Shown: piece by piece, positions 1 to 64,000 of the stretch
Numbering within the stretch: the first letter of the stretch is position 1
Layout of the letters: the number at the start of each line of letters is the position of its first letter
From: Chthoniobacterales bacterium
Lineage (GTDB): Bacteria > Verrucomicrobiota > Verrucomicrobiia > Chthoniobacterales > DYNR01
Assembly: GCA_026418675.1 (NCBI GenBank)
Contig: JAOAAX010000003.1
Coordinates: 32,491 to 96,490 of the forward strand
DNA: 64,000 nt
Direction: 5' to 3'
Notes under the pieces: model-generated
Databases searched by the model: none
The model's input: only the letters and a program-made list of their open reading frames with translations
What the model was told of the DNA's origin: nothing
Position numbers and translations under genes: made by a program

Positions 1-238
1 GTTGGCTTGGGTTCTGGGGGACGGTTTGTGGGGTGTGAGTGATTTCAGGAAGTAGGTCTGTGGGGGACATGGGTTCTAGGAAATAGACATCGGTATCGTT
101 TTCTTTTGGACTTTCGATATGGATGGACCAAGGTTCACGGTTCGCGAGGCGCCAGTAAGCGAGGAGGGAGGTAGCAGCGGATAGGAATAAGAGCAGAAGA
201 GAGAGCAGACGGTCGGTGGGATTGGATTTGCGGGTCAT
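1..238 (-). CDS. Hypothetical membrane-anchored protein, partial (runs off left edge)
   Basis: ATG at 238 overlaps the plsC stop (ATGA). Manual translation MTRKSNPTDRLLSLLLLFLSAATSLAYWRL... is open to the window edge. Not in the ORF track. Confidence 0.65.
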   Translation of the reverse strand, partial: MTRKSNPTDRLLSLLLLFLSAATSLLAYWRLANREPWSIHIESPKENDTDVYFLEPMSPTDLLPEITHTPQTVPQNPSQ

Positions 239-873
239 GAAAACGATGTTACTTGGCGTGGAGGTGGTGGTATTGCTGCGATAGCTTGGAGGATTTGGTT
301 GCTGATTTGTTGGTAGAGTTCGTTAGAGGAATGGGTATCAGTAGGTAATAAAAAGTGGATTGGTTCGCCGAAACAAACATCTATGGGGTGAAATTTCAGG
401 GATTTGGCGTTTTTGGGTAGCGCTTCGAAGGAGCCAAAGATGCGTGCAGGAACAACCGGGGCTTTCGCTTTGGCTACGACAAAACCGACACCCGGCCGGG
501 CAATTTGGAGTTTCCCATCAGGAGATCGAGTTCCCTCGGGAAAGAGGAGAACGCCTTCGCCCGAGCGGACGAGGTGGATGATTTTTTTTAGAGCCGTGCG
601 GTCGTTGCCATCGCGATCAACTGGGATGACGTTAATGAGAGGGAAGATAGGCCCGAGGATAGGCCATTCGAGGAGTGTTTTGCGGGCGAGGAACCAGATG
701 GCGCGTGTGGATGCAATGCCGATGAGAGGCGGATCGAGGTAACTTGCGTGATTGGAGGCGAGAATGAAGCCTTCGGTTTGGGGGAGGAGGTGGGAATTGT
801 GAGCGCGGTAGGAGAAAAAGGTGATGGCGAGCCATCGGCAGAGGGTATAGCCAATGTTGTAAATGATGTTCAT
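235..873 (-). CDS. plsC: 1-acyl-sn-glycerol-3-phosphate (lysophospholipid) acyltransferase
   Basis: NHASYLDP (HX4D) and FPEGTRS motifs; follows cmk. Start is 873 or 894. Confidence 0.9.
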   Translation of the reverse strand: MNIIYNIGYTLCRWLAITFFSYRAHNSHLLPQTEGFILASNHASYLDPPLIGIASTRAIWFLARKTLLEWPILGPIFPLINVIPVDRDGNDRTALKKIIHLVRSGEGVLLFPEGTRSPDGKLQIARPGVGFVVAKAKAPVVPARIFGSFEALPKNAKSLKFHPIDVCFGEPIHFLLPTDTHSSNELYQQISNQILQAIAAIPPPPRQVTSFS

Positions 874-930
874 GGATTGACGTTGCGGCTTCATGTCCGT
901 GAGCTGATAAATATGGATATTATTATCTAT

Positions 931-1650
931 TTAATGATGGGAGAAGAAGCCTTTTTTGTCGAGGGAGTGAACTTTTTGGATTATAATTTGGACGACCTGA
1001 TCGAGTGTAAGAAAGGAAGTGTCTATGATGGTGGCATCGGGGGGTATAGTGAGGGGGTTAGCTCGGCGTGAGGAATCAAGCCTGTCGCGTTCGGCGATTT
1101 GGTCTTGGATGCCTTGGGAGGAGCGACGCTGTCTGCGTATTTCTGGTAATGCGTCGAGGTAGAATTTGAAGGGGGATTCTGGGAATACAGCAGAGCCGAT
1201 GTCGCGGCCTTCCATTGCGAGAGGGGAGAGATTGGCAAGGGAACGAAGAGTTAAAAGAGTCCAATGTCTAATTTCTGGAATAGCTGCTATGCGTGAGACG
1301 ATGGAGTTTACTTGCTGAGAATAGAGTTCTTCGTCGAGTTTTTTTCCGTTAAGGAGGACAATGAGTTCGCTGTTTTGGAGTGAGACCTGAAGGGAACCTG
1401 AGTTAAGTTGTGGGAGGAGTGTGGAGGTGATGGTTTCTGGAGATGCGGATGAGATGGTTGATGGAGGGAGGGATTTGCAGAGGAGCCAAGCTGCGGCGCG
1501 GTAGAGAACGCCGGAGCTGACGAAGCAACAACCGAGAGTTTGAGCGACAGCACGAGCGACAGAGGTTTTGCCTGAGGCGGCCGGGCCGTCGATGGTGATG
1601 ACGGGGAATTGAAGTGTTTTCTGTTGGTTGTTTGCGGTTGTTGATGTCAC
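931..1650 (-). CDS. cmk: Cytidylate kinase
   Basis: ITIDGPAASGKTSVA P-loop, EGRDIGSAVFP, RDRLDSSR; follows aroA. Confidence 0.95.
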   Translation of the reverse strand: MTSTTANNQQKTLQFPVITIDGPAASGKTSVARAVAQTLGCCFVSSGVLYRAAAWLLCKSLPPSTISSASPETITSTLLPQLNSGSLQVSLQNSELIVLLNGKKLDEELYSQQVNSIVSRIAAIPEIRHWTLLTLRSLANLSPLAMEGRDIGSAVFPESPFKFYLDALPEIRRQRRSSQGIQDQIAERDRLDSSRRANPLTIPPDATIIDTSFLTLDQVVQIIIQKVHSLDKKGFFSHH

Positions 1651-1671
1651 CTTTTGGGAGTGTGAATTTCG

Positions 1672-2985
1672 CTATTGGGAGTTTGATTTTTGGAGAAAGG
1701 AAAGAGTTTGAAAGAAGGATGGGTAGGAGGTGGCGATGCAGGCGGTATTGCGAATTGTGGTTTGGCCGGAGGCGAAGAGTCCGGCGATAGCGAAAGCCAT
1801 GGCGATGCGGTGGTCGCCGTAGCTGTCGATTTGAGCGGCTTTGAGTTTTTTAGAGCCTGTGATGATGAGGCCGTCGTGAGTTTTTTGGACATCTACATCC
1901 ATTATTTTGAGGTTATTTGCAATAGCGGCGAGGCGGTCAGTTTCTTTGACGCGGAGTTCAGCAGCATCAGAGATTGTTGTGGTTCCTTCAGCAAGTGCGG
2001 CGGCGATGGAGAGGATGGGAATTTCGTCAATTACGTTTGGGATTTCAGGACCGCTGATTGTGGTTGCTTGGAGATGGGAGCCGTGGACTTCGATGGTGCC
2101 TGAAGGTTCAGCGGAGTTTGAGGATTGGACGTATTCGCGGATGGAAGCACCCATGCGGATGAGGACGCGGAGGAAGCCTGTGCGAGTTGGGTTGAGGCCC
2201 ACATTGCGGACGATGAGGTGAGAATTGGGGTTGGCTGCAGCTGCGACGATCCAAAAAGCGGCACTGGAAATGTCGCCCGGGATGGAGATGTCGGAGGATT
2301 CAAGCTTGGAACCGCCGGTGAGAGATATTTCGCCATTGAAGGTGTTGATGGGAACTTGGAAGTGACGGAGCATCCGCTCGGTGTGGTCGCGGGAGGGTAT
2401 TTTTTCGATGACAGTGGTTCTGCCTTTCGCGGAGAGAGCGGCGAGGAGAATGGCACTTTTGACCTGAGCGCTTGGGATGGGGAGTTGGTAGCGGATAGCT
2501 TGGAGTGGGAGTGATCGGCCTTGGATGTGGAGTGGTGGTGTGTTGCGTTCTCCGGATGCTTTGAGAGAAGCTCCCATGAGGGAAAGTGGTGTGATGATGC
2601 GTTCCATGGGGCGACGAGAGAGTGAATCGTCGCCGATGAGAGTGGAGCTGAAAGGGCGGGCCGCTAATATGCCGGCCAAGAGGCGCATAGTTGTTCCGGA
2701 GTTACCGCAATCAATTGGGGAATCGGGTGGGAGGAGATTGCCGCCCTGGCCGTGGACGATGAGGGTAGATGGTTCTGGGTTTTCGATATGTATGCCCATT
2801 TTTTTGAAGGCATTGGCAGTGGCGAGGCAGTCTTCGGAGGGGAGGAAATTTTGGATATGGCAGGTTCCGTTAGAGATAGCGGATAGCATGACGGCGCGGT
2901 GGGAGATGCTTTTGTCGCCCGGGACAGTTATTTCTGCTTCGATTGCCGGTAGGGGGTGGATTGAGATGGGATCAGGTATTTTCAT
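1672..2985 (-). CDS. aroA: 3-phosphoshikimate 1-carboxyvinyltransferase (EPSP synthase)
   Basis: PGDKSISHR, DCGNSGTTMRL, SAQVKSA, ELRVKETDRL, DHRIAM motifs. Confidence 0.97.
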   Translation of the reverse strand: MKIPDPISIHPLPAIEAEITVPGDKSISHRAVMLSAISNGTCHIQNFLPSEDCLATANAFKKMGIHIENPEPSTLIVHGQGGNLLPPDSPIDCGNSGTTMRLLAGILAARPFSSTLIGDDSLSRRPMERIITPLSLMGASLKASGERNTPPLHIQGRSLPLQAIRYQLPIPSAQVKSAILLAALSAKGRTTVIEKIPSRDHTERMLRHFQVPINTFNGEISLTGGSKLESSDISIPGDISSAAFWIVAAAANPNSHLIVRNVGLNPTRTGFLRVLIRMGASIREYVQSSNSAEPSGTIEVHGSHLQATTISGPEIPNVIDEIPILSIAAALAEGTTTISDAAELRVKETDRLAAIANNLKIMDVDVQKTHDGLIITGSKKLKAAQIDSYGDHRIAMAFAIAGLFASGQTTIRNTACIATSYPSFFQTLSFLQKSNSQ

Positions 2986-3922
2986 TTGAAGGATTTTGGG
3001 GTGAATGGGAGGAGTAAGGAAGAGGGGTGCTGGGTTGAGTTGTTTGGTTAATTTTTCTGCGGATTTCTGCGGCTTGGCTGAGGAGGGAAAGGAGGGAGTC
3101 GGCGTTTGGTTCTGTCAAAGCTTTTTGGAAGAGCTGGAGTTGCTGGATGAGGGAGTTGAGGGAATTGAGGACGGCGGTTTTGTTGAGGAGGAGGATGTCG
3201 CGCCAGAGTTCTGGTGGGCCGAGAGCGACGCGGGTTGAATCGCGGTAGCCGGGGCCAGCGAATTGCTGGGAAGCGGCGGTGGCATTGAGGACGATGGCGG
3301 CGGCGGTGAGGTGAGGGATGTGGCTGATGTGAGCGACGATTTGGTCGTGTTCTTCCGGGGAGCAAAGGGTGGTTTTGCATCCAAGGAATTGCCAGAAGTT
3401 GGCGACGTTTTGGAGAGTGATGGGGGAGGAGTGAGGTGTTGGGGTAAGGAAGCAGACAGCGTTTTGGAAGAGGTCTGGGCGGGCGTTGGCGAAGCCTTTT
3501 TTTTCTGAACCTGCCATGGGGTGGGATCCTAAGTAACGGGAGCCAAGGATTCTCTCTAATATTGGAACGAGAGGTCCCTTGACGCTACCAACATCAGTGA
3601 CCCACGTATTTTCAAGGATATGTTTCGAAATTTGGGCTGAAATTTCCTCCATAAATGGGATGGGGCAACAGAGGATAATTCCTGAAGCTGAATGGACGGA
3701 TTGAAGGAGGTCAGTGGAGATGAGTGTTTTAGGGTGGGACTCAGGAAGTGCAGCGAGGTGAGAGGAAATGAGGTTGAGGGAGGAGGGATTAGGAGACCAG
3801 AGATGGATAGTGCCTTGGAAGCCTCTTTCCCGGAGAGCGAGGAGAATGGAACCACCGATAAGGCCGGGGCTCAGGATTGCGATGGGGGATGTAGGCGGAG
3901 AGGGGGTGGGTGAGCAGTTCAG
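2972..3922 (-). CDS. tyrA: Prephenate/arogenate dehydrogenase; true start lies upstream of the ORF call, probably CTG at 3922
   Basis: [31 protein letters not shown]. The frame stays open upstream of 3652 and encodes the Rossmann motif [17 protein letters not shown]. Confidence 0.88.
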
Positions 3923-4320
3923 GGGACGAGGAAGGTTTTTCCTGTGTAGGGGCAGCGGACTTCCTGCCCTGGAGCGAAACCACGAACATCAACGAGACCG
4001 GCGGTTGGATCGTGGGGGCTTGTGACGAAGCCTGGCTGGCCGGGAACGGGTATTCCATAAGGGATGTCACGTGATGATTGTGGTATGTTGGAGAGAGGGG
4101 TGGGGGAGGGGGTGGGGGTGGGGTGGAGGGAAGTTTCGTCAGTAGTTGGGGATGGAGTTGGGGTTGGGAGGACGTCCTGGACTGTTTGTGTAGGGTAACC
4201 TTGGGAGCCGTAGCCGAAACGGTTTGCGTTGCGATAGGGGTAACGATGGGGTGGGCTTTCGCAGGAGGTTAGACCAAGGGCTAATGTTGATAGGATAAGG
4301 ATTGGAGTCGGGAGTTTCAT
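3919..4320 (-). CDS. Hypothetical lipoprotein with Pro/Thr linker and compact C-terminal motif
   Basis: Lipobox [12 protein letters not shown] linker, C-terminal [17 protein letters not shown]...[23 protein letters not shown]. Confidence 0.8.
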
Positions 4321-4518
4321 TTTTATGCTTTGGTAGTGGGAGTATTTTCTGCGTGTTCGTAGGATTCAATATGAAATTCAAAAGCGGATATGTAGATAGT
4401 TTAATTTGTTTTTCGAATTTATAAAAGAGGATAAATTTCTACGAAATTGGATTTTTTTTGAAGTGGGGGACTTGCTAGTCAATGGTGCGGGAGGATATTA
4501 AGCACGAGTGAAGTAGAA

Positions 4519-5874
4519 ATGCCAAAGTATTACATTAAGACTTATGGTTGCCAGATGAATGAGAGGGATTCGCTGCAAGTAGCGGCGATGCTGGAGGGGA
4601 GAGGTTTCTCTGCTGCTGAAGAGGAGGAGGATGCGGATGTGATTTTGATCAATACTTGTAGTGTTCGGGACATGGCTGAGCAAAAGGCTTTAGGAAAAAT
4701 GGGGATGTTGATGCGATACCGACGGAGGAGGCCGTGGTTAGTGCTTGGGTATTTGGGTTGTATGGCGCAGAGCCGAGGTGAAGAGTTGTTGCAGGAGAGC
4801 CCTGGCGTGGATTTGGTTGTTGGGACGCAGAAGTATCATCGTGTTGTGGATTATGTGGAACGGATTTGGAGGGAGAGGCAGGAGCGGCTGATGGACGACG
4901 AGCGCCGGCCAATAGTGGATGTAGAAGAAGAGGAGGGGTCGCAGTCGGCAATACGGGACCATCGGCTTGGACCGGGGCAATGTTCGGCGTTTATCTCGGT
5001 GATGCAGGGGTGCAATATGCGGTGCACGTTTTGTATTGTTCCCTTTACGCGAGGGAAGGAGCGTTCTCGGCCGATTGGGGAAATCGTTGAAGAGGTGAGG
5101 GAGTTAGCTAGGAGAGGAGTGAAAGAGGTGACATTGCTTGGGCAGATAGTGAATTTGTATGGGCGACATGAGTTTCCGCGGGTGGGTGGCAAGAGTCCGT
5201 TTGTGCAGTTGTTGGAAGCGGTGCATGAAGTAGAAGGGATAGAGCGCATACGGTTTACATCGCCACATCCGATTGGTTTTCGGGAGGATTTAATTGAGGC
5301 GATTGGGCGTTTGCCGAAGGTGATGGAGCATGTGCATTTGCCAGTGCAATCGGGATCGGATGCGATTTTGAAGAGGATGAGGCGGGGATATACGGCTAAG
5401 CGGTATCTGGAGCTGGTGAGGAAACTTAGGGAGGCGAGGGCGGGACTTGCGTTAACAACGGATATAATTGTCGGTTATCCTGGGGAGACGGAGATGGATT
5501 TTGAAGCAACGAAGGAGCTTGTGCGTGCGGCTGACTTTGATAATGCGTTTGTGTTTCGGTATTCGCCGCGTCGTGGGACGCCTGCAGCTGGTATGTATGG
5601 GCAGGTTCCTGAGGAGGTGAAAGAGGCAAGGAACCAGGAGTTGCTCGGTTTGGTGAATAAGATGTTTCGGTCAAAACTTGAGGAGCACGTTGGTAAGGAT
5701 GTTGAGATATTGTGTGAGGGGCGTAGCAAGACGAACGAACAAAGGCTGACGGGTAGGACAAGGACGAACAAAATTGTTTTGTTTGAGGGGGGTGATAGGT
5801 TGGTGGGGAGGATTTTTCGGGTTCGGGTCAAGGAGGCATCGGGTTGTGCGCTTTATGGGGAAGTTGAAGAGTGA
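4519..5874 (+). CDS. miaB: tRNA-2-methylthio-N6-isopentenyladenosine synthase (radical SAM methylthiotransferase)
   Basis: TYGCQMN, NTCSVR, GCMAQ, radical SAM CNMRCTFC, C-terminal TRAM domain. Confidence 0.96.
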   Translation: MPKYYIKTYGCQMNERDSLQVAAMLEGRGFSAAEEEEDADVILINTCSVRDMAEQKALGKMGMLMRYRRRRPWLVLGYLGCMAQSRGEELLQESPGVDLVVGTQKYHRVVDYVERIWRERQERLMDDERRPIVDVEEEEGSQSAIRDHRLGPGQCSAFISVMQGCNMRCTFCIVPFTRGKERSRPIGEIVEEVRELARRGVKEVTLLGQIVNLYGRHEFPRVGGKSPFVQLLEAVHEVEGIERIRFTSPHPIGFREDLIEAIGRLPKVMEHVHLPVQSGSDAILKRMRRGYTAKRYLELVRKLREARAGLALTTDIIVGYPGETEMDFEATKELVRAADFDNAFVFRYSPRRGTPAAGMYGQVPEEVKEARNQELLGLVNKMFRSKLEEHVGKDVEILCEGRSKTNEQRLTGRTRTNKIVLFEGGDRLVGRIFRVRVKEASGCALYGEVEE

Positions 5875-6009
5875 ATTGGAGGGTTTTTTGGAATTAAGGT
5901 GTAGTTTTTTATTTTTTGGGATTTAATTAACTAAAATTGAGTTTAGCTGAGCAGGGTAGAAAAAAAGTCTGACTAAGTATCTTAAGGGGTGGTATTATGG
6001 AGGGAAAAT

Positions 6010-7509
6010 ATGAGCTCTGAGTCTAAAATTGGGTTAATTGGGTTAGCAGTGATGGGGCAGAATTTAGCACTGAATATAGCGGATCACGGTTTCCGGGTAT
6101 CTGTTTACAATCGGACTGCATCAAAGACCGAGTCATTCGTGCGGGCACATCGAGACACACCAGGTGGGCTTGTTGGTTTTGAGAAATTGGAGGATTTTGT
6201 GCGTTCGTTGGAACGGCCACGGAAGGTAATTCTGATGGTGCAGGCCGGGAAGCCGACGGATGCAGTGATTGAGTCACTAGAGCCTTTGTTAGAGGAGGGA
6301 GATATTATCATAGATGGGGGAAACGCGTATTGGAGAGATACGGTTCGTCGGGAGGCGGAATTACGGGCGAAGGGGTTGCGGTTTATTGGATCCGGTGTTT
6401 CTGGAGGTGAGGAGGGGGCGCGTTTTGGGCCTTCGCTGATGCCTGGAGGAGAGAAGGGGACGTGGGAGGAGATACGGCCGATCTGGGAGGCGATAGCTGC
6501 GAAAGTGGACGGAGAGACAGGGAAGCCACTGGAAGGGGCCGCACCGGGAAAGCCGGTTGTTGGAGGAGTCCCTTGCACGACTTATATTGGACCAGATGGA
6601 TCAGGGCATTTTGTGAAGATGGTTCATAATGGAATTGAGTATGGGGATATGCAGTTAATTTGTGAGGCTTATATGCTTCTGCGGTATGGTGTTGGATTGA
6701 GCATAGAGGAGCTACAGGAGACTTTTTCTGAATGGAATAGGACGGAGTTGGATTCTTTTTTGATTGAGATCACGTCGAAAATCCTTGGAGTGAAGGATCG
6801 TCGGAGTGGACAGCCAATGGTGGATGTGATTTTGGATGCTGCTGGACAAAAAGGGACTGGGAAGTGGACAATTGAGTCTGCTTTGGAGTTTGGGGTTCCT
6901 TGTTCGACGATGTCGGAAGCTGTATTTGCGAGATGTATGTCTGCAATGAAAGAGGAGCGGGAGCGAGCAGCGAAGGTGTTGAAGGGACCGGAGGGAGAGT
7001 TATTTGGCGGAGAGAAGGAGAGGTGGATAGAGGATATTCGAAAGTCCCTCTATGCTTCGAAGGTTTGTTCCTATGCCCAGGGATTTGCTTTAATGAGGGC
7101 AGCTTCGCGGGAGATGGGATGGGGGTTGAAGTATGGTGATATTGCGATGATATTCCGTGGGGGGTGTATAATTCGAGCGCGTTTTTTGCAGCGGATCAAG
7201 GAGGCTTTCGATCGGGATGGTGATTTGCCGAATTTGTTGCTTGATCCGTATTTTCGAGAGGTAGTGGAAAGTTCACAAATTGCGTGGAGGCGGGTGGTGA
7301 GTGCAGCAGTGGTGAATGGGATCCCTGTGCCTGCGTTTGGAGCTTCTCTAGCGTATTATGATTCGTATCGGCGAGATCGTTTAGGAGCGAGTTTGTTGCA
7401 AGCACAACGTGACTTTTTTGGAGCGCATACGTATGAGAGGGTGGATGAACCTCGAGGTAGGTTTTTTCACTTGGATTGGATTGGTGATGGGGAAGAGCGA
7501 GCAGTGTGA
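6010..7509 (+). CDS. gndA: NADP-dependent 6-phosphogluconate dehydrogenase
   Basis: [50 protein letters not shown] at 6010 preferred over GTG at 5989. Confidence 0.97.
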
Positions 7510-7612
7510 AGGAATGAATCCGATGGACGGGTTAAAGAATTTTATAAAAAAGGAATTGGTTTTTGGAGGTGTGTTGTTGAAAATCTGGAATAGTTATTGA
7601 GTTTTTCGAGCG

Positions 7613-9829
7613 ATGAATCCCCAGGATTATCAAAAGATAGAGCGTTGGATTGAGCAAATTTCGTCGGAGGTTATTCTCTCGGAACCGGATACAGACCGAT
7701 CTCAATTCCCATTGAGGGATTTAATAAATTCGGTTTTGGACAAGGCGGGGAAGTATCCGGGATATGTAGCGCTGCGAGAGTGTGCAAAAGATGCTTTGAC
7801 GTTAATTGAGGATTTGCTTTTTGGGAATAAGCCATACACGCAGGAGAGTTTGGATTGTCTAGGGGAATTGGCGGGGAAGATGCAGAGTTACTTAGAGAAT
7901 CCGGATCAGGTTTATGAGCGGCCGAGTATTTTGGGGAAGCTAATAGGAGGAGTGATGGAGGAAAGGGAAGGTGAGACGAGAGAAGTTGTAATGGAGGAAG
8001 TAGCTGGTGGGGAGGAAAAGTTGCAGGAGGAGGTTGGGGAAAAAGTTGATGGAAGTAGGGTAAGTGGTGGAGAAGAAAAGGGGTTTGAGAACACATTTGT
8101 TTTGGGGAATACGGATGTTGATTTGTTGAAGGATTTCCTTGTAGAGGCGAATGAGCATCTGGACAACATTGAGCAAGGGGTTTTGCAGTTGGAGGAAAAT
8201 CCTTCGGATGCTGATACGATAGCGTCAATATTTCGAGCGTTTCACACAATTAAGGGTGGATCAGGTTTTTTGAATATTTTGCCCGTTAATCACTTGGCTC
8301 ATCAGTTAGAGAATTTGTTGGATTTGATTCGGGATAATAAGTTGGAGGTAACTCGGGAGGTGATAGAGGTAATTTTGGAGGGCGGAGATACATTTCGGAC
8401 CTGTTTTCAGGAAATCCAAGAGCAGATAACGGGCAAACGACCTGCTGAACCGATAGTAGTGGAGGGGAGAGAGCTTTTGGAGAAGATTAGTGAGCTTATA
8501 AGGGGGCAGGGAACGGAGGAGGCTGAGGTTATACGAGCGCAGGAAGGAAGCTTGGTGGAAAAGAAGGAAGGACAAATTTCTGCAAGCTCGGAGGTGGAAG
8601 CTGAAGGGAAAGGTGAAGGAAAAAAGGTGGGCACGAAGACGAGTGGGGTTGTGGCAGGGATGATCAAGGTAGATACGGTGAAGTTCGATTCCTTGATGGA
8701 CCTTGTTGGGGAGCTGGTAATAGCGCAATCTTTGGTGGCGCAAGATCCAGCGATTCGCTCCATAGAGAGTCGGAATTTGTTAAGGAATCTTTCGCAACTT
8801 GGGCGCATAACGAATGAATTGCAAAAGACGGCAATGTCGTTGCGAATGGTGCCGATTAAGAATTTGTTTCAGAAGATGAATCGAGTTGTTCGGGATACTG
8901 CCGCTGCGCGTGGAAAGATAGTGAATTTGGTTTTGCAAGGAGAGGATACGGAGATGGATCGGACGATTGTTGAGGAGCTTGGAGATCCGTTACTTCACAT
9001 GGTGAGGAATTCCGTGGATCATGGGATTGAGATGCCAGATGTGCGCGAAGCCGCTGGAAAGCCACGTGCGGGGATGTTGCGTTTGGCAGCATCGCATGTC
9101 GGGGGGAATATTTTGGTGGAGATTGAGGATGATGGAGCGGGGATACGGACTGATAAGGTTTTGGCAAAAGCAATTGAGAGAGGGTTGGTTTCGCCAGGAA
9201 CACATTTGACAGAAAAGGAAATTTTTGAATTAATTTTCATGCCCGGCTTTTCGACAGCGGAGCAAGTTACAGATTTGAGTGGGCGAGGTGTAGGGATGGA
9301 TGTTGTTAAGAAAAATATTTCCAAGTTGCGGGGGAAAATTGATATTGAATCGAGTTTAGGAAAGGGGACGTCGTTTAAAATTTATTTGCCGTTAACGTTG
9401 GCGATTATAGATGGACTTTTAATAGTAGTTGGGGATCAGCGGTATATTTTGCCGACTTTGTCGGTTCGGGAGTCGTTTCGGCCTACACGTGGGATGATAA
9501 GCACGGTTCATGGGCGTGGGGAGATGGTGAATGTTCGCGGGAAGTTAATTCCCCTGTTGAGGTTGTATGAATTGTTTGACGTGACTCCACGCTCGACTGA
9601 TCCCTATGAGAGTATGGTGGTTGTTGTGGAATCGGCACACGAGGAGCGATGTGTTTTGATTGATGATTTGATAGGGCAGCAGGAAGTAGTAATTAAGAGC
9701 CTTGGGGATATGTTTAAGAATAATCGTTTGTTATCCGGAGCGGCAATTTTGGGAGATGGACGGGTTGGATTGATTATTGATCCGCGGGCGTTGGTTCAAG
9801 TGCGCGAGACGTTAGCGAGTGCGGCTTGA
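7613..9829 (+). CDS. cheA: Chemotaxis histidine kinase CheA
   Basis: Hpt (IFRAFHTIKGGSGFL), dimerisation domain (LMDLVGELVI), HATPase (RNSVDHGIE, DDGAG, SGRGVGMDVV), C-terminal CheW-like domain. Confidence 0.95.
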   Translation: MNPQDYQKIERWIEQISSEVILSEPDTDRSQFPLRDLINSVLDKAGKYPGYVALRECAKDALTLIEDLLFGNKPYTQESLDCLGELAGKMQSYLENPDQVYERPSILGKLIGGVMEEREGETREVVMEEVAGGEEKLQEEVGEKVDGSRVSGGEEKGFENTFVLGNTDVDLLKDFLVEANEHLDNIEQGVLQLEENPSDADTIASIFRAFHTIKGGSGFLNILPVNHLAHQLENLLDLIRDNKLEVTREVIEVILEGGDTFRTCFQEIQEQITGKRPAEPIVVEGRELLEKISELIRGQGTEEAEVIRAQEGSLVEKKEGQISASSEVEAEGKGEGKKVGTKTSGVVAGMIKVDTVKFDSLMDLVGELVIAQSLVAQDPAIRSIESRNLLRNLSQLGRITNELQKTAMSLRMVPIKNLFQKMNRVVRDTAAARGKIVNLVLQGEDTEMDRTIVEELGDPLLHMVRNSVDHGIEMPDVREAAGKPRAGMLRLAASHVGGNILVEIEDDGAGIRTDKVLAKAIERGLVSPGTHLTEKEIFELIFMPGFSTAEQVTDLSGRGVGMDVVKKNISKLRGKIDIESSLGKGTSFKIYLPLTLAIIDGLLIVVGDQRYILPTLSVRESFRPTRGMISTVHGRGEMVNVRGKLIPLLRLYELFDVTPRSTDPYESMVVVVESAHEERCVLIDDLIGQQEVVIKSLGDMFKNNRLLSGAAILGDGRVGLIIDPRALVQVRETLASAA

Positions 9830-9841
9830 CGGCTTAGCTGG

Positions 9842-10477
9842 ATGAAGCGTTTATGCCGTGGACAGGTGTTTGCAGGGAGAAAATCGGGGCAGGAGACAAA
9901 TTTCTCTACTAGTCCAGAGAGATGGAAGGTAATTATTATTGTTTTGACCTGTTTTTTTTTCATTGGTTTCTCTGGAAGTTTGAAGGCAAGCCCAGTAATT
10001 TCGACAGAGAGAAGAGAGCCTGCTCCGATTCTTGCGCCATTTGGAATGCGTTGGGGAATTACGCCCGAGGATTTTCAGCTTTTGATAAAGAACTTTAAGG
10101 TTCAGTCAAAGATAATACGCGAAGGAGAGGAGATACGAGCGATACAAGTTACAGGGATACCGCAAAAGAATTTGTTGGCTACGTTGTTTCATTTTGAAGA
10201 AGGGATGCTATGGGAGATTGAATTGCAACTTGGTGATAAGAAATGGGGAGAGGAGGAATATAACAATTTTTTTTTGATGACGAAGAGAGTTTTGGAGAGG
10301 AGGTATGGAGTTGGCCAGCCTGTGGCAACACAAACTCTACGAGTTGGGGATATTGATACGACTTTGGGAGGATATGTTTGGCGGCAATTTGGTGGGAGTA
10401 TTCAGTTGTATTTGTTTCACGCGAAGAGGGGCGATGAGCAGTTTTTTCTAATAAGTCAACACTTTCGTCCTAAATAG
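9842..10477 (+). CDS. Hypothetical exported protein
   Basis: Long ORF with hydrophobic segment VIIIVLTCFFFIGF; start uncertain. Confidence 0.7.
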   Translation: MKRLCRGQVFAGRKSGQETNFSTSPERWKVIIIVLTCFFFIGFSGSLKASPVISTERREPAPILAPFGMRWGITPEDFQLLIKNFKVQSKIIREGEEIRAIQVTGIPQKNLLATLFHFEEGMLWEIELQLGDKKWGEEEYNNFFLMTKRVLERRYGVGQPVATQTLRVGDIDTTLGGYVWRQFGGSIQLYLFHAKRGDEQFFLISQHFRPK

Positions 10478-10506
10478 AATTCGAAATAAGAACAGTAAAA
10501 CGAGAG

Positions 10507-11565
10507 ATGATAGATTTACGAGAAGTTGTTGAGGTAGCAGCGAGACGTAGTTTGGATCGTCAGGAGATTGGAGTGGCGGTTGAGGGGTTATTGGATTCGA
10601 GCATTGAGTTAGAGTTAAAGGCTAGTTTGCTTGAGACATTACAGGCAAGAGGCGAGAGTGTAGGGGAGATTTTGGGGTTTGTGGAGGAGCTTTTGAATCG
10701 TTCTGAGAGGCCGCAGCTTAGTGAAGCAAAGGGACCGAGGATGGATGTGTGTGGGACTGGAGGAGATGGAGCGGGGTTGTTAAATATATCAACAGCAGTG
10801 ATGTTTGTGGTGGCGGGGTGTGGTGTTGAGGTTGTTAAGCATGGGAATAGAGGAGTGACGTCTCGCTCAGGTGGCGCGGATGCTCTTGAAGAATTGGGAG
10901 TGGCTGTTGAGATAGCGCCGGATGTAGCGAGGGACTTTTTGGAGGAATGTGGATTTGTTTTTCTATTTGCACCGCTCTACCATCCTTCATTTCGGGTTAT
11001 AGCTCCAGTTCGTAAGTTATTGGCAGGAAGAGGGAAAGTAAGCATCTTTAATATATTGGGGCCCTTACTAAACCCTGCTCGACCTGAGTATCAGTTAGCT
11101 GGCATTTTTCGGAGGAATTTTTTGAAACCCTATGCGGAAGTGCTTGCGAAGTTAAAAAGGGAATGTGCTTGGGTTGTTCAGAGTTGGGTAGGAGAGGGTG
11201 TTAGTATTGACGAGTGGACGCCTTGTGGGGTTTGTTTAGCTGCGATAGCTGACAAAAATGGGGTTAGTTGTTTTGAGATTCAACCTGAGGAGGTTGGAGT
11301 GAAGCGGTGTAAACTGAATGAACTTCAAGGTGGGACAGCGCAAGAAAACGCAAAACGGATAGAGCAACTTTTGAAAGGGGAATTGAGTGGAGCGACGAGG
11401 GATGCGGTTTTGTTGAATTCAGCAGCAGCGTTGTGTGTGTGTGGAAAAGCGAGCGATTTGCGTTCAGGTATAGAAATGGCAGATGAAGCTCTGAGGGGAG
11501 GGGAAGCTTTTCGTGTTCTTGAAAAGGCTCGTAAGTTCTCAGGGGAATTATTAGGGGCTTCTTAA
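10507..11565 (+). CDS. trpD: Anthranilate phosphoribosyltransferase
   Basis: DVCGTGGDG, NIST, KHGNRGVTSRSGGAD, FNILGPLLNP. Confidence 0.95.
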   Translation: MIDLREVVEVAARRSLDRQEIGVAVEGLLDSSIELELKASLLETLQARGESVGEILGFVEELLNRSERPQLSEAKGPRMDVCGTGGDGAGLLNISTAVMFVVAGCGVEVVKHGNRGVTSRSGGADALEELGVAVEIAPDVARDFLEECGFVFLFAPLYHPSFRVIAPVRKLLAGRGKVSIFNILGPLLNPARPEYQLAGIFRRNFLKPYAEVLAKLKRECAWVVQSWVGEGVSIDEWTPCGVCLAAIADKNGVSCFEIQPEEVGVKRCKLNELQGGTAQENAKRIEQLLKGELSGATRDAVLLNSAAALCVCGKASDLRSGIEMADEALRGGEAFRVLEKARKFSGELLGAS

Positions 11566-11594
11566 CGTATGTAATTGGGAGTTGTTCAAGTTTT

Positions 11595-12161
11595 ATGAGG
11601 AGAGGAGGAGTCTTTTTGATGGTGTTAATATTTGTTATGTTCTTCTTTTTTGTTGGTTGTGCGAGCAAGGTGTCGCGAGTAAATGTAAGTGGTGATCGTT
11701 CGACTTTTAATTTGAAGGAACAACTTGGTTCTAAAAAGGATAAGGGGAAAGTAAAGATGCGGGTTAAACGATTTAGGAGGATATATCCTTTCCCTTTTAA
11801 TCTCGTGCAGATGTTGTTTTTTTGGGTGCCCCAAAAAGAGGAACAGAGAAATTCCGAGCCAGGGATGCCAGTTGGGAGGGTTTATTTTGTTAATTTGGAG
11901 CAAAGGTTTGCGGTTGTGGAAACGACTAACTGGATGCAATTACCAGTTGGGGTAGAGTTAGTTGCTTTAGAAAATGGTGTTATACAGGCTCGTGCAAGAG
12001 CGACGGCAGATCGCCGTCCACCATTTGTTGCTGTGGAAATAGTTGAAGGGCATTTGTATCCAGGACAAAATCTTTTGCTGTTGGAAGATTCTTTTTTACA
12101 AAATGATGTGCAAATTGATTCAGGGCAGGTTCTTCAGATGCCACGGGGAACGGCTCCATAG
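11595..12161 (+). CDS. Hypothetical lipoprotein
   Basis: Basic N-terminus, hydrophobic stretch, FVGC lipobox-like site. Confidence 0.65.
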   Translation: MRRGGVFLMVLIFVMFFFFVGCASKVSRVNVSGDRSTFNLKEQLGSKKDKGKVKMRVKRFRRIYPFPFNLVQMLFFWVPQKEEQRNSEPGMPVGRVYFVNLEQRFAVVETTNWMQLPVGVELVALENGVIQARARATADRRPPFVAVEIVEGHLYPGQNLLLLEDSFLQNDVQIDSGQVLQMPRGTAP

Positions 12162-12162
12162 G

Positions 12163-12200
12163 AAATTTCTTTAAGTAGTCCGCGTTAAGGGAATTTTTCT
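12163..12200 (+). terminator. Possible weak hairpin/terminator upstream of purH
   Basis: AAATTTCTTTAA (12163-12174) pairs with TTAAGGGAATTT (12185-12196) using G-U pairs, followed by Ts. AT-rich stem. Confidence 0.25.
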
Positions 12201-12235
12201 TGAAAAGGTTTTATAATCGGACAAAGTAATTTCGA

Positions 12236-13756
12236 ATGAAGATCGAACGAGCCCTGATCTCGGTTTCTGATAAGACCGGGATTGAATCATTTGCTAAGAA
12301 GCTCCATACATTTGGGATTGAAATTGTTTCGACAGGAGGGACGGCACGGCTTTTGCAACAGGCTGGAATACCAACGATTGAAATTTCTGCTTTTACTGGT
12401 TTTCCTGAGATGCTGGAGGGTAGGGTTAAGACCCTTCATCCGAAAGTGCACGGGGGATTACTCTTTCTTCGGGATAATGCGTCTCATGTTAGTCAAATTC
12501 AGAAGCAAGGCATTCGGCCGATTGATTTAGTTGTTGTCAACCTCTATCCATTCACGCAAACGATTTGTAAAGAGGGTGTTACACTGGAGGAAGCGATTGA
12601 GCAAATTGATATTGGGGGTCCTGCTTTGCTCCGGAGTGCAGCTAAGAACTATCGGTATGTAACAGTTGTGACCGATCCTGCGGATTATGAAATGGTTGCT
12701 GAAGAGATTTTAGTAAAAGGGGAAACTTCGTTAAAATTGCGGGAACAGCTTGCGATTAAGGCGTTTTCGACGACTGCCCGCTACGACCAAGCTATTGCAT
12801 CCTATCTTAACGGGGAGCAACAAACGTGCGCTGCCTTTCGCCTTGAGCTACCGTTAGCAGCTCGGCTGCGATATGGAGAGAACCCTCACCAACATGCCGA
12901 GCTTTATGGAAGTTTTTTTGATTTTTTTGAAAAACTACAAGGGAAAGAGCTTTCGTTTAATAACATTCTCGACATTTCTGCAGCTGCAGCACTGATTGAG
13001 GAATTTACAAGACCCGCAGTGGCGATTCTGAAGCACACAAATCCCTGTGGTGTGGCGACGGATCCTGATCTTCGCCTAGCATGGGAAAAGGCTTTTGCGA
13101 CGGACCGCCAAGCACCGTTTGGCGGAATCATTATTACAAATCGTCCTGTAAATTTAGAGCTTGCGAAGGCAATTTCTGAGATTTTTAGCGAAGTGATCAT
13201 CGCGCCGGACTTTGATTCTGAGGCTAGGGCGCTGCTTCAGAAAAAAAAGAACTTACGGCTCATTCGCCAATTGCAAACGCTTCCGAAGGCGGACCGCGAC
13301 ATTCGGAGCGTTCCTGGCGGGATACTCGTGCAGGATGCGGACACGCTTAATTTAGGAGAAATGGAACACAAGGTAGTTACGGAGCGTCCTCCAACTCGTG
13401 ATGAACTTGAGGCGATGGAGTTTGGCTGGAAAGTTGTCAAACATGTTAAGAGCAATGCGATCGTTTTTGCTACGAAGGATCGGACTCTTGGAATTGGGGC
13501 TGGGCAGATGTCGCGGCTTGATAGTGTTAAAATTGCAGTTTGGAAAGCGAAAGATGCGGACCTCTCTTTGAAAGGGAGTGCTGTCTGTAGCGATGCTTTT
13601 TTTCCTTTTCCGGATGGTCTTCTAATAGCTGCCGAGGCAGGTGCAACCTGTGCGATCCAGCCGGGTGGTTCTGTGCGGGACGATGAAGTTATTCAGGCTG
13701 CGAATGAGCGAAAAATGGCGATGCTTTTCACAGGAAACCGCCATTTTCGGCATTGA
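12236..13756 (+). CDS. purH: Bifunctional AICAR transformylase/IMP cyclohydrolase
   Basis: RALISVSDKTG, GRVKTLHP, IDIGGP, RYGENPHQ, SDAFFPF, RHFRH C-terminus. Confidence 0.97.
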   Translation: MKIERALISVSDKTGIESFAKKLHTFGIEIVSTGGTARLLQQAGIPTIEISAFTGFPEMLEGRVKTLHPKVHGGLLFLRDNASHVSQIQKQGIRPIDLVVVNLYPFTQTICKEGVTLEEAIEQIDIGGPALLRSAAKNYRYVTVVTDPADYEMVAEEILVKGETSLKLREQLAIKAFSTTARYDQAIASYLNGEQQTCAAFRLELPLAARLRYGENPHQHAELYGSFFDFFEKLQGKELSFNNILDISAAAALIEEFTRPAVAILKHTNPCGVATDPDLRLAWEKAFATDRQAPFGGIIITNRPVNLELAKAISEIFSEVIIAPDFDSEARALLQKKKNLRLIRQLQTLPKADRDIRSVPGGILVQDADTLNLGEMEHKVVTERPPTRDELEAMEFGWKVVKHVKSNAIVFATKDRTLGIGAGQMSRLDSVKIAVWKAKDADLSLKGSAVCSDAFFPFPDGLLIAAEAGATCAIQPGGSVRDDEVIQAANERKMAMLFTGNRHFRH

Positions 13757-13861
13757 TGAGGAGACTGTTGGGCAACTGGAGTCCTACCTGAAACGCCAAA
13801 TACATTTTGATATTTTTTTCCCATTGGAGAGGAAAACTGCGACTGCTATTTGTGGGGAAGG

Positions 13862-14533
13862 TTAGATAGCGCGCACGTGGATTGCTTCCGCTACTTTACT
13901 GCCGAGGGACCAAACTTTTTTTTTCTCGGTGTTTGAATTCAGCTCGATTTGCCAAAGGTCCGCGGAGGGATCTACGGCGAGGAGTGTTAAGGGTGTTCCT
14001 GGGCGCAACCCGCGCTCGCTCCACGTAGCACGTAGGGAAGGGGGGATATCGCCGATACTTAGAACGATATAACTTCCTTCGGTAGCTTTTGAAAGAGGGA
14101 TACGCTCGTCAATAGGCATTTTCCCTTTTGCATCTGGGATGGGGGTGCCATGTGGGTCGTATTGAGGATTGCCCAGCAAGACGGCAAGGCGTTCGATAAC
14201 TCGATCCGAAAGTGCATGCTCGAGGCGCTCTGCTTCCGAGTGAACTTCTTCCCAGCCAAACCCTAAAATTTGGACAAGAAATAACTCAATGAGTCGGTGA
14301 CGGCGAAGGATACGAAGAGCTTCCCGCCGGCCTTTTGAAGTAAGCTTAGCTCCGACACGTTTCTGATACTCCACGTATTCTCCGGAATTGTGGAGACGCT
14401 GAATCATGATGGTTGCTGTTGCAGGAGTAACACCCAAAGAGTTTGCTACTTCACCTGGAGAGACAGATTCTCCCCGGTCACCACCAAGGCGGTAGATGGT
14501 TTTCAAATAATCTTGGATAGTTTCGGACGGCAT
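13862..14533 (-). CDS. DtxR/MntR/TroR-family metal-dependent transcriptional regulator
   Basis: QDYLKTIY, RRHRLIELFL, VHSEAERLEH, DPHGTPIP, C-terminal FeoA-like domain. Confidence 0.93.
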   Translation of the reverse strand: MPSETIQDYLKTIYRLGGDRGESVSPGEVANSLGVTPATATIMIQRLHNSGEYVEYQKRVGAKLTSKGRREALRILRRHRLIELFLVQILGFGWEEVHSEAERLEHALSDRVIERLAVLLGNPQYDPHGTPIPDAKGKMPIDERIPLSKATEGSYIVLSIGDIPPSLRATWSERGLRPGTPLTLLAVDPSADLWQIELNSNTEKKKVWSLGSKVAEAIHVRAI

Positions 14534-14592
14534 TTTGTTTCATTTTGCTTCGTTTAATAGATTTTGTAAACCTTAATGAGGTAAAATTTAAT

Positions 14593-14608
14593 TTTTGAAT
14601 ATTCAAAA
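14593..14608. promoter_or_regulatory. Perfect 16-bp palindrome TTTTGAATATTCAAAA, putative DtxR-family operator
   Basis: Lies in the 134-bp divergent intergenic region between two DtxR-family genes. Confidence 0.6.
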
Positions 14609-14667
14609 TTTTTTATTTGCATAATATAAAAAATAATTTCAGTTAATTCTTAAAACATTGCCTAGAG

Positions 14668-15591
14668 ATGATGAGAAAATTTGGAGAAAGTGAAATTTTG
14701 GAAAACGGATTGAAATATCTGCATTGGCTTGAATACGAAGCCAGTCAGGAAGGGATTGGGATAGAGGAACTTGCTCGTCAACTTGGATTGGATGAGAAAG
14801 CTGTGGTTGAATTAGTTAGGAGGCTTGAGGAAAAAAATTTTTGTCAAGTATTGGATAAAAAAATCCTTTTGACAGAGGATGGGCGGAGACGGGCACGGGA
14901 AATTTTACGCGCGCATCGTCTTTATGAGACATATTTAGCCAGGAGGACAGCGTATCCATCTGAGGAATGGCATGAGCGAGCGGAGTTTGCTGAACATCGT
15001 TTAACGCCCAAAGAAGCGGATGCGATTGCGGATGAGCTGAATCATCCTCGTTTTGATCCACATGGTGACCCGATACCGACGCGATTTGGCGATCTTCCTC
15101 CCTTACGCGGGGTTTCTCTGACCGAGGCACCGGTAGGGAAGATTCTTGAAGTTGTTCACATTGAGGATGAACCAATCGAGGTATGGCAGAAGTGTGCGGA
15201 TAGTGGGGTTGTTCCAGGAACACGTCTTAAAATTCTTCAAAAAAGTGATAATTTTATCCAAATAGAATTTGAGGGCAAGCGTGCTTTATTTGAGGTGTGG
15301 ATTGCATTACGGATTCGGGTAGTTTTGGTGGAATGTAGTTCGGAAGCTTCGGCTGACGTTTTTCCTCTTTCTCAGCTTGAGGTTGGATCAGGTGGGATAA
15401 TAGTTGGTTTGAGTGCGTCGTGCAGAGGTGCGACCCGGTTTCGGTTGTTGGATTTAGGTTTTGTAGCCGGGAGTAAAGTCAGAGCGGAATTTAGCAGTTT
15501 TTGGGGTTCTCCTGTCGCTTATAGGATTCGTGGGACGCTTATTGCCCTAAGGGAGGAGCAAGCAAGTCAAGTGTTAATCAGGGCGGAGTAG
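14668..15591 (+). CDS. DtxR-family regulator fused to two FeoA domains
   Basis: RAHRLYETYL, HERAEFAEH, DPHGDPIP, then FeoA 1 and FeoA 2 (RLLDLGFVAGS...PVAYRIRGTLIALREEQA). Confidence 0.88.
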   Translation: MMRKFGESEILENGLKYLHWLEYEASQEGIGIEELARQLGLDEKAVVELVRRLEEKNFCQVLDKKILLTEDGRRRAREILRAHRLYETYLARRTAYPSEEWHERAEFAEHRLTPKEADAIADELNHPRFDPHGDPIPTRFGDLPPLRGVSLTEAPVGKILEVVHIEDEPIEVWQKCADSGVVPGTRLKILQKSDNFIQIEFEGKRALFEVWIALRIRVVLVECSSEASADVFPLSQLEVGSGGIIVGLSASCRGATRFRLLDLGFVAGSKVRAEFSSFWGSPVAYRIRGTLIALREEQASQVLIRAE

Positions 15592-15596
15592 GGACT

Positions 15597-17861
15597 ATGC
15601 TTACCTTGAATACAATCGTTGGTTCATTACGAAGATTGCAGGAAGGGGGGATCAAAAGAGGGAGGCGTCATTTGCCGCTCGGGGAAAATAGTTCTGGGCA
15701 GGTTGTTGTTGCTCTTGCTGGTAATCCCAATGTCGGTAAAAGCACGCTTTTTAATCGTCTAACTGGGCTTCGGCAGCATACAGGAAATTGGCCAGGCAAG
15801 ACTATTACTCGTGCTGAGGGTGGGTTTTGGTTTGGAGGGAAGAGTTTTCGGATTGTTGACCTTCCTGGAACTTATTCACTTTTGACAATTTCTCCTGATG
15901 AGGAAGTTGCGAGGGATTTTCTACTCTTTGAGCGGCCAGACGTAACGGTTGTTGTGATGGATGCCACTGCACTGGAGCGGAATCTGAACCTCACCCTGCA
16001 AATTCTCCAAATTACAGACTCAGTTGTCGTTTGTGTGAATCTTTTGGATGAAGCGCGTGCTCATGGAGTGGAAGTTGATCTTCGGAAACTTGAATCTGAA
16101 CTTGGTGTGCGGGTGGTGGGGTGTTCGGCTAAGAGCGGGGAAGGGATTTTGGAACTACTGGATGCTATTCTGGAGGTTGCCGATATTGGTCGGGCTTCTA
16201 TTGAAGGCTTGAAGATTCCACGACCTGAGTTTCCTGCACGTTTTGAGGGATTAGTTTCCCGAATTTTTGGACGTTTACATGAGATTTTTCCTTCGATTCG
16301 TGGTGGGTGGTGGGTTGCTTTACGATTGCTCTGTGGCGACAATGCACTTCGGCAGGCTTTCCTGTCTTGTCATGTTGACAAGTTAGTGAAACTTAACGGA
16401 GGGATTCGTGTGTTACAGGAAAATGAGGATGTATCAATTTTGAAAGCGAGATGTGCTGCTCTTTTGAGCGAGGTTGAGGAGATTCGGTGGGAATTACCGC
16501 TGGCATTTGAAGATCGGATTGCTGAATCGTTTTATGGATTGGCTTCTAAGATAAGTTCTCGGTGTGTTCGGCGGGGAACTGAGACGTCGCGTTTGCGATG
16601 GCAGAGGCGAGCGGATTTTTTTGCCACACATCCGATTTTTGGGTTTCCTATAATGCTGGGATTGTTTGCGTTGGTTTTATGGGTCACGATAGTGGGGTCG
16701 AATTATCCGTCGTCGTTTTTAGCTTGGCTGCTAGTTGAGGAGGGGCATAGTTTGTTAAGGAAATTGGTAGGGGGTGTTGGTTTTCCTGGTTGGGTTGTTG
16801 GTGTATTTGTAGATGGGGTTTATCTAACGACAGCCTGGGTGGTGAGTGTGATGTTGCCACCGATGGCAATTTTTTTTCCCCTCTTTACGATTCTTGAGGA
16901 TCTTGGGTATTTGCCGCGAGTCGCGTTTAATCTGGACCGCTTATTTCAGGCTGTGGGATCCCATGGGAAGCAATCGTTGACGATGTGCATGGGGCTTGGA
17001 TGCAATGCGGCGGGGGTAGTTTCTTGCCGGATTATAGATTCTCCACGGGAACGGTTGATTGCAATTCTGACGAACAATTTTTCGCTTTGTAATGGGAGGT
17101 GGCCGACGCAGATTCTTATTGCGACGATTTTTTTGGGTTCTCTTGTTCCTCCTTTTTTGGCAGGTGTAGTGGCTACTGGAGCAGTTTTTGGCGTTGCGGT
17201 TTTGGGATTTGTGCTGGCGCTTTTGAGTTCCTTTTTGCTTAGTCGGACGTTTCTGCGTGGTATTTCATCAACATTTAGCCTTGAATTGCCGCCGTATCGA
17301 CCGCCGAATGTCTTGCGGACTCTTTATACGTCGTTGATTGACCGGACGATTTTTGTGCTTTGGAGAGCTGTGGTTTTTGCTGCTCCTGCAGGTGCTGTGA
17401 TTTGGCTGATTGCCAATATTGGGGTGGGGGGGAAGTCATTGGCGGAGGTTATTTGTGGATTTCTTAGTCCATTAGGGAATTTTATGGGGCTTAATGGGAC
17501 CGTTTTGTTAGCCTATTTGATTGGGATTCCTGCGAATGAAATTGTTCTGCCGGCGATTCTGATGTTGACGGTTTTGGTGGAAGGGATAGGGGGAGTTGGG
17601 GCAGGGGCAGGGGTTCTTTTTGAAGCAGATGATCCGATTGTTTACAAAATTTTGACGAATGCGGGGTGGACGTCGCTTACGGCTGTTTGCTTGATGCTTT
17701 TCAGCCTATGCCACAATCCCTGTTCGACGACGCTCTTTACAATTTATAAGGAGACTGGGAGCTGGCGTTGGACACTGCTTGCTGCGATGCTTCCCTTGAT
17801 ATTTGGATTTGTTCTCTGTTCTTTTGTAGCGTTAATTGGGCGGACTTTTTTTGGATTTTGA
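15597..17861 (+). CDS. feoB: FeoB-family divalent metal transporter
   Basis: G1 GNPNVGKS, GNWPGKT, DLPG, LEDLGYLPR, GLGCNAA, ELPPYR, multiple TM helices. Confidence 0.95.
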   Translation: MLTLNTIVGSLRRLQEGGIKRGRRHLPLGENSSGQVVVALAGNPNVGKSTLFNRLTGLRQHTGNWPGKTITRAEGGFWFGGKSFRIVDLPGTYSLLTISPDEEVARDFLLFERPDVTVVVMDATALERNLNLTLQILQITDSVVVCVNLLDEARAHGVEVDLRKLESELGVRVVGCSAKSGEGILELLDAILEVADIGRASIEGLKIPRPEFPARFEGLVSRIFGRLHEIFPSIRGGWWVALRLLCGDNALRQAFLSCHVDKLVKLNGGIRVLQENEDVSILKARCAALLSEVEEIRWELPLAFEDRIAESFYGLASKISSRCVRRGTETSRLRWQRRADFFATHPIFGFPIMLGLFALVLWVTIVGSNYPSSFLAWLLVEEGHSLLRKLVGGVGFPGWVVGVFVDGVYLTTAWVVSVMLPPMAIFFPLFTILEDLGYLPRVAFNLDRLFQAVGSHGKQSLTMCMGLGCNAAGVVSCRIIDSPRERLIAILTNNFSLCNGRWPTQILIATIFLGSLVPPFLAGVVATGAVFGVAVLGFVLALLSSFLLSRTFLRGISSTFSLELPPYRPPNVLRTLYTSLIDRTIFVLWRAVVFAAPAGAVIWLIANIGVGGKSLAEVICGFLSPLGNFMGLNGTVLLAYLIGIPANEIVLPAILMLTVLVEGIGGVGAGAGVLFEADDPIVYKILTNAGWTSLTAVCLMLFSLCHNPCSTTLFTIYKETGSWRWTLLAAMLPLIFGFVLCSFVALIGRTFFGF

Positions 17862-17926
17862 AGTCTTTTTGTGTAATTAAATTAGTTAAAAGAGAACGGT
17901 ATCGGGAAGATTTTGGTAAGTTGGGC

Positions 17927-18001
17927 TGGTGGACGGTGAGAGGATCGAACTCCCGACCTACTGGGTGTAAACCAGCCGCTCTACCACTGAGCTAACCGTC
18001 C
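17927..18001 (-). tRNA. tRNA-Val (anticodon TAC) with encoded CCA
   Basis: Reverse complement GGACGGTTAGCTCAGTGGTAGAGCGGCTGGTTTACACCCAGTAGGTCGGGAGTTCGATCCTCTCACCGTCCACCA forms a cloverleaf with a GTTCGA T-loop. Confidence 0.97.
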
Positions 18002-18086
18002 CTGCGTTGAGTTTGTAACAAGAGCAGGGGATTTAGCAAGTTGGAGATTTTTGAAGGCAGTGACGAATGTTGAGTGCTAGGTGTGT

Positions 18087-19724
18087 TTAGTTAGAGTTTT
18101 TGGGTGTAGGTGAAGAGGTCGGGTTAAGGCGATTGAGTTCGCTTTGAAGGAGTTGAACCTGATTAGGTGCGAGCGGTTGTTTAAGTAAATCGTTAATTAA
18201 GCGAATAGCTTCATGTTTTTTTTGGGAGGCCTCGAGGGCTTGGATGAGATACCAGGCAATTTGGACACGCTGCCAGGGTTGTTTGGCATATTGGAGAGAG
18301 TTGGCGAGTATTTCTGCTGCTTGTTTTTGCTGGCCGTTTTCAAAGCGCCAGATACCTACAGCTTCTGCTAGCATGGGGTTAAAGAGGAGTTTGCTGAGAG
18401 CTACGAGGGTAGGAGCGGCCATTTCCATGTTGCCATTGCGCTCGGTGACAGTTTGGCGGAAACGTTCCCATTCATTGGCAGGTGCATCGCGTCGGGGTTG
18501 TGGACGGTGCCATGCGGCGAATGGGCGGTAAAGGGGGTCAGCAATAATTATACTCATCCATGAAAGAACGGGGGTTGAGGCCCAAGCGGCATCGGCTATG
18601 GGCCAGCCAGCTAAGAGGCGTTGGACGAATAGGTCAAGATTAAGGCATAGTGAGAGGTAAGGCTCGTAAACGTTTCCAGCAGAGACGGCAGCTCCTAGTT
18701 GGACGAGTGGTGCGACCCAGCCAATTGGCTGACGGAGGGTAGCTGCGCTGAAGGAATGGATGTGGATTGCGATTGCACCTGGGGAAAAGGTTGTTTGTGG
18801 GTCAGCAAAGGGTCCGCAAGCTTGACCTGCATACCAACCGAGGTAAAGGGCTGCATCGCGAACAGGAAAGCCATCTGGGAAAGTGGGTTCTTGGAAATCA
18901 GTTAGGATTGGGATTCCGTTTTTGCGGAGAGCTATTGAGCAATTTTGGAGCCATTGGTCACCTTGTGCATAAGGGCCGGTTTGGATACCACGCAGGTCGA
19001 GGTAAGCCCATCCCCAAAGTCCCCTTGCTTCTGAACGGAGGCTGTCGTTGATGCGAGTTTTCAAAATATCTTCAGGCGCACCGTCTAACCTGCTTACCAG
19101 GAGCATAGGTGGTGGAATGGACTTTGTTTGTGTGGCCTCTTCTTGAGCCTGGAAATACGGGTTGTTTAGTGGGCCTCGCCAAGGATTATCTAGGCCTAGG
19201 ACAGCAATTTCTGAATCTACGCTTGCTTCGTCGCGATCTTTTAAGGGGTCGCGCTGTTCTCCTGAAGCGGGAGGTGGAAGATCAGAACGGACTTTTAAAG
19301 GGATGCCGCGGATCAATACGGCGTAGCGGATGTTTGTCCCCAAAATGCGATTTTCTTTGAGTAGCCAGAGTTGTTTTTCTAGAAGGGCCTTTCGGAGTGG
19401 GTTTTGAATTGTTTGAATGTATTGCTCTCGAGAGATCTCTTCATCGGTTGGACAATCGAGGGGTATGATGTTTTCGTTTGGGATATTGCGGTTTTGAGCG
19501 TAGTAGAGAGCGAGGTCAGAAGCTTGTGGCCAATTCTTGTTGTAAACGACAATTGTTGATTGGGAGAGAATTGTGGGAGTTTGGAATGGTGGTGGTTGCG
19601 AAGAGGCAAAATGAAAAGCTGGAATAGTGAGTAAAATAGTGAGTAAAAGGGTTAGAATTGTTCTCCTCACAATGTGGAGACTATTGGTTGAATAGGAAAA
19701 TGGCTGTTTTAATTTTGAAACCAA
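18087..19724 (-). CDS. TIGR03790-family exported protein with helical (TPR-like) C-terminus
   Basis: VVYN...LALYYAQNRNIP, ASVDSEIA, LVSRLDG, YLGWY, GAIAIHIHSFSAATLR, GNVYEPYL. Start uncertain. Confidence 0.8.
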   Translation of the reverse strand: MVSKLKQPFSYSTNSLHIVRRTILTLLLTILLTIPAFHFASSQPPPFQTPTILSQSTIVVYNKNWPQASDLALYYAQNRNIPNENIIPLDCPTDEEISREQYIQTIQNPLRKALLEKQLWLLKENRILGTNIRYAVLIRGIPLKVRSDLPPPASGEQRDPLKDRDEASVDSEIAVLGLDNPWRGPLNNPYFQAQEEATQTKSIPPPMLLVSRLDGAPEDILKTRINDSLRSEARGLWGWAYLDLRGIQTGPYAQGDQWLQNCSIALRKNGIPILTDFQEPTFPDGFPVRDAALYLGWYAGQACGPFADPQTTFSPGAIAIHIHSFSAATLRQPIGWVAPLVQLGAAVSAGNVYEPYLSLCLNLDLFVQRLLAGWPIADAAWASTPVLSWMSIIIADPLYRPFAAWHRPQPRRDAPANEWERFRQTVTERNGNMEMAAPTLVALSKLLFNPMLAEAVGIWRFENGQQKQAAEILANSLQYAKQPWQRVQIAWYLIQALEASQKKHEAIRLINDLLKQPLAPNQVQLLQSELNRLNPTSSPTPKNSN

Positions 19725-19754
19725 AAATTAGATAATTTGATATTTAAAAAATTT

Positions 19755-20354
19755 TTAAAATTTGACTTGAGGGGCTTCCCGTTCTTTGTCGTTTTGGATT
19801 TCAAAGAGCGCCGCAGGTTGGAATTGGAAAATACTGGCTATGAAATTTGTGGGGAATAGTTCTCGTTTGGTGTTGTAGGACATGACGGCGTCGTTATAGG
19901 CTTGGCGGGCGAAGGAAATTTTATTTTCAGTTGAAGTTAATTCCTCCATGAGGTTGGAGATTGTTTGATTGGCTTTGAGGTCTGGGTAGGCTTCTGCGAC
20001 AGCAAAGAAACGCGTTAGCGCGTTGGCGAGCCCAGCTTCTGCGGAGAGGAGAGAAGCCATAGCGGTGGCGTCGCCGGGGTTAGCTGCAGCCTTAGAAGTT
20101 GCTGAGCTAGCGGCATTGCGGGCCTGGATTACTGCCTCCAGAGTGGAACGTTCATGACTGAGATAAGCTCGGGCGGACTCGACGAGGTTGGGGATGAGGT
20201 CATAACGGCGTTTGAGCTGGACATCAATTTGGGAAAAGGCGTTTTGGAAGCGATTTTTGAGAGTTATGAGTCCGTTGTATTCACTAATAGCCCAGAGAGC
20301 GAGGAGGAGAAGAAGGAGTAAGATTATGCCAAATATGGCGAGGAGGGGCGTCAT
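19755..20354 (-). CDS. lemA: LemA family protein
   Basis: N-terminal TM, SQIDVQLKRRYDLIPNLV, EAYPDLKAN, TENKISFARQAYN, FPTNFIA. Confidence 0.95.
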   Translation of the reverse strand: MTPLLAIFGIILLLLLLLALWAISEYNGLITLKNRFQNAFSQIDVQLKRRYDLIPNLVESARAYLSHERSTLEAVIQARNAASSATSKAAANPGDATAMASLLSAEAGLANALTRFFAVAEAYPDLKANQTISNLMEELTSTENKISFARQAYNDAVMSYNTKRELFPTNFIASIFQFQPAALFEIQNDKEREAPQVKF

Positions 20355-20378
20355 TTTGATGTTCTGCTTTTTTTGAAG

Positions 20379-21131
20379 TTATTGGGGGAGGATTTGTATT
20401 TTGCTGGAATAGTGGGGATAACCCGGGATGGATGCGTAGAGAATGTAGGTTTTCGCTGGGAGGAGGTTACGAGTGGAGAGAGAGCCGGAGAATACGACTT
20501 TTTCTTTTGGGTTGATGGTTATGAAACTGGGTATTTCTTCGAAGCGTTGGTCGGTTGACCAGCGTTCGATTTCGGAACCGTTGGGATCGAGGAGGACGAG
20601 ATCGAATGTTTGGGTTGATGGGAATTCGAGGAGGATAAGGCGGTTGGTGTTGTTACGGATGGTGAATTTGGCGTGGATTTCATAGTAGCTGGAAATAGGA
20701 AAAGAAGGAGAGGGAGTTACGGAGAGGGAAATTTCCTCATTGTGAGCTTGTTTTTGTTCGGGGACGAATTCTTGGGAGATGTTTTGAAGGAAGTTTTTGA
20801 AGGTTGCAAAGAAAGGCATTTTCTGAGATGTTTGTTTTGTGCGTTCTTCTTCTTTTTGGTTTAGTTCTCGTTGATATGCGGATGCGAGGGCTAGTTTGGA
20901 AGGATCTGTTTCGAGAAAAAATGGGCTAACTTCGTCGAAATGGCGGAATTGTAGCTCGGTTAATTCAGGCGAAAGAGCGGGTGTTTGCCCGGTTGGAGAA
21001 TCGTTTGGGGTCTGCGCTTTGCATAAAGAAAGGAATTGGGAAAAAAGAAAAGAGCAGAGGAAAAAAAAGAAGAGGAAAGTTTTGTTAGTGAATGCCCGAA
21101 AAAAGCAGGTGTTAGAGGAATTTTCTTTCAC
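20379..21131 (-). CDS. Exported protein with BsuPI-like (proteinase inhibitor-related Ig-fold) domain
   Basis: Signal peptide; FTIRNNTNRLILLEFPSTQTFDLVLLDPNGSEIERWS resembles the BsuPI pattern. Confidence 0.7.
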   Translation of the reverse strand: MKENSSNTCFFRAFTNKTFLFFFFLCSFLFSQFLSLCKAQTPNDSPTGQTPALSPELTELQFRHFDEVSPFFLETDPSKLALASAYQRELNQKEEERTKQTSQKMPFFATFKNFLQNISQEFVPEQKQAHNEEISLSVTPSPSFPISSYYEIHAKFTIRNNTNRLILLEFPSTQTFDLVLLDPNGSEIERWSTDQRFEEIPSFITINPKEKVVFSGSLSTRNLLPAKTYILYASIPGYPHYSSKIQILPQ

Positions 21132-21193
21132 GATTTTAATAGATTCTGGAACGATTTTGGAAGGAAGTTAACAGCACGAGGGAGAAGAAACAA

Positions 21194-22777
21194 TTATTGT
21201 TTTGAGTTGTGTAAGGGGGATGAGGGGTGGAAATTTTCAAACCATTTGAGGAATTCGGAACAAGCGGCTTGGGCGTTGCTAACAGCAAGGCCTCCTGCAT
21301 CCTCAATTACTTTGACCTCGGAGTCTTCAAAGAGGCGGACGATAGTTTTTACATTTTTGGTATATTTAAGGACACGGAGAGCATCGGCTAGCTTTGGAAG
21401 GGATACAATAATTAGTGCAGCGTGGGTTGCGGAAGCTGCTTCGAGAATACGAGGATCGGAAGCGTCGCCTCGGATGCAAGGTATGGATTTTTTTTCTAGG
21501 GCTTCAATGACGGCGGGGTCATCGTCAACGACAAGGATTGAGTAGCCGGCATCGAGTAAAGGCTTAGCGGCCCACATTCCAGCATTGCCGAAGCCGAGGA
21601 TAAGGACATGGCCTTTACGAGGAAAGGAGGGGTGTGAGGGAGTTTTTCGTAAAGTCGGGTGCCAATGGAGAAGTTTCCAAGCTACCGAATCGGTCGCAAG
21701 GAATTGTGTGGCGGTCATGGTAGAAGTAGCAACTAGGGCGACTATCGTGAATTGCTCGCGGTCTAAGATTCCAAGCGACATTCCTACGAGGGCGGAGACA
21801 ATTCCGAGCTCGCTTGTTTGGGCGAGAAGGAGGCCGCACTCGATACCTGTGCGAGAATTTTGCCCTTTCCATTCGACAACAGCAGCAACGATTGGAGGAG
21901 TGGCCAAGATAATGATTGCAGCGAATGCTGCGGCTTGAAGAGGGATTTCCCAGCTTGGGATGATGAGAAGCGTGCCAAGGGCGATGAGGAATAATGCCTG
22001 GAAAAAGTCAGTCAAGGAACTTACTACACCTCTGACCAAACCATTAACAGGAAAGGCTGACAGTGAGAAACCTGCGAGAAAGGCTCCCGCTGCAATTGGC
22101 AGGCCGATTGCATTTGCGGCAGCAACAAACATAAACAGGAGTGCGATGGCGAGTAGAAGGAGCGTTTCATCGTCAGTGAGTAAGCGTTGAGCAAGATTGG
22201 GCAATAACCAGTAGTGACAAAACAAAGCCACTCCGGTGAGGCCGATAATTGCTGCAATGGCTTGAGGAATAGCCCAAATAGATGGTTTGGCAGAAGCACT
22301 CAAAAGAGAAACCATAACCAGAACTGCTGCGTCCTGCATAAGTAGAACGCCAGTGACTAGTCTTCCGAACTTTTCAAACATTTGTCTGCGTAGCCTTAGA
22401 TGGCGAATGACGACGATGGTGGAACTGGCTGCCATGGCACAGGCTAAATAAACGGCGGACGTTTCGCTATGGCCAAGAGCCATAGCTAGGAAAAAGGAAA
22501 CCAGCCCGACTCCTGCAAACTGAGCAGCTGCGGCCCAGGCGGCAGCTTCTGTTTCGTGTGCAAAACGACGAGGGGTTAGTTCCATGCCGGCACTGAAAAC
22601 AACAAAAGCAAGCCCAAGCTCTAAAATTGTTTTTGAGATTTCGTGAGATGGAGCAAAGGGGGTTAGGGAGAGGAGCCAACCGAGGGCAATTAATAGCGGT
22701 AAAGGGGTAAGCCGAAAATGGAAAGCGATTGCGTGAGCCAAGGCGGCTGCAGCAAGGATTACCGCAAGGCTAGTCAT
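21194..22777 (-). CDS. CPA2 cation:proton antiporter with C-terminal RCK/TrkA-N domain
   Basis: TM domain with LLMQD and LAQTSELG; RCK HVLILGFGNAG...GDASDP. Confidence 0.88.
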   Translation of the reverse strand: MTSLAVILAAAALAHAIAFHFRLTPLPLLIALGWLLSLTPFAPSHEISKTILELGLAFVVFSAGMELTPRRFAHETEAAAWAAAAQFAGVGLVSFFLAMALGHSETSAVYLACAMAASSTIVVIRHLRLRRQMFEKFGRLVTGVLLMQDAAVLVMVSLLSASAKPSIWAIPQAIAAIIGLTGVALFCHYWLLPNLAQRLLTDDETLLLLAIALLFMFVAAANAIGLPIAAGAFLAGFSLSAFPVNGLVRGVVSSLTDFFQALFLIALGTLLIIPSWEIPLQAAAFAAIIILATPPIVAAVVEWKGQNSRTGIECGLLLAQTSELGIVSALVGMSLGILDREQFTIVALVATSTMTATQFLATDSVAWKLLHWHPTLRKTPSHPSFPRKGHVLILGFGNAGMWAAKPLLDAGYSILVVDDDPAVIEALEKKSIPCIRGDASDPRILEAASATHAALIIVSLPKLADALRVLKYTKNVKTIVRLFEDSEVKVIEDAGGLAVSNAQAACSEFLKWFENFHPSSPLHNSKQ

Positions 22778-24462
22778 TAATGCAAAACTCCCAGCTTTTT
22801 CAAATGAGAGTTTTGTAACTTTATGCCGTCAACCTTGGAGAGCATAAGATAGGAGACATCTAGGTCTAATAAATTTTCTGCAACTGATTCATCAACGGTG
22901 TGAATAGCACAGGGGACACCGTATTGGCGTGCCCGAAAAGCGAGAAGTTCGTTTGCTTCTTCAATTTGGAGGGCGCTAATCAGGAGTTTAGCTCTTGGTA
23001 AACCTGCATCGAGTAAAACATCGAGAAACTCGGAACTGCCGAGCATGGTTTCGCAGGGAAGGTTTTCGAGTTTTCGTGGGTCGGTATCGAGTGCGATTAC
23101 TTTCTCTCCTCGGGCGCAAAGTTGGCGGACTATTTGTCTGCCGAGGCTGTTCATTCCAACGACGATTATGTGATTGGAGCGTTGTGCTAAGGGAAGACTG
23201 TCTTCTTCCTTTGTGGTCCGATTAGTAGTTTGAAATGGAGAGAGAAGTCCAATTTTTTTGCACCAGATATAAAGGTTTTGATTATAAAGGATGAAGTAAA
23301 CGGAGATAGCGATAGTAAGAATTCCAACGAAGGCGGTTATGTCGATAATGCGTTGGGAAGAAATACCTATTTGGACACACATAGCAGTTAGCAGGAAGGA
23401 GAATTCGCTGACTTGGGCGAGTGTGATGCTTGAAAACAGAGAAGTGCGCTCGCTATAACCCATTTTGGAGATGATGGGAATGAAAGTAAGTGGTTTTCCC
23501 AGGAGAACGAAGAGTGTGAGGATGAGGATGGGAAGGATTTCTCTCGAAGCGTTACCGAGTGAGACTCCTGCTCCAAGTGTTACGAAAAAAACTGCTATGA
23601 AGAAGTTCATTAGGGGTTTTATTCGGTGCTGAAGGTCTCTGCTATGGGGTGATTGAGCAAGGCTTAAACCTGCGAAGAAAGCGCCAAGCTCCAGTGAGAG
23701 TTCTAAGGAATGAGCCACCGAAACAACTGCAAAACACCATCCAAGGCTCAAGAGGAAAATTGTGGCAGGAGAGGGGGAAAAGTAGCGTAAGAGAGGAGGG
23801 AGGAGGTAGTTGGCCGCGATGAGCACGGCGCCGAGAAGAAGACTCATGGCAAGGAAAGCTTTCCCAATACCCATAGCTATGGATAGAGAAGTGGTGAGGG
23901 AAGTTTCTCCGCTTTCTAAAAAGTTTTGCGGGGTGTGGTTGAGTTCCAAGCCAGTTAAGATAGTCAGTAAAAAAATGACAATAATGTCCTGAACTAAGAA
24001 AATACCGATAGCAATACGGCCATAGAGGGTGTCCATTTCATTTTTGTCGGAGAGAATTTTGACGACGACGACTGTGCTTGAAAATGTGAGGGCTATTGAG
24101 AGGAGGAGAGAATCGAGAGGCGAAAAGCCTAAAAGTAAACAAACCAAGAAACCACCTCCTGTAGTGGAAACAACCTGGCCTATTCCAGCGACTATGGCTA
24201 CTAAACCGACTTCGCGGACTTTCTCGATATTAAGCTCGAGGCCAACAAGGAAGAGCATTAAGACGACTCCGATTTCGGATGCAAGTTGGAGTGTTGCGGT
24301 GTTTGAAATGATTCCTGTAACTGGACCGAGTAGGATGCCCGCTGCCAAACAGGCGACAATGGGAGGAAGGCGAATAGCACGAGCTGCCAGCATGCAGACG
24401 GCCGCTCCTACAATGACCCAGCCGAGCAAGACCAACGGAGAGTCTTCAGTCATTCCCGGCAA
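22777..24462 (-). CDS. CPA2 cation:proton antiporter (KefC-like) with RCK/TrkA-N domain
   Basis: GVVLMLFLVGLEL, FSSTVVVVK, FLVQD, LAQVSEFS; RCK HIIVVGMNSLG. Confidence 0.9.
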   Translation of the reverse strand: MPGMTEDSPLVLLGWVIVGAAVCMLAARAIRLPPIVACLAAGILLGPVTGIISNTATLQLASEIGVVLMLFLVGLELNIEKVREVGLVAIVAGIGQVVSTTGGGFLVCLLLGFSPLDSLLLSIALTFSSTVVVVKILSDKNEMDTLYGRIAIGIFLVQDIIVIFLLTILTGLELNHTPQNFLESGETSLTTSLSIAMGIGKAFLAMSLLLGAVLIAANYLLPPLLRYFSPSPATIFLLSLGWCFAVVSVAHSLELSLELGAFFAGLSLAQSPHSRDLQHRIKPLMNFFIAVFFVTLGAGVSLGNASREILPILILTLFVLLGKPLTFIPIISKMGYSERTSLFSSITLAQVSEFSFLLTAMCVQIGISSQRIIDITAFVGILTIAISVYFILYNQNLYIWCKKIGLLSPFQTTNRTTKEEDSLPLAQRSNHIIVVGMNSLGRQIVRQLCARGEKVIALDTDPRKLENLPCETMLGSSEFLDVLLDAGLPRAKLLISALQIEEANELLAFRARQYGVPCAIHTVDESVAENLLDLDVSYLMLSKVDGIKLQNSHLKKLGVLH

Positions 24463-24480
24463 GGGAAAGTATCAGAAGAG

Positions 24481-25302
24481 TTAAGAGAGGCGAAATAAAT
24501 CCCAGAGAAATTCCCACCACAGGAAGAACATGCCTCGCAAGGAGTATCGGACATAGCCATCCGATTCTTGGCGTAGGATTCCCTTTTGGATATTAAAGCG
24601 GACTTGTTCCTCTGCAAAAGATTTTAAAAGTTCAAGTAATTCTTCTGTTTTCTGCGGTTCAATTTTTTCTGGGGCGATGCCGTTAATTTCTAGGAACTGC
24701 TTGTGATAGTGGAGCATTTGGTTGAATTCGCAAAAAGGGATGCGTTGGATTTTCCAAGTTTTTGGAACAAGCATTCCATAAGAGAAAGGGTAATTCCAGG
24801 TAAGGAACTTTCGGCGAGGTTCAACAGTTAAGGTAGTGATAGCTGTATAGTAAAAAGTTGCCGTGGCACGTTCGATAAAACAGATTGTAGCATGGTTGCG
24901 ATGAGCAGGGTTGTAGAAGATTCGGTAAAAATTACGCATATCTTCAATTTGCCAACCGGCGTCGAAGATATGTTCGTATTTTTCCTGTTCGATTTGTTCG
25001 GAGAGGTCGGATAAATCGGGAAAAGAGGAAGAATTTGGTGGGGGGCAATGCTTGATGGGAGGACGAATAGGAAGGCGTAATTTGCGGACGTAGAAGAGGA
25101 TTTCAATCCAAGGCAAGAAGAGCCAGGTGGCAGCAAAGATAGTTCCAAGCCATAGGCTCCCACCGAGTAACCATCCTGCGAGGAAGGAAGTAACGAAGAC
25201 TCCAAGCGTTCCTAGACGGCGCAGGAATGGATGACCCAAACTATGTAAGGCCCAAGTAAGGACCGCCGAACCGCAAACAAGGAGCAAATTTGAAAGCATC
25301 AT
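24481..25302 (-). CDS. Hypothetical membrane protein
   Basis: 273-aa ORF with 2-3 N-terminal TM helices; ATGA-coupled to the glutaredoxin gene. Confidence 0.8.
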   Translation of the reverse strand: MMLSNLLLVCGSAVLTWALHSLGHPFLRRLGTLGVFVTSFLAGWLLGGSLWLGTIFAATWLFLPWIEILFYVRKLRLPIRPPIKHCPPPNSSSFPDLSDLSEQIEQEKYEHIFDAGWQIEDMRNFYRIFYNPAHRNHATICFIERATATFYYTAITTLTVEPRRKFLTWNYPFSYGMLVPKTWKIQRIPFCEFNQMLHYHKQFLEINGIAPEKIEPQKTEELLELLKSFAEEQVRFNIQKGILRQESDGYVRYSLRGMFFLWWEFLWDLFRLS

Positions 25303-25541
25303 GAAATGACTCCTTTTTGGCGTAAAAAAAGTTCGAGTTGTCTTGTATCGAAATCTGGCAGGACATCGCCGTCTGGCATTTCTAAAGTAGGGGTGAGACT
25401 TTGTCCGGAAATTTTTCGCATGTGAGAATAAGCGGAGGAATCTAATGTGACATCAATAACTTCATGAGGAATTTTTCTTACTCGTAGCCACTCCAATGCA
25501 TCAATGCACCAAGGGCACCAGGGTTTAATATAGATTTTCAT
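25299..25541 (-). CDS. Glutaredoxin/NrdH-like protein
   Basis: IYIKPWCPWC (CxxC), SGQSLTPTL cis-Pro loop. Start between 25541 and 25568. Confidence 0.88.
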   Translation of the reverse strand: MKIYIKPWCPWCIDALEWLRVRKIPHEVIDVTLDSSAYSHMRKISGQSLTPTLEMPDGDVLPDFDTRQLELFLRQKGVIS

Positions 25542-25626
25542 ATCGAAAAAATTCATTCTCGTCTCCAAATGAAAACCAGAATGGTGCTTGAAATTAGCGG
25601 AACTAAGTTAGGGACTGAGTTGTTTA

Positions 25627-25872
25627 TTAGGGGTTATTGTTAGGGAAGAAACGCAAGGGCTGATATTGAGGTTGTTTGGAATCGGGAGAAAGGTTGTGAG
25701 GGGATTGGTTGTTGATATGACCCTCTTTTTTTTGATGAACATATTCGGGAAAGACTTTTTCAGCAGAACGGCGCTGGCACCCAAAGGAAGGGAAAAAGAA
25801 GGGAAGGATTATTAAAAAGAAAAAGAAGTTTTTGAGTAGAGATAGGGATGGACGTTTCATGCTATCGAGCAA
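25627..25872 (-). CDS. Small hypothetical lipoprotein
   Basis: Hydrophobic stretch then SFGC; co-oriented with neighbours. Confidence 0.5.
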   Translation of the reverse strand: MLDSMKRPSLSLLKNFFFFLIILPFFFPSFGCQRRSAEKVFPEYVHQKKEGHINNQSPHNLSPDSKQPQYQPLRFFPNNNP

Positions 25873-25939
25873 AAAAAATCGGTCAGGTTACCTACTTTTC
25901 AAATAAAAAAATGGAGATGAGTTGGAAAAGGAATTGTTT

Positions 25940-27322
25940 TCAGGGACGAGGCGAAAGGACCATTCGGTAAAGACGTAAGGAAAGAAGGGAGGCAACGCAG
26001 GCTAGTCCTATAGCAAGGCCGATCCAGATTCCTTGAGCCCCTATCCTCAAAGCGAATGCGAGTAAAGCAGAGAGTGGTAGAGCAAGGAACCAGTAAGCGA
26101 GATAAGTTATTAACATTGGGATGCGGACGTCTCCCATTCCGCGAAGGGCTCCCACAGAGACAATTTGGGTTCCATCGAAAAGTTGGAATATTCCGACTAT
26201 AACAAGGAGATTAGAAGCCAAGTTAACGACTTCGTAGGTTTGCAAGAACCATGAAGAGATTTGCCTGGCGAATACGAAAAAGATTACGGCAGAGAGTGAC
26301 ATAATAAAGAGGGAAAAGAAGAGACCGGATGCTGCGACAGGCAGGAGTTTGTGGTTTTGACGGCTCCCGAAAATTTGGCCGATTCTTACGGTTAATGCGT
26401 GAGAAACGCCAAGTGGGATCATGAAGGAAGTGCCGGCGCAAGTTAGAGCGATTTGGTGGGCAGCAAGAGAAACCGAACCCAGCCACCCCATCATTAGCCC
26501 TGCGAAGGAGAAAGCTCCAACTTCTGCAATGACCTGTAGCCCGGAAGGTAGGCCTATTCGGAACAGGGTTGGGATGTGCTTAAAAATCCTAAGAAACAAC
26601 TCTTTAGAGGGAAATGATTTCAGACTTAGCAAGAAGGCGCGGAAGTGAGGAACTGCGAAGATTATCAAAATTAGCAAAATCATACTGGCCAATCGGCTTA
26701 GGAACGTGGCCAAACCTGCGCCGGTAAGTTCTAAAGGGATTACTCCTAAGTTGCCGTAAATAAATACCCAGTTTAAAAAGACATTCAATAGGACGCTGGT
26801 CAAAGTTACCCAAAAAGGGAGCCAAGGACGTAAAACTGACTCGGCAAAGGATTTTGCAGAGGTAAAAATCAAAGTGGGGACAATTGAAGCAGCAACGAAA
26901 ATCAAGTAGGTCTTGGATTTGTTTACAACTTCGACAGGTTGGCCAAGGAATTGATAAATTGGAAGTAAAGCTATAGCAACGAAACTTAGGAGGAGTCCGC
27001 AAAGCAAAGCGAGAAGCCCACCTGCGAGGAGAACCTCGCCGACTTCTTCTTTTCTCCCTCCTCCAAATGCTTGTGAAGCAAGGACAGAGACGGATGACAT
27101 GACCCCGTATCCAAAAACCAAAAAAACAATCAGGACGTTATTTGCAAAGGCACATGCTGCCAATGGGGTAACTCCGAGGGGGCCAATCATTAGATTGTCT
27201 GCCCAACTGAGGAGCATTTGCCCGATTAAACCTGCAACCATTGGTGCGGAAAGCCGAAGTGTCGCCGGTATTTCTAGTATTATCTCTTGAAGGTCGAATT
27301 TTCTTTTCAGCAGTTTGGGCAA
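25940..27322 (-). CDS. MATE family efflux transporter (NorM-like)
   Basis: ADNLMIG, NVFLNWVFIYG, GAGLAT, LAAHQIA, FQLFDGTQ, GALRGMGD; about 12 TMs. Confidence 0.93.
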   Translation of the reverse strand: MPKLLKRKFDLQEIILEIPATLRLSAPMVAGLIGQMLLSWADNLMIGPLGVTPLAACAFANNVLIVFLVFGYGVMSSVSVLASQAFGGGRKEEVGEVLLAGGLLALLCGLLLSFVAIALLPIYQFLGQPVEVVNKSKTYLIFVAASIVPTLIFTSAKSFAESVLRPWLPFWVTLTSVLLNVFLNWVFIYGNLGVIPLELTGAGLATFLSRLASMILLILIIFAVPHFRAFLLSLKSFPSKELFLRIFKHIPTLFRIGLPSGLQVIAEVGAFSFAGLMMGWLGSVSLAAHQIALTCAGTSFMIPLGVSHALTVRIGQIFGSRQNHKLLPVAASGLFFSLFIMSLSAVIFFVFARQISSWFLQTYEVVNLASNLLVIVGIFQLFDGTQIVSVGALRGMGDVRIPMLITYLAYWFLALPLSALLAFALRIGAQGIWIGLAIGLACVASLLSLRLYRMVLSPRP

Positions 27323-27665
27323 AATTTAGTTGTTTGTTTTATGAAAGGAGAGGGAATCGAAAATAAAAATTAGAAGCTTGAGGGAAGCTATTTCGGTTAG
27401 TGATGAGTTTCTATCGGCAGTTTGGAGTTTTTTTGGATAGTTTTTAAATGGGGAAGGTGTGGCAACAAAAACGGCTGGAACGCTTATAGAAAAACAAACT
27501 TTCAGACATAGTTTTTTAGTTGAATCGGTTTTTTGAGGCTCAAAAGGTGATGTGTTTATCTAGAAAACAAAAAGATGACATTATTGTCTATAAAATTTAT
27601 TTGGGCGTGAAGAGATTTGCCTTGCAGGTAGGGAGGGAGAGTTAGTAAAAGCGCAAATGTAGACA

Positions 27666-28169
27666 ATGCAGCTTGCAATTTTTTGGATATTTTCGGTTTT
27701 GATGTTACTGTTTGCCGGGTTAGTGGTAGTGATGCGTAATCCGGTGGCAAGTGCGTTGAGTTTGGTAATGTGTTTTATATGTCTTGCTGGGTTGTATTTT
27801 ACCCTTGATGCGTTTTTCATAGGGATTATACAGATTTTGGTCTATGCGGGTGCAGTGATGGTTTTGTTTTTGTTTATTATAATGCTATTGAATTTGAAAG
27901 AGGAAGTTGCGAGGCGGTTGAAATTATCAGCCTTTTTTGGTGGTGGGCTTGTTTTGTGTGGTTTTGTCTATGCAATGGTAAAAGCTGTTATAAACTTACC
28001 GGAAGTTTGGCAAACGGCGCCCAAGCTAGAAACAGGCGGGATTTCAGATGTTGCTCGGATAGGTTTTAAGCTTTTTGAGACTTATAATATGCCCCTTCAG
28101 ATAGTCGGAGTTATTCTCTTGGTTGCTACGATTGGGGTCGTTTTTTTAAGTAGTCGTCAATTGCGTTAA
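27666..28169 (+). CDS. nuoJ: NADH-quinone oxidoreductase subunit J
   Basis: [29 protein letters not shown]. Confidence 0.95.
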
Positions 28170-28182
28170 TCTAAAAAACTAT

Positions 28183-28527
28183 ATGGATATTGCTAATTTT
28201 GCCGAAGCGTCAGCGACTCTAGGGCACTATTTGATAGTCAGTGGGTTGCTCTTTGGGATTGGATTGATGGCGGTTTTGCTAAGGAGAAACATCATTATTT
28301 TGTTCATGGGTGTGGAAATGATGCTGAATGCGGCAAATTTGAGTTTAGTGGCTTTTTCGCGTTTTCATCCTGTTGGAGGTGGACCGGCCGTTGATTCACA
28401 GGTCTTTTTGTTTTTTATAATTACGGTAGCTGCTGCGGAAGTTGCGATTGGGTTAGCGATAATAGTGGCACTTTATCGAGCGAAGCAAACAATGCACGTG
28501 GAGGATTTGGATAGTTTAAGATTTTAG
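28183..28527 (+). CDS. nuoK: NADH-quinone oxidoreductase subunit K
   Basis: [26 protein letters not shown]. Confidence 0.95.
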
Positions 28528-28543
28528 TAAAAAAGCGTATCGA

Positions 28544-30361
28544 ATGATGATTGCAGCGATTCCATGGATATTGTTGCTTTCCCCCTTAGTTGGGTGTGTG
28601 TTAATTTTATTTTTTGGAAGAGCAAGTAAGTTGTTGAGTTCTGGGATTGGGATTTTTTGTGCTGGGCTATCCCTCCTTTGCGCTTGGTTTTTGTGGTTAA
28701 AAGGAGGAGTGGTAGAAGTTCCCTCCTTTCCTTGGGTTGATTATACTTCGTTTGGAAAGCAGTTTCGGATCTCTATTGGCTTTTTGTTGGACGATTTAAG
28801 TTTGCCGATGTTGGTAGTTGTAACGACAGTGGCCTTTTTGGTTTTCATCTATTCTGTAGGTTATATGGCTCAAGAGGAGGGATATTGGAGGTATTTTGCG
28901 GGGTTATGCTTGTTTTTGTTTTCCATGTTAGGGATTGTTGTGGCGGAGAATTTTGTCATGATGTTTCTGTTTTGGGAGCTTGTTGGAGTTAGTTCGTATA
29001 TATTGATTGGGCATTATTTTCGTAGGGATTCGGCAGCGGATGCTGCCAAGCAGGCTTTTACAGTTAACCGTGTGGGGGATTTTGGTTTTCTACTGGGAAT
29101 TCTATTGATCTGGCTTTATTCAGGGACTTTTTCGTTTAACGATTTGAAAGGCAAAGCTCAAGTTATTACTGATGCAGCGCCGTGGTTATTAACTACTGGT
29201 TTGGTATTGGTGTTTCTTGGGACTGTGGGGAAATCTGCACAGTTTCCTCTGCATGTTTGGTTGCCGAATTCGATGGAAGGTCCTACCCCTGTTTCCTCAT
29301 TACTGCATGCGGCAACGATGGTTGCTGCTGGTGTTTATATGCTAGCCCGGATTTTTCCTGCTTTGTCACTTTCACCGATTGCTCTGGAGGTAGTAAGTTG
29401 GGTTGGAGGTATAACATGTTTTCTGGCTGCGTTAATGGGGACACAACAGAATGATATTAAAAGAATTTTGGCTTATTCCACTATATCGCAATTGGGTTAC
29501 ATGGTAATTGGGATATCAGTGGCAACTGCTTCAACAGTTGCGGTTTTCCATTTATTTACGCATGCGTTTTTTAAATGTCTTTTATTCTTGTGTGCTGGTT
29601 CTGTTATTGTTGGAATGCATCATGAGCAGGATATTTGGAAGATGGGATCTCTAAAAAATAAAATGCCATTGACGTTTATCATGATGGGGATTGGAACTTT
29701 TGCTTTGGCAGGTGTTCCTCCTTTTAGTGGTTATTTTAGTAAAGATTTAATTTTGGAATGGGCATGGATAAAAGGGACACCTGTTTTTTGGTTTGGTGCT
29801 ATAACAATAGCTCTTACAACTTTTTACATATTTCGTTTATTTTTTGTTGTTTTTTTGGGTCCACCGCGTTCTGACGAAGCGAAACATGCACAAGAATCTC
29901 CTAGAGTTATGCTCCTACCGATGTTGATATTGTCAATTTTGTCTTTGACTGTTGGGTGGCCATTTATTGGGCACTTTTTTATTCAGCCTGTGCATCCAGA
30001 ACATGTTCCATTATTTTTGCGTTTCATTCTTATAGGTTTTTTGGCAGTTGGGGCACTTGTTGCTTATCTTCTATATGCTAAGGGACCTTTGAAAGATCCT
30101 ATACAAGTTGCAGTATTTGAAAATCGGTTTTACATAGATAATTTTTATGATTGGTTAGTGAAAGAAATACAGGGGCGATTTGCTGGGATTTGTGCTTTTG
30201 TTGATCGTTGGGTTGTTGATGGGTTTGTAAAGATTGCCTCAGGATGTGTTTGGCTTTTCGGTTTTTGCTTGCGTATGTTGCAGGTTGGGAATATTCAAGC
30301 TTATGCTTTTTATTTTGGAGCTGGGATTTTGTTAATTTTCTTTTTACTTTTGAGTAAATGA
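28544..30361 (+). CDS. nuoL: NADH-quinone oxidoreductase subunit L
   Basis: WELVGVSSY, NRVGDFG, KSAQFPLHVWLP, EGPTPVS, HAATMVAAG, THAFFK. Confidence 0.96.
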   Translation: MMIAAIPWILLLSPLVGCVLILFFGRASKLLSSGIGIFCAGLSLLCAWFLWLKGGVVEVPSFPWVDYTSFGKQFRISIGFLLDDLSLPMLVVVTTVAFLVFIYSVGYMAQEEGYWRYFAGLCLFLFSMLGIVVAENFVMMFLFWELVGVSSYILIGHYFRRDSAADAAKQAFTVNRVGDFGFLLGILLIWLYSGTFSFNDLKGKAQVITDAAPWLLTTGLVLVFLGTVGKSAQFPLHVWLPNSMEGPTPVSSLLHAATMVAAGVYMLARIFPALSLSPIALEVVSWVGGITCFLAALMGTQQNDIKRILAYSTISQLGYMVIGISVATASTVAVFHLFTHAFFKCLLFLCAGSVIVGMHHEQDIWKMGSLKNKMPLTFIMMGIGTFALAGVPPFSGYFSKDLILEWAWIKGTPVFWFGAITIALTTFYIFRLFFVVFLGPPRSDEAKHAQESPRVMLLPMLILSILSLTVGWPFIGHFFIQPVHPEHVPLFLRFILIGFLAVGALVAYLLYAKGPLKDPIQVAVFENRFYIDNFYDWLVKEIQGRFAGICAFVDRWVVDGFVKIASGCVWLFGFCLRMLQVGNIQAYAFYFGAGILLIFFLLLSK

Positions 30362-31878
30362 GCCCGTTGGTTTTTCTCATATTGCTATTAATATTAACAT
30401 CAATTTTCTGTTATTTAAGTCCGGCTTCTGCACGTAGAACAGCATTTATGGGTTCTGCTCTACAGTTGATTCTTTTTTTGAGTTTGTTGCTTATTTATCT
30501 GTTCCGAGTAGAAGATGGAGCGGAAGTATTTTATGGTTGGAAATGGGAGTTGTTGCCAGAGTTAGGAGTAGTGATGGGATTAGGGATGGATGGTTTTTCA
30601 GCAATCATGCTCCTTTTGGCGACATTGGTTACGTTTGCGGCAGTTTGGGCCACACCTGCTCCTGAGAGATCTGTAGGTTTTTACTATGGGAATTTGTTCC
30701 TCATAGCAGCAGGTGTTGTTGGTGCATTTGCTTCGACTGATCTCCTGTTTTTCTACCTTTTCCATGAGTTGGCATTGATACCTACTTTTTTAATGATTGG
30801 GATTTGGGGAACAGGTGATAAACATCGGGTTGCGTGGAAAGTAACAATTTATCTTGCACTAGCAAGTTTTGTTTTGCTAATTGGAATTTTGGGACTTTAT
30901 ATTAATCTGCCGGAGATTTCCCGGACATTTGGAATGAGGGAGCTAGTTGATTTGGCGAACAGTGGAGTTTTACAAACTCCGGATTGGGTTTTTGTAATGC
31001 TGTTTTTGGGGTTTGGAGCGTTGGTTTCACTTTTTCCGTTTCATACATGGGCGCCTGGTGCGTATGCGTGCGCTCCTTCATCTGTAGCAATGCTGCATGC
31101 TGGGGTTTTGAAAAAGTTTGGGTTGTATGGTTTACTGCGGGTTGTTTTGCCAATTTTTCCGCATGAGATGCAAGAGTATGGGCATGTTCTTCTGATTTTA
31201 ATATTAGGGAATATTTTCTTTGTTGGATATGCGACAATGGCACAAAGGAGATTGGATTGGATGCTGGGCTATTCGAGTGTGATGCACATGGGGTATATCT
31301 TTTTAGGGATTGCAAGTGCTATGGTCCCTTTTGCTGGAGGGGGAGGGAGTTATTATTTAAATCCTTTAAGTTTAGGTGGTGCGGGCATACTTATGTTTGC
31401 TCATGGGATTTCGATTGCGATACTTTTTGCGCTTAGTGGGCAGTTGCGAAGAAGGACAGCCACCTTAGAATTTTCAGAACTTGGGGGAATGGGTAAGACG
31501 ATGCCCGCATTTGGTTTGTTGATGGGGATGGGGACGTTTGCTTCCATTGGGCTTCCAGGCTTTGCTAATTTTTCTGGAGAGTTGCTTGTCTTTTTTGGTG
31601 CATTTGGAAGTGGAGGAGCTCAATTTTTAAATTTTTACCAAATTGCTACTGCGATTGCAGTTTGGGGAGTTGTTGTGAGTGCAATCTATGGTTTACGTGC
31701 TTATCGTTGGACTTGCTTCGGTGAGACACCAGAAAGATGGGTTGGCTCTAATGAATTGGTCGATTTGAGAGGTCGAGAAAAATTTGCGATTTGGATATTA
31801 GTAGTTTTCTCACTTCTTGTTGGGTTCTGGCCTCAAGGATTTCTGAAACTATTGATTCCTGCATTACTTGCACAATGA
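30358..31878 (+). CDS. nuoM: NADH-quinone oxidoreductase subunit M
   Basis: FHELALIP, PFHTWAP, YSSVMHMG, GLPGFANFSGE; lies between nuoL and nuoN. Confidence 0.93.
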   Translation: MSPLVFLILLLILTSIFCYLSPASARRTAFMGSALQLILFLSLLLIYLFRVEDGAEVFYGWKWELLPELGVVMGLGMDGFSAIMLLLATLVTFAAVWATPAPERSVGFYYGNLFLIAAGVVGAFASTDLLFFYLFHELALIPTFLMIGIWGTGDKHRVAWKVTIYLALASFVLLIGILGLYINLPEISRTFGMRELVDLANSGVLQTPDWVFVMLFLGFGALVSLFPFHTWAPGAYACAPSSVAMLHAGVLKKFGLYGLLRVVLPIFPHEMQEYGHVLLILILGNIFFVGYATMAQRRLDWMLGYSSVMHMGYIFLGIASAMVPFAGGGGSYYLNPLSLGGAGILMFAHGISIAILFALSGQLRRRTATLEFSELGGMGKTMPAFGLLMGMGTFASIGLPGFANFSGELLVFFGAFGSGGAQFLNFYQIATAIAVWGVVVSAIYGLRAYRWTCFGETPERWVGSNELVDLRGREKFAIWILVVFSLLVGFWPQGFLKLLIPALLAQ

Positions 31879-33332
31879 ATCCGATTTTATTGGAAGCAGT
31901 CCTCGTTTGTTATGCTTTTCTTCTCCTTTTGGTTGAAGCATTTAACAGCAGGATGCCGCGTCGTTATTTTGGGTGGGCTGCTGTAGTTGGAACTACAGTT
32001 GTTTTTTTCATGACTTTTTTTGTGGATTCTTCGAAGATGAATCCTGAAGCTGGGTATTACGGGTTCTATGCAGCCGACACATTGGCAATCCTCTTCAAGC
32101 GTTTTATTTTGCTAGTTAGTGTTTGTGTTTTAATAATGGCGATAGAGTTTGCTCCAGTTTTAGTTCGTTACTTGCCTGTAGAAAAACCGGATGCTGGGAG
32201 TGGGGAGATGTATTCTTTGGTATTGTTTGCATGTGCTGGGATGATGTGGATGGCATCGGCTCAAAATTTCGTGATGATTTTTGTCTCTGTGGAGCTTGTG
32301 ACAATTACCTTTTATGTGATGGTTGCCATGATGAGAGGTAATCGAGCATCGCTTGAAGCAGGGATAAAGTTTTTAATTTTGGGAGCGATTGCGACTTCAC
32401 TTAATGTATATGGAATAGCATGGATATTTGGAACATTAGGGACAACTGAATTGCCAGAGATAGGGGCAATTTTGCAATCCATAGATTCAAGTTTGTTTCC
32501 GTCTTTGTTGTTTGGATTTGGTTTAATTTTTGCTGGGATAAGCTTTAAAGTAGCTGCATTTCCATTTCAGTTTTGGGTTCCGGATGTTTACCAGGGAGCT
32601 CCAACACCTGTGACAGCATTTCTTTCTGTTGGTTCCAAAGCTTCTGCGTTTGTTGTTTTGATGCGTGTTTTAGAAAGTATGTTAAGTAATTCTGAGCTAA
32701 GCTCCAAAATTCTGTTTATGTTGTCGTTAGTTGCTGGCGTTACGATTTTAATGGGGAACCTTTCTGCGATTCCTCAAACGAATTTTAAGCGTCTTTTAGC
32801 GTATTCCAGTATTGCGCATGCTGGTTATTTGCTGATGGGAGCAGCGAGTATTGTGTCAGGGAATTCTGGGCCGGCAATTGCTTATTATTTGATGGCTTAT
32901 TTGATTTCGAACATGTTAGCTTTTGGGGTATTGCTTGTTGTTGGTAAATCTACAGGTAGTGATGAGTTAGTTCATTTTAATGGGCTAGGAAAAAAATCTC
33001 CTTGGTTAGCTACAGCTCTTACCTTAGCAGTTCTAAGTTTAGCTGGTTTGCCATTTACAGTTGGTTTTTTTGGTAAGTTTTTTATTTTTTCCTCGGCTCT
33101 TCAGGCGCAGCAGTTTATATTAGTAGGAATTGGAATATTAGGAATCGGTTGTGGATTTTATTATTATCTTAAGGTGATACGGGCTATGTTTTGGTTGCCT
33201 GCGAGTAAAGAACAATCCATCTCTAGTCCGATTGAAATTTCTAAGCCTTATGCAGTTATGTTAATTTTACTATCAATATCACTAATTATTTTTGGAGTTT
33301 ATCCTGAACCTATCTTCAATTTAATCCCTTAA
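31875..33332 (+). CDS. nuoN: NADH-quinone oxidoreductase subunit N
   Basis: EAGIKF, FKVAAFPFQFWVPDVYQGAP, KRLLAYSSIAHAGY. ATG at 31875 overlaps the nuoM stop (ATGA). Confidence 0.95.
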   Translation: MNPILLEAVLVCYAFLLLLVEAFNSRMPRRYFGWAAVVGTTVVFFMTFFVDSSKMNPEAGYYGFYAADTLAILFKRFILLVSVCVLIMAIEFAPVLVRYLPVEKPDAGSGEMYSLVLFACAGMMWMASAQNFVMIFVSVELVTITFYVMVAMMRGNRASLEAGIKFLILGAIATSLNVYGIAWIFGTLGTTELPEIGAILQSIDSSLFPSLLFGFGLIFAGISFKVAAFPFQFWVPDVYQGAPTPVTAFLSVGSKASAFVVLMRVLESMLSNSELSSKILFMLSLVAGVTILMGNLSAIPQTNFKRLLAYSSIAHAGYLLMGAASIVSGNSGPAIAYYLMAYLISNMLAFGVLLVVGKSTGSDELVHFNGLGKKSPWLATALTLAVLSLAGLPFTVGFFGKFFIFSSALQAQQFILVGIGILGIGCGFYYYLKVIRAMFWLPASKEQSISSPIEISKPYAVMLILLSISLIIFGVYPEPIFNLIP

Positions 33333-33345
33333 ATATTTAATATAT

Positions 33346-33905
33346 ATAAATAGATTTATAATCTTTTATATTTTATTTATTATTTTAAAAAAGACAGGCT
33401 TTACTCAAAATCTTAGGGGTGTAAAAACAGAAAAGGGATACTTGGTTCTGGTTGTTGATGAGGAAAGCGCCAAAAGCTTTGGAACGTATTTGATTCCTAA
33501 GGAAGCGCAAATTATCTCTGAAAAAAAAGCGTTGTTTTTTTTGGTAATACGATAGAGGTAATTTTTCCAAATGTAAGTGATTTTGTTAAATATCCGAAGA
33601 AATGGAGTGATGAACAATTACTTGCCAGTTATTTTTTAATGAGACAACGTAAGTTGGCTGCAAGCACAAGAGATTCGGTGACAGTGTGTAATGAAAAAAG
33701 CTTTATGCTTAAGGGTGGAACCAAATATCGCTCAGCAACTTTTATATATTATAATCAGAAGGGATGTAAAATTGAGGAACAAGTTTATGGTCGTGTTCCG
33801 GGTGATAAATTTATGGTAGTGATTATTCAGAAAAGCGAAGCTTCGACTTTTATTGCAGAAAAAAAACTAGCCCAACAAATTTTACAATCTTTTCGTTACT
33901 TGTAG
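33346..33905 (+). pseudogene. Frameshifted hypothetical exported protein, split at an A8/T8 tract (33521-33542)
   Basis: Upstream frame INRFIIFYILFIILKKTGFTQNL...ALFFLVIR*; the -1 frame FGNTIEVIFP... continues into ORF 33639-33905. No ATG start. Confidence 0.55.
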
Positions 33906-33975
33906 TTAAGTAACGGAATCGTTAGTTGGGTAAGTTGGGATTAATTACAGATTTTGGACTAAGCCGTTGTTTATT

Positions 33976-34437
33976 TTAGGATGGTTTGAGTGATTTAAGG
34001 ATTTGCAAAGTTTTTGGGTCTGGTTGTCCTTGAAAGAAGGTTTGAAGAGCGGTTTGGAGTAGAGAGGAATGTTGAGGAGAAGCAACTTGTAAGAAGAGGG
34101 TAAGGGATGAGCGAAGTTTCAAAGCATCAATATGGCCAAAAATATTTTCTATAGGCAAATGGGAGTGTTTCAGCAAAGCTTCTACACATTGTAGATATCG
34201 TTTACCGAGAATTGGATGATTAAGAAACTCTTTGGCTTCCTCTAGGGAACGGATTGCAAACTTTTTTGACATTTCGCTAGAACCTAAGCCGTGGATTTGA
34301 GGAAAAATAAACCACATCCAGTGAGTGGTTTTCCTGCCGTTGGAAATTTCTGCAAATGCGTGTTCAAATACATTGTTTTGTGCAATGAGGAAACGGTCGA
34401 GATGAGTTTTGTGAAACTCGTGAGGTAGCTCTGGCAT
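33976..34437 (-). CDS. DUF1810 family protein
   Basis: LDRFLIAQ, GRKTTHWMWFIFPQIHGLGSS, HPILGKR, DALKLRSSLTLF. ATG at 34437. Confidence 0.88.
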   Translation of the reverse strand: MPELPHEFHKTHLDRFLIAQNNVFEHAFAEISNGRKTTHWMWFIFPQIHGLGSSEMSKKFAIRSLEEAKEFLNHPILGKRYLQCVEALLKHSHLPIENIFGHIDALKLRSSLTLFLQVASPQHSSLLQTALQTFFQGQPDPKTLQILKSLKPS

Positions 34438-34463
34438 TGCAGTCTTAGCATTGCAGTCTATGA

Positions 34464-36923
34464 TTACATCGTCACTGGGACTGGTTCGACTTTCCAAATG
34501 TCTTTTGCATATTCACGTATGGTTCGGTCACTTGAAAATTTGCCCATCCGGGCTGTATTTAAAATTGCCATTTTTGCCCAGCGAGAGCGATCTAGGAAAG
34601 CCGCATCAACTTTTTGTTGGGTGTCACTATAGGAGCGGAAATCAGCAAGAACTAGATAGGGATCGTGATAAACGAGATTGTCGCGAAGGGGGCGGAGAGT
34701 GCCTGGAGGATCGTTAGGGGTAAAGTAGTTTGATCCGACCCAGTCAACGACGGCACGAAGTTCTTCATCGGATCGGTAAAAAGCTTCTGGGTTGTAGCCA
34801 TTCCGGAGGATAAGATTTACTTCCTCAACGGTTAGCCCGAAGATGAAGATATTTTCTGGACCGACTTCATCGCGGATTTCGACATTAGCACCATCAAGTG
34901 TGCCGATTGTTATAGCGCCGTTTAGGGCGAGTTTCATATTGCCGGTTCCCGAGGCTTCTTTGCCGGCGGTGCTGATTTGTTCGGAAAGGTCGGCAGCAGG
35001 GATAATTCGTTGGGCTAGGGAGACCCTGTAGTTAGGCAGGAATGCGATTTTGATTTTATCTTCGATGCGTTTGTCTGCATTGATGCAAGCTGCAACAGAG
35101 TTGATGGCTTTGATAATTAGCTTAGCCATTTCGTAGCCTGGAGCAGCTTTAGCAGAGAAAATAAATACACGAGGGACGATTTGGAGATTAGGATTTTGGA
35201 GCAGGCGACGATAAAGTGCGAGGATATGCAAGAGGTTTAAATGTTGGCGCTTGTATTCGTGAAGACGCTTGATTTGGACGTCAAATAATGAGTTAGGATC
35301 AACGACAAGTCCGCATTCTTCCTTTATAATTTTTGCCAAATCAACTTTGTTGGCATGCTTCACGGCCATGAAGTCGTTTTGAAATTGAGGGTCGTCAGCC
35401 CATTGTTCCAGCGCGCGGAGACGTTCAAGGTCTTTGGGCCACGCATCGCCAATTTTAGAGGTGATTAGAGAACTAAGGCGTGGGTTGCAAGAAAGGAGCC
35501 AGCGGCGAGGAGTTATTCCGTTTGTTTTGTTGTTGATTTTGCCAGGATAAAGCTCATTGAATTCAGGGAAAAGTTGTGTTTTGAGGAGTCGAGTATGTAA
35601 CTCAGCTACTCCATTAACAGACATGCTGCCTACTACAGCTAAATGAGCCATGCGAACCATTTTAGGGTCGCCTTCTTCGATGAGAGAGAGCTTTCGAATT
35701 TTGTCAATATCACCTGGCCATTTTTGAGCGACTTGTTTAAGAAAACGGTCATTAATATCATAGATGATTTGCAAGTGTCGCGGGAGGACTTTATTCATTA
35801 ACCCTACGCTCCACTTTTCCAATGCCTCAGGGAGGAGCGTATGGTTGGTGTAAGCGAAGGTTCTAGTAGTGATGTCCCAGGCTTGATCCCATGGCAAACG
35901 ATATTCATCCACAAAAATTCGCATGAGTTCTGCAATTGCGATAGAGGGGTGTGTGTCATTGAGTTGAATAACAACTTTTTCTGGGAAAGCGTCCCAAGAA
36001 CGGTTATTTTTATGGAAGCGACGGATTATGTCTTTGAGGGAACAAGCTACAAAGAAGTATTGTTGGACGAGGCGCAGTTCTTTGCCGCTTTCAGTTGCAT
36101 CGTTAGGATAAAGGACTTTTGAAATTGTTTCGCTTGCGTTTTTTTCACGGACAGCTTCCTCGTAACCACCACGGTTAAAAGCTTGGAAATCAAAATCATG
36201 GGATGCGCGTGATTCCCATAAACGAAGGAAATTGGTCGTGTTTGTTTGGTATCCACCGATTAGGATGTCGTAAGGAATTCCAACAATTTTTTTTGTGTTA
36301 ACCCACCGTGGGACGGAATTTCCGCGGTCATCGAAGACTTGTTCAACGTGTCCGTATAGTTGAACTTCGGTTGTATATTCCGGACGAACAATTTCCCATG
36401 GAGTTCCATAAGTCATCCAAGCATCGGGTAACTCCACTTGATAACCGTTGTGAAATTCCTGTTTGAAGAGGCCATATTGGTAGTGAATACCATAGCCAAT
36501 AGCTGGGATGTCGAGAGTTGCCATTGAATCGAGGAAACAAGCGGCAAGGCGACCGAGACCGCCGTTTCCGAGCCCCATATCATATTCTTCATTTCGCAAT
36601 TCTTCGATATCGAGCCCTAATTCTTCTAGAGCTTGTTCAACTTCTTTGAGGACGCCAGCGCTGTAAAAATTATTCATAAATAAGCGCCCCATTAGAAATT
36701 CCAGCGAGAGATAATAAACACGACGCACATTTTGGAGAGTATGAACGGTTTGAGTAGCAATCATCCGTTCTACAAGGATGCTATGAACTGCTTTGCTTGT
36801 TGCAATCCACCAATCTCGCTTAGTAGCGGAAGCTGAGTCCCTTGCCAGTGCGATTTTTAATTGGCTCAAAATCAGAGCCATTAAACCTTCTTTGGATTTG
36901 TCGAGTGGTGGGGCATCTTTCAT
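34464..36923 (-). CDS. glgP: Glycogen/starch/alpha-glucan phosphorylase
   Basis: [41 protein letters not shown] site EASGTGNMK. Confidence 0.97.
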
Positions 36924-37173
36924 ACTGAAAAAAGCTTACCTTTTGGTTTTTTTTTCGCGAGAGAAAAGATTTAATTAAGTTTTATTAAGCAAAAGGAGTA
37001 TAAAAAGGAGCTGGCAGTAGTTTCTGTAAATTAGGGAAAATTTCAGTAGGAATTCGATGTTGTTGTTTCTTTGGTGAGTTTTTCGTTTCGCTTTTATTAA
37101 AATAAGACTTTATTATACATAATACTAAAAGATTAATTTAATAAATATTATTATGGATATTAAAATAAAAAAA

Positions 37174-38364
37174 CTAAGTTATCGAGGGTAATCCGAGGAT
37201 TTTGCGAGCTGTATTTGTTTTTTTGATAGCATGATCCAAATTATATCCGAGAATGGTGAAGTGTCCCATTTTGCGTCCAGTCCTTGGTTGATCTTTCCCA
37301 TACAAGTGGAGCTTAAGACAAGGTTCATTAAGAAGTTCTATCCAGTTTGGACTTTTTTCCTGATGCCAAAAATCTCCTAGTAAGTTGACCATAACAGCAG
37401 GTCGGAATTGTTCGACAGACCCTGGAGGAAGATTGCAAATAGCGCGGATGTGTTGTTCAAACTGACTGCAGAAACAAGCGTCGAATGTAAAATGGCCGCT
37501 GTTGTGGGGTCTTGGAGCAAGCTCGTTGACAAGTAATTTTCCGGAAGGTTCGAGAAACATTTCAACAGTCAACAAGCCAACTACGCGGAGATGATGAGCA
37601 ATTTCTATGGCTAGATTTTCGGCTTTTTGAGCGATTTCTGGGGAGAAACGACCAGGGGAGATTGAAGTATCTAGGATATGGTTGCGATGCAAATTTTCGA
37701 TTGCACCAAATGCAACCGTTCGTCCGTCCTGCCAACGAGCACATATCACAGATAATTCGGCTGAAAAATCAATCCATCTCTCCAAAATACCTTTTTTCCC
37801 GCCCATTTTTTTCCAAGCCTCGACTGCATCGAATTCTTTTTCCAAACGAACTTGACCTTTTCCATCATATCCAAATTCAGAACTTTTGAGGCAGGCAGGA
37901 AAAGGGAAATCGTTTGCAGCAATGGATAATTCTGTCACGTTATTGAGGATTAGAAAATCTGCGCAGGGGAATCCATTGGACTTGAGAAAATTTTTTTCTT
38001 TTTCTCTATTTTGAGCTATTGCGAGGACGTCAGGTGATGGCGAAACTCGAACTCCTTTTTCAACTAGGTCACAAAGTGGTCGGGTTGAAATGTTTTCGAA
38101 TTCATAAGTGATGACATGACAACCCTGTGCGAATTTTTGGATTAGTTCTAGATCATCGAAATGTCCAATATAGGCTTCATCAGCGACTTGTGCTGCTGGA
38201 GCGTTTCTTTGAGGGTCAAAAATACGAACGTAGTAGCCTAATTTTTTTGCCTCGATTGCCAACATGCGACCAAGTTGGCCGCCGCCGATGATTCCGATAG
38301 TTGCTGGAGGGGGAATGGACAAGGTTGTATTGGGAGTTTTCGGAATGATTTGATTTGGATTCAT
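37174..38364 (-). CDS. purK: N5-carboxyaminoimidazole ribonucleotide synthase
   Basis: GGGQLGRM, TYEFENI, GYDGKGQ, NELAPRPHNSGH, HLYGK...RKMGH. Confidence 0.96.
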   Translation of the reverse strand: MNPNQIIPKTPNTTLSIPPPATIGIIGGGQLGRMLAIEAKKLGYYVRIFDPQRNAPAAQVADEAYIGHFDDLELIQKFAQGCHVITYEFENISTRPLCDLVEKGVRVSPSPDVLAIAQNREKEKNFLKSNGFPCADFLILNNVTELSIAANDFPFPACLKSSEFGYDGKGQVRLEKEFDAVEAWKKMGGKKGILERWIDFSAELSVICARWQDGRTVAFGAIENLHRNHILDTSISPGRFSPEIAQKAENLAIEIAHHLRVVGLLTVEMFLEPSGKLLVNELAPRPHNSGHFTFDACFCSQFEQHIRAICNLPPGSVEQFRPAVMVNLLGDFWHQEKSPNWIELLNEPCLKLHLYGKDQPRTGRKMGHFTILGYNLDHAIKKTNTARKILGLPSIT

Positions 38365-38377
38365 TTCACTAAAGAGA

Positions 38378-40285
38378 ATGGAAAGATTGATTTATTGGAT
38401 AGCATTGGTGTTGGTTAAAGTTTTGCAGATTTTGCCTGCAAGAGTTTGTGATCAGGTAGGGCAGGCTGTTGGCCTTTTGGCTTGGTGTATTATGCCTGGT
38501 TATCGTGGATTGGTTTGTCGAAATATGGAAGTTGCTTATGGAGAGCATAAAACCAGGAAGGAGATCAACAAGCTTTGCTTGGAACATTTTAGAGCTTTAG
38601 GGGCAAATCTAGCCGGAGCAGCGCATTTTTTTGGAGCAAAGGAGCAAGAGATACGATCTCATACACAACTGGAAGGCATTAATTTTTTGCTTGAAGCGCA
38701 TAGGAAAGGGCGAGGAGTTGTTCTAGCTATTAGCCATATTGGGAATTGGGAAATGTTTGCACAGGCGTGTTTTTATGTTCCTCAAGTAAGGTTCGGAACA
38801 ATCTATCAGCGAATCCATAATCGTTACCTTGACAACTGGTTAACTAGGATAAGGCAGAAAAGAGGGGTGAGGACCTTCGAACGCCGAAGCGGGCTTAATG
38901 AAGCGGTAAAATTTTTAAAAAGTGGGGGTGTTTTGGGGGTGTTAGTGGATCAGCATGCTGGAGACTCTGGATTATGGACTCCATTTTTTGGGAAACTTGC
39001 TTCTACATCCCCCTTAGCAGCTGTTCTAGCCACGCGGACTGGGGCTTCGGTTGTTCCTGTGGCAGTATTTCGCTCAGGGTGTGCATTTTGGCGGATTTGT
39101 GTGTGGCCAGAAATTCCGGCAAATTGTTCTGTTGAGGAATTAACAGCTAGAATAAATAGAGTTTTGGAAGAGCAGATTTTGGTCTCTCCTAGGGATTGGT
39201 TTTGGGTTCACAATCGGTGGAAGCTGCCACGGCCCCACTTCCTCCTGGCAAATGTTAAGCGGGGTATTTACTATTCTCCTTCAAAAAATTTTGAGAAATT
39301 GCAGAAACTAAGGATTTTGATACGGACGAGCAACTGGCTTGGGGATGCTGTGATGAATGTGCCTGCAGTGCGGGCAATTCGAATGGGGCGTCCGGATTTG
39401 CACATTACAATTTTATCTCCCGAAAAACTTGTTGAATTTTGGAAAGAAATTCAGGCGGGTGATGAGGTGTTGGGAATTCCTCAAAGTTGGGGAGCCTTAA
39501 GGACTGGAATTTACTTGAGAAGATATAAATACGATGTAGCTATCGTTTTCCCGAATTCATTTAGGACAGGGCTGGAAGTTTTTCTTGCGGGAATACCTAG
39601 GAGAGTTGGTTACCGTGGTTATTGGCGTTCTTGGTTCCTTAATCAAATTGTTCGTGAGAGGAAGGTGGAGGCTAGTTGTCGTCCCGAGCATCATTGTATG
39701 CGGTATTTAGAATTGGCCAAGCAACTTGGAGCACCCGAATTCCCGCTAGAGAGTTTAGTTCCAGAAAGTGTAAAAATAAGTGAGCTGTGGCTTGGGGTTT
39801 GTCCGGGTGCAGAGTATGGGCCCGCAAAACGTTGGCCTTTAGAGCGGTTCCGAAAAACTATGGAAATTTTGACGACTGAAATTGGATGTAGATGGAAAGT
39901 TTTTGGTCTTGAGAAAGACCGTTTGCTTGGCGAGGAGCTTGCCAAAGGCTTCCCAGGTGTTGTTGAAAATCTTTGTGGCAAAACAAGTCTCCAAGAATTG
40001 ATGAATCAAATCCGAACTGTTTGTCTTCTTTTGACAAATGACACGGGGACAATGCATTTAGCATCCCTATTAGGGGTGCCGGTTGTTGCAATTTTTGGTT
40101 CGACTTCACCGGAATTAACTGGACCCATTGGTGGAAAATGTCGAATTTTGAGGAAGAGAGTTGAATGTTCTCCGTGTTTTCGACGGGAGTGTCCGCTAGA
40201 TTTTCGTTGTATGACATCCCTTCACCCAGAGGAAGTAGCTATAGCAGTAAAAGAAATGATAAGTAGTTGTTCTGTTTTGGCTTGA
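38378..40285 (+). CDS. Fusion of lipid A late acyltransferase (LpxL/HtrB-like) and LPS heptosyltransferase II (WaaF, GT9)
   Basis: N-half SHIGNWE, LVDQH, WFWVHNRWK; C-half SNWLGDAVM, PGAEYGPAKRWP, TNDTGTMHLA, CSPCFRRECP. Confidence 0.88.
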   Translation: MERLIYWIALVLVKVLQILPARVCDQVGQAVGLLAWCIMPGYRGLVCRNMEVAYGEHKTRKEINKLCLEHFRALGANLAGAAHFFGAKEQEIRSHTQLEGINFLLEAHRKGRGVVLAISHIGNWEMFAQACFYVPQVRFGTIYQRIHNRYLDNWLTRIRQKRGVRTFERRSGLNEAVKFLKSGGVLGVLVDQHAGDSGLWTPFFGKLASTSPLAAVLATRTGASVVPVAVFRSGCAFWRICVWPEIPANCSVEELTARINRVLEEQILVSPRDWFWVHNRWKLPRPHFLLANVKRGIYYSPSKNFEKLQKLRILIRTSNWLGDAVMNVPAVRAIRMGRPDLHITILSPEKLVEFWKEIQAGDEVLGIPQSWGALRTGIYLRRYKYDVAIVFPNSFRTGLEVFLAGIPRRVGYRGYWRSWFLNQIVRERKVEASCRPEHHCMRYLELAKQLGAPEFPLESLVPESVKISELWLGVCPGAEYGPAKRWPLERFRKTMEILTTEIGCRWKVFGLEKDRLLGEELAKGFPGVVENLCGKTSLQELMNQIRTVCLLLTNDTGTMHLASLLGVPVVAIFGSTSPELTGPIGGKCRILRKRVECSPCFRRECPLDFRCMTSLHPEEVAIAVKEMISSCSVLA

Positions 40286-40390
40286 AGTTAATTTAGGATT
40301 TAGAAATTGACGGTTCTATTAAAAGTTACAATATAAGAGAAAAAATATTAAGCGCTAACTGCTGGCCAAACTAGAAACCGGGATCCAATT

Positions 40391-41209
40391 ATGTCAGAAC
40401 CGAAAAAAGAAACTGTCCGCATAGTTCTACCACCCAAAAAGGATAACAAGCCTGTTGTGGCCAATCCTCGAGAGACGGTAATGCTAAATTTACCACCTCG
40501 CCCCAAGTCGCCAACTCCACCGGGAGCTAAACCAGCAGTTCCGCAAGCGGCAAGTGCTCCTCCAACTCCTCCTCCCTCTGTTTCTGTTCCTGCTCCTCCA
40601 AAGCCGCCAGCTCCTCCCCCTGCTCCCCCTTCTCCTCCTGCTCCATCATCAGGTGTAACTTTAACTAAACCACCAGGAGTTCCACTTCCTCCATCGCCTC
40701 CTGTTCCGCCGAGTGCGAGTGTGCCCAAACCACCAAGTGTTCCTCCCCCTCCTCCGGGAATGCCCAAACCACCAGTGTCTCCTTCTGCACCGGTAACTGG
40801 TTCTGTGCCGTCACCACCGCCAGCTTCTGCAGAGTTGCCTAAGTCATCGGGAGCACCACCTGTTGCTCCCGCTCCTTCTACCCCTAAACCACCAGTAGCT
40901 CCACAACCTCCATCTGGCATTGCTCCACTACCTTTAAAGCCCGAGCCTAAAAAGGAGACTGCAAAGTTGCCTGAAGCTCCAGTGCCATCATCTGGTTTGC
41001 CACAGGCTTCTGTAAGTGCGCCAAAACCTCCCACTCCTCCTTCTGGGCTAAAGTCTTCTCCTCCACCAACTACTCCAGCAAAGGGGGCGGCTACAACTTC
41101 AACAGGTTTGCCTCTTGTTGCTCAAGTGGATAGCCCTGCGATGCCATTAATTGCCATGCTTATCTCTTTGGTGGCATTTGCAATTCAGCTTTGGATTTAT
41201 ATGACGTAA
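40391..41209 (+). CDS. Proline-rich protein with C-terminal membrane anchor
   Basis: P/S/A/K low-complexity body; motifs KKETVRI, RETVML, KKETAKL; C-terminal TM LIAMLISLVAFAIQLWIY. Confidence 0.85.
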   Translation: MSEPKKETVRIVLPPKKDNKPVVANPRETVMLNLPPRPKSPTPPGAKPAVPQAASAPPTPPPSVSVPAPPKPPAPPPAPPSPPAPSSGVTLTKPPGVPLPPSPPVPPSASVPKPPSVPPPPPGMPKPPVSPSAPVTGSVPSPPPASAELPKSSGAPPVAPAPSTPKPPVAPQPPSGIAPLPLKPEPKKETAKLPEAPVPSSGLPQASVSAPKPPTPPSGLKSSPPPTTPAKGAATTSTGLPLVAQVDSPAMPLIAMLISLVAFAIQLWIYMT

Positions 41210-41264
41210 TTTTATTAAGTTAAAAGCAAAATATTGTTTAAAGTACAAGTTAATCTAGAAATTT

Positions 41265-41597
41265 ATGTCAACTGGTAATGTTCTCGAGGTAACGGAATCG
41301 GAATTTGCTGATATAGTCCTGCAATCTTCAATTCCGGTTTTAGTGGATTTTTGGGCTCCATGGTGTGGGCCATGCCGTCAAATTGCTCCATTGATTGAAG
41401 ATATAGCTAAACAATATGAAGGGAAACTGAGGGTTGTGAAAGTAAACGTTGATGTTTCACCTAAATTGGCAACAGAATATGGAATTAATGCAATCCCTGC
41501 TTTGTTTATTTTCAAGGGGGGAGAAGTTCATTCCAAGTCGGTTGGTTTGGGATCGCGTGCAGAGTTAGTTCGCCGAATAGAAGCCACATTCGGGTGA
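41265..41597 (+). CDS. trxA: Thioredoxin
   Basis: VDFWAPWCGPC. Confidence 0.96.
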   Translation: MSTGNVLEVTESEFADIVLQSSIPVLVDFWAPWCGPCRQIAPLIEDIAKQYEGKLRVVKVNVDVSPKLATEYGINAIPALFIFKGGEVHSKSVGLGSRAELVRRIEATFG

Positions 41598-41612
41598 GAT
41601 GTTTTTGGTTTT

Positions 41613-42845
41613 GTGGTAAAGGAAAGCACTTTTGATTTAGAAGAAAGTCCGGCAATTCTTGCGCTGGAAGATGGGAGGGTTTTCGAAGGAATATCTTTTG
41701 GGGCGAAGGGGACGGCGACAGGCGAGGTTTGTTTTAATACTTCGATGACTGGCTATCAGGAAATTCTCACTGACCCTTCTTATCGTGGGCAAATAGTTAC
41801 AATGACGTATCCTGAAATTGGGAATTATGGTGTTAACAGCATTGACGAAGAATGTGATTGCCCACAGGTTCGCGGGTTTGTAATTGCTGAGCTTAGTCCT
41901 ATTGTTAGTAGTTGGCGTGCAACGGAATCCCTTGATTCGTATTTGCGTCGGCACTCAATACCGGGTATTCGTGGAGTGGATACACGTGCATTGACTAAAC
42001 ATCTGCGAAAATCCGGAGCTATGCGTGGTTGCATTACAAGTGATTTTTTGGATAAGAAAATGGCAATACAAATTGCCCAGGAATGCCCACCTATGGAAGG
42101 TGCTGATTTTGTGCGTGATGTTACTCCTGCTTGTGCTACTGACTGGGATTTTGATTCTTTAGCTAGTAGAAAATGGCTTCAAAAAAAGTATTTTTTTGAC
42201 AAAGAAGTCCAATTTGATGAAGTAGGAAATTGCTTTGAACCTTTGTCACCAGTTCTCTTTTTTGTTGTTGTTTTGGACTTTGGAGTTAAGAGAAACATTC
42301 TGCGATTATTGAGACAAAACGGGTGTAAGGTTAGACGAGTTCCATCAACAACAAGTGCCGAGGAAATATTATCTCTTAACCCTGATGGAGTTTTGCTGTC
42401 GAATGGACCTGGCGATCCTGCTGCATTAACCTATGCGCACAAGACTATTCGCGAATTAGTTGGCAAAGTCCCAATTTTTGGTATTTGTCTTGGTCATCAG
42501 CTCCTTGCACTTGCACTTGGTGGGCGGACATTCAAGTTAAAATTTGGCCATCGGGGGGCAAATCATCCTATTCTAGATACAACGACAAAAAAAATTGCTA
42601 TTACTTCTCAGAATCATGGGTTTGCTGTTGATCCAAACTCTCTTCCTCCTGAACTAGAGATTACTCATTGGAATTTAAACGACCATACTGTTGCTGGCTT
42701 GCAGCATCGCAAGTTTGCTGCTTTTAGCGTCCAATATCATCCAGAAGCATCACCAGGCCCTCACGATTCCGAGGATTTGTTCCGTCGGTTTATTGAATCG
42801 GTTCGGCAGGAAAAAAAAAGCAAAGGACGTAAATTTTATGGCTAA
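41613..42845 (+). CDS. carA: Carbamoyl-phosphate synthase small subunit
   Basis: FNTSMTGYQEILTDPSY, LSNGPGDP, GICLGHQ, QYHPEASPGPHD. Confidence 0.97.
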   Translation: MVKESTFDLEESPAILALEDGRVFEGISFGAKGTATGEVCFNTSMTGYQEILTDPSYRGQIVTMTYPEIGNYGVNSIDEECDCPQVRGFVIAELSPIVSSWRATESLDSYLRRHSIPGIRGVDTRALTKHLRKSGAMRGCITSDFLDKKMAIQIAQECPPMEGADFVRDVTPACATDWDFDSLASRKWLQKKYFFDKEVQFDEVGNCFEPLSPVLFFVVVLDFGVKRNILRLLRQNGCKVRRVPSTTSAEEILSLNPDGVLLSNGPGDPAALTYAHKTIRELVGKVPIFGICLGHQLLALALGGRTFKLKFGHRGANHPILDTTTKKIAITSQNHGFAVDPNSLPPELEITHWNLNDHTVAGLQHRKFAAFSVQYHPEASPGPHDSEDLFRRFIESVRQEKKSKGRKFYG

Positions 42846-43362
42846 GCTCACTATTATTTTACCGGACGGCAATAGTTTATCTCAGGAGCTAAATGAAGAA
42901 AAAACAACAATTGGCCGTCTTGCAGACAATGATATCCAAATTGAGGATAGTTCAGTTTCGAGTCATCACGCTGAGATACTAATGAGCGGATCTAGTGTTC
43001 TACTTCGGGACTTAAATTCTACAAATGGCACGACTGTAAATGACAATCCTATTTCTGAATGTATTTTAAGCGATGGTGATAAGATTCGTTTTGGGAATGT
43101 GAGTGTTATTTTCTCAAGCGATGAGAAAGAGGATAAGGGAGTTGCTACTGCTGATTCTGCTTTGATCGAACTTGTGCCTGGAAATTTTTCTATTAGACCA
43201 ATAGATTTTGTTTCTACATCTCCCTTTCCAAAAATTGGAGAAAAGAAGAACACATTGCGCACAGCAGCTTTAATCGTTGCGGCAGTTTCTTTGATTCTTT
43301 CTGCAATTTCGATTATTTGCACATTTACAATTTTGAGCTTACCAGAGTTTCCAGTCCCTTAG
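42838..43362 (+). CDS. FHA-domain protein with C-terminal transmembrane helix
   Basis: IGR, VSSHHA, DLNSTNGT, DGDKIRFG; C-terminal TM. ATG at 42838 overlaps the carA end. Confidence 0.9.
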   Translation: MAKLTIILPDGNSLSQELNEEKTTIGRLADNDIQIEDSSVSSHHAEILMSGSSVLLRDLNSTNGTTVNDNPISECILSDGDKIRFGNVSVIFSSDEKEDKGVATADSALIELVPGNFSIRPIDFVSTSPFPKIGEKKNTLRTAALIVAAVSLILSAISIICTFTILSLPEFPVP

Positions 43363-43394
43363 TTGAAGTAAAGGCTAGCTAAATTAGAAAATTC

Positions 43395-44183
43395 GTGTTA
43401 GCAAAACGTGTTATTCCTTGCTTGGATGTTAATAGGGGACGGGTTGTAAAGGGGGTTAACTTTGTGGATTTGGTTGATGCTGGGGATCCTGTCGAATGCG
43501 CTAAAAAGTATAATTCCCAAGGTGCTGATGAGCTTGTTTTTTTGGATATAACTGCTTCTAGCGATAACCGTGAAATAATGTTGGACGTAGTAGAGCGGAC
43601 TGCTTCTGAATGTTTTATGCCGCTAACTGTTGGAGGGGGGATTCGAAGCATTGAAGATTTTCGAAGAATGCTATTAGCTGGTGCTGATAAAGTAAGCATA
43701 AATACTGCAGCTATCTACAGGCCTGAACTGATTCAAGAAGCATCAAAAGCTTTTGGCTCGCAGTGTGTTGTTTTGGCTGTGGATGCTAAACGTGATAAAT
43801 CAATAGGGTGGCGCGTTTATTCTCATGGTGGTAAAAGACCAACGGAATTATCCGCAATTGAATGGATCATTCGAGGCGTTGAACTGGGTGCAGGTGAGAT
43901 TTTACTAACAAGTATGGATGCTGATGGGACACTAAACGGATACGATTTAGATTTAGTTCGCGCTGCAAGTGAGGCAGTTGAAGTGCCAATAATTGCAAGT
44001 GGCGGAGCAGGAAAGTTGGAACATCTAGTTGAAGTTTTACTAGAAGGTAAAGCTGATGCAGTTCTAGCAGCATCAATTTTTCATTTCGGAACTTATTCTG
44101 TTAGCCAAGTTAAAGAGTATTTAGCGTCTTACGGCATACCAGTTCGTTATTGTGAGAGATTCTCCCTTTCTTCTTGCACTTGA
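43395..44183 (+). CDS. hisF: Imidazole glycerol phosphate synthase cyclase subunit
   Basis: [46 protein letters not shown]. Confidence 0.97.
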
Positions 44184-44203
44184 AAGTTAAGAGGACGACT
44201 GGG

Positions 44204-44761
44204 TTAAAAGGAGATATGTTTATCTAAAATGTAGACTCGTGTGCCAACACCAATTGAATCGAAGAGATTAATAATATCCCTTGAGGCCATTCTTATACAA
44301 CCGAAGCTTGATGGATTTCCAAGAAGTTTTTCTTGGGGAGTGCCGTGGATATAGATGAAACGATTAAAGCTATTTTGGTTTTGTGGTTCTAAACCTTCAA
44401 GCCAAAGAATGCGGGTTACAATTGGATCACGGCCTGGTGCGTTTGGTGGAAGAATTTCACCAGTTGGTTGGCGCGATTTAAGAACTGCTCCAATAGGAAG
44501 TCCATCTCCAATTTTTTTGCGGATTCGAAGTTGACCAAGAGGTGTTGCATAACTGCCTGGTTGATCGCCAAGCCCAAACTTAGATGTAGATATCTTGTAT
44601 TCAGCAATTGGTTTTCTATCACGTGTGAGGATTAGTTTTTGTTCAGGAACACTAATCCAGATTTCGTGGCGCCAATCGCCAACGCATGATGAAAGTAAAC
44701 AAAATAATAACATGAAAAGTGAACGATTTGTTTTTTGGGAGAACATACTCAAATGAGGCAA
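44204..44761 (-). CDS. L,D-transpeptidase (YkuD family) lipoprotein
   Basis: ISVPEQKL, TPLG, IYIHGT...SFGCIRM catalytic His/Cys; LSSC lipobox. Start uncertain. Confidence 0.9.
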   Translation of the reverse strand: MPHLSMFSQKTNRSLFMLLFCLLSSCVGDWRHEIWISVPEQKLILTRDRKPIAEYKISTSKFGLGDQPGSYATPLGQLRIRKKIGDGLPIGAVLKSRQPTGEILPPNAPGRDPIVTRILWLEGLEPQNQNSFNRFIYIHGTPQEKLLGNPSSFGCIRMASRDIINLFDSIGVGTRVYILDKHISF

Positions 44762-45324
44762 AATGATTATTGGAAGAAGAAATAGATCTTAGTTATTTGC
44801 TAGGAGTTTATTATCAGTGACTTAAAATAAAAAATGGTTTGATGCAATTCTAATGCAGAAAAATATAGTTCGGCTTTTGGTGGTTTTGAAGGATTGTGAT
44901 TAAAAAAAACGAATTTTTATACAAATGGATAAAATTTAGCTTATTTCGTTGCAAAAAGTTTTGCTTATTTAGCGACTTTGGTTAACCGAAAAAAATTTAC
45001 TTCTTTTGAAAAGAGTAAAAAAAACTTTAGAAATACTTTTTGGATATTTATATCTTTTATATAACTTTAGTTGTAGAAATCAGATGAGATTTATAAAATT
45101 TGAGTTGTAAAAAAGACTTAAAAAATGCTTTAAAAATTAATGTTTTTGCCGAAGATAATGGCGAAATTATTTTGCACGTTATGGTTGGGCTTTACAAGTG
45201 TTCCTAACCATTTGCGGTAGCTTTATCCTGTCATTAACTACATCTCTTTTAAGGAAAAAATATTTTTGATTTATTGTGCTAATACAATTAAAAACATAAA
45301 AATAAAGTAGATAAAAAACATAAA

Positions 45325-46305
45325 ATGAAGTATATTTTTTGTTTTATAAGTTTAATTGTTTTTAGCCCGAGTCTTAATGCAATTGAACTGCTCAATGTTT
45401 CATATGATCCAACTCGGGAATTTTATTTAGAATATAACCAAGCTTTTTCAAAGTATTGGAAAGAAAAAACCGGGGAGGAAGTCATAATTAAACAATCACA
45501 TGGTGGTTCAGGTCGTCAAGCACGAGCAGTAATTGATGGATTGGATGCGGATGTTGTTACTCTTGCTTTAGCTGCTGATATTGATGCGATTGCTCAAGCT
45601 GGGTTGTTGCCAGTTAATTGGCAAAGTCGTTTGCCAATGAATAGTTCCCCCTATCGTTCCACCATTGCTTTTCTAGTAAGGAAAGGAAATCCTAAAGGAA
45701 TTCACGATTGGGGGGATCTCATAAAGCCTGGCATACAAGTTATAACACCAAACCCTAAAACCTCTGGCGTTGCTCGATGGAATTTTCTTGCAGCTTGGGG
45801 ATGGGCCTTAAAAAATTACGGTGAAGATGATAAAAAGGCTTTGGATTTTGTCAAAAAACTTTACAGAAATGTTCCGGTTCTTGATAGTGGAGCAAGAGGT
45901 GCAACTACTACATTTCAAGAGCGGAAAATTGGAGATGTTCTAATTAATTGGGAAAATGAATTGCTGCTAGCAATTAAACAATTTCCTGATGAATATGAGA
46001 TCATAATTCCCTCTCTTAGCATTTTAGCAGAACCAGTGGTTGCGCTTGTTGACAAAAATGTTGATAGAAAAGGAACTCGGAGCGTTGCTCAAGCATATTT
46101 GGAGTATTTGTTTTCCGATGAGGGTCAAAGAATTGCAGCAAAGCATTTTTATCGTTCTAGCAACCCGGAAATCTTGGCAGAATTTAAAACGCGTTACCCC
46201 GAAATAAAAACATTTACCATAGATGAGGTGTTTGGCGGATGGAGCAATGCGACCAAAAAGTTCTTCGATGAAGGAGCAATTTTTGATCAAATATATCTTA
46301 ATTAA
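45325..46305 (+). CDS. sbp: Sulfate ABC transporter substrate-binding protein
   Basis: LLNVSYDPTREFY, QSHGGSGRQAR, NPKTSG, SGARGAT, WENE. Confidence 0.95.
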   Translation: MKYIFCFISLIVFSPSLNAIELLNVSYDPTREFYLEYNQAFSKYWKEKTGEEVIIKQSHGGSGRQARAVIDGLDADVVTLALAADIDAIAQAGLLPVNWQSRLPMNSSPYRSTIAFLVRKGNPKGIHDWGDLIKPGIQVITPNPKTSGVARWNFLAAWGWALKNYGEDDKKALDFVKKLYRNVPVLDSGARGATTTFQERKIGDVLINWENELLLAIKQFPDEYEIIIPSLSILAEPVVALVDKNVDRKGTRSVAQAYLEYLFSDEGQRIAAKHFYRSSNPEILAEFKTRYPEIKTFTIDEVFGGWSNATKKFFDEGAIFDQIYLN

Positions 46306-46331
46306 CTACAGTTTTATACTTGATTCCAATA

Positions 46332-47165
46332 ATGTCTAATAAAAGACAAAGAATTCTTCCTGGTTTTCATTTAACGTTGGGAATTTGTTTAACATATTTA
46401 ACATTATTAGTTTTTATACCATTATCAACTATTTTTATACGTTCTTCTGGATTAGGATGGGAATCTTTTTGGCGAGCGATAACAAGCCCCCAAGTAATAG
46501 CCTCATACAAAGTGACATTCGGTATTTCTTTCTTAGCATCTTTAACAAATGCATTCTTTGGCTTTATTGCTGCCTGGGTTTTAAGTCGTTATCGTTTTCC
46601 TGGTCATGGTTTTTTTGATTCAATTGTAGATTTACCATTTGCATTACCTACAGCAGTTGCGGGTATTTCTTTAACAGCATTGTATTCGCAAAATGGTTGG
46701 ATAGGTCAGTTTTTATATCCATTAGGTATAAAAAGTGCATATTCATTAATTGGTATTTATATAGCTTTAACATTTGTTGGTTTCCCTTTTGTAGTCAGAA
46801 CGTTACAGCCCGTAATTGAAGGATTAGATAGAGAAATCGAAGAAGCTGGGGCATCACTTGGTGCTTCACGTTGGAAAGTGTTTTGGAAAATTGTGTTTCC
46901 CTCATTACTACCTGCATTGTTTACAGGATACGCTTTAGCTTTTGCAAGAGCAATTGGAGAATATGGATCAGTGATCTTTATTTCTGGCAATATGCCAATG
47001 CGAACTGAAATTACCCCGTTAGTGATTGTAAAGTTTCTCGAAAATTATCAATACCAGCAAGCTACTGCTGTAGCTTGTGTGATGCTTGTAATCTCCTTTC
47101 TAATCCTTCTAATTATAAATGCATTACAGCATTGGTCAGTGTTGATCGGCCAAGCCAAAAATTAA
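46332..47165 (+). CDS. cysT: Sulfate ABC transporter permease CysT
   Basis: VDLPFALPTAVAG, PFVVRTLQPV, EEAGASLGA, ARAIGEYGSV. Confidence 0.95.
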   Translation: MSNKRQRILPGFHLTLGICLTYLTLLVFIPLSTIFIRSSGLGWESFWRAITSPQVIASYKVTFGISFLASLTNAFFGFIAAWVLSRYRFPGHGFFDSIVDLPFALPTAVAGISLTALYSQNGWIGQFLYPLGIKSAYSLIGIYIALTFVGFPFVVRTLQPVIEGLDREIEEAGASLGASRWKVFWKIVFPSLLPALFTGYALAFARAIGEYGSVIFISGNMPMRTEITPLVIVKFLENYQYQQATAVACVMLVISFLILLIINALQHWSVLIGQAKN

Positions 47166-47194
47166 AATATAGTTGATAAATTTATCAAAATTAA

Positions 47195-48061
47195 ATGGAA
47201 GGGAATACTCGGTTTCGCATATTTAGACCACCTAAAACTAATTCTGCTACTAATGAGCCAATTTATATTCGTTTTTTACTTATTTTAATTATGTTTATTT
47301 TTTTTATTTTATTTTTATTAATGCCGCTTATTACAGTTTTTTATGAAGCTTTTAAGCATGGATTTTCAATGTATCTAAATGCTTTAAAAGATCCCTTTGC
47401 TTGTGATGCAATCATTTTAACCTTAAGTATTGCTTCAATTTCAGTTCCTTTGAACTTAATTTTTGGTTTAGCAACTGCTTGGTTAATAACAAAATTTGAT
47501 TTTTACGGTAAAAGTTTATTAGTAACTTTTCTTGATTTGCCTTTTGCTGTTTCTCCTGTTATAGCAGGATTATTGTTTGTTTTATTATTTAGTCCTACTC
47601 ATGGATGGTTTTCTGATATTTTACGCTTTTTTGATATACGGTTGATATTTGCATTGCCTGGAATGGTTATTGCTACTACTTTTGTAACATTACCGTTTAT
47701 AGCACGTGAACTAATACCCGCGATGCAAGCTCGAGGTAATCAAGAAGAGTATGCTGCCATTACATTAGGAGCTAGCGGATGGAAGACTTTTTTTAATGTA
47801 ACATTACCAAATGTCAAAGGGGCTCTTTTTTATGGTATTGTTTTATGCAATGCTCGAGCTATGGGTGAGTTTGGTGCTGTTTCTGTTGTTTCTGGTAATA
47901 TTAAAGGCAAAACAAGCACAATACCGCTTTACATCGAAACTCTTTACATGGAATATAAAACACAAGCCGCATTTGCTCTATCATCATTGCTTACTCTTCT
48001 AGCTTTATTTACTTTGTTCATAAAAAAATGTATTGAGTTTAGTTACAAAAAGAGAATTTAA
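47195..48061 (+). CDS. cysW: Sulfate ABC transporter permease CysW
   Basis: [38 protein letters not shown]. Confidence 0.95.
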
Positions 48062-48068
48062 ATTTTTA

Positions 48069-49127
48069 ATGAGCATCCAAGCTTATAATGTTTACAAGAC
48101 CTTTGGAAGTTATAAAGCACTTAAGGGAGTAAATCTTGACATACCAGAAGGTAAGCTTGTTTCATTGTTAGGGCCTTCAGGATCCGGTAAAACAACTTTA
48201 TTGAGAATTTTAGCAGGTTTAGAATTTCCTGATGAGAATAAAAATACTCAAATTATATTTCATGGTGAAGATGTTACATATATCCCTGCTGGTAAACGAC
48301 GAATAGGCTTTGTTTTTCAACACTATGCTTTGTTTCGCAATATGACTGTTGCTGAGAATATTGCTTTTGGTTTATCTTGTAAACCTAAACGAGAACGCCC
48401 TTCATCCGAAGAAATTCGTTATAAGGTCAATCAGTTAATTGAACTCGTTCAGTTAGAAGGTTTAAATAACCGATATCCAAGTGAGCTTTCTGGAGGTCAA
48501 CAACAGAGAGTTGCGCTCGCAAGGGCATTAGCTGTTAATCCTCGGGTGCTCTTACTTGACGAACCTTTTGGTGCTCTTGATGCAAAGGTTCGTAAAGAAT
48601 TACGTCGGTGGTTAAGGAAGTTTCAAGAGGATATAAAAATTACAACAGTTTTTGTTACACATGATCAAGAAGAAGCTCTGGAATTGGCGGATGTAGTTAT
48701 TATTTTGAATAAGGGAGAAATTGTTCAAATAGGCTCACCACAGGAGGTTTATGATTCACCAGCTTCCCCTTTTGTGATCGAATTTCTAGGAAACGTTAAT
48801 AAGTTAAAAGGTGGCTTAAATAATATACCTAATGTAATTAGAAATACAGGTATTCTTTATGTTCGTCCTCATGATGTAGATATTCAACTTCAAGTGGAGT
48901 CTGAAACGGATTATGTTTTACCTGCTATAGTTCGTCATATTTTCTCAGCGGGGAATTATGGACGTGTTGCTTTGGAAAGCCTTCCTCAACGTGAACCTTT
49001 TGAAGCAGAAATTTCACGAAATCGTCTGAGAGACTTGGACCTAAAACCAGGATTAAAAGTCTTTGTAGTTTTCCGTCATGTGAGATTATTTGAAAATGAT
49101 TCAGTATATCGGGAGATAAAAATTTAA
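48069..49127 (+). CDS. cysA: Sulfate ABC transporter ATP-binding protein
   Basis: [41 protein letters not shown]-terminal TOBE-like domain. Confidence 0.95.
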
Positions 49128-49210
49128 TTAAAAATTTGGTTTCATTTACCGTGCGTTGATTTATAAGCGAATATTTTAAAAATTAAGTAAAATAATTTTT
49201 TAAAGACTCC

Positions 49211-50749
49211 ATGTCAAGGGTTAAAATAATCCCTTTCGATAGAGCAAAACAGCTTTTTTCTGAGTTACGCTCTCAAGGCAAAAAAATCGTCCAATGTCAT
49301 GGAACTTTCGACCTGATTCATCCGGGACATATTTATCATTTGGAAGAAGCTAAAGAGTTAGGGGATGTGCTTGTGGTGACTGTTACGGCTGAAAAATACG
49401 TGAACAAAGGACCAGGTCGTCCTTATTTTAATGATTTTTTGCGTTCTAAAAGCTTGGCAGCTTTGGCGTGTGTGGATTATGTAGTTTTGGTTCCTTTTCC
49501 TGCGGCAAAGGAGGCGATTGAGTGTGTTCAACCGCATATTTATTGTAAGGGCAGGGAGTATGAAGACCCGGAGAATGACCCCAGTGGGAAGATTCAGGAG
49601 GATGTTGCTACGGTAGAGGCTTTAGGGGGACAGGTGCGGTTTATTGGCAGTGTGGTTTTTAGTTCCTCTAAATTAATTAATCAGCATTTTGATGCGGTTC
49701 CAGAAGGGGTGAAACTTTTTTGCCAAAAGTTGGCGAGGAGCTGTTCACCAAAAGATTTTCGTAAGGAGGTAGAGAGTTTTGCAGACTTAAAGGTTTTGGT
49801 TTTGGGTGATGTGATCTTTGACCGATACACGTATGTTACCGTACAGGGGTTAACTTCTAAGAATCGTATTCTTTCGACAAGGATGTTAGATGAGGAAACC
49901 CACTCTGGCGGAGCTCTAGCAGTGTATCGGCACGTAAGGCAGTTCACATCCCATGTGGATTTTTGTTCGATTGTTGGCAGTGACCGATGGACGCACGAAA
50001 TGATAGAGGGGATCGTGCCGAAGGAAAATGACCTTACTCTGTATGAAGAAGGATTCACTACTATAATCAAACAACGCTTCATTGAAGATAGTGGTGCTGG
50101 GAAAGAATTGTTAAAGCTCTTTGCTGTGAATGTAATTGATTCTGAGCACCCTGGGCGTGAGGTTGCAGATAAGTTGTTAAAAATTTTAGAAAAGAACATA
50201 AAGAAGTATGATTTAGTGATTGTGGCTGATTTTGGGCACGGAACAATGCTGGAACAGGTTCGACGATTTGTCGAAGCTAAGGCAGCTTTCATGTCATTGA
50301 ATTGTCAAACGAATTCTAATAATTATGGTTTTAATGTAATAAATCGGCAGTATCGTCGAACAGACGCTTTCTCATTGGATGAAAAAGAATTAATTCTAGC
50401 CTATGGCCGCAAACAGCTACGTCATCCGGAAGATTTGATGAATTTAAAGGTTCACTTTGGTGCTGAGACAGCTTGGTGCACAAGAGGAGCCGATGAATCG
50501 ATAGGTATTAGAACTGGAGAGGAACCGGTGTTTTTAATGGCAATGGAAACACGGGTTGTAGATACAGTGGGAGCAGGAGATGCTTTTTTTTCGGTTGCTT
50601 CACTTTCTGCATGCCGAGGACACTCTGCAGCATTAAGTACTTTTATAGGTCAATTGGCAGGTGCTCATGCTGTAAGGATCGTAGGAAATCGCGAACCAAT
50701 ATCTAAAGCTCGCTTACTTAAGAGTGGAATGACACTATTAAATTTGTAA
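49211..50749 (+). CDS. Bifunctional nucleotidyltransferase (N) / PfkB-family sugar kinase (C); HldE-like with reversed domain order
   Basis: HGTFDLIHPGH, KGPGRP, KGREY, SSSK; then KVLVLGDVIFD, DFGHG, DTVGAGDAFF. Confidence 0.88.
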   Translation: MSRVKIIPFDRAKQLFSELRSQGKKIVQCHGTFDLIHPGHIYHLEEAKELGDVLVVTVTAEKYVNKGPGRPYFNDFLRSKSLAALACVDYVVLVPFPAAKEAIECVQPHIYCKGREYEDPENDPSGKIQEDVATVEALGGQVRFIGSVVFSSSKLINQHFDAVPEGVKLFCQKLARSCSPKDFRKEVESFADLKVLVLGDVIFDRYTYVTVQGLTSKNRILSTRMLDEETHSGGALAVYRHVRQFTSHVDFCSIVGSDRWTHEMIEGIVPKENDLTLYEEGFTTIIKQRFIEDSGAGKELLKLFAVNVIDSEHPGREVADKLLKILEKNIKKYDLVIVADFGHGTMLEQVRRFVEAKAAFMSLNCQTNSNNYGFNVINRQYRRTDAFSLDEKELILAYGRKQLRHPEDLMNLKVHFGAETAWCTRGADESIGIRTGEEPVFLMAMETRVVDTVGAGDAFFSVASLSACRGHSAALSTFIGQLAGAHAVRIVGNREPISKARLLKSGMTLLNL

Positions 50750-50772
50750 GCCTTTAAGTTTTTCATACCATA

Positions 50773-51735
50773 ATGAAACATATATTAGTTACGGGTGGTT
50801 GTGGATATGTGGGGACACCCCTAACAAAAAGTCTTTTAGAGGCAGGATATTCAGTAACCGTTTACGATATTCAATGGTTCGGAAATTATTTAGAACATCA
50901 TTCAAATTTAAAAGTTATAAAAGGTGATATTCGCGATGTTAATAAAATTCCAATGGATGGAATTGATGTAGTCATCCATCTTGCGAACATAGCAAATGAT
51001 CCATGTTCAGAAATTGACTCCAAATTGAATTGGGAAGTAAATGTCTTAGCAACTCAGTTTCTAGTTGAAAGTGCAGTTTCTCATGGAGTTAAGCAATTTA
51101 TTTACGCCAGTTCAGGAAGTGTTTATGGGATTAAAGAAGAACCTGAAGTAACCGAGGAACTAAGCCTAGTTCCGATTACTGATTATAATAAAACTAAAAT
51201 GGTTAGTGAAAGAATTTTGCTGAGTTATGCCGATAAAATTTGTGTAAATATTATTCGTCCTGCAACAGTCTGCGGTTATTCACCGAGGATGAGACTCGAT
51301 TTAACTGTCAACCTACTTACTTTCTCTGCTTTGTATAAAGGAAAAATAACGGTTTTTGGTGGAAATCAGACTCGACCAAATATTCACATTCGAGATATGG
51401 TTAGGGTTTATCATTTCTTTTTGGAAAACGGATTTAGCTTACCAGGCATATTTAATGCAGGATTTGAAAATTTAACAGTCCTTGAGATTGCAAAGATGGT
51501 GCAAAAATATATTCCTGCTGAAATCGAGATTCTTGATTCCAATGATCCTCGCTCCTATCGTCTGTCTTCGACAAAGCTACTTTCTGCAGGTTTTGAGCCG
51601 AAGTCAACGGTTGATGATGGCATTCAGGAAATAATTTATGTGTATCGCAAAGGAAATTTGAAGGATGAAAGAATTTATTATAATATAAAAACAATGGTTG
51701 ATCTAGTTAAAAAAGGAGAAATAATCTTGGTATAA
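50773..51735 (+). CDS. NAD-dependent nucleotide-sugar epimerase/dehydratase (extended SDR)
   Basis: TGGCGYVG, ASSGSVYG, YNKTK (YxxxK), RPATVCGYSPRMRLDL. Confidence 0.9.
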   Translation: MKHILVTGGCGYVGTPLTKSLLEAGYSVTVYDIQWFGNYLEHHSNLKVIKGDIRDVNKIPMDGIDVVIHLANIANDPCSEIDSKLNWEVNVLATQFLVESAVSHGVKQFIYASSGSVYGIKEEPEVTEELSLVPITDYNKTKMVSERILLSYADKICVNIIRPATVCGYSPRMRLDLTVNLLTFSALYKGKITVFGGNQTRPNIHIRDMVRVYHFFLENGFSLPGIFNAGFENLTVLEIAKMVQKYIPAEIEILDSNDPRSYRLSSTKLLSAGFEPKSTVDDGIQEIIYVYRKGNLKDERIYYNIKTMVDLVKKGEIILV

Positions 51736-51835
51736 ACGTAATGAGTTTAATTATTAATTACAAATCATAATAAAAGTAAGGAAATAAGAATAATTCAAAG
51801 TATTTTAATGTCACATTAATTATACATTAACCTTT

Positions 51836-52870
51836 TTGGTGAAAACAATAGCAGCAATTTTGGTAGAGAGCAAGAAACCACTTGTTATAGATGAGGTGGA
51901 AGTTCCAAAATTACGTTTTGGGCAAGTTTTGGTTGATATCCAAGTAACAAGAATTTGTGGTTCACAGATTGGAGAAATTGATGCTGTAAAAGGGCCAGAT
52001 CGTTTCTTGCCACATCTTCTTGGACATGAAGCAGGAGGAGTTGTTTTAGAGGTTGGACCAGAAGTTAATTATGTTCGGCCTGGTGACCGTGTGGTAGTTC
52101 ATTGGAGAGTTGGAAATGGTTTAGAAGCCGGAGGAACAAGTTATCTTTGGAATGGCAAAAAGGTTAATGCTGGAAATGTCACAACTTTTCAGAAATTTTC
52201 AGTTGTTTCAGAAAATCGTGTAACTCGTGTTCCCGATGATACCAGTTTTGATTTATGTGCACTTTTGGCAGATACTATAACAACTGGTTTTGGGGTGATT
52301 AATAATGATGCGAAAGTGAAAATTGGTGAGAGTGTTGTAGTTGTAGGGTGTGGTGGTATTGGGTTGGGAGTTGTGCTTGGAGCTTCGTTAGCTGGAGCTT
52401 TTCCAATAATTGCTGTTGACTTAGATGATAGTAAATTACAGGTGGCAAAACGATATGGAGCAAATTATGGAATTTCGTCTAAGGAAAAAGACTTTCTTTC
52501 CGCTTCAAAGGAAATTTTGGAAGGATTCGCCGATGTAGTAGTTGACTGCACAGGGAGACCAGAAATTTTAGAAAAAGCATTTGAACTAACATCTCCGCAA
52601 GGGCGATGTATTGGCGTGGGAGTGATGCCCTTTGATCATAGGCTATGTATAAATACACTGCCATTGCATTTTGGTAAAATTCTAACTGGTTCTCATGGTG
52701 GATCTAGCAAGCCTGCCAAAGATATACCACGTTACCTAAAAATGATAAGAGCTGGAAAATTTGAAATTTCCGGTTTTGTTTCACATAAATTGCCTTTCGA
52801 GCAAATTAATCAAGGAATTGAACTAATGAGAAAAGGAAAAGTTGTTCATTGTTTGCTTTATTTTAATTAG
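51836..52870 (+). CDS. Zinc-binding medium-chain dehydrogenase/reductase
   Basis: ICGSQ, LGHEAGG, GCGGIG; structural-Zn Cys cluster absent. Confidence 0.88.
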   Translation: MVKTIAAILVESKKPLVIDEVEVPKLRFGQVLVDIQVTRICGSQIGEIDAVKGPDRFLPHLLGHEAGGVVLEVGPEVNYVRPGDRVVVHWRVGNGLEAGGTSYLWNGKKVNAGNVTTFQKFSVVSENRVTRVPDDTSFDLCALLADTITTGFGVINNDAKVKIGESVVVVGCGGIGLGVVLGASLAGAFPIIAVDLDDSKLQVAKRYGANYGISSKEKDFLSASKEILEGFADVVVDCTGRPEILEKAFELTSPQGRCIGVGVMPFDHRLCINTLPLHFGKILTGSHGGSSKPAKDIPRYLKMIRAGKFEISGFVSHKLPFEQINQGIELMRKGKVVHCLLYFN

Positions 52871-52932
52871 TTTAGAGCACAGGTATTAATTTCTTTTATT
52901 TATAAACCTTTTCATTGTTTGAGTGATAATAA

Positions 52933-53934
52933 ATGAACATATTGGTTGTTGGTAGTAATTCGTTTACGGGATCACATATGATAAATTATTTACTAAATGT
53001 AACAGACTTTAATGTATATGCTTTTTCCAGATCAAATGAGTATGATTCTTTATTTTTAGCATATCGGCATCAAAAAAAAGTAAATCTTAAGAGGTTCCAT
53101 TTTTTCCAAGCTGATATCAATAAAGATTTGGAATTTATATGGAATAGAATTGAGGAGATTAAACCTCGCATTATTTTTTACTACGCAGCTCAAGGCGAAG
53201 TAAGGAATAGTTGGAAATGGCCAGAGGATTGGTGGTTAACGAATGCTCTAGGAATTGTTCGTTTTACAAATTTTTTAAAGAATTGTGATTTTTTGCAGAA
53301 ATTCATAATGTGTTCAACACCTGAGGTTTATGGGAATACAAAAAGAAAAATTAAAGAATCGTTTAGTTTTGACCCCAGTACTCCATACGGAGCATCAAAA
53401 CTCGCTGGTGATTTACATTTAAGGTGTTTTTTTAAGAATTATGGTTTTCCCGTAATTTTTACTCGATCATCAAATGTTTATGGTAAACACCAACAGCTTT
53501 ATAGGATTATTCCAAAAACAATTATAAGTTTATTAAAAGGAATAAAAATAACTCTACATAATAATGGGAATACAACTCGTTCATTTGTTCATATTAGTGA
53601 TGTATGTAAAGCTACATTACAAATAATTGAAAAAGGAAAAATAGGTGAAGTCTACCATATTGATAATTACTTGGATAAGCCAATAAAAATTAAGGAATTA
53701 GTAAGGAAAATTTGTAACATCTTAGAAAAGGATTTTGAAAAATGTGTTGAATATTCTAATGAGAATTTTGGACAAGATCAAAGTTATAAGTTAGATTGTC
53801 AAAAAATACAAAATGAGATTGGCTGGTCTCCAAAAATTAGTTTGTTAGAAGGAATTAATGAAGTAGTTAATTGGATTAACTTTAATTGGGAAAATATTAA
53901 AGATTTAAGTACCGAGTATGTTCACAAAAAATAA
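52933..53934 (+). CDS. RmlB-like extended SDR (nucleotide-sugar dehydratase/epimerase family)
   Basis: GSNSFTG, STPEVYG, PSTPYGASK, NVYGKHQ, RSFVHISD. Confidence 0.85.
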   Translation: MNILVVGSNSFTGSHMINYLLNVTDFNVYAFSRSNEYDSLFLAYRHQKKVNLKRFHFFQADINKDLEFIWNRIEEIKPRIIFYYAAQGEVRNSWKWPEDWWLTNALGIVRFTNFLKNCDFLQKFIMCSTPEVYGNTKRKIKESFSFDPSTPYGASKLAGDLHLRCFFKNYGFPVIFTRSSNVYGKHQQLYRIIPKTIISLLKGIKITLHNNGNTTRSFVHISDVCKATLQIIEKGKIGEVYHIDNYLDKPIKIKELVRKICNILEKDFEKCVEYSNENFGQDQSYKLDCQKIQNEIGWSPKISLLEGINEVVNWINFNWENIKDLSTEYVHKK

Positions 53935-55102
53935 TGTAAATTTTGATAAATATTTTTTAATTAAACAATATAATAATAATAAATTATTGGATATAAGTCA
54001 TAATTATTTACAACTTCAATTTAAAAATATTGATATAATATTAGATGAGATTAGAAACTTAGTAATTCGAGGTGATTTTACTTTAGGAGAGAAGGTTCAT
54101 GAATTTGAAGACAAGATTTGTAAAAGGGTTGGCTCAAAATTTTGTGTTGGTGTCGGTAGTGGAACTGATGCTATAACGCTTGGGTTGAAAGCATGTGGAG
54201 TTGGTTTCGGTGATGAAGTTATTACTACCCCTTATACATTTTTTGGAACAATTGGAGGAATATACAATTGTGGGGCTGAGCCTGTTTTTGCAGACGTGGG
54301 GACTGATTTCAATATTGACCCTGAGGAAATTGAAAAAAAGGTTACAACTAAAACCAAGGCTATCGTTCCAGTTCACTGGGCTGGTTTAATTTGTGAAATG
54401 GACAAAATAAAAAATATTGCAATTAAATATAATTTAAAAATTGTTGAAGATGCGTGTCATTGTATTGATGCTAGAAAAGATGGATTCCATGCTGGATTGT
54501 TTGGAGATGTTGGATGTTTTAGCCTGCACCCATTAAAAAACCTGAATGTATGGGGCGATGGTGGTTTTATCATTACAAATAATGAAGAAATTTATGAAAA
54601 GTTATTGCTTTTGAGAAATCATGGTCAAAAAAATAGAAATGAAATTGAAATAATTGGACATAATTCTAGACTTGATTCAATACAAGCAATAGTCGCAATT
54701 TATGTTATGGACAACCTTTTAGATAATATTACAAAAAGAAGAATTGAAAATTCTAAATATTTAACAACCAAATTAACAAATTGTATTGATAGTGAAATTA
54801 TTTCTTGCCCTGTTAGTGATGGTTCGAATAAACATGTATATCATTTATATTGCTTACGAATAAAAAAGAAACGAGATGAGTTGCTGAATTTTTTATTAAA
54901 CAATAAAATTGATGCTAAAGTTCACTATCCGATACCAATGCATTTGCAAAAGCCATTTATAAAAAAATATAAATTAGGCGATTTCCCAATTGCTGAAATG
55001 CTCTGTAAAGAAGAGCTTTCTTTGCCAGTGCATGAATTCATAACAGAAGAACATCTCGATACTATTGTTGAGAAAATAAGGGTATTCTTTTCTTTACATT
55101 AA
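53918..55102 (+). CDS. DegT/DnrJ/EryC1/StrS PLP-dependent sugar aminotransferase
   Basis: GSGTDA, PVHWAG, EDACH, SLHPLKNL, RLDSIQA. Confidence 0.92.
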   Translation: MFTKNNVNFDKYFLIKQYNNNKLLDISHNYLQLQFKNIDIILDEIRNLVIRGDFTLGEKVHEFEDKICKRVGSKFCVGVGSGTDAITLGLKACGVGFGDEVITTPYTFFGTIGGIYNCGAEPVFADVGTDFNIDPEEIEKKVTTKTKAIVPVHWAGLICEMDKIKNIAIKYNLKIVEDACHCIDARKDGFHAGLFGDVGCFSLHPLKNLNVWGDGGFIITNNEEIYEKLLLLRNHGQKNRNEIEIIGHNSRLDSIQAIVAIYVMDNLLDNITKRRIENSKYLTTKLTNCIDSEIISCPVSDGSNKHVYHLYCLRIKKKRDELLNFLLNNKIDAKVHYPIPMHLQKPFIKKYKLGDFPIAEMLCKEELSLPVHEFITEEHLDTIVEKIRVFFSLH

Positions 55103-56214
55103 TGATTAATATTCCTTTTGTAGATTTGTCAAGACAGTATAAGAAATATCAACTTCAAATTAATAAAAAAATTCAGGAAGTTTTAAATAGTGGTAATTAC
55201 ATTTTGGGCCAGAATTTGAATTATTTTGAGCAGAACTTTTCTCATTATTGTGGTGTAAAATATTGTTTAGGTGTTGCGAGTGGATCTGATGCATTAACTC
55301 TATCTTTAAAGGCGATTGGAGTTAGTGAGGGAGATGAAGTTTTACTTCCTGCACAAAGTTTTATTGCTACTGCATGGACAGTTGTAAATTTAGGAGCTAA
55401 ACCTGTCTTTGTTGATGTTGATAATGATAATAATATTGATATTAATGACTTAAATACAAAAGTAACGGAAAAAACAAAAGCTATCATACCAGTTCATTTA
55501 TATGGTAAGGTTTCTAGAATAGAAGAAATAGTTAGCATAGCCAAGAAATTTAATTTACATGTAATAGAAGATTCTGCTCAAGCTGTTGGTTCTTTAAAAT
55601 ACGGTAAGAAAGCCGGTAGTTTTGGGGTATGTTCAGCCTTTAGCTTTCATCCTCTTAAAGTTTTACATGCTTATGGTGATGCAGGGGCTGTTCTTACAAA
55701 TGATGAAAATATCTATGGTTTGATTTTAAAATTGCGTAATCATGGATTAATTAATAGAGATGAATGTGAAGTCTGGGGAATTAATTCAAGATTAGATGAA
55801 ATTCAAGCTGCTATTTTAAATTTTAAACTTAATTTCTTAGAAGATATTATATTAAAAAATATTAAGATTGCTAACTTCTATATTCATAACTTGAGTGATA
55901 TTAAAGAAATAAAACTTCCTGTTTATGATCAGGGGAATGAAAGACCAAATTTCCATCGTTTTGTGATACAATGTGAAGAGAGAGACGGGCTAATCAAGTA
56001 TTTGTTTAATAATGGTATAGAAACTAAAATTCATTATCCAATTTTAATTCCTTTTCAAAAATGTTGTCAATATTTAAATTATAAACCAGGTGATTTTCCG
56101 AATGCTGAAAGACTTTCCAAACGAATATTATCTTTGCCTCTATTTCCTGAAATGAAGGATGAAGAAATTGAATATGTTGTAAAAGTAATAAGAAATTTCT
56201 ATAATTATAATTAA
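55102..56214 (+). CDS. DegT/DnrJ/EryC1/StrS PLP-dependent sugar aminotransferase
   Basis: ASGSDAL, PVHLYG, EDSAQA, SFHPLKVL, RLDEIQAA. Confidence 0.93.
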   Translation: MINIPFVDLSRQYKKYQLQINKKIQEVLNSGNYILGQNLNYFEQNFSHYCGVKYCLGVASGSDALTLSLKAIGVSEGDEVLLPAQSFIATAWTVVNLGAKPVFVDVDNDNNIDINDLNTKVTEKTKAIIPVHLYGKVSRIEEIVSIAKKFNLHVIEDSAQAVGSLKYGKKAGSFGVCSAFSFHPLKVLHAYGDAGAVLTNDENIYGLILKLRNHGLINRDECEVWGINSRLDEIQAAILNFKLNFLEDIILKNIKIANFYIHNLSDIKEIKLPVYDQGNERPNFHRFVIQCEERDGLIKYLFNNGIETKIHYPILIPFQKCCQYLNYKPGDFPNAERLSKRILSLPLFPEMKDEEIEYVVKVIRNFYNYN

Positions 56215-56218
56215 TAAT

Positions 56219-57037
56219 ATGAATCTGTATGAATTGTCTAAAAATATAAAATTTAAAATAATTCAAATGTCATATAATGCTAAAACTCCCCATCTTTCTT
56301 CTGCAATCTCAAGTGTCGAGTTATTAGTTGCTGCATATTGGAATTTTTTGAGAATTAATCCTAAAAATTTTAATGATGATTTGAGAGATAGATTTATTTT
56401 TAGCAAAGGTCACGCAGCCCCTGCCCTTTATGTAGTTTTAGCAAAACGAGGCTTTTTTTCAGAAGATCTACTAGAAAGTTTTGGAAAACCAGGTGGAACT
56501 TTACCTGAGCAACCTGCCCCAAATTGTGTGCCAGGTGTTGAGTTAGCAACTGGGTCGTTGGGGCATGGTTTACCTGTGGGCTGCGGTCTGGCTTTGGCAG
56601 CAAAAATTAAAGGATTGGATTATTTTACAATGGTTTTAATGAGTGATGGTGAATGTAATGAGGGTTCGGTTTGGGAGGCTGCAATGTTTGCCGCTGCTAG
56701 GGAACTTAATAATTTGATTGTAGTCATTGATTTTAATAAGTGGCAAGCAACTGGACGAAGTGAAGAGATTATGGCATTAAGTCCTCTGCGAGAAAAGTGG
56801 GAATCCTTTGGATGGAGAGCTTGTGAGGTTGATGGCCACAACATTGAGGCTATAACAGAGGCCATGCATAAAGCACGAGAATTATCCAACAAACCCTTTG
56901 CAATAATTGCCCATACCGTTAAAGGAAAGGGAATTTCCTTTATGGAAGACGATAACAATTGGCATTATAGGATACCAAATGCCGATGAGGTAGAAAAAGC
57001 TCGGCGTGAATTATTCCAGGAGAACATATTTGTATGA
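56219..57037 (+). CDS. Transketolase-like protein, N-terminal ThDP-binding subunit
   Basis: RDRFIFSKGHA, TGSLGHG, SDGECNEGSVWEA...N, TVKGKG, WH. Confidence 0.93.
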   Translation: MNLYELSKNIKFKIIQMSYNAKTPHLSSAISSVELLVAAYWNFLRINPKNFNDDLRDRFIFSKGHAAPALYVVLAKRGFFSEDLLESFGKPGGTLPEQPAPNCVPGVELATGSLGHGLPVGCGLALAAKIKGLDYFTMVLMSDGECNEGSVWEAAMFAAARELNNLIVVIDFNKWQATGRSEEIMALSPLREKWESFGWRACEVDGHNIEAITEAMHKARELSNKPFAIIAHTVKGKGISFMEDDNNWHYRIPNADEVEKARRELFQENIFV

Positions 57038-57957
57038 GAAATGCTTTTGCAAAAGAAGTTACATTATTAGCGAATCAAGATGAAAATATAATTTTATTAA
57101 GTGGTGATATTGGCAATAAACTTTTTGATGAACTACGGAACTCTCATCCTAATCGGTTTTATAACTGTGGTGTTGCGGAAGCTAATATGATTGGGGTAGC
57201 TGCTGGACTTGCTATGTGCGGATTTCGCCCCATTTGCTATACGATTGCTCCTTTTTTAACTTATAGGGTAATAGAACAAATACGAGTAGATTTATGTTAT
57301 CATTTTTTATCCGTTCTACTGGTGGGAACCGGTGCTGGTTTGGCTTATGCATCTTTGGGACCAACTCACCATTCATGTGAAGAGGTAGGTATGCTTCGCT
57401 TACTGCCGGATATCAGGATTTTTGCACCGGCAGATTCAATAGAATTGCGGGCAATTTTGAGATATTGTATTAACAAAGCCGGACCTAAGTATATGAGAAT
57501 TGGTAAGAAAGGAGAGCCTGATGTGCATACCAAAGAGATAAAAATTTTAGAGGAGCCTACATCATTTCTTTTGCGCCAGGGAAAAGACGTTGCAATTCTT
57601 GCTTGCGGTTCAATTTTATCGGAGTGTTTAAATTCTGCTGAGTTGTTAGAAAAAAAAGGTTTGCAAGCTGAAATATGGAGTTGTCCCTGCATAAAACCTT
57701 TGGATGAAAAATTATTAGATAAAGTTTTTAAAACATTCTCTACCGTTGTTACAGTGGAAGAGCATTCTTACCTAGGCGGATTTGGAAGTGCTGTTGCAGA
57801 ATGGTTATGTAAAATGAAGATTGAAAAACCTAAATTAATAACCATAGGGACACCTGACGAATTCTATCATGAAATTGCTGATCAACATTTAGCACGAAAA
57901 AATTTAGGAATAGATGCTGAAAGCATTACGTCAAAAATATTAAAAAACCTAAATTAA
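57034..57957 (+). CDS. Transketolase-like protein, C-terminal subunit
   Basis: MRNAF, GVAEANMIGVAAGLA, LGPTHH, VEEHSYLGGFGSAV; ATGA-coupled to the N subunit. Confidence 0.93.
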   Translation: MRNAFAKEVTLLANQDENIILLSGDIGNKLFDELRNSHPNRFYNCGVAEANMIGVAAGLAMCGFRPICYTIAPFLTYRVIEQIRVDLCYHFLSVLLVGTGAGLAYASLGPTHHSCEEVGMLRLLPDIRIFAPADSIELRAILRYCINKAGPKYMRIGKKGEPDVHTKEIKILEEPTSFLLRQGKDVAILACGSILSECLNSAELLEKKGLQAEIWSCPCIKPLDEKLLDKVFKTFSTVVTVEEHSYLGGFGSAVAEWLCKMKIEKPKLITIGTPDEFYHEIADQHLARKNLGIDAESITSKILKNLN

Positions 57958-58080
57958 AAATTTATTTTAATTAAAAGAATAAAAATTTTAAAAATTATTT
58001 TTTTGAATTTTACTTATTTATTAAAATATTTTTAATAAAAAGCAATCCTGGTAATAGATCATAAGCTTTTTTAAAAGCAG

Positions 58081-58671
58081 ATGATAATCGGTGTGGATTT
58101 AGATAACACTATTATAAGTTTTGATTCAATTTTTTTCAAGGTGGCATATGAGGAAGGATTAATATCTAATGAAATTCCCAAGAAAAAAAATGTCGTAAGA
58201 GACGAATTAAGGCGTAGGGGATTAGAAAAAGAATGGATAAGATTACAGGGGATCGTTTATGGCAAGAGAATCATTGAAGCTGAAGTTTTTGAAGGTTTTG
58301 AGGAATTTTGTGAAGAGGCTTGCGGTAGAGGACATCGTCTTGTTATTATTAGCCACAAAACGCGATTTCCTTTTATAGGTGATAAAGTTGATTTACATCA
58401 ATCAGCTCGAAATTGGATATGTGATAAGCTATTTTATAAAAAGGGCTTAATTCAATTATCTGATGTTTATTTTGAGCTTACAAAAGCAGAAAAAATAAAT
58501 AGAATTTGTAATGTCGGGTGTGAATTTTTTATTGATGATTTACCTGAAATTTTAGAGGATCAAGCTTTTCCGGTGAATATAAAAAAAATCCTTTTCGACT
58601 CTGAAAGAAGATTTAAAAAAACATATGCTGTTGTTAACACCTGGAGTGAGGTTCTGCAATATATAAAATAA
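58081..58671 (+). CDS. HAD-superfamily hydrolase/phosphatase
   Basis: IGVDLDNTI (DxD), ISHK, FIDDLPE. Confidence 0.8.
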   Translation: MIIGVDLDNTIISFDSIFFKVAYEEGLISNEIPKKKNVVRDELRRRGLEKEWIRLQGIVYGKRIIEAEVFEGFEEFCEEACGRGHRLVIISHKTRFPFIGDKVDLHQSARNWICDKLFYKKGLIQLSDVYFELTKAEKINRICNVGCEFFIDDLPEILEDQAFPVNIKKILFDSERRFKKTYAVVNTWSEVLQYIK

Positions 58672-58804
58672 CAACTAAATAAAAATTTAAATAATATAGA
58701 TTTATAATATGCTATGAAAGTTCTATTTTAAATTGTGATGCGTTATAAAGTTAATTTATAAAAATTATTTTTTGAACAAATAACACTGCGGTATTTAATA
58801 TAAT

Positions 58805-59782
58805 TTGAAAAACGAAACCACAGATGATGACGTCAATGAAATTGCCAAATTTTTATTGGGATCAGATAACTATGAAATTTATCCGCTTCATTCCGGAGGA
58901 AATAACAGCATATTTATTGCAAAAAGAGAAAAAATAAAGATAGTAATTAAAAAATACTTTCGTGATTTGAGAGATAAACGCGATCGTTATGATACGGAAA
59001 AAAAATTTTATCTACTCGAACTAGAAAATACACCAAAAAGTCTTTTTTGGAATGATCAAAAAAAAATTGCTGCATTTGAATACATTGAAGGAAATATACC
59101 TAATGAGGTTACCTCCGATGATATTCAAAACATTGTAAAATGGATATGTTATATTCAAAAAAAACGGGATTCTTTTGTGGCAAAAGAAATATCATTGGCT
59201 TCAGATGCATGTTTGTCAATTCGTGATCACATATTTTCGCTTAAAAGAAGAATTGACAAACTACTGAATGGGAATTTAAAACACAAAGGTTTCATGGATT
59301 TTTTTCAAAATGAGCTTTACCCGAAAGCTCAAAAAATTATTAATTTTGTAGAAAAAAGCTTTTCTAGCAAACTTGATTACAAAATAGTCGAAAATTATCA
59401 AATTTTGTCTCCTTCAGACTTTGGTTATCACAATATTCTTAAAGGCAAAGATAACAAGTTATGGTTTTTTGATTTTGAATATTCTGGGTGGGATGATCCC
59501 GCTAAGTTAATTTGTGATTTTTTTTGTCAGCCGCAGGTTTCTGTCCCTTTAGGGTTTTCAGAGAATTTTATTAATGCCCTCGTTGAATTTACTGGGGATA
59601 AGGAAATTGCCAACCGTTTTGAAATTTTGTATCCTTTACATCAAGTTAAGTGGGCCTGTATTTTGTTAAACGAATTTTCGCATTCTGGAGCTGCAAGAAG
59701 GAAATTTGCTAAAAAAATTATAAATTTGGATAATCAATTGACTAAAGCAAAAAAATTGCTTTGTCAAATAAAAACATTTTAA
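58805..59782 (+). CDS. Aminoglycoside-phosphotransferase/choline-kinase-like kinase
   Basis: SGGNN loop, VIKKY, SPSDFGYHNIL, FDFEYSGWDDP. Confidence 0.8.
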   Translation: MKNETTDDDVNEIAKFLLGSDNYEIYPLHSGGNNSIFIAKREKIKIVIKKYFRDLRDKRDRYDTEKKFYLLELENTPKSLFWNDQKKIAAFEYIEGNIPNEVTSDDIQNIVKWICYIQKKRDSFVAKEISLASDACLSIRDHIFSLKRRIDKLLNGNLKHKGFMDFFQNELYPKAQKIINFVEKSFSSKLDYKIVENYQILSPSDFGYHNILKGKDNKLWFFDFEYSGWDDPAKLICDFFCQPQVSVPLGFSENFINALVEFTGDKEIANRFEILYPLHQVKWACILLNEFSHSGAARRKFAKKIINLDNQLTKAKKLLCQIKTF

Positions 59783-59806
59783 TTTCTATTTTTATTTTAA
59801 TTTAAA

Positions 59807-60478
59807 TTGATTATGGGTTGTTTAAAAAATTATATTACAAAATTACATCAATCAACAAAACGGGATTATCTCAAAAGAATGTGCGACTCCAAAGTTGAGT
59901 GCATGAAAATTGCAAGGCAATATGGATATGACTATTGGGATGGAGATAGAAAATATGGCTATGGCGGATATTCTTATATTCCTGGTAGGTGGAAAAGTGT
60001 TGCTGAAAATCTTATTAAAGATTACCAACTAGCAGATGGAATGAATATATTGGAAATTGGATGTGGTAAAGGTTTCTTATTGTATGAAATGCAATTATTA
60101 ATGCCTTCTTTAAATCTTTATGGATTGGATATATCTGAATATGCCATTAAAAATGCACATCCTAAATTAAAAGCTACTTTTTTCGTAGGTAACGCTAATG
60201 ATCTTCATATTTTTAATGATAAAATGTTTAATTTAATAATTTCGATTAATACTTTACATAATTTACCATTACATGAAATTGAGAGATCACTTAATGAAAT
60301 TGATAGGGTAGGGGATAAAGCATACATTGTGGTGGAAAGTTTTCGAAACGAACAGGAATTGTTCAATCTTCAATGTTGGGCTTTAACTGCAGAAAGTTTT
60401 TTTCGTCCGGAAACGTGGATTTATTTGTTTAATAAAAAAAGCATAAATATAGACTATGAATTTATATTTTTTGAATAA
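59807..60478 (+). CDS. Class I SAM-dependent methyltransferase
   Basis: ILEIGCGKGF, GLDISEYA, SINTLHNL; N-terminal YWDGDRKYGYGGY. Confidence 0.9.
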   Translation: MIMGCLKNYITKLHQSTKRDYLKRMCDSKVECMKIARQYGYDYWDGDRKYGYGGYSYIPGRWKSVAENLIKDYQLADGMNILEIGCGKGFLLYEMQLLMPSLNLYGLDISEYAIKNAHPKLKATFFVGNANDLHIFNDKMFNLIISINTLHNLPLHEIERSLNEIDRVGDKAYIVVESFRNEQELFNLQCWALTAESFFRPETWIYLFNKKSINIDYEFIFFE

Positions 60479-60500
60479 AACTTAAATTAATAATTTTTAT

Positions 60501-61085
60501 ATGAAAATTGCATACTTAACAAATCAAAATGCAGATTTTAAATATTTAATACCTAATTTTATATCCTCACATAAAATTGAATGTGAAATTATTACTGAGA
60601 AAGTATCATTGGAAACACTTGTAAATTTGAAAATTGACTATATAATAAGTGATAGATTTAAATTTTTATTGACACCTGAAATTTGTAGATATTATGACGG
60701 GAGAGCTCTTAATTTACATGGTTCAATTTGCCCTAATTGTAGAGGCTATTATCCAATACTTTGGACAGTAATTGAAAAAAAGCCTATGGGTGGCACCATT
60801 TTTTATATTGATGAAGGGATTGACACTGGTGATATATTACAACAATTTGAAATAGAATATACTGATAATGACACATTGAGAAGTTGCTGGATTAGAGTTC
60901 AGATGGGTATGTATGAGGGATTGTTTAAGTATTGGAATGATTTTCTTAATTTAAAAGCTCCTAGAAAAAGGCAGGTTGGTTTTGGAACATTGCATTACAA
61001 AAAGGAATTTGAGAATGTCAAAGATTTACTAACAAATGGATGGGATACAAAGATAAAAGATATTTATAAATTACTAAACAAATAA
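60501..61085 (+). CDS. Formyltransferase (N10-formyl-THF dependent), probable sugar N-formyltransferase
   Basis: NLHGSICPNCRG, IDEGIDTGDI; short single-domain form inside a sugar cluster. Confidence 0.85.
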   Translation: MKIAYLTNQNADFKYLIPNFISSHKIECEIITEKVSLETLVNLKIDYIISDRFKFLLTPEICRYYDGRALNLHGSICPNCRGYYPILWTVIEKKPMGGTIFYIDEGIDTGDILQQFEIEYTDNDTLRSCWIRVQMGMYEGLFKYWNDFLNLKAPRKRQVGFGTLHYKKEFENVKDLLTNGWDTKIKDIYKLLNK

Positions 61086-61672
61086 AAAAGATAACAATCC
61101 TTTAAAAAAACTATATTTATAGATAGTTTAATAAATAATATTCGATTTCTTTTGTTTAAATAAAAAATTTAAAGATTTAAAGTGGTGTGACTTAATTGAA
61201 TAAATAAATTACTCTGAAAAATCTACAAAAAAATTCACGTTTTTTAATCCATAAAAAATATAACGATGTTATATAACAAAAGATAATATGTTTAAGAAAT
61301 GATTTATTAATTCCCCACACAAGCAAATAGGAATTAGAGAATGATAATTTTAGTTTTCCTTGATACAATGAAAAAATGTTATTATAAAGAATTATGTTTC
61401 AAAAAAAAGATTTTTTTTTGCGAAATTATTTCATACATCAATATGGCATTTAGCTGATTCTTTATCTATGGACGTAATTTTTTTGAAACTATTGATTGTC
61501 CATATCATCTAAAAAAGTAATTTTTTTGTAACTACTAATAGAATGTTATGATAAACCAAAAAATATGAATTTATCTTGCAAAATTGGTTTAAAAAAATAG
61601 TCAAATTTTTATGTTTTCTATAATAGAATAAAAAGAATAAAAAAATAAAAAAATAAATTTTATAAATTGTGA

Positions 61673-61696
61673 TTTATAAATTTATAAATTTATAAA
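61673..61696. repeat. Three tandem copies of the palindromic octamer TTTATAAA
   Basis: Copies at 61673-61680, 61681-61688 and 61689-61696, with one more at 61659-61666. Confidence 0.7.
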
Positions 61697-61707
61697 TTAA
61701 TTCTTAT

Positions 61708-62721
61708 ATGCATTTAATTGATTATATCAGACATGTTAAAAAAAAAGATGAAATTCTCATTATTAGCCCTACAGCAATAGGTGAAGCTTTTGTTGTTGTT
61801 TTACTCTTGGAAGAAGTTTATAATAAATATAACAGAAATATTCATTTAATTTTACCGCCACATCAAACAGACATTTTAAAACTTATAAATGTTCCACGAC
61901 AATATCTGTTTTGTGGAACATGCCATTATAAACTTATTGCATCTTTTTACAAGGATTATAAAATCTTGAATATCGATAATGGTGATAATATAGTAGTTGT
62001 ATATCCTGATTACTTTTTTAGTTATCCCTTTGATTTATTTAAGTCATTTATAGATAGTAATGGAATTTTTGGTTTAGATTATGTAAAATCTATTAAAAGA
62101 GTCTTGGGTTTAAATTTAAACTGTTTATTGACTAAACCAAAAAATAATTTAAATGATATTAGTTTAAAATATTTAGAAAAATTAAATTTAAAAAAAGGAC
62201 AATATGTACTTTTTCAAGTAGGAAGTAATTCAAGAAAAGCTGTCCCTTATGAGATTTTTTTTAAAATTGCATTATATTTTTTTAATAAAGGATATGATAT
62301 AATAATAAATAGAGCAAATTCTTTATTTCAACCTAAAGAGAGATTTCCAATTGCGAAATATGAGACATCTTTCTCAATATATCATGCTAATTTGTTAGCG
62401 CTAAATGCAAGTTATGTTATATCTACTGGCTCAGGTATACTATGTTCTTTTATATATTTAAATAATCTTTCAACAATTGATACTAAATTAGTTCATATTG
62501 GAACCAATTATAGAACATTAAGTCATATACCTCCTATTATATTTGAAAAAGTTTCTCCTTTTGTAAATCATAAAAATTGCATGCCTGAAATTATTACTAA
62601 TAAAAAAAATCTCTATGAATGGTATTTGCCACTTGAGTTAAATAAAGATGAAAGGGAAAAATTTATTAATGATGTTTTAACTTTTGATAAAAAATCTTTT
62701 TTTTACATGGGACCTGTTTAA
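61708..62721 (+). CDS. Hypothetical protein, very AT-rich, possibly a divergent glycosyltransferase-like fold
   Basis: 337-aa ORF. AIGEAF near the N-terminus and ASYVISTGSGIL near the C-terminus weakly recall GT9-like motifs. Confidence 0.65.
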   Translation: MHLIDYIRHVKKKDEILIISPTAIGEAFVVVLLLEEVYNKYNRNIHLILPPHQTDILKLINVPRQYLFCGTCHYKLIASFYKDYKILNIDNGDNIVVVYPDYFFSYPFDLFKSFIDSNGIFGLDYVKSIKRVLGLNLNCLLTKPKNNLNDISLKYLEKLNLKKGQYVLFQVGSNSRKAVPYEIFFKIALYFFNKGYDIIINRANSLFQPKERFPIAKYETSFSIYHANLLALNASYVISTGSGILCSFIYLNNLSTIDTKLVHIGTNYRTLSHIPPIIFEKVSPFVNHKNCMPEIITNKKNLYEWYLPLELNKDEREKFINDVLTFDKKSFFYMGPV

Positions 62722-62746
62722 TACTAAAATAGTATCAATATTGAAT

Positions 62747-64000
62747 ATGATTATGGATATAAACGATAAAATTTTAAGGACTTTTCCTAATTCTAAAAAT
62801 GAGTTAATAAGGATAATTTTTGGAAAAAATGAAATGTTATATTTAAATGATAAAAATTATTATATTGACTTAACAGGTGGTGGCACAAGTTTCAATACTG
62901 TTGGTTATTCAAATCGTAGAATTATAAATAAGATGGTTAATAAAGCCCTACTAATTTCACATGCAGACTTTAAAACTACATTAGATGAAGATAGAGAAAA
63001 ATTAGCTGAATTACTTTTGAAGGATAACAAAATTTCCAATGAATTTGTTTATTTTGCTGGAAACTCTGGTGGCGAAGGTATTGAGGCAGCTATGAAATTA
63101 AGTTATCAAACCCATTTAGAGCTTGGATACTCTAAAAGAAATATTTTTATTTCAAGAATGGAGTCATATCATGGATCATCAACTGATGCTATTGCTATTA
63201 GTGATAGAAAAAATTTATTAATATATAAAGATTTATTTCCTTGTAATCGCTATAAGATTTCAGATCATTATTTTATTAAGAATAGGCGAATTGGAGAAAC
63301 TAAGGAAGAATATACAAAAAGATGTCTTGATGAATTTGAAAAAAAAATATTAGAACTTGGTCCTGAAAAGGTTTGTGCTTTCATAGGGGAAACAATTATG
63401 GGTGGACTACAAGGTTTTATAGAACCCTGTGATGGTTACTGGAAAGGTATTAGAGATATATGTGACAAATATGGCATACACTTAATTCTAGATGAAGTTA
63501 TCTGTGGTTGTGGTGTTACAGGAAATTATTATTGTATTGAGTATGATGGTATTACACCAGACTTTTTAGTTATATCAAAGGGTCTAACAAGTGGTTATTT
63601 TCCTTTAAATGCAGTATTGCTTACAAGGAAGACTTATGAAGCAATAAGTAATGGAAGTGGAAGAACCAATCATTCTACAACTTTTCAAGGACATTCAATT
63701 GGTTGTGCCGTAGCTTTGGAAGTTACAAAAATAGTTAAGAGGCATATTTTTTTAAAAAGGGTTCAAAAATTAGGGGATCTTGTTAGACAGAAAATAGAAA
63801 GTTATCTAAAAGGACACCCTAATTTTATAGCAGTTCATGGAAGGGGTTTAAGGATTTCAATAGAGTATTCTTTTAATAATATGATTAGTTTTGCTGATTA
63901 TTTTAGGAATTTAATGAAACAAAAATATAAAATCCTTTTAGACGTGAAATGGCATAGAATATTATTGAGTCCGCCTTTAACGATTTCTGAAGATAAACTT
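62747..64000 (+). CDS. Class III PLP-dependent aminotransferase, partial (runs off right edge)
   Basis: Manual translation: YIDLTGG, NSGGEGIEAAMK, SYHGSS, LILDEVICGCGVTG, PDFLVISKGLTSGYFPL. Absent from the ORF track because there is no stop in the window. Confidence 0.9.
   Translation, partial: MIMDINDKILRTFPNSKNELIRIIFGKNEMLYLNDKNYYIDLTGGGTSFNTVGYSNRRIINKMVNKALLISHADFKTTLDEDREKLAELLLKDNKISNEFVYFAGNSGGEGIEAAMKLSYQTHLELGYSKRNIFISRMESYHGSSTDAIAISDRKNLLIYKDLFPCNRYKISDHYFIKNRRIGETKEEYTKRCLDEFEKKILELGPEKVCAFIGETIMGGLQGFIEPCDGYWKGIRDICDKYGIHLILDEVICGCGVTGNYYCIEYDGITPDFLVISKGLTSGYFPLNAVLLTRKTYEAISNGSGRTNHSTTFQGHSIGCAVALEVTKIVKRHIFLKRVQKLGDLVRQKIESYLKGHPNFIAVHGRGLRISIEYSFNNMISFADYFRNLMKQKYKILLDVKWHRILLSPPLTISEDKL

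Follow-up and report, generated by a model that had tools for sequence, protein, structure and literature searches.

A widespread gene cassette built around an altered two-piece transketolase in a Chthoniobacterales bacterium

The last 14 genes of the stretch analyzed here (the window, 64,000 nucleotides from a Chthoniobacterales bacterium) contain a core cassette of nine genes, g01-g04 and g07-g11, which is conserved in many phyla. The cassette is widespread yet biochemically uncharacterized, it centers on an altered two-piece transketolase, and it is confirmed to belong to the type represented by Bradyrhizobium's 11-gene gdh operon. No enzyme assays of the cassette were found in the literature searched. 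The best overall explanation, held with moderate confidence, is that the gdh-type core and additional amination and formylation functions would make a branched higher-carbon amino sugar, which would be handed to GT4/GT41 glycosyltransferases, and that the region would be a low-GC glycan island, horizontally mobile, that occupies a variable slot of the verrucomicrobial chromosome.

Gene content and conservation of the cassette

Positions 49211-64000 hold 14 ORFs, all on the plus strand (Table 1), and the ORF list, Pfam and NCBIfam agree with the earlier note on this DNA, which had described 14 co-oriented genes with these domains. The genes are separated by -38 to +133 bp (overlap or gap), with one exception, the gap of 622 bp, in which there is neither an ORF of at least 80 aa nor an Rfam match. 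The GC content drops along the cluster from 38% to 24%, in a genome of 47.9%, and falls to its lowest values (24-27%) at the accessory g12-g14 end. Pfam and NCBIfam searches of 49211-64000 found no rmlACD, gmd/fcl, neuABC or wzx/wzy domains, as had also been claimed.

Table 1. Genes and non-coding gap at positions 49211-64000 of the window
Feature	Position	Strand	Match or remark
g01, NT-PfkB fusion, 512 aa	49211..50749	+	CTP_transf_like PF01467 N-terminal, PfkB PF00294 C-terminal
g02, extended SDR (SDR1), epimerase/reductase type, S...YxxxK	50773..51735	+	Pfam Epimerase 1e-37
g03, Zn-dependent medium-chain dehydrogenase (Zn-MDR)	51836..52870	+	Pfam ADH_N, ADH_zinc_N
g04, extended SDR, 4,6-dehydratase-like; Bradyrhizobium "gdh" homologue	52933..53934	+	TIGR01181 199.5 bits (cut-off 365)
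g05, DegT-family sugar aminotransferase (accessory)	53918..55102	+	Pfam DegT 3e-100
g06, second DegT-family sugar aminotransferase (accessory)	55102..56214	+	Pfam DegT 3.5e-106
g07, transketolase N-terminal (ThDP-binding) subunit	56219..57037	+	Pfam Transketolase_N
g08, transketolase C-terminal (pyrimidine-binding) subunit, acceptor pocket remodelled	57034..57957	+	Pfam Transket_pyr, Transketolase_C
g09, HAD-superfamily phosphatase	58081..58671	+	weak: TIGR01488 E 8e-4; PF12710 E 0.007
g10, APH/choline-kinase-fold small-molecule kinase	58805..59782	+	weak: PF01633 E 1e-4
g11, class I SAM-dependent methyltransferase	59807..60478	+	Pfam Methyltransf_31, _25, _11
g12, short formyltransferase-like protein, 194 aa (accessory)	60501..61085	+	Formyl_trans_N PF00551 2e-15
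Non-coding gap, 622 bp	61086..61707	.	extremely AT-rich; divides g01-g12 from g13 onwards
g13, orphan, 337 aa (accessory)	61708..62721	+	no Pfam or NCBIfam match
g14, class III (omega-type) aminotransferase (accessory)	62684..64000 (window end cuts gene)	+	PF00202 1.8e-63

Relatives of the transketolase N-terminal subunit (TK-N; 54-67% identity) occur in 80 loci, which belong to Verrucomicrobiota, Planctomycetota, Chlamydiota, Cyanobacteria, Alphaproteobacteria, Bacteroidota, Acidobacteriota and one archaeon. Among the 32 related loci whose flanks reach 8 kb or more on either side, each core gene is found 23-32 times (g01 23, g02 28, g03 26, g04 26, g08 32, g09 28, g10 26 and g11 28), and the cassette genes in related loci are tightly packed. 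The idea that the whole set recurs as a conserved module thus applies to the nine core genes, which are syntenic in many phyla, but not to the accessory genes: 2/80 related loci have a distinct adjacent DegT pair and 0/80 have relatives of g12, g13 or g14, so that the cluster cannot be regarded as one 14-gene unit.

The altered transketolase and its core partners

Among solved structures, g07 best matches the split transketolase 6yak (215 bits). The g07 residues His25, His65, Asp143, Asn173 and His249 are kept in 80/80 relatives, and Gln98 is the equivalent of E. coli His100, at a position occupied by Gln in 33/80 and by His in 47/80 relatives. In g08, Arg2, Glu49 and His112 are kept. The E. 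coli positions His461, Asp469, Arg520 and Ser385 are taken instead by Gly100 (Gly in 75/75 relatives), Leu108 (Leu in 66/75), Lys158 (Lys in 75/75) and Lys29 (Arg or Lys in 74/75), respectively. As judged from these alignments, g07/g08 retain the cofactor and catalytic residues, whereas the residues for sugar phosphate and acceptor are gone. Because of this loss, the pair is unlikely to act as the housekeeping transketolase; a canonical full-length enzyme is encoded elsewhere in the genome, on contig C52.

The fusion protein g01 resembles HldE, yet its domain order is reversed. It scores 99 bits against rfaE_dom_I (NCBIfam cut-off 345), 92 bits against rfaE_dom_II (cut-off 181.5) and 138 bits against the HldE model (cut-off 521). 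Many relatives of 512 aa, with 56-66% identity, are found in Verrucomicrobia, Omnitrophota and Elusimicrobia, and among 40 relatives HxGH is kept in 39-40 and GAGD in 36-40. Motifs are likewise kept among the relatives of g02 (SSxSVYG and YxxxK), of g03 (Zn ligands C41 and H64-E65, 58/58) and of g11 (SAM motif I, 62 relatives). In g04, a T-P-E motif is present in 50/51 relatives, with the Glu in 51/51; its RmlB counterpart is T-D-E, and given this difference true 4,6-dehydration by g04 is only putative. The four HAD motifs of g09 (D6-x-D8-N-T, S91, K138 and D152-D153) are invariant in 15/15 aligned family members, and the kinase motifs of g10 (D205...H209-N210 and D223-F-E225) in 14/14 members. 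The family profile of g10 has a sole match, the corramycin phosphotransferase 8agy (E 4e-5), and its homologue in the Bradyrhizobium-genus cluster matches Pfam APH at 1e-13. Since the family alignments support both, the HAD and APH identities stand despite the weak database matches.

These features bear on whether the cassette leads only to an ordinary modified heptose nucleotide (a 6-deoxy- or O-methyl-heptose, Campylobacter/Yersinia-like), with the transketolase merely supplying sedoheptulose-7-phosphate. Such a pathway would account for the HldE-like domains of g01, the HAD phosphatase, the SIS/GmhA-like gene found inside 23/80 related loci, the 4,6-dehydratase-like and reductase-like SDRs and the methyltransferase. 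However, the sugar-phosphate-binding residues are replaced across the transketolase family, in a genome that already has the canonical enzyme, and a Zn-MDR or an APH-fold kinase is not known to have a role in the GmhA/HldE/GmhB and DdahABC/DmhAB pathways. The sole organism with a known product also makes a ten-carbon sugar. A modified heptose is thus considered unlikely.

Kinship with the Bradyrhizobium gdh operon

In photosynthetic Bradyrhizobium, the bradyrhizose O-antigen depends genetically on the 11-gene gdh operon and is missing from gdh mutants, which, as the authors themselves note, may be polar (PMC4743980). That report and a review describe the O-antigen as a homopolymer of one monosaccharide. 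The review describes bradyrhizose only as a ten-carbon bicyclic sugar, whose hemiacetals are a furanose through OH-4 and pyranoses through OH-5 or OH-9. If so, C4 must bond C3, C5, C9 and O, which suggests that it bears a tertiary alcohol.

The 11-gene content of the operon is a reconstruction from Bradyrhizobium-genus genomes, placed by published primers. Both internal-gdh-fragment primers of Busset et al. match one genome (G630) exactly, at sites within its g04 homologue that lie 381 bp apart, and map to another (G667) with one mismatch each. The gene order around the primers in G630 is NT-PfkB / NTP_transferase / SDR1 / SIS / gdh / TK-N / TK-C / MDR / HAD / kinase / MT. Identities to the Bradyrhizobium-genus cluster are 57% for g02, 41% for g03, 41% for g04, 58% for g07, 48% for g08, 43% for g09, 33% for g10 and 43% for g11, with only 26% for the NT-PfkB protein g01, and a FastTree phylogeny of TK-N places the window and the gdh-type sequences in one tight clade. 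The two clusters differ in that the Bradyrhizobium operon has SIS and PF00483 genes, which the window lacks, whereas the DegT pair and g12-g14 are extra in the window. The earlier view that the cluster matches no characterized pathway therefore holds biochemically but not genetically, given the studied gdh operon (PMC4743980) and the primer mapping.

The operon also weighs on a reading in which the product is a CDP-linked polyol phosphate or phospho-alcohol made by TarI/TarJ or LicA/LicC logic, rather than a sugar nucleotide. The transketolase would then build a ketose phosphate, the MDR would reduce it, kinase and phosphatase would adjust its phosphates, and the cytidylyltransferase-like domain would activate it. 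This is consistent with the membership of the g01 N-domain in the glycerol-3-P cytidylyltransferase family (TIGR01518, 35 bits), with the choline-kinase-like fold of g10 and with the likeness of the Zn-MDR to polyol-phosphate dehydrogenases (galactitol-1-P 5-dehydrogenase model, 87 bits). Nevertheless, the set is accompanied in 26-28/32 loci by gdh and a second extended SDR of the sugar-nucleotide type, the g01 domains score highest against HldE models, the transketolase is without phosphate-binding residues, and the Bradyrhizobium O-antigen is described as consisting of a single monosaccharide. We regard this reading as very improbable.

Accessory genes, neighbors and the predicted sugar

The best solved relative of g05 is the nucleotide-sugar aminotransferase 3uwc (317 bits), with which its SLHPLKNLN stretch aligns; those of g06 are 7b0d (306 bits) and QdtB 3frk (294 bits), and the Lys of its SFHPLK aligns with a Lys of 7b0d. 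Both lysines are presumably the PLP lysines. QdtB acts on dTDP-hexoses, and the solved relatives of g05/g06 include inosose aminotransferases. The best NCBIfam match of g12 is dTDP-4-amino-4,6-dideoxyglucose formyltransferase (56.9 bits, cut-off 238), and N-x-H (LNLHGS) and DTGD are present. The complete g14 encodes 455 aa and ends at window-equivalent 64051 (full length L001:175-1542, 3e-64). Together, g05/g06, g12 and g14 would most likely turn keto intermediates into amino and formamido groups.

A word-seeded search of 5.8 billion proteins returned nothing but the orphan g13 itself; it has 17 weak relatives among 1.84 billion representatives (best 34% identity) and none in 400 further genomes from its phylum. 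The 13-member profile of g13 matched neither a Pfam family nor a PDB chain. An Atlas feature search listed a GT9 cluster at rank 14, which is a lead only.

The accessory genes could serve a separate dTDP-hexose pathway, because none of the 80 cassette loci has g12, g13 or g14 and other parts of the genome encode a true RmlB (487 bits) as well as six PF00483 nucleotidyltransferases. Two pathways would then abut: the cassette sugar would be non-aminated, and the DegT pair and g12-g14 would make a formamido-dideoxyhexose or an N-acyl side group from dTDP-4-keto-6-deoxyglucose that another part of the genome would supply. The rarity of the DegT pair, the gap between g12 and g13, the fall in GC there and the kinship to QdtB are in line with this. 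On the other hand, the DegT genes interrupt the cassette by separating g04 from the transketolase genes, and the junctions are a 17-bp overlap of g04/g05 and 4 bp from g06 to g07. A DegT pair also adjoins the transketolase genes in L078 (in L014, the other of the two loci, it is ~8 kb away) and in the B. daqingense-type clusters L123, L124 and L126, and Pfam and NCBIfam found no rmlA/rmlB, 3,4-ketoisomerase or second activation route in the island. Two abutting pathways are therefore possible, though we doubt them.

Clear glycosyltransferases begin 496 bp past the window end; the earlier statement that there are none concerned the window itself. The genes found there encode a WbuC cupin, which probably belongs to the cassette, a 2274-residue GT4/GT41 protein and a SPINDLY/OGT-like TPR-GT41 (g17), which matches SPINDLY (439 bits) and human OGT. 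A surface glycan, the destination first proposed, is possible, but because the adjoining enzymes are of the protein-modifying GT41 type it is not the sole possible one. The GT41 enzymes may, however, take another donor sugar. In one related locus (L044), the cassette lies behind two flagellin genes and a TPR-GT41 that shares 34% identity with g17, all of them side by side and in the same orientation. Flagellin is nearby in only 1/80 loci and Wzt-like exporters in 6/80; the window's genome encodes flagellins, none of them on the window's contig.

A diffusible secondary metabolite of the aminoglycoside or peptidyl-nucleoside type is scarcely probable. Split-gene transketolases have been proposed in the literature only for miharamycin, amipurimycin and 13 Streptomyces clusters, and the inosose aminotransferases among the DegT relatives and the class III aminotransferase would fit such a product. 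Yet the island has neither an NRPS nor a PKS, and no exporter or resistance gene; the neighbors are GT4/GT41 transferases, and the studied relative is an O-antigen operon, with another relative in the flagellin island. Furthermore, the equivalent chromosomal slot of a same-family genome (G697) holds a syntenic ABC transporter (68-75% identity) and, after it, an O-antigen-type cluster with rmlACB, Wzm/Wzt and NeuB/NeuC-type genes. The cassette transketolase is present in 0/2 same-family genomes and 8/40 relatives.

We infer the product of the preferred branched amino sugar route, and all of its chemistry, from sequence. A heptose phosphate from the cell's GmhA route would be phosphorylated by the PfkB domain, the HAD enzyme would strip one phosphate, and the nucleotidyltransferase domain would yield an NDP-heptose, following HldE/GmhB logic. 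The gdh-type SDR g04 would then give a 4-keto, possibly 6-deoxy, intermediate, to which g07/g08 would add a two-carbon ThDP-bound unit, producing a tertiary alcohol with a C2 branch; the residues lost are those that hold a sugar phosphate and the acceptor C2-OH. Alternatively, the transketolase could act ahead of nucleotide activation. The Zn-dehydrogenase g03, the other SDR (g02), the cupin and the methyltransferase g11 would remodel the molecule, in Bradyrhizobium toward the ten-carbon bicyclic bradyrhizose (putatively 7 + 2 + 1 carbons), and the DegT pair, g12 and g14 would introduce amino and formamido groups. The earlier proposal of an unusual sugar fits the core synteny, the rebuilt transketolase pocket and the presence elsewhere in the genome of an ordinary transketolase, GmhA-like genes (C75, C131) and a heptose-7-P kinase (327.5 bits, C98), while its chemical steps stay conjectural. 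If the mechanism holds, the product of the window would be not bradyrhizose but an aminated, N-formylated and methylated relative of it, which would probably be passed to the neighboring GT4/GT41 enzymes resembling protein O-glycosyltransferases, with flagellin as the most likely acceptor.

The cassette core and the Bradyrhizobium gdh operon

The island lies on a contig of 154,675 bp, in a genome of 2.34 Mb with 47.9% GC. ORF calls bear out the 14 co-oriented genes that the earlier note had described as running to the window end (g01 to g14, in order), and the domains claimed for them match the Pfam and NCBIfam results. Genes g04 and g05 overlap by 17 bp, g05 and g06 by 1 bp and g07 and g08 by 4 bp, and a gap of 4 bp lies between g06 and g07. 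The non-coding gap between g12 and g13 (see table) matched no family in the Rfam scan, which was empty, and promoter and terminator scans gave signals no better than those of shuffled sequence. The GC content falls along the cluster from about 38% at its start to 24–27% at its end. The GC skew of the plus strand flips from positive to negative just past the island, a possible sign of a replication terminus or origin boundary there; it is unusually strong in the first part of the window.

Coordinates and composition of the features discussed (window positions unless a locus or contig is named; L001 is the contig stretch directly after the window)
Feature	Coordinates	Remarks
Strong GC skew	1-12000	0.41-0.50
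Single 635-aa ORF	38378-40285	Lipid A biosynthesis acyltransferase domain (PF03279) and GT9 heptosyltransferase domain (PF01075)
g01-g14	49211-64000	+ strand
g04, gdh-type SDR	52933-53934	
Gap between g12 and g13	61086-61707	Non-coding, 622 bp, extremely AT-rich; A/T runs and short 'TTTATAAA'-type repeats
WbuC-family cupin	L001:1512-1985	157 aa; TIGR04366, 123.4 bits vs cut-off 42
GT protein, 2274 aa		GT4 module ~361-700; GT41-like ~1180-1370; TPR array ~1450-1870; C-terminal GT41
g17, 760 aa		N-terminal TPR array and C-terminal GT41; PF13844 2e-55 and TPR families
GC-skew flip	~L001:9000	L001:8000-11000; C64 about 103-106 kb
Housekeeping transketolase	C52:120279-122282	Same genome, full length
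Flagellin genes in L044	15-875; 1066-1920	Within L044:1-15387 (Verrucomicrobiota MAG contig)
TPR-GT41 gene in L044	2556-4478	34% identity to g17
542-aa ORF in L044	11724-13352	Spans HAD and kinase; may be a natural fusion
Glycan slot in G697 (same family)	L162:5000-20000	G697:C7
Second split transketolase locus, L119	G037:C1:6680500-6700499	Bradyrhizobium genus
Second split transketolase locus, L120	G255:C1:5129500-5149499	Bradyrhizobium genus

When the N-terminal transketolase subunit (TK-N, g07) was used as the query over 185,579 species genomes, at least 563 relatives were confirmed, the best 80 of which share 54–67% identity with it and come from many phyla. All window proteins were then run by tblastn on these best 80 of at least 563 loci, 32 of which have at least 8 kb on either side of TK-N. 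Among the 32 full-flank loci, the C-terminal subunit (TK-C, g08) was found in all 32, SDR1 (g02), the HAD phosphatase (g09) and the methyltransferase (MT, g11) in 28 each, the Zn-MDR (g03), the gdh-type SDR (SDR2, g04) and the APH-fold kinase (g10) in 26 each, the nucleotidyltransferase-PfkB fusion (NT-PfkB, g01) in 23 and a WbuC cupin in nine, and g12, g13 and g14 in 0/32. Matches to DegT genes (g05/g06) occur in 10 of the best 80 of at least 563 loci, and two distinct adjacent DegT genes in two of them only (L014 and L078). Such counts, 23 to 32 of 32 for the core with accessory genes rare or absent, point to a core that is conserved and to accessory genes particular to the locus. The earlier note had named a lack of synteny elsewhere as grounds for refuting its reading; the nine-gene core is syntenic in many phyla, so that this objection does not hold for the core.

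The cassette has a genetically studied counterpart. In the accessible text of Busset et al. 2016 (PMC4743980), gdh lies inside a cluster of eleven genes with synteny kept in six photosynthetic strains, and the gdh-dependent O-antigen of photosynthetic Bradyrhizobium is a bradyrhizose polymer. The evidence on the operon given there is genetic only, with polar effects not excluded by the authors, and the same text makes no mention of a transketolase. The true gdh cluster was located solely via the published primers. The 23-nt gene-specific part of the forward primer, searched across the genus to which G037 belongs (Bradyrhizobium; 401 genomes), matches G630 and G324 exactly and G667 and others with one mismatch, and both primers, 381 bp apart, fall within the homolog of g04. 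Read from these genomes, the cluster consists of exactly eleven co-oriented genes, namely NT-PfkB, a PF00483 nucleotidyltransferase, SDR1, SIS, gdh, TK-N, TK-C, MDR, HAD, APH-fold kinase and MT, followed 3' by two C-methyltransferases, a WbuC-like cupin, a short-chain dehydrogenase, Wzm/Wzt and a GT2. Nine of the eleven gene families are present in the window, and in a FastTree phylogeny of TK-N the window and gdh-type sequences form one tight clade.

Other Bradyrhizobium-genus loci were rejected. L119 and L120 are not the gdh operon, being a capsule-type locus with transketolase and SDR but without the MDR, HAD, kinase and MT of the cassette. They carry a more distant second split transketolase (43% and 36% identity) together with SDRs, an APH-fold kinase, GT2s, a Capsule_synth protein and a flippase, and the same genomes also hold a DegT-type cassette. 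L123, L124 and L126, a non-photosynthetic variant of the B. daqingense type, carry two DegT genes as a pair, lack the MDR and fall outside the TK-N clade of the window; proteins of this variant are identical to ones named B. daqingense.

The island shares with the gdh operon (the BRAO285v1_100023 region of strain ORS285; PMC4743980) nine families in a compact, co-oriented arrangement. Identities between the window and the gdh cluster of G667 are 26% for NT-PfkB, 57% for SDR1, 41% for the gdh-type SDR, 58% for TK-N, 48% for TK-C, 41% for the Zn-MDR, 43% for HAD, 33% for the APH-fold kinase and 43% for the methyltransferase. Both have a WbuC cupin downstream, the same transketolase pocket substitutions are found (Gly, Leu and Lys in 3/3 gdh-type sequences), and the T-P-E motif of the gdh-type SDR is common to g04 and Bradyrhizobium gdh. 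The gdh cluster, in contrast, has an internal SIS (GmhA-like) gene and a PF00483 nucleotidyltransferase, as well as the downstream C-methyltransferase pair, Wzm/Wzt and GT2, all of which are absent from the island; tblastn with Bradyrhizobium-genus proteins found no SIS or PF00483 homolog at 44001-64000 of the window or in the next 18.5 kb. Most related loci are likewise without them (SIS in 23/80 and NTP-transferase in 4/80). Peculiar to the island are the two DegT proteins, the formyltransferase-like protein, the orphan, the class III aminotransferase and the GT4/GT41 transferases, and at position 98 of TK-N the island has Gln where Bradyrhizobium has His. The additional aminotransferases speak against bradyrhizose itself as the product.

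The island thus very probably belongs to the cassette of the gdh-operon type. It is an amination-equipped variant of a cassette type that is known genetically and biochemically uncharacterized; our literature search, by title or abstract, found no characterization of the cassette. The interpretation in the earlier note, a cluster for an unusual amino sugar built by carbon-carbon bond formation, is right in outline, with three corrections: the set is a nine-gene core plus accessory genes, it has a genetically studied relative, and glycosyltransferases do lie just past the window end.

The split transketolase and the other core enzymes

The g07/g08 pair was compared with the genome's own full-length transketolase and with solved enzymes, using E. 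coli transketolase numbering. The ThDP/Mg and catalytic residues (His26, His66, Asp155, Asn185, His261, Glu411 and His473) are all retained in g07/g08, in 80/80 N subunits and in 75/75 C subunits. The six residues that bind phosphate or acceptor behave otherwise, since Arg358, retained in all relatives scored, is alone among them to persist in g07/g08. His461 is replaced by Gly in 75/75 (Gly100 in g08), Asp469 by Leu in 66/75 and by Asn in nine (Leu108 in g08), Arg520 by Lys in 75/75 (Lys158 in g08), and Ser385 by Arg or Lys in 74/75 (Lys in the window). Gln stands in place of His100 in the window and in 33/80 loci, mostly of Verrucomicrobia; His remains in 47/80 and in Bradyrhizobium. The housekeeping transketolase has the canonical residues at these positions. 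The pair has the cofactor and catalytic residues of a canonical transketolase (EC 2.2.1.1) but not its substrate residues. In transketolase structures, the residues replaced here hold the substrate phosphate and the C2 hydroxyl of the acceptor, so an ordinary aldose phosphate is unlikely to be the acceptor. Judged by these residues, g07/g08 is unlikely to be a housekeeping enzyme, and we lean slightly toward a transketolase that forms a carbon-carbon bond on a keto sugar.

Known ThDP branching enzymes belong to other families. According to the accessible parts of PMC9306805 and PMC12247030, they comprise YerE-like enzymes (yersiniose, erwiniose and caryophyllose), which in the scheme given for acyl-branched sugars are members of the decarboxylase family (PMC9306805), and pairs of the alpha-keto acid dehydrogenase type (aldgamycin, avilamycin and kibdelomycin). 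The island resembles the YerE and alpha-KADH2 systems, as far as these texts describe them, in having a ThDP enzyme beside a 4,6-dehydratase-like SDR and oxidoreductases, with a tertiary alcohol expected at the branch point. It differs in that its enzyme is of the transketolase family, not a decarboxylase or alpha-KADH2. The best models for g07 and g08 are transketolase NF004559, at 268.5 and 169 bits, vs 59 and 65 bits for PDH E1 models, and among solved structures a split transketolase comes closest. The donor would differ as well, a transketolase transferring a hydroxyacetyl (dihydroxyethyl) unit from a ketose or hydroxypyruvate and not acetyl from pyruvate.

A parallel by description is found in miharamycin and amipurimycin. 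The available portion of a 2025 review (PMC12247030) treats transketolases acting on keto sugars as merely proposed, for these two compounds, notes that the split-gene enzymes have not been studied in vitro, and lists 13 further putative split-gene sequences, all from Streptomycetes. The likeness, drawn from description only, lies in the two genes and in the proposed addition of hydroxyacetyl to a keto sugar; the miharamycin and amipurimycin genes, however, sit in Streptomyces antibiotic clusters, whereas the cassette family occupies glycan loci of many Gram-negative phyla. The accessible parts of PMC12247030 and PMC9306805 make no mention of the cassette.

The activation genes recall the ADP-heptose pathway GmhA/HldE/GmhB (TIGR02198, TIGR02199, NF008454, TIGR00441) in their PfkB kinase, cytidylyltransferase-like nucleotidyltransferase and HAD phosphatase, but no GmhA is found in the island and g01 scores far under the cut-offs. 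The nucleotidyltransferase domain of g01 (residues 30–116) precedes its PfkB domain (327–497), the reverse of HldE. Its best NCBIfam matches are the two HldE domains, at 99 bits vs a cut-off of 345 and 92 vs 181.5, and it reaches 138 vs 521 for HldE NF008454; as an HldE it thus fails on both domain order and score. Of 7999 candidates scored, 3768 proteins match g01 at E ≤ 0.001. The best relatives bearing names are from Opitutales, Chthoniobacterales and other Verrucomicrobia, and relatives with 56–66% identity, many of almost exactly 512 aa, occur in Verrucomicrobia, Omnitrophota and Elusimicrobia. At least three sequence types of the fusion go with the cassette, at about 50–64%, 32–38% and 24–28% identity to g01. 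A supply role, with g01 as the HldE of the cell and the transketolase as precursor supplier, was rejected in view of the separate heptose-7-P kinase (327.5 bits), the GmhA-like genes and the canonical transketolase elsewhere in the genome, and also of the phosphate-binding residues missing from the cassette transketolase.

In g04, T-P-E stands in place of the RmlB motif T-D-E. Among 51 relatives, Pro replaces Asp in 50 and Glu is kept in all 51, and the Lys of YxxxK, present in the window, is Arg in 31. Family alignments support g09 and g10, the two genes with weak database annotation. The four HAD motifs of g09 are invariant in 15/15 sequences, and a search of the HAD family profile against solved structures gave no match. 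The phosphotransferase motifs of g10 are invariant in 14/14, and the kinase family profile gave a single weak match to a solved structure.

Accessory genes and the chromosomal slot

The DegT pair is placed between g04 and the transketolase genes. Both g05 and g06 carry SxHPLK; the nearest solved homolog of g05 has exactly the same stretch, and the Lys of g06 lines up with a Lys of 7b0d. The best solved relatives of the DegT proteins are nucleotide-sugar and inosose aminotransferases and QdtB. The formyltransferase-like g12 has a Formyl_trans_N domain (PF00551, 2e-15) and contains LNLHGS (N-x-H) and DTGD; the catalytic triad of sugar N-formyltransferases is Asn-His-Asp. With 194 aa the protein is short, and it reaches 56.9 bits vs a cut-off of 238 for the nearest equivalog. 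The class III aminotransferase g14 has a full length of 455 aa. A word-seeded search of 5.8 billion proteins with the orphan g13 returned itself only, and a complete HMMER search of 1.84 billion representatives gave 17 relatives, all weak, of which the nearest has 34% identity; 400 genomes of the phylum contained none, and no Pfam or PDB profile matched. A GT9 cluster stands at rank 14 for g13 in an Atlas feature search, which is a lead only.

The product is probably a relative of the cassette sugar that carries amino, N-formyl and methyl groups. The accessory genes might instead serve a separate dTDP-hexose pathway, in favor of which a true RmlB and six PF00483 enzymes are present elsewhere in the genome; for an amino or formamido product of the cassette, we consider the case evenly balanced.

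The site itself is variable. G697, a genome of the same family, has a syntenic ABC transporter (68–75% identity) followed downstream by a different cluster of normal GC content (53–58%), of the legionaminic-acid type (NeuB/NeuC-type nonulosonic acid), with rmlA/C/B, Wzm/Wzt, GNAT, UDP-GlcNAc 2-epimerase, NeuB, CBS-nucleotidyltransferase, SDR, DegT and a hexapeptide transferase. A different glycan cluster downstream of a syntenic transporter indicates that the site is a variable glycan slot. The cassette transketolase was found in 0/2 same-family genomes and in 8/40 relatives (E ≤ 1e-50), where the best, at 62% identity, is no closer than those of other phyla. This patchy occurrence, the lack of closer kin in relatives and the low GC content together point to horizontal acquisition.

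Glycosyltransferases, destination and a possible route

The earlier note had suggested extending the contig rightward for glycosyltransferases and exporters, and the next 40 kb were examined. Past the window follow, in order, the remainder of g14, a WbuC cupin (a family that 10/10 aligned relatives also match), a 2274-aa GT protein, g17 and two-component regulators. The extension thus yielded GT4/GT41 proteins but, in the next 20 kb, no Wzx/Wzy or Wzm/Wzt. Among solved structures, g17 is closest to SPINDLY (439 bits) and then to human OGT (326 bits). Like SPINDLY and OGT (PDB 8dtf, 7y4i, 7yeh, 3pe3), g17 has TPRs and then GT41, and the same module ends its giant neighbor; the island enzymes differ in being bacterial, and the giant protein adds a GT4 and a second GT41-like module. 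SPINDLY and OGT are protein O-glycosyltransferases, and by analogy g17 would have a putative protein acceptor.

In one Verrucomicrobiota MAG contig (L044), two tandem flagellin genes, a TPR-GT41 gene, a SIS gene and the cassette are adjacent and co-oriented. The genome studied here has two flagellin genes, on other contigs, and one further TPR-GT41, on contig C109, besides the GT41 modules of the island. Among the best 80 of at least 563 loci, flagellin is nearby in one and Wzt-like exporters in six; a match over at least 40% of the length of g17 is found in four, with the GT41 domain covered in L044 only and the others weak and partly confined to the TPRs. From host to host, the cassette serves glycoconjugates of different kinds. 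Protein glycosylation here, with flagellin as the acceptor, is a tentative reading that comes at best close to an even case.

A heptose nucleotide is the most likely scaffold, given the HldE-like g01, the GmhA-like gene and heptose-7-P kinase of the genome, and SIS in 23/80 loci. The PfkB kinase, the HAD phosphatase and the nucleotidyltransferase would yield an NDP-heptose, which g04 would probably convert to a 4-keto intermediate, with dehydration at C6 only putative. The free sugar bradyrhizose is described, in the accessible part of a review, as forming hemiacetals via OH-4 (furanose) and via OH-5 or OH-9 (pyranoses). It follows that C4 is bonded to C3, C5, C9 and O, that is, a tertiary alcohol at the ring fusion. 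Exactly such an alcohol would result if a ThDP-bound acyl anion added to a 4-keto sugar, as with YerE-type enzymes. Seven carbons from the heptose, two from the transketolase unit and one from the methyl would make ten, and the MDR and SDR1 could supply the oxidation states for carbocycle closure. The literature searched holds nothing biochemical on bradyrhizose biosynthesis and nothing beyond the 2016 mutant study; none of it pairs bradyrhizose with a transketolase or states this 7+2+1 route.

The following scheme, taken as a whole, we regard as unlikely. The remodelled split transketolase would add C2 at the C4 keto group of an NDP-heptose, after which a carbocycle, as bradyrhizose would require, would be closed by the Zn-dehydrogenase and SDR; in this island, keto intermediates would be aminated up to three times and N-formylated, giving a previously unseen aminocyclitol-fused sugar of the ten-carbon class, which a SPINDLY/OGT-like GT41 would put on flagellin or another protein.

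The cassette offers a defined gene set for the enzymatic making of carbon-extended sugars, and a transketolase with a putative natural ketone-accepting pocket is of interest for biocatalysis. The family would be a large natural reservoir of keto-sugar transketolases and of sugars with new carbon skeletons, and it bears on how bradyrhizose is made. The island variant suggests that amino and formyl groups can be placed on the scaffold, and that the latter may go into protein glycans in addition to O-antigens. If the scheme outlined here is true, the island would make a new kind of bacterial protein glycan, from a new use of transketolase chemistry.
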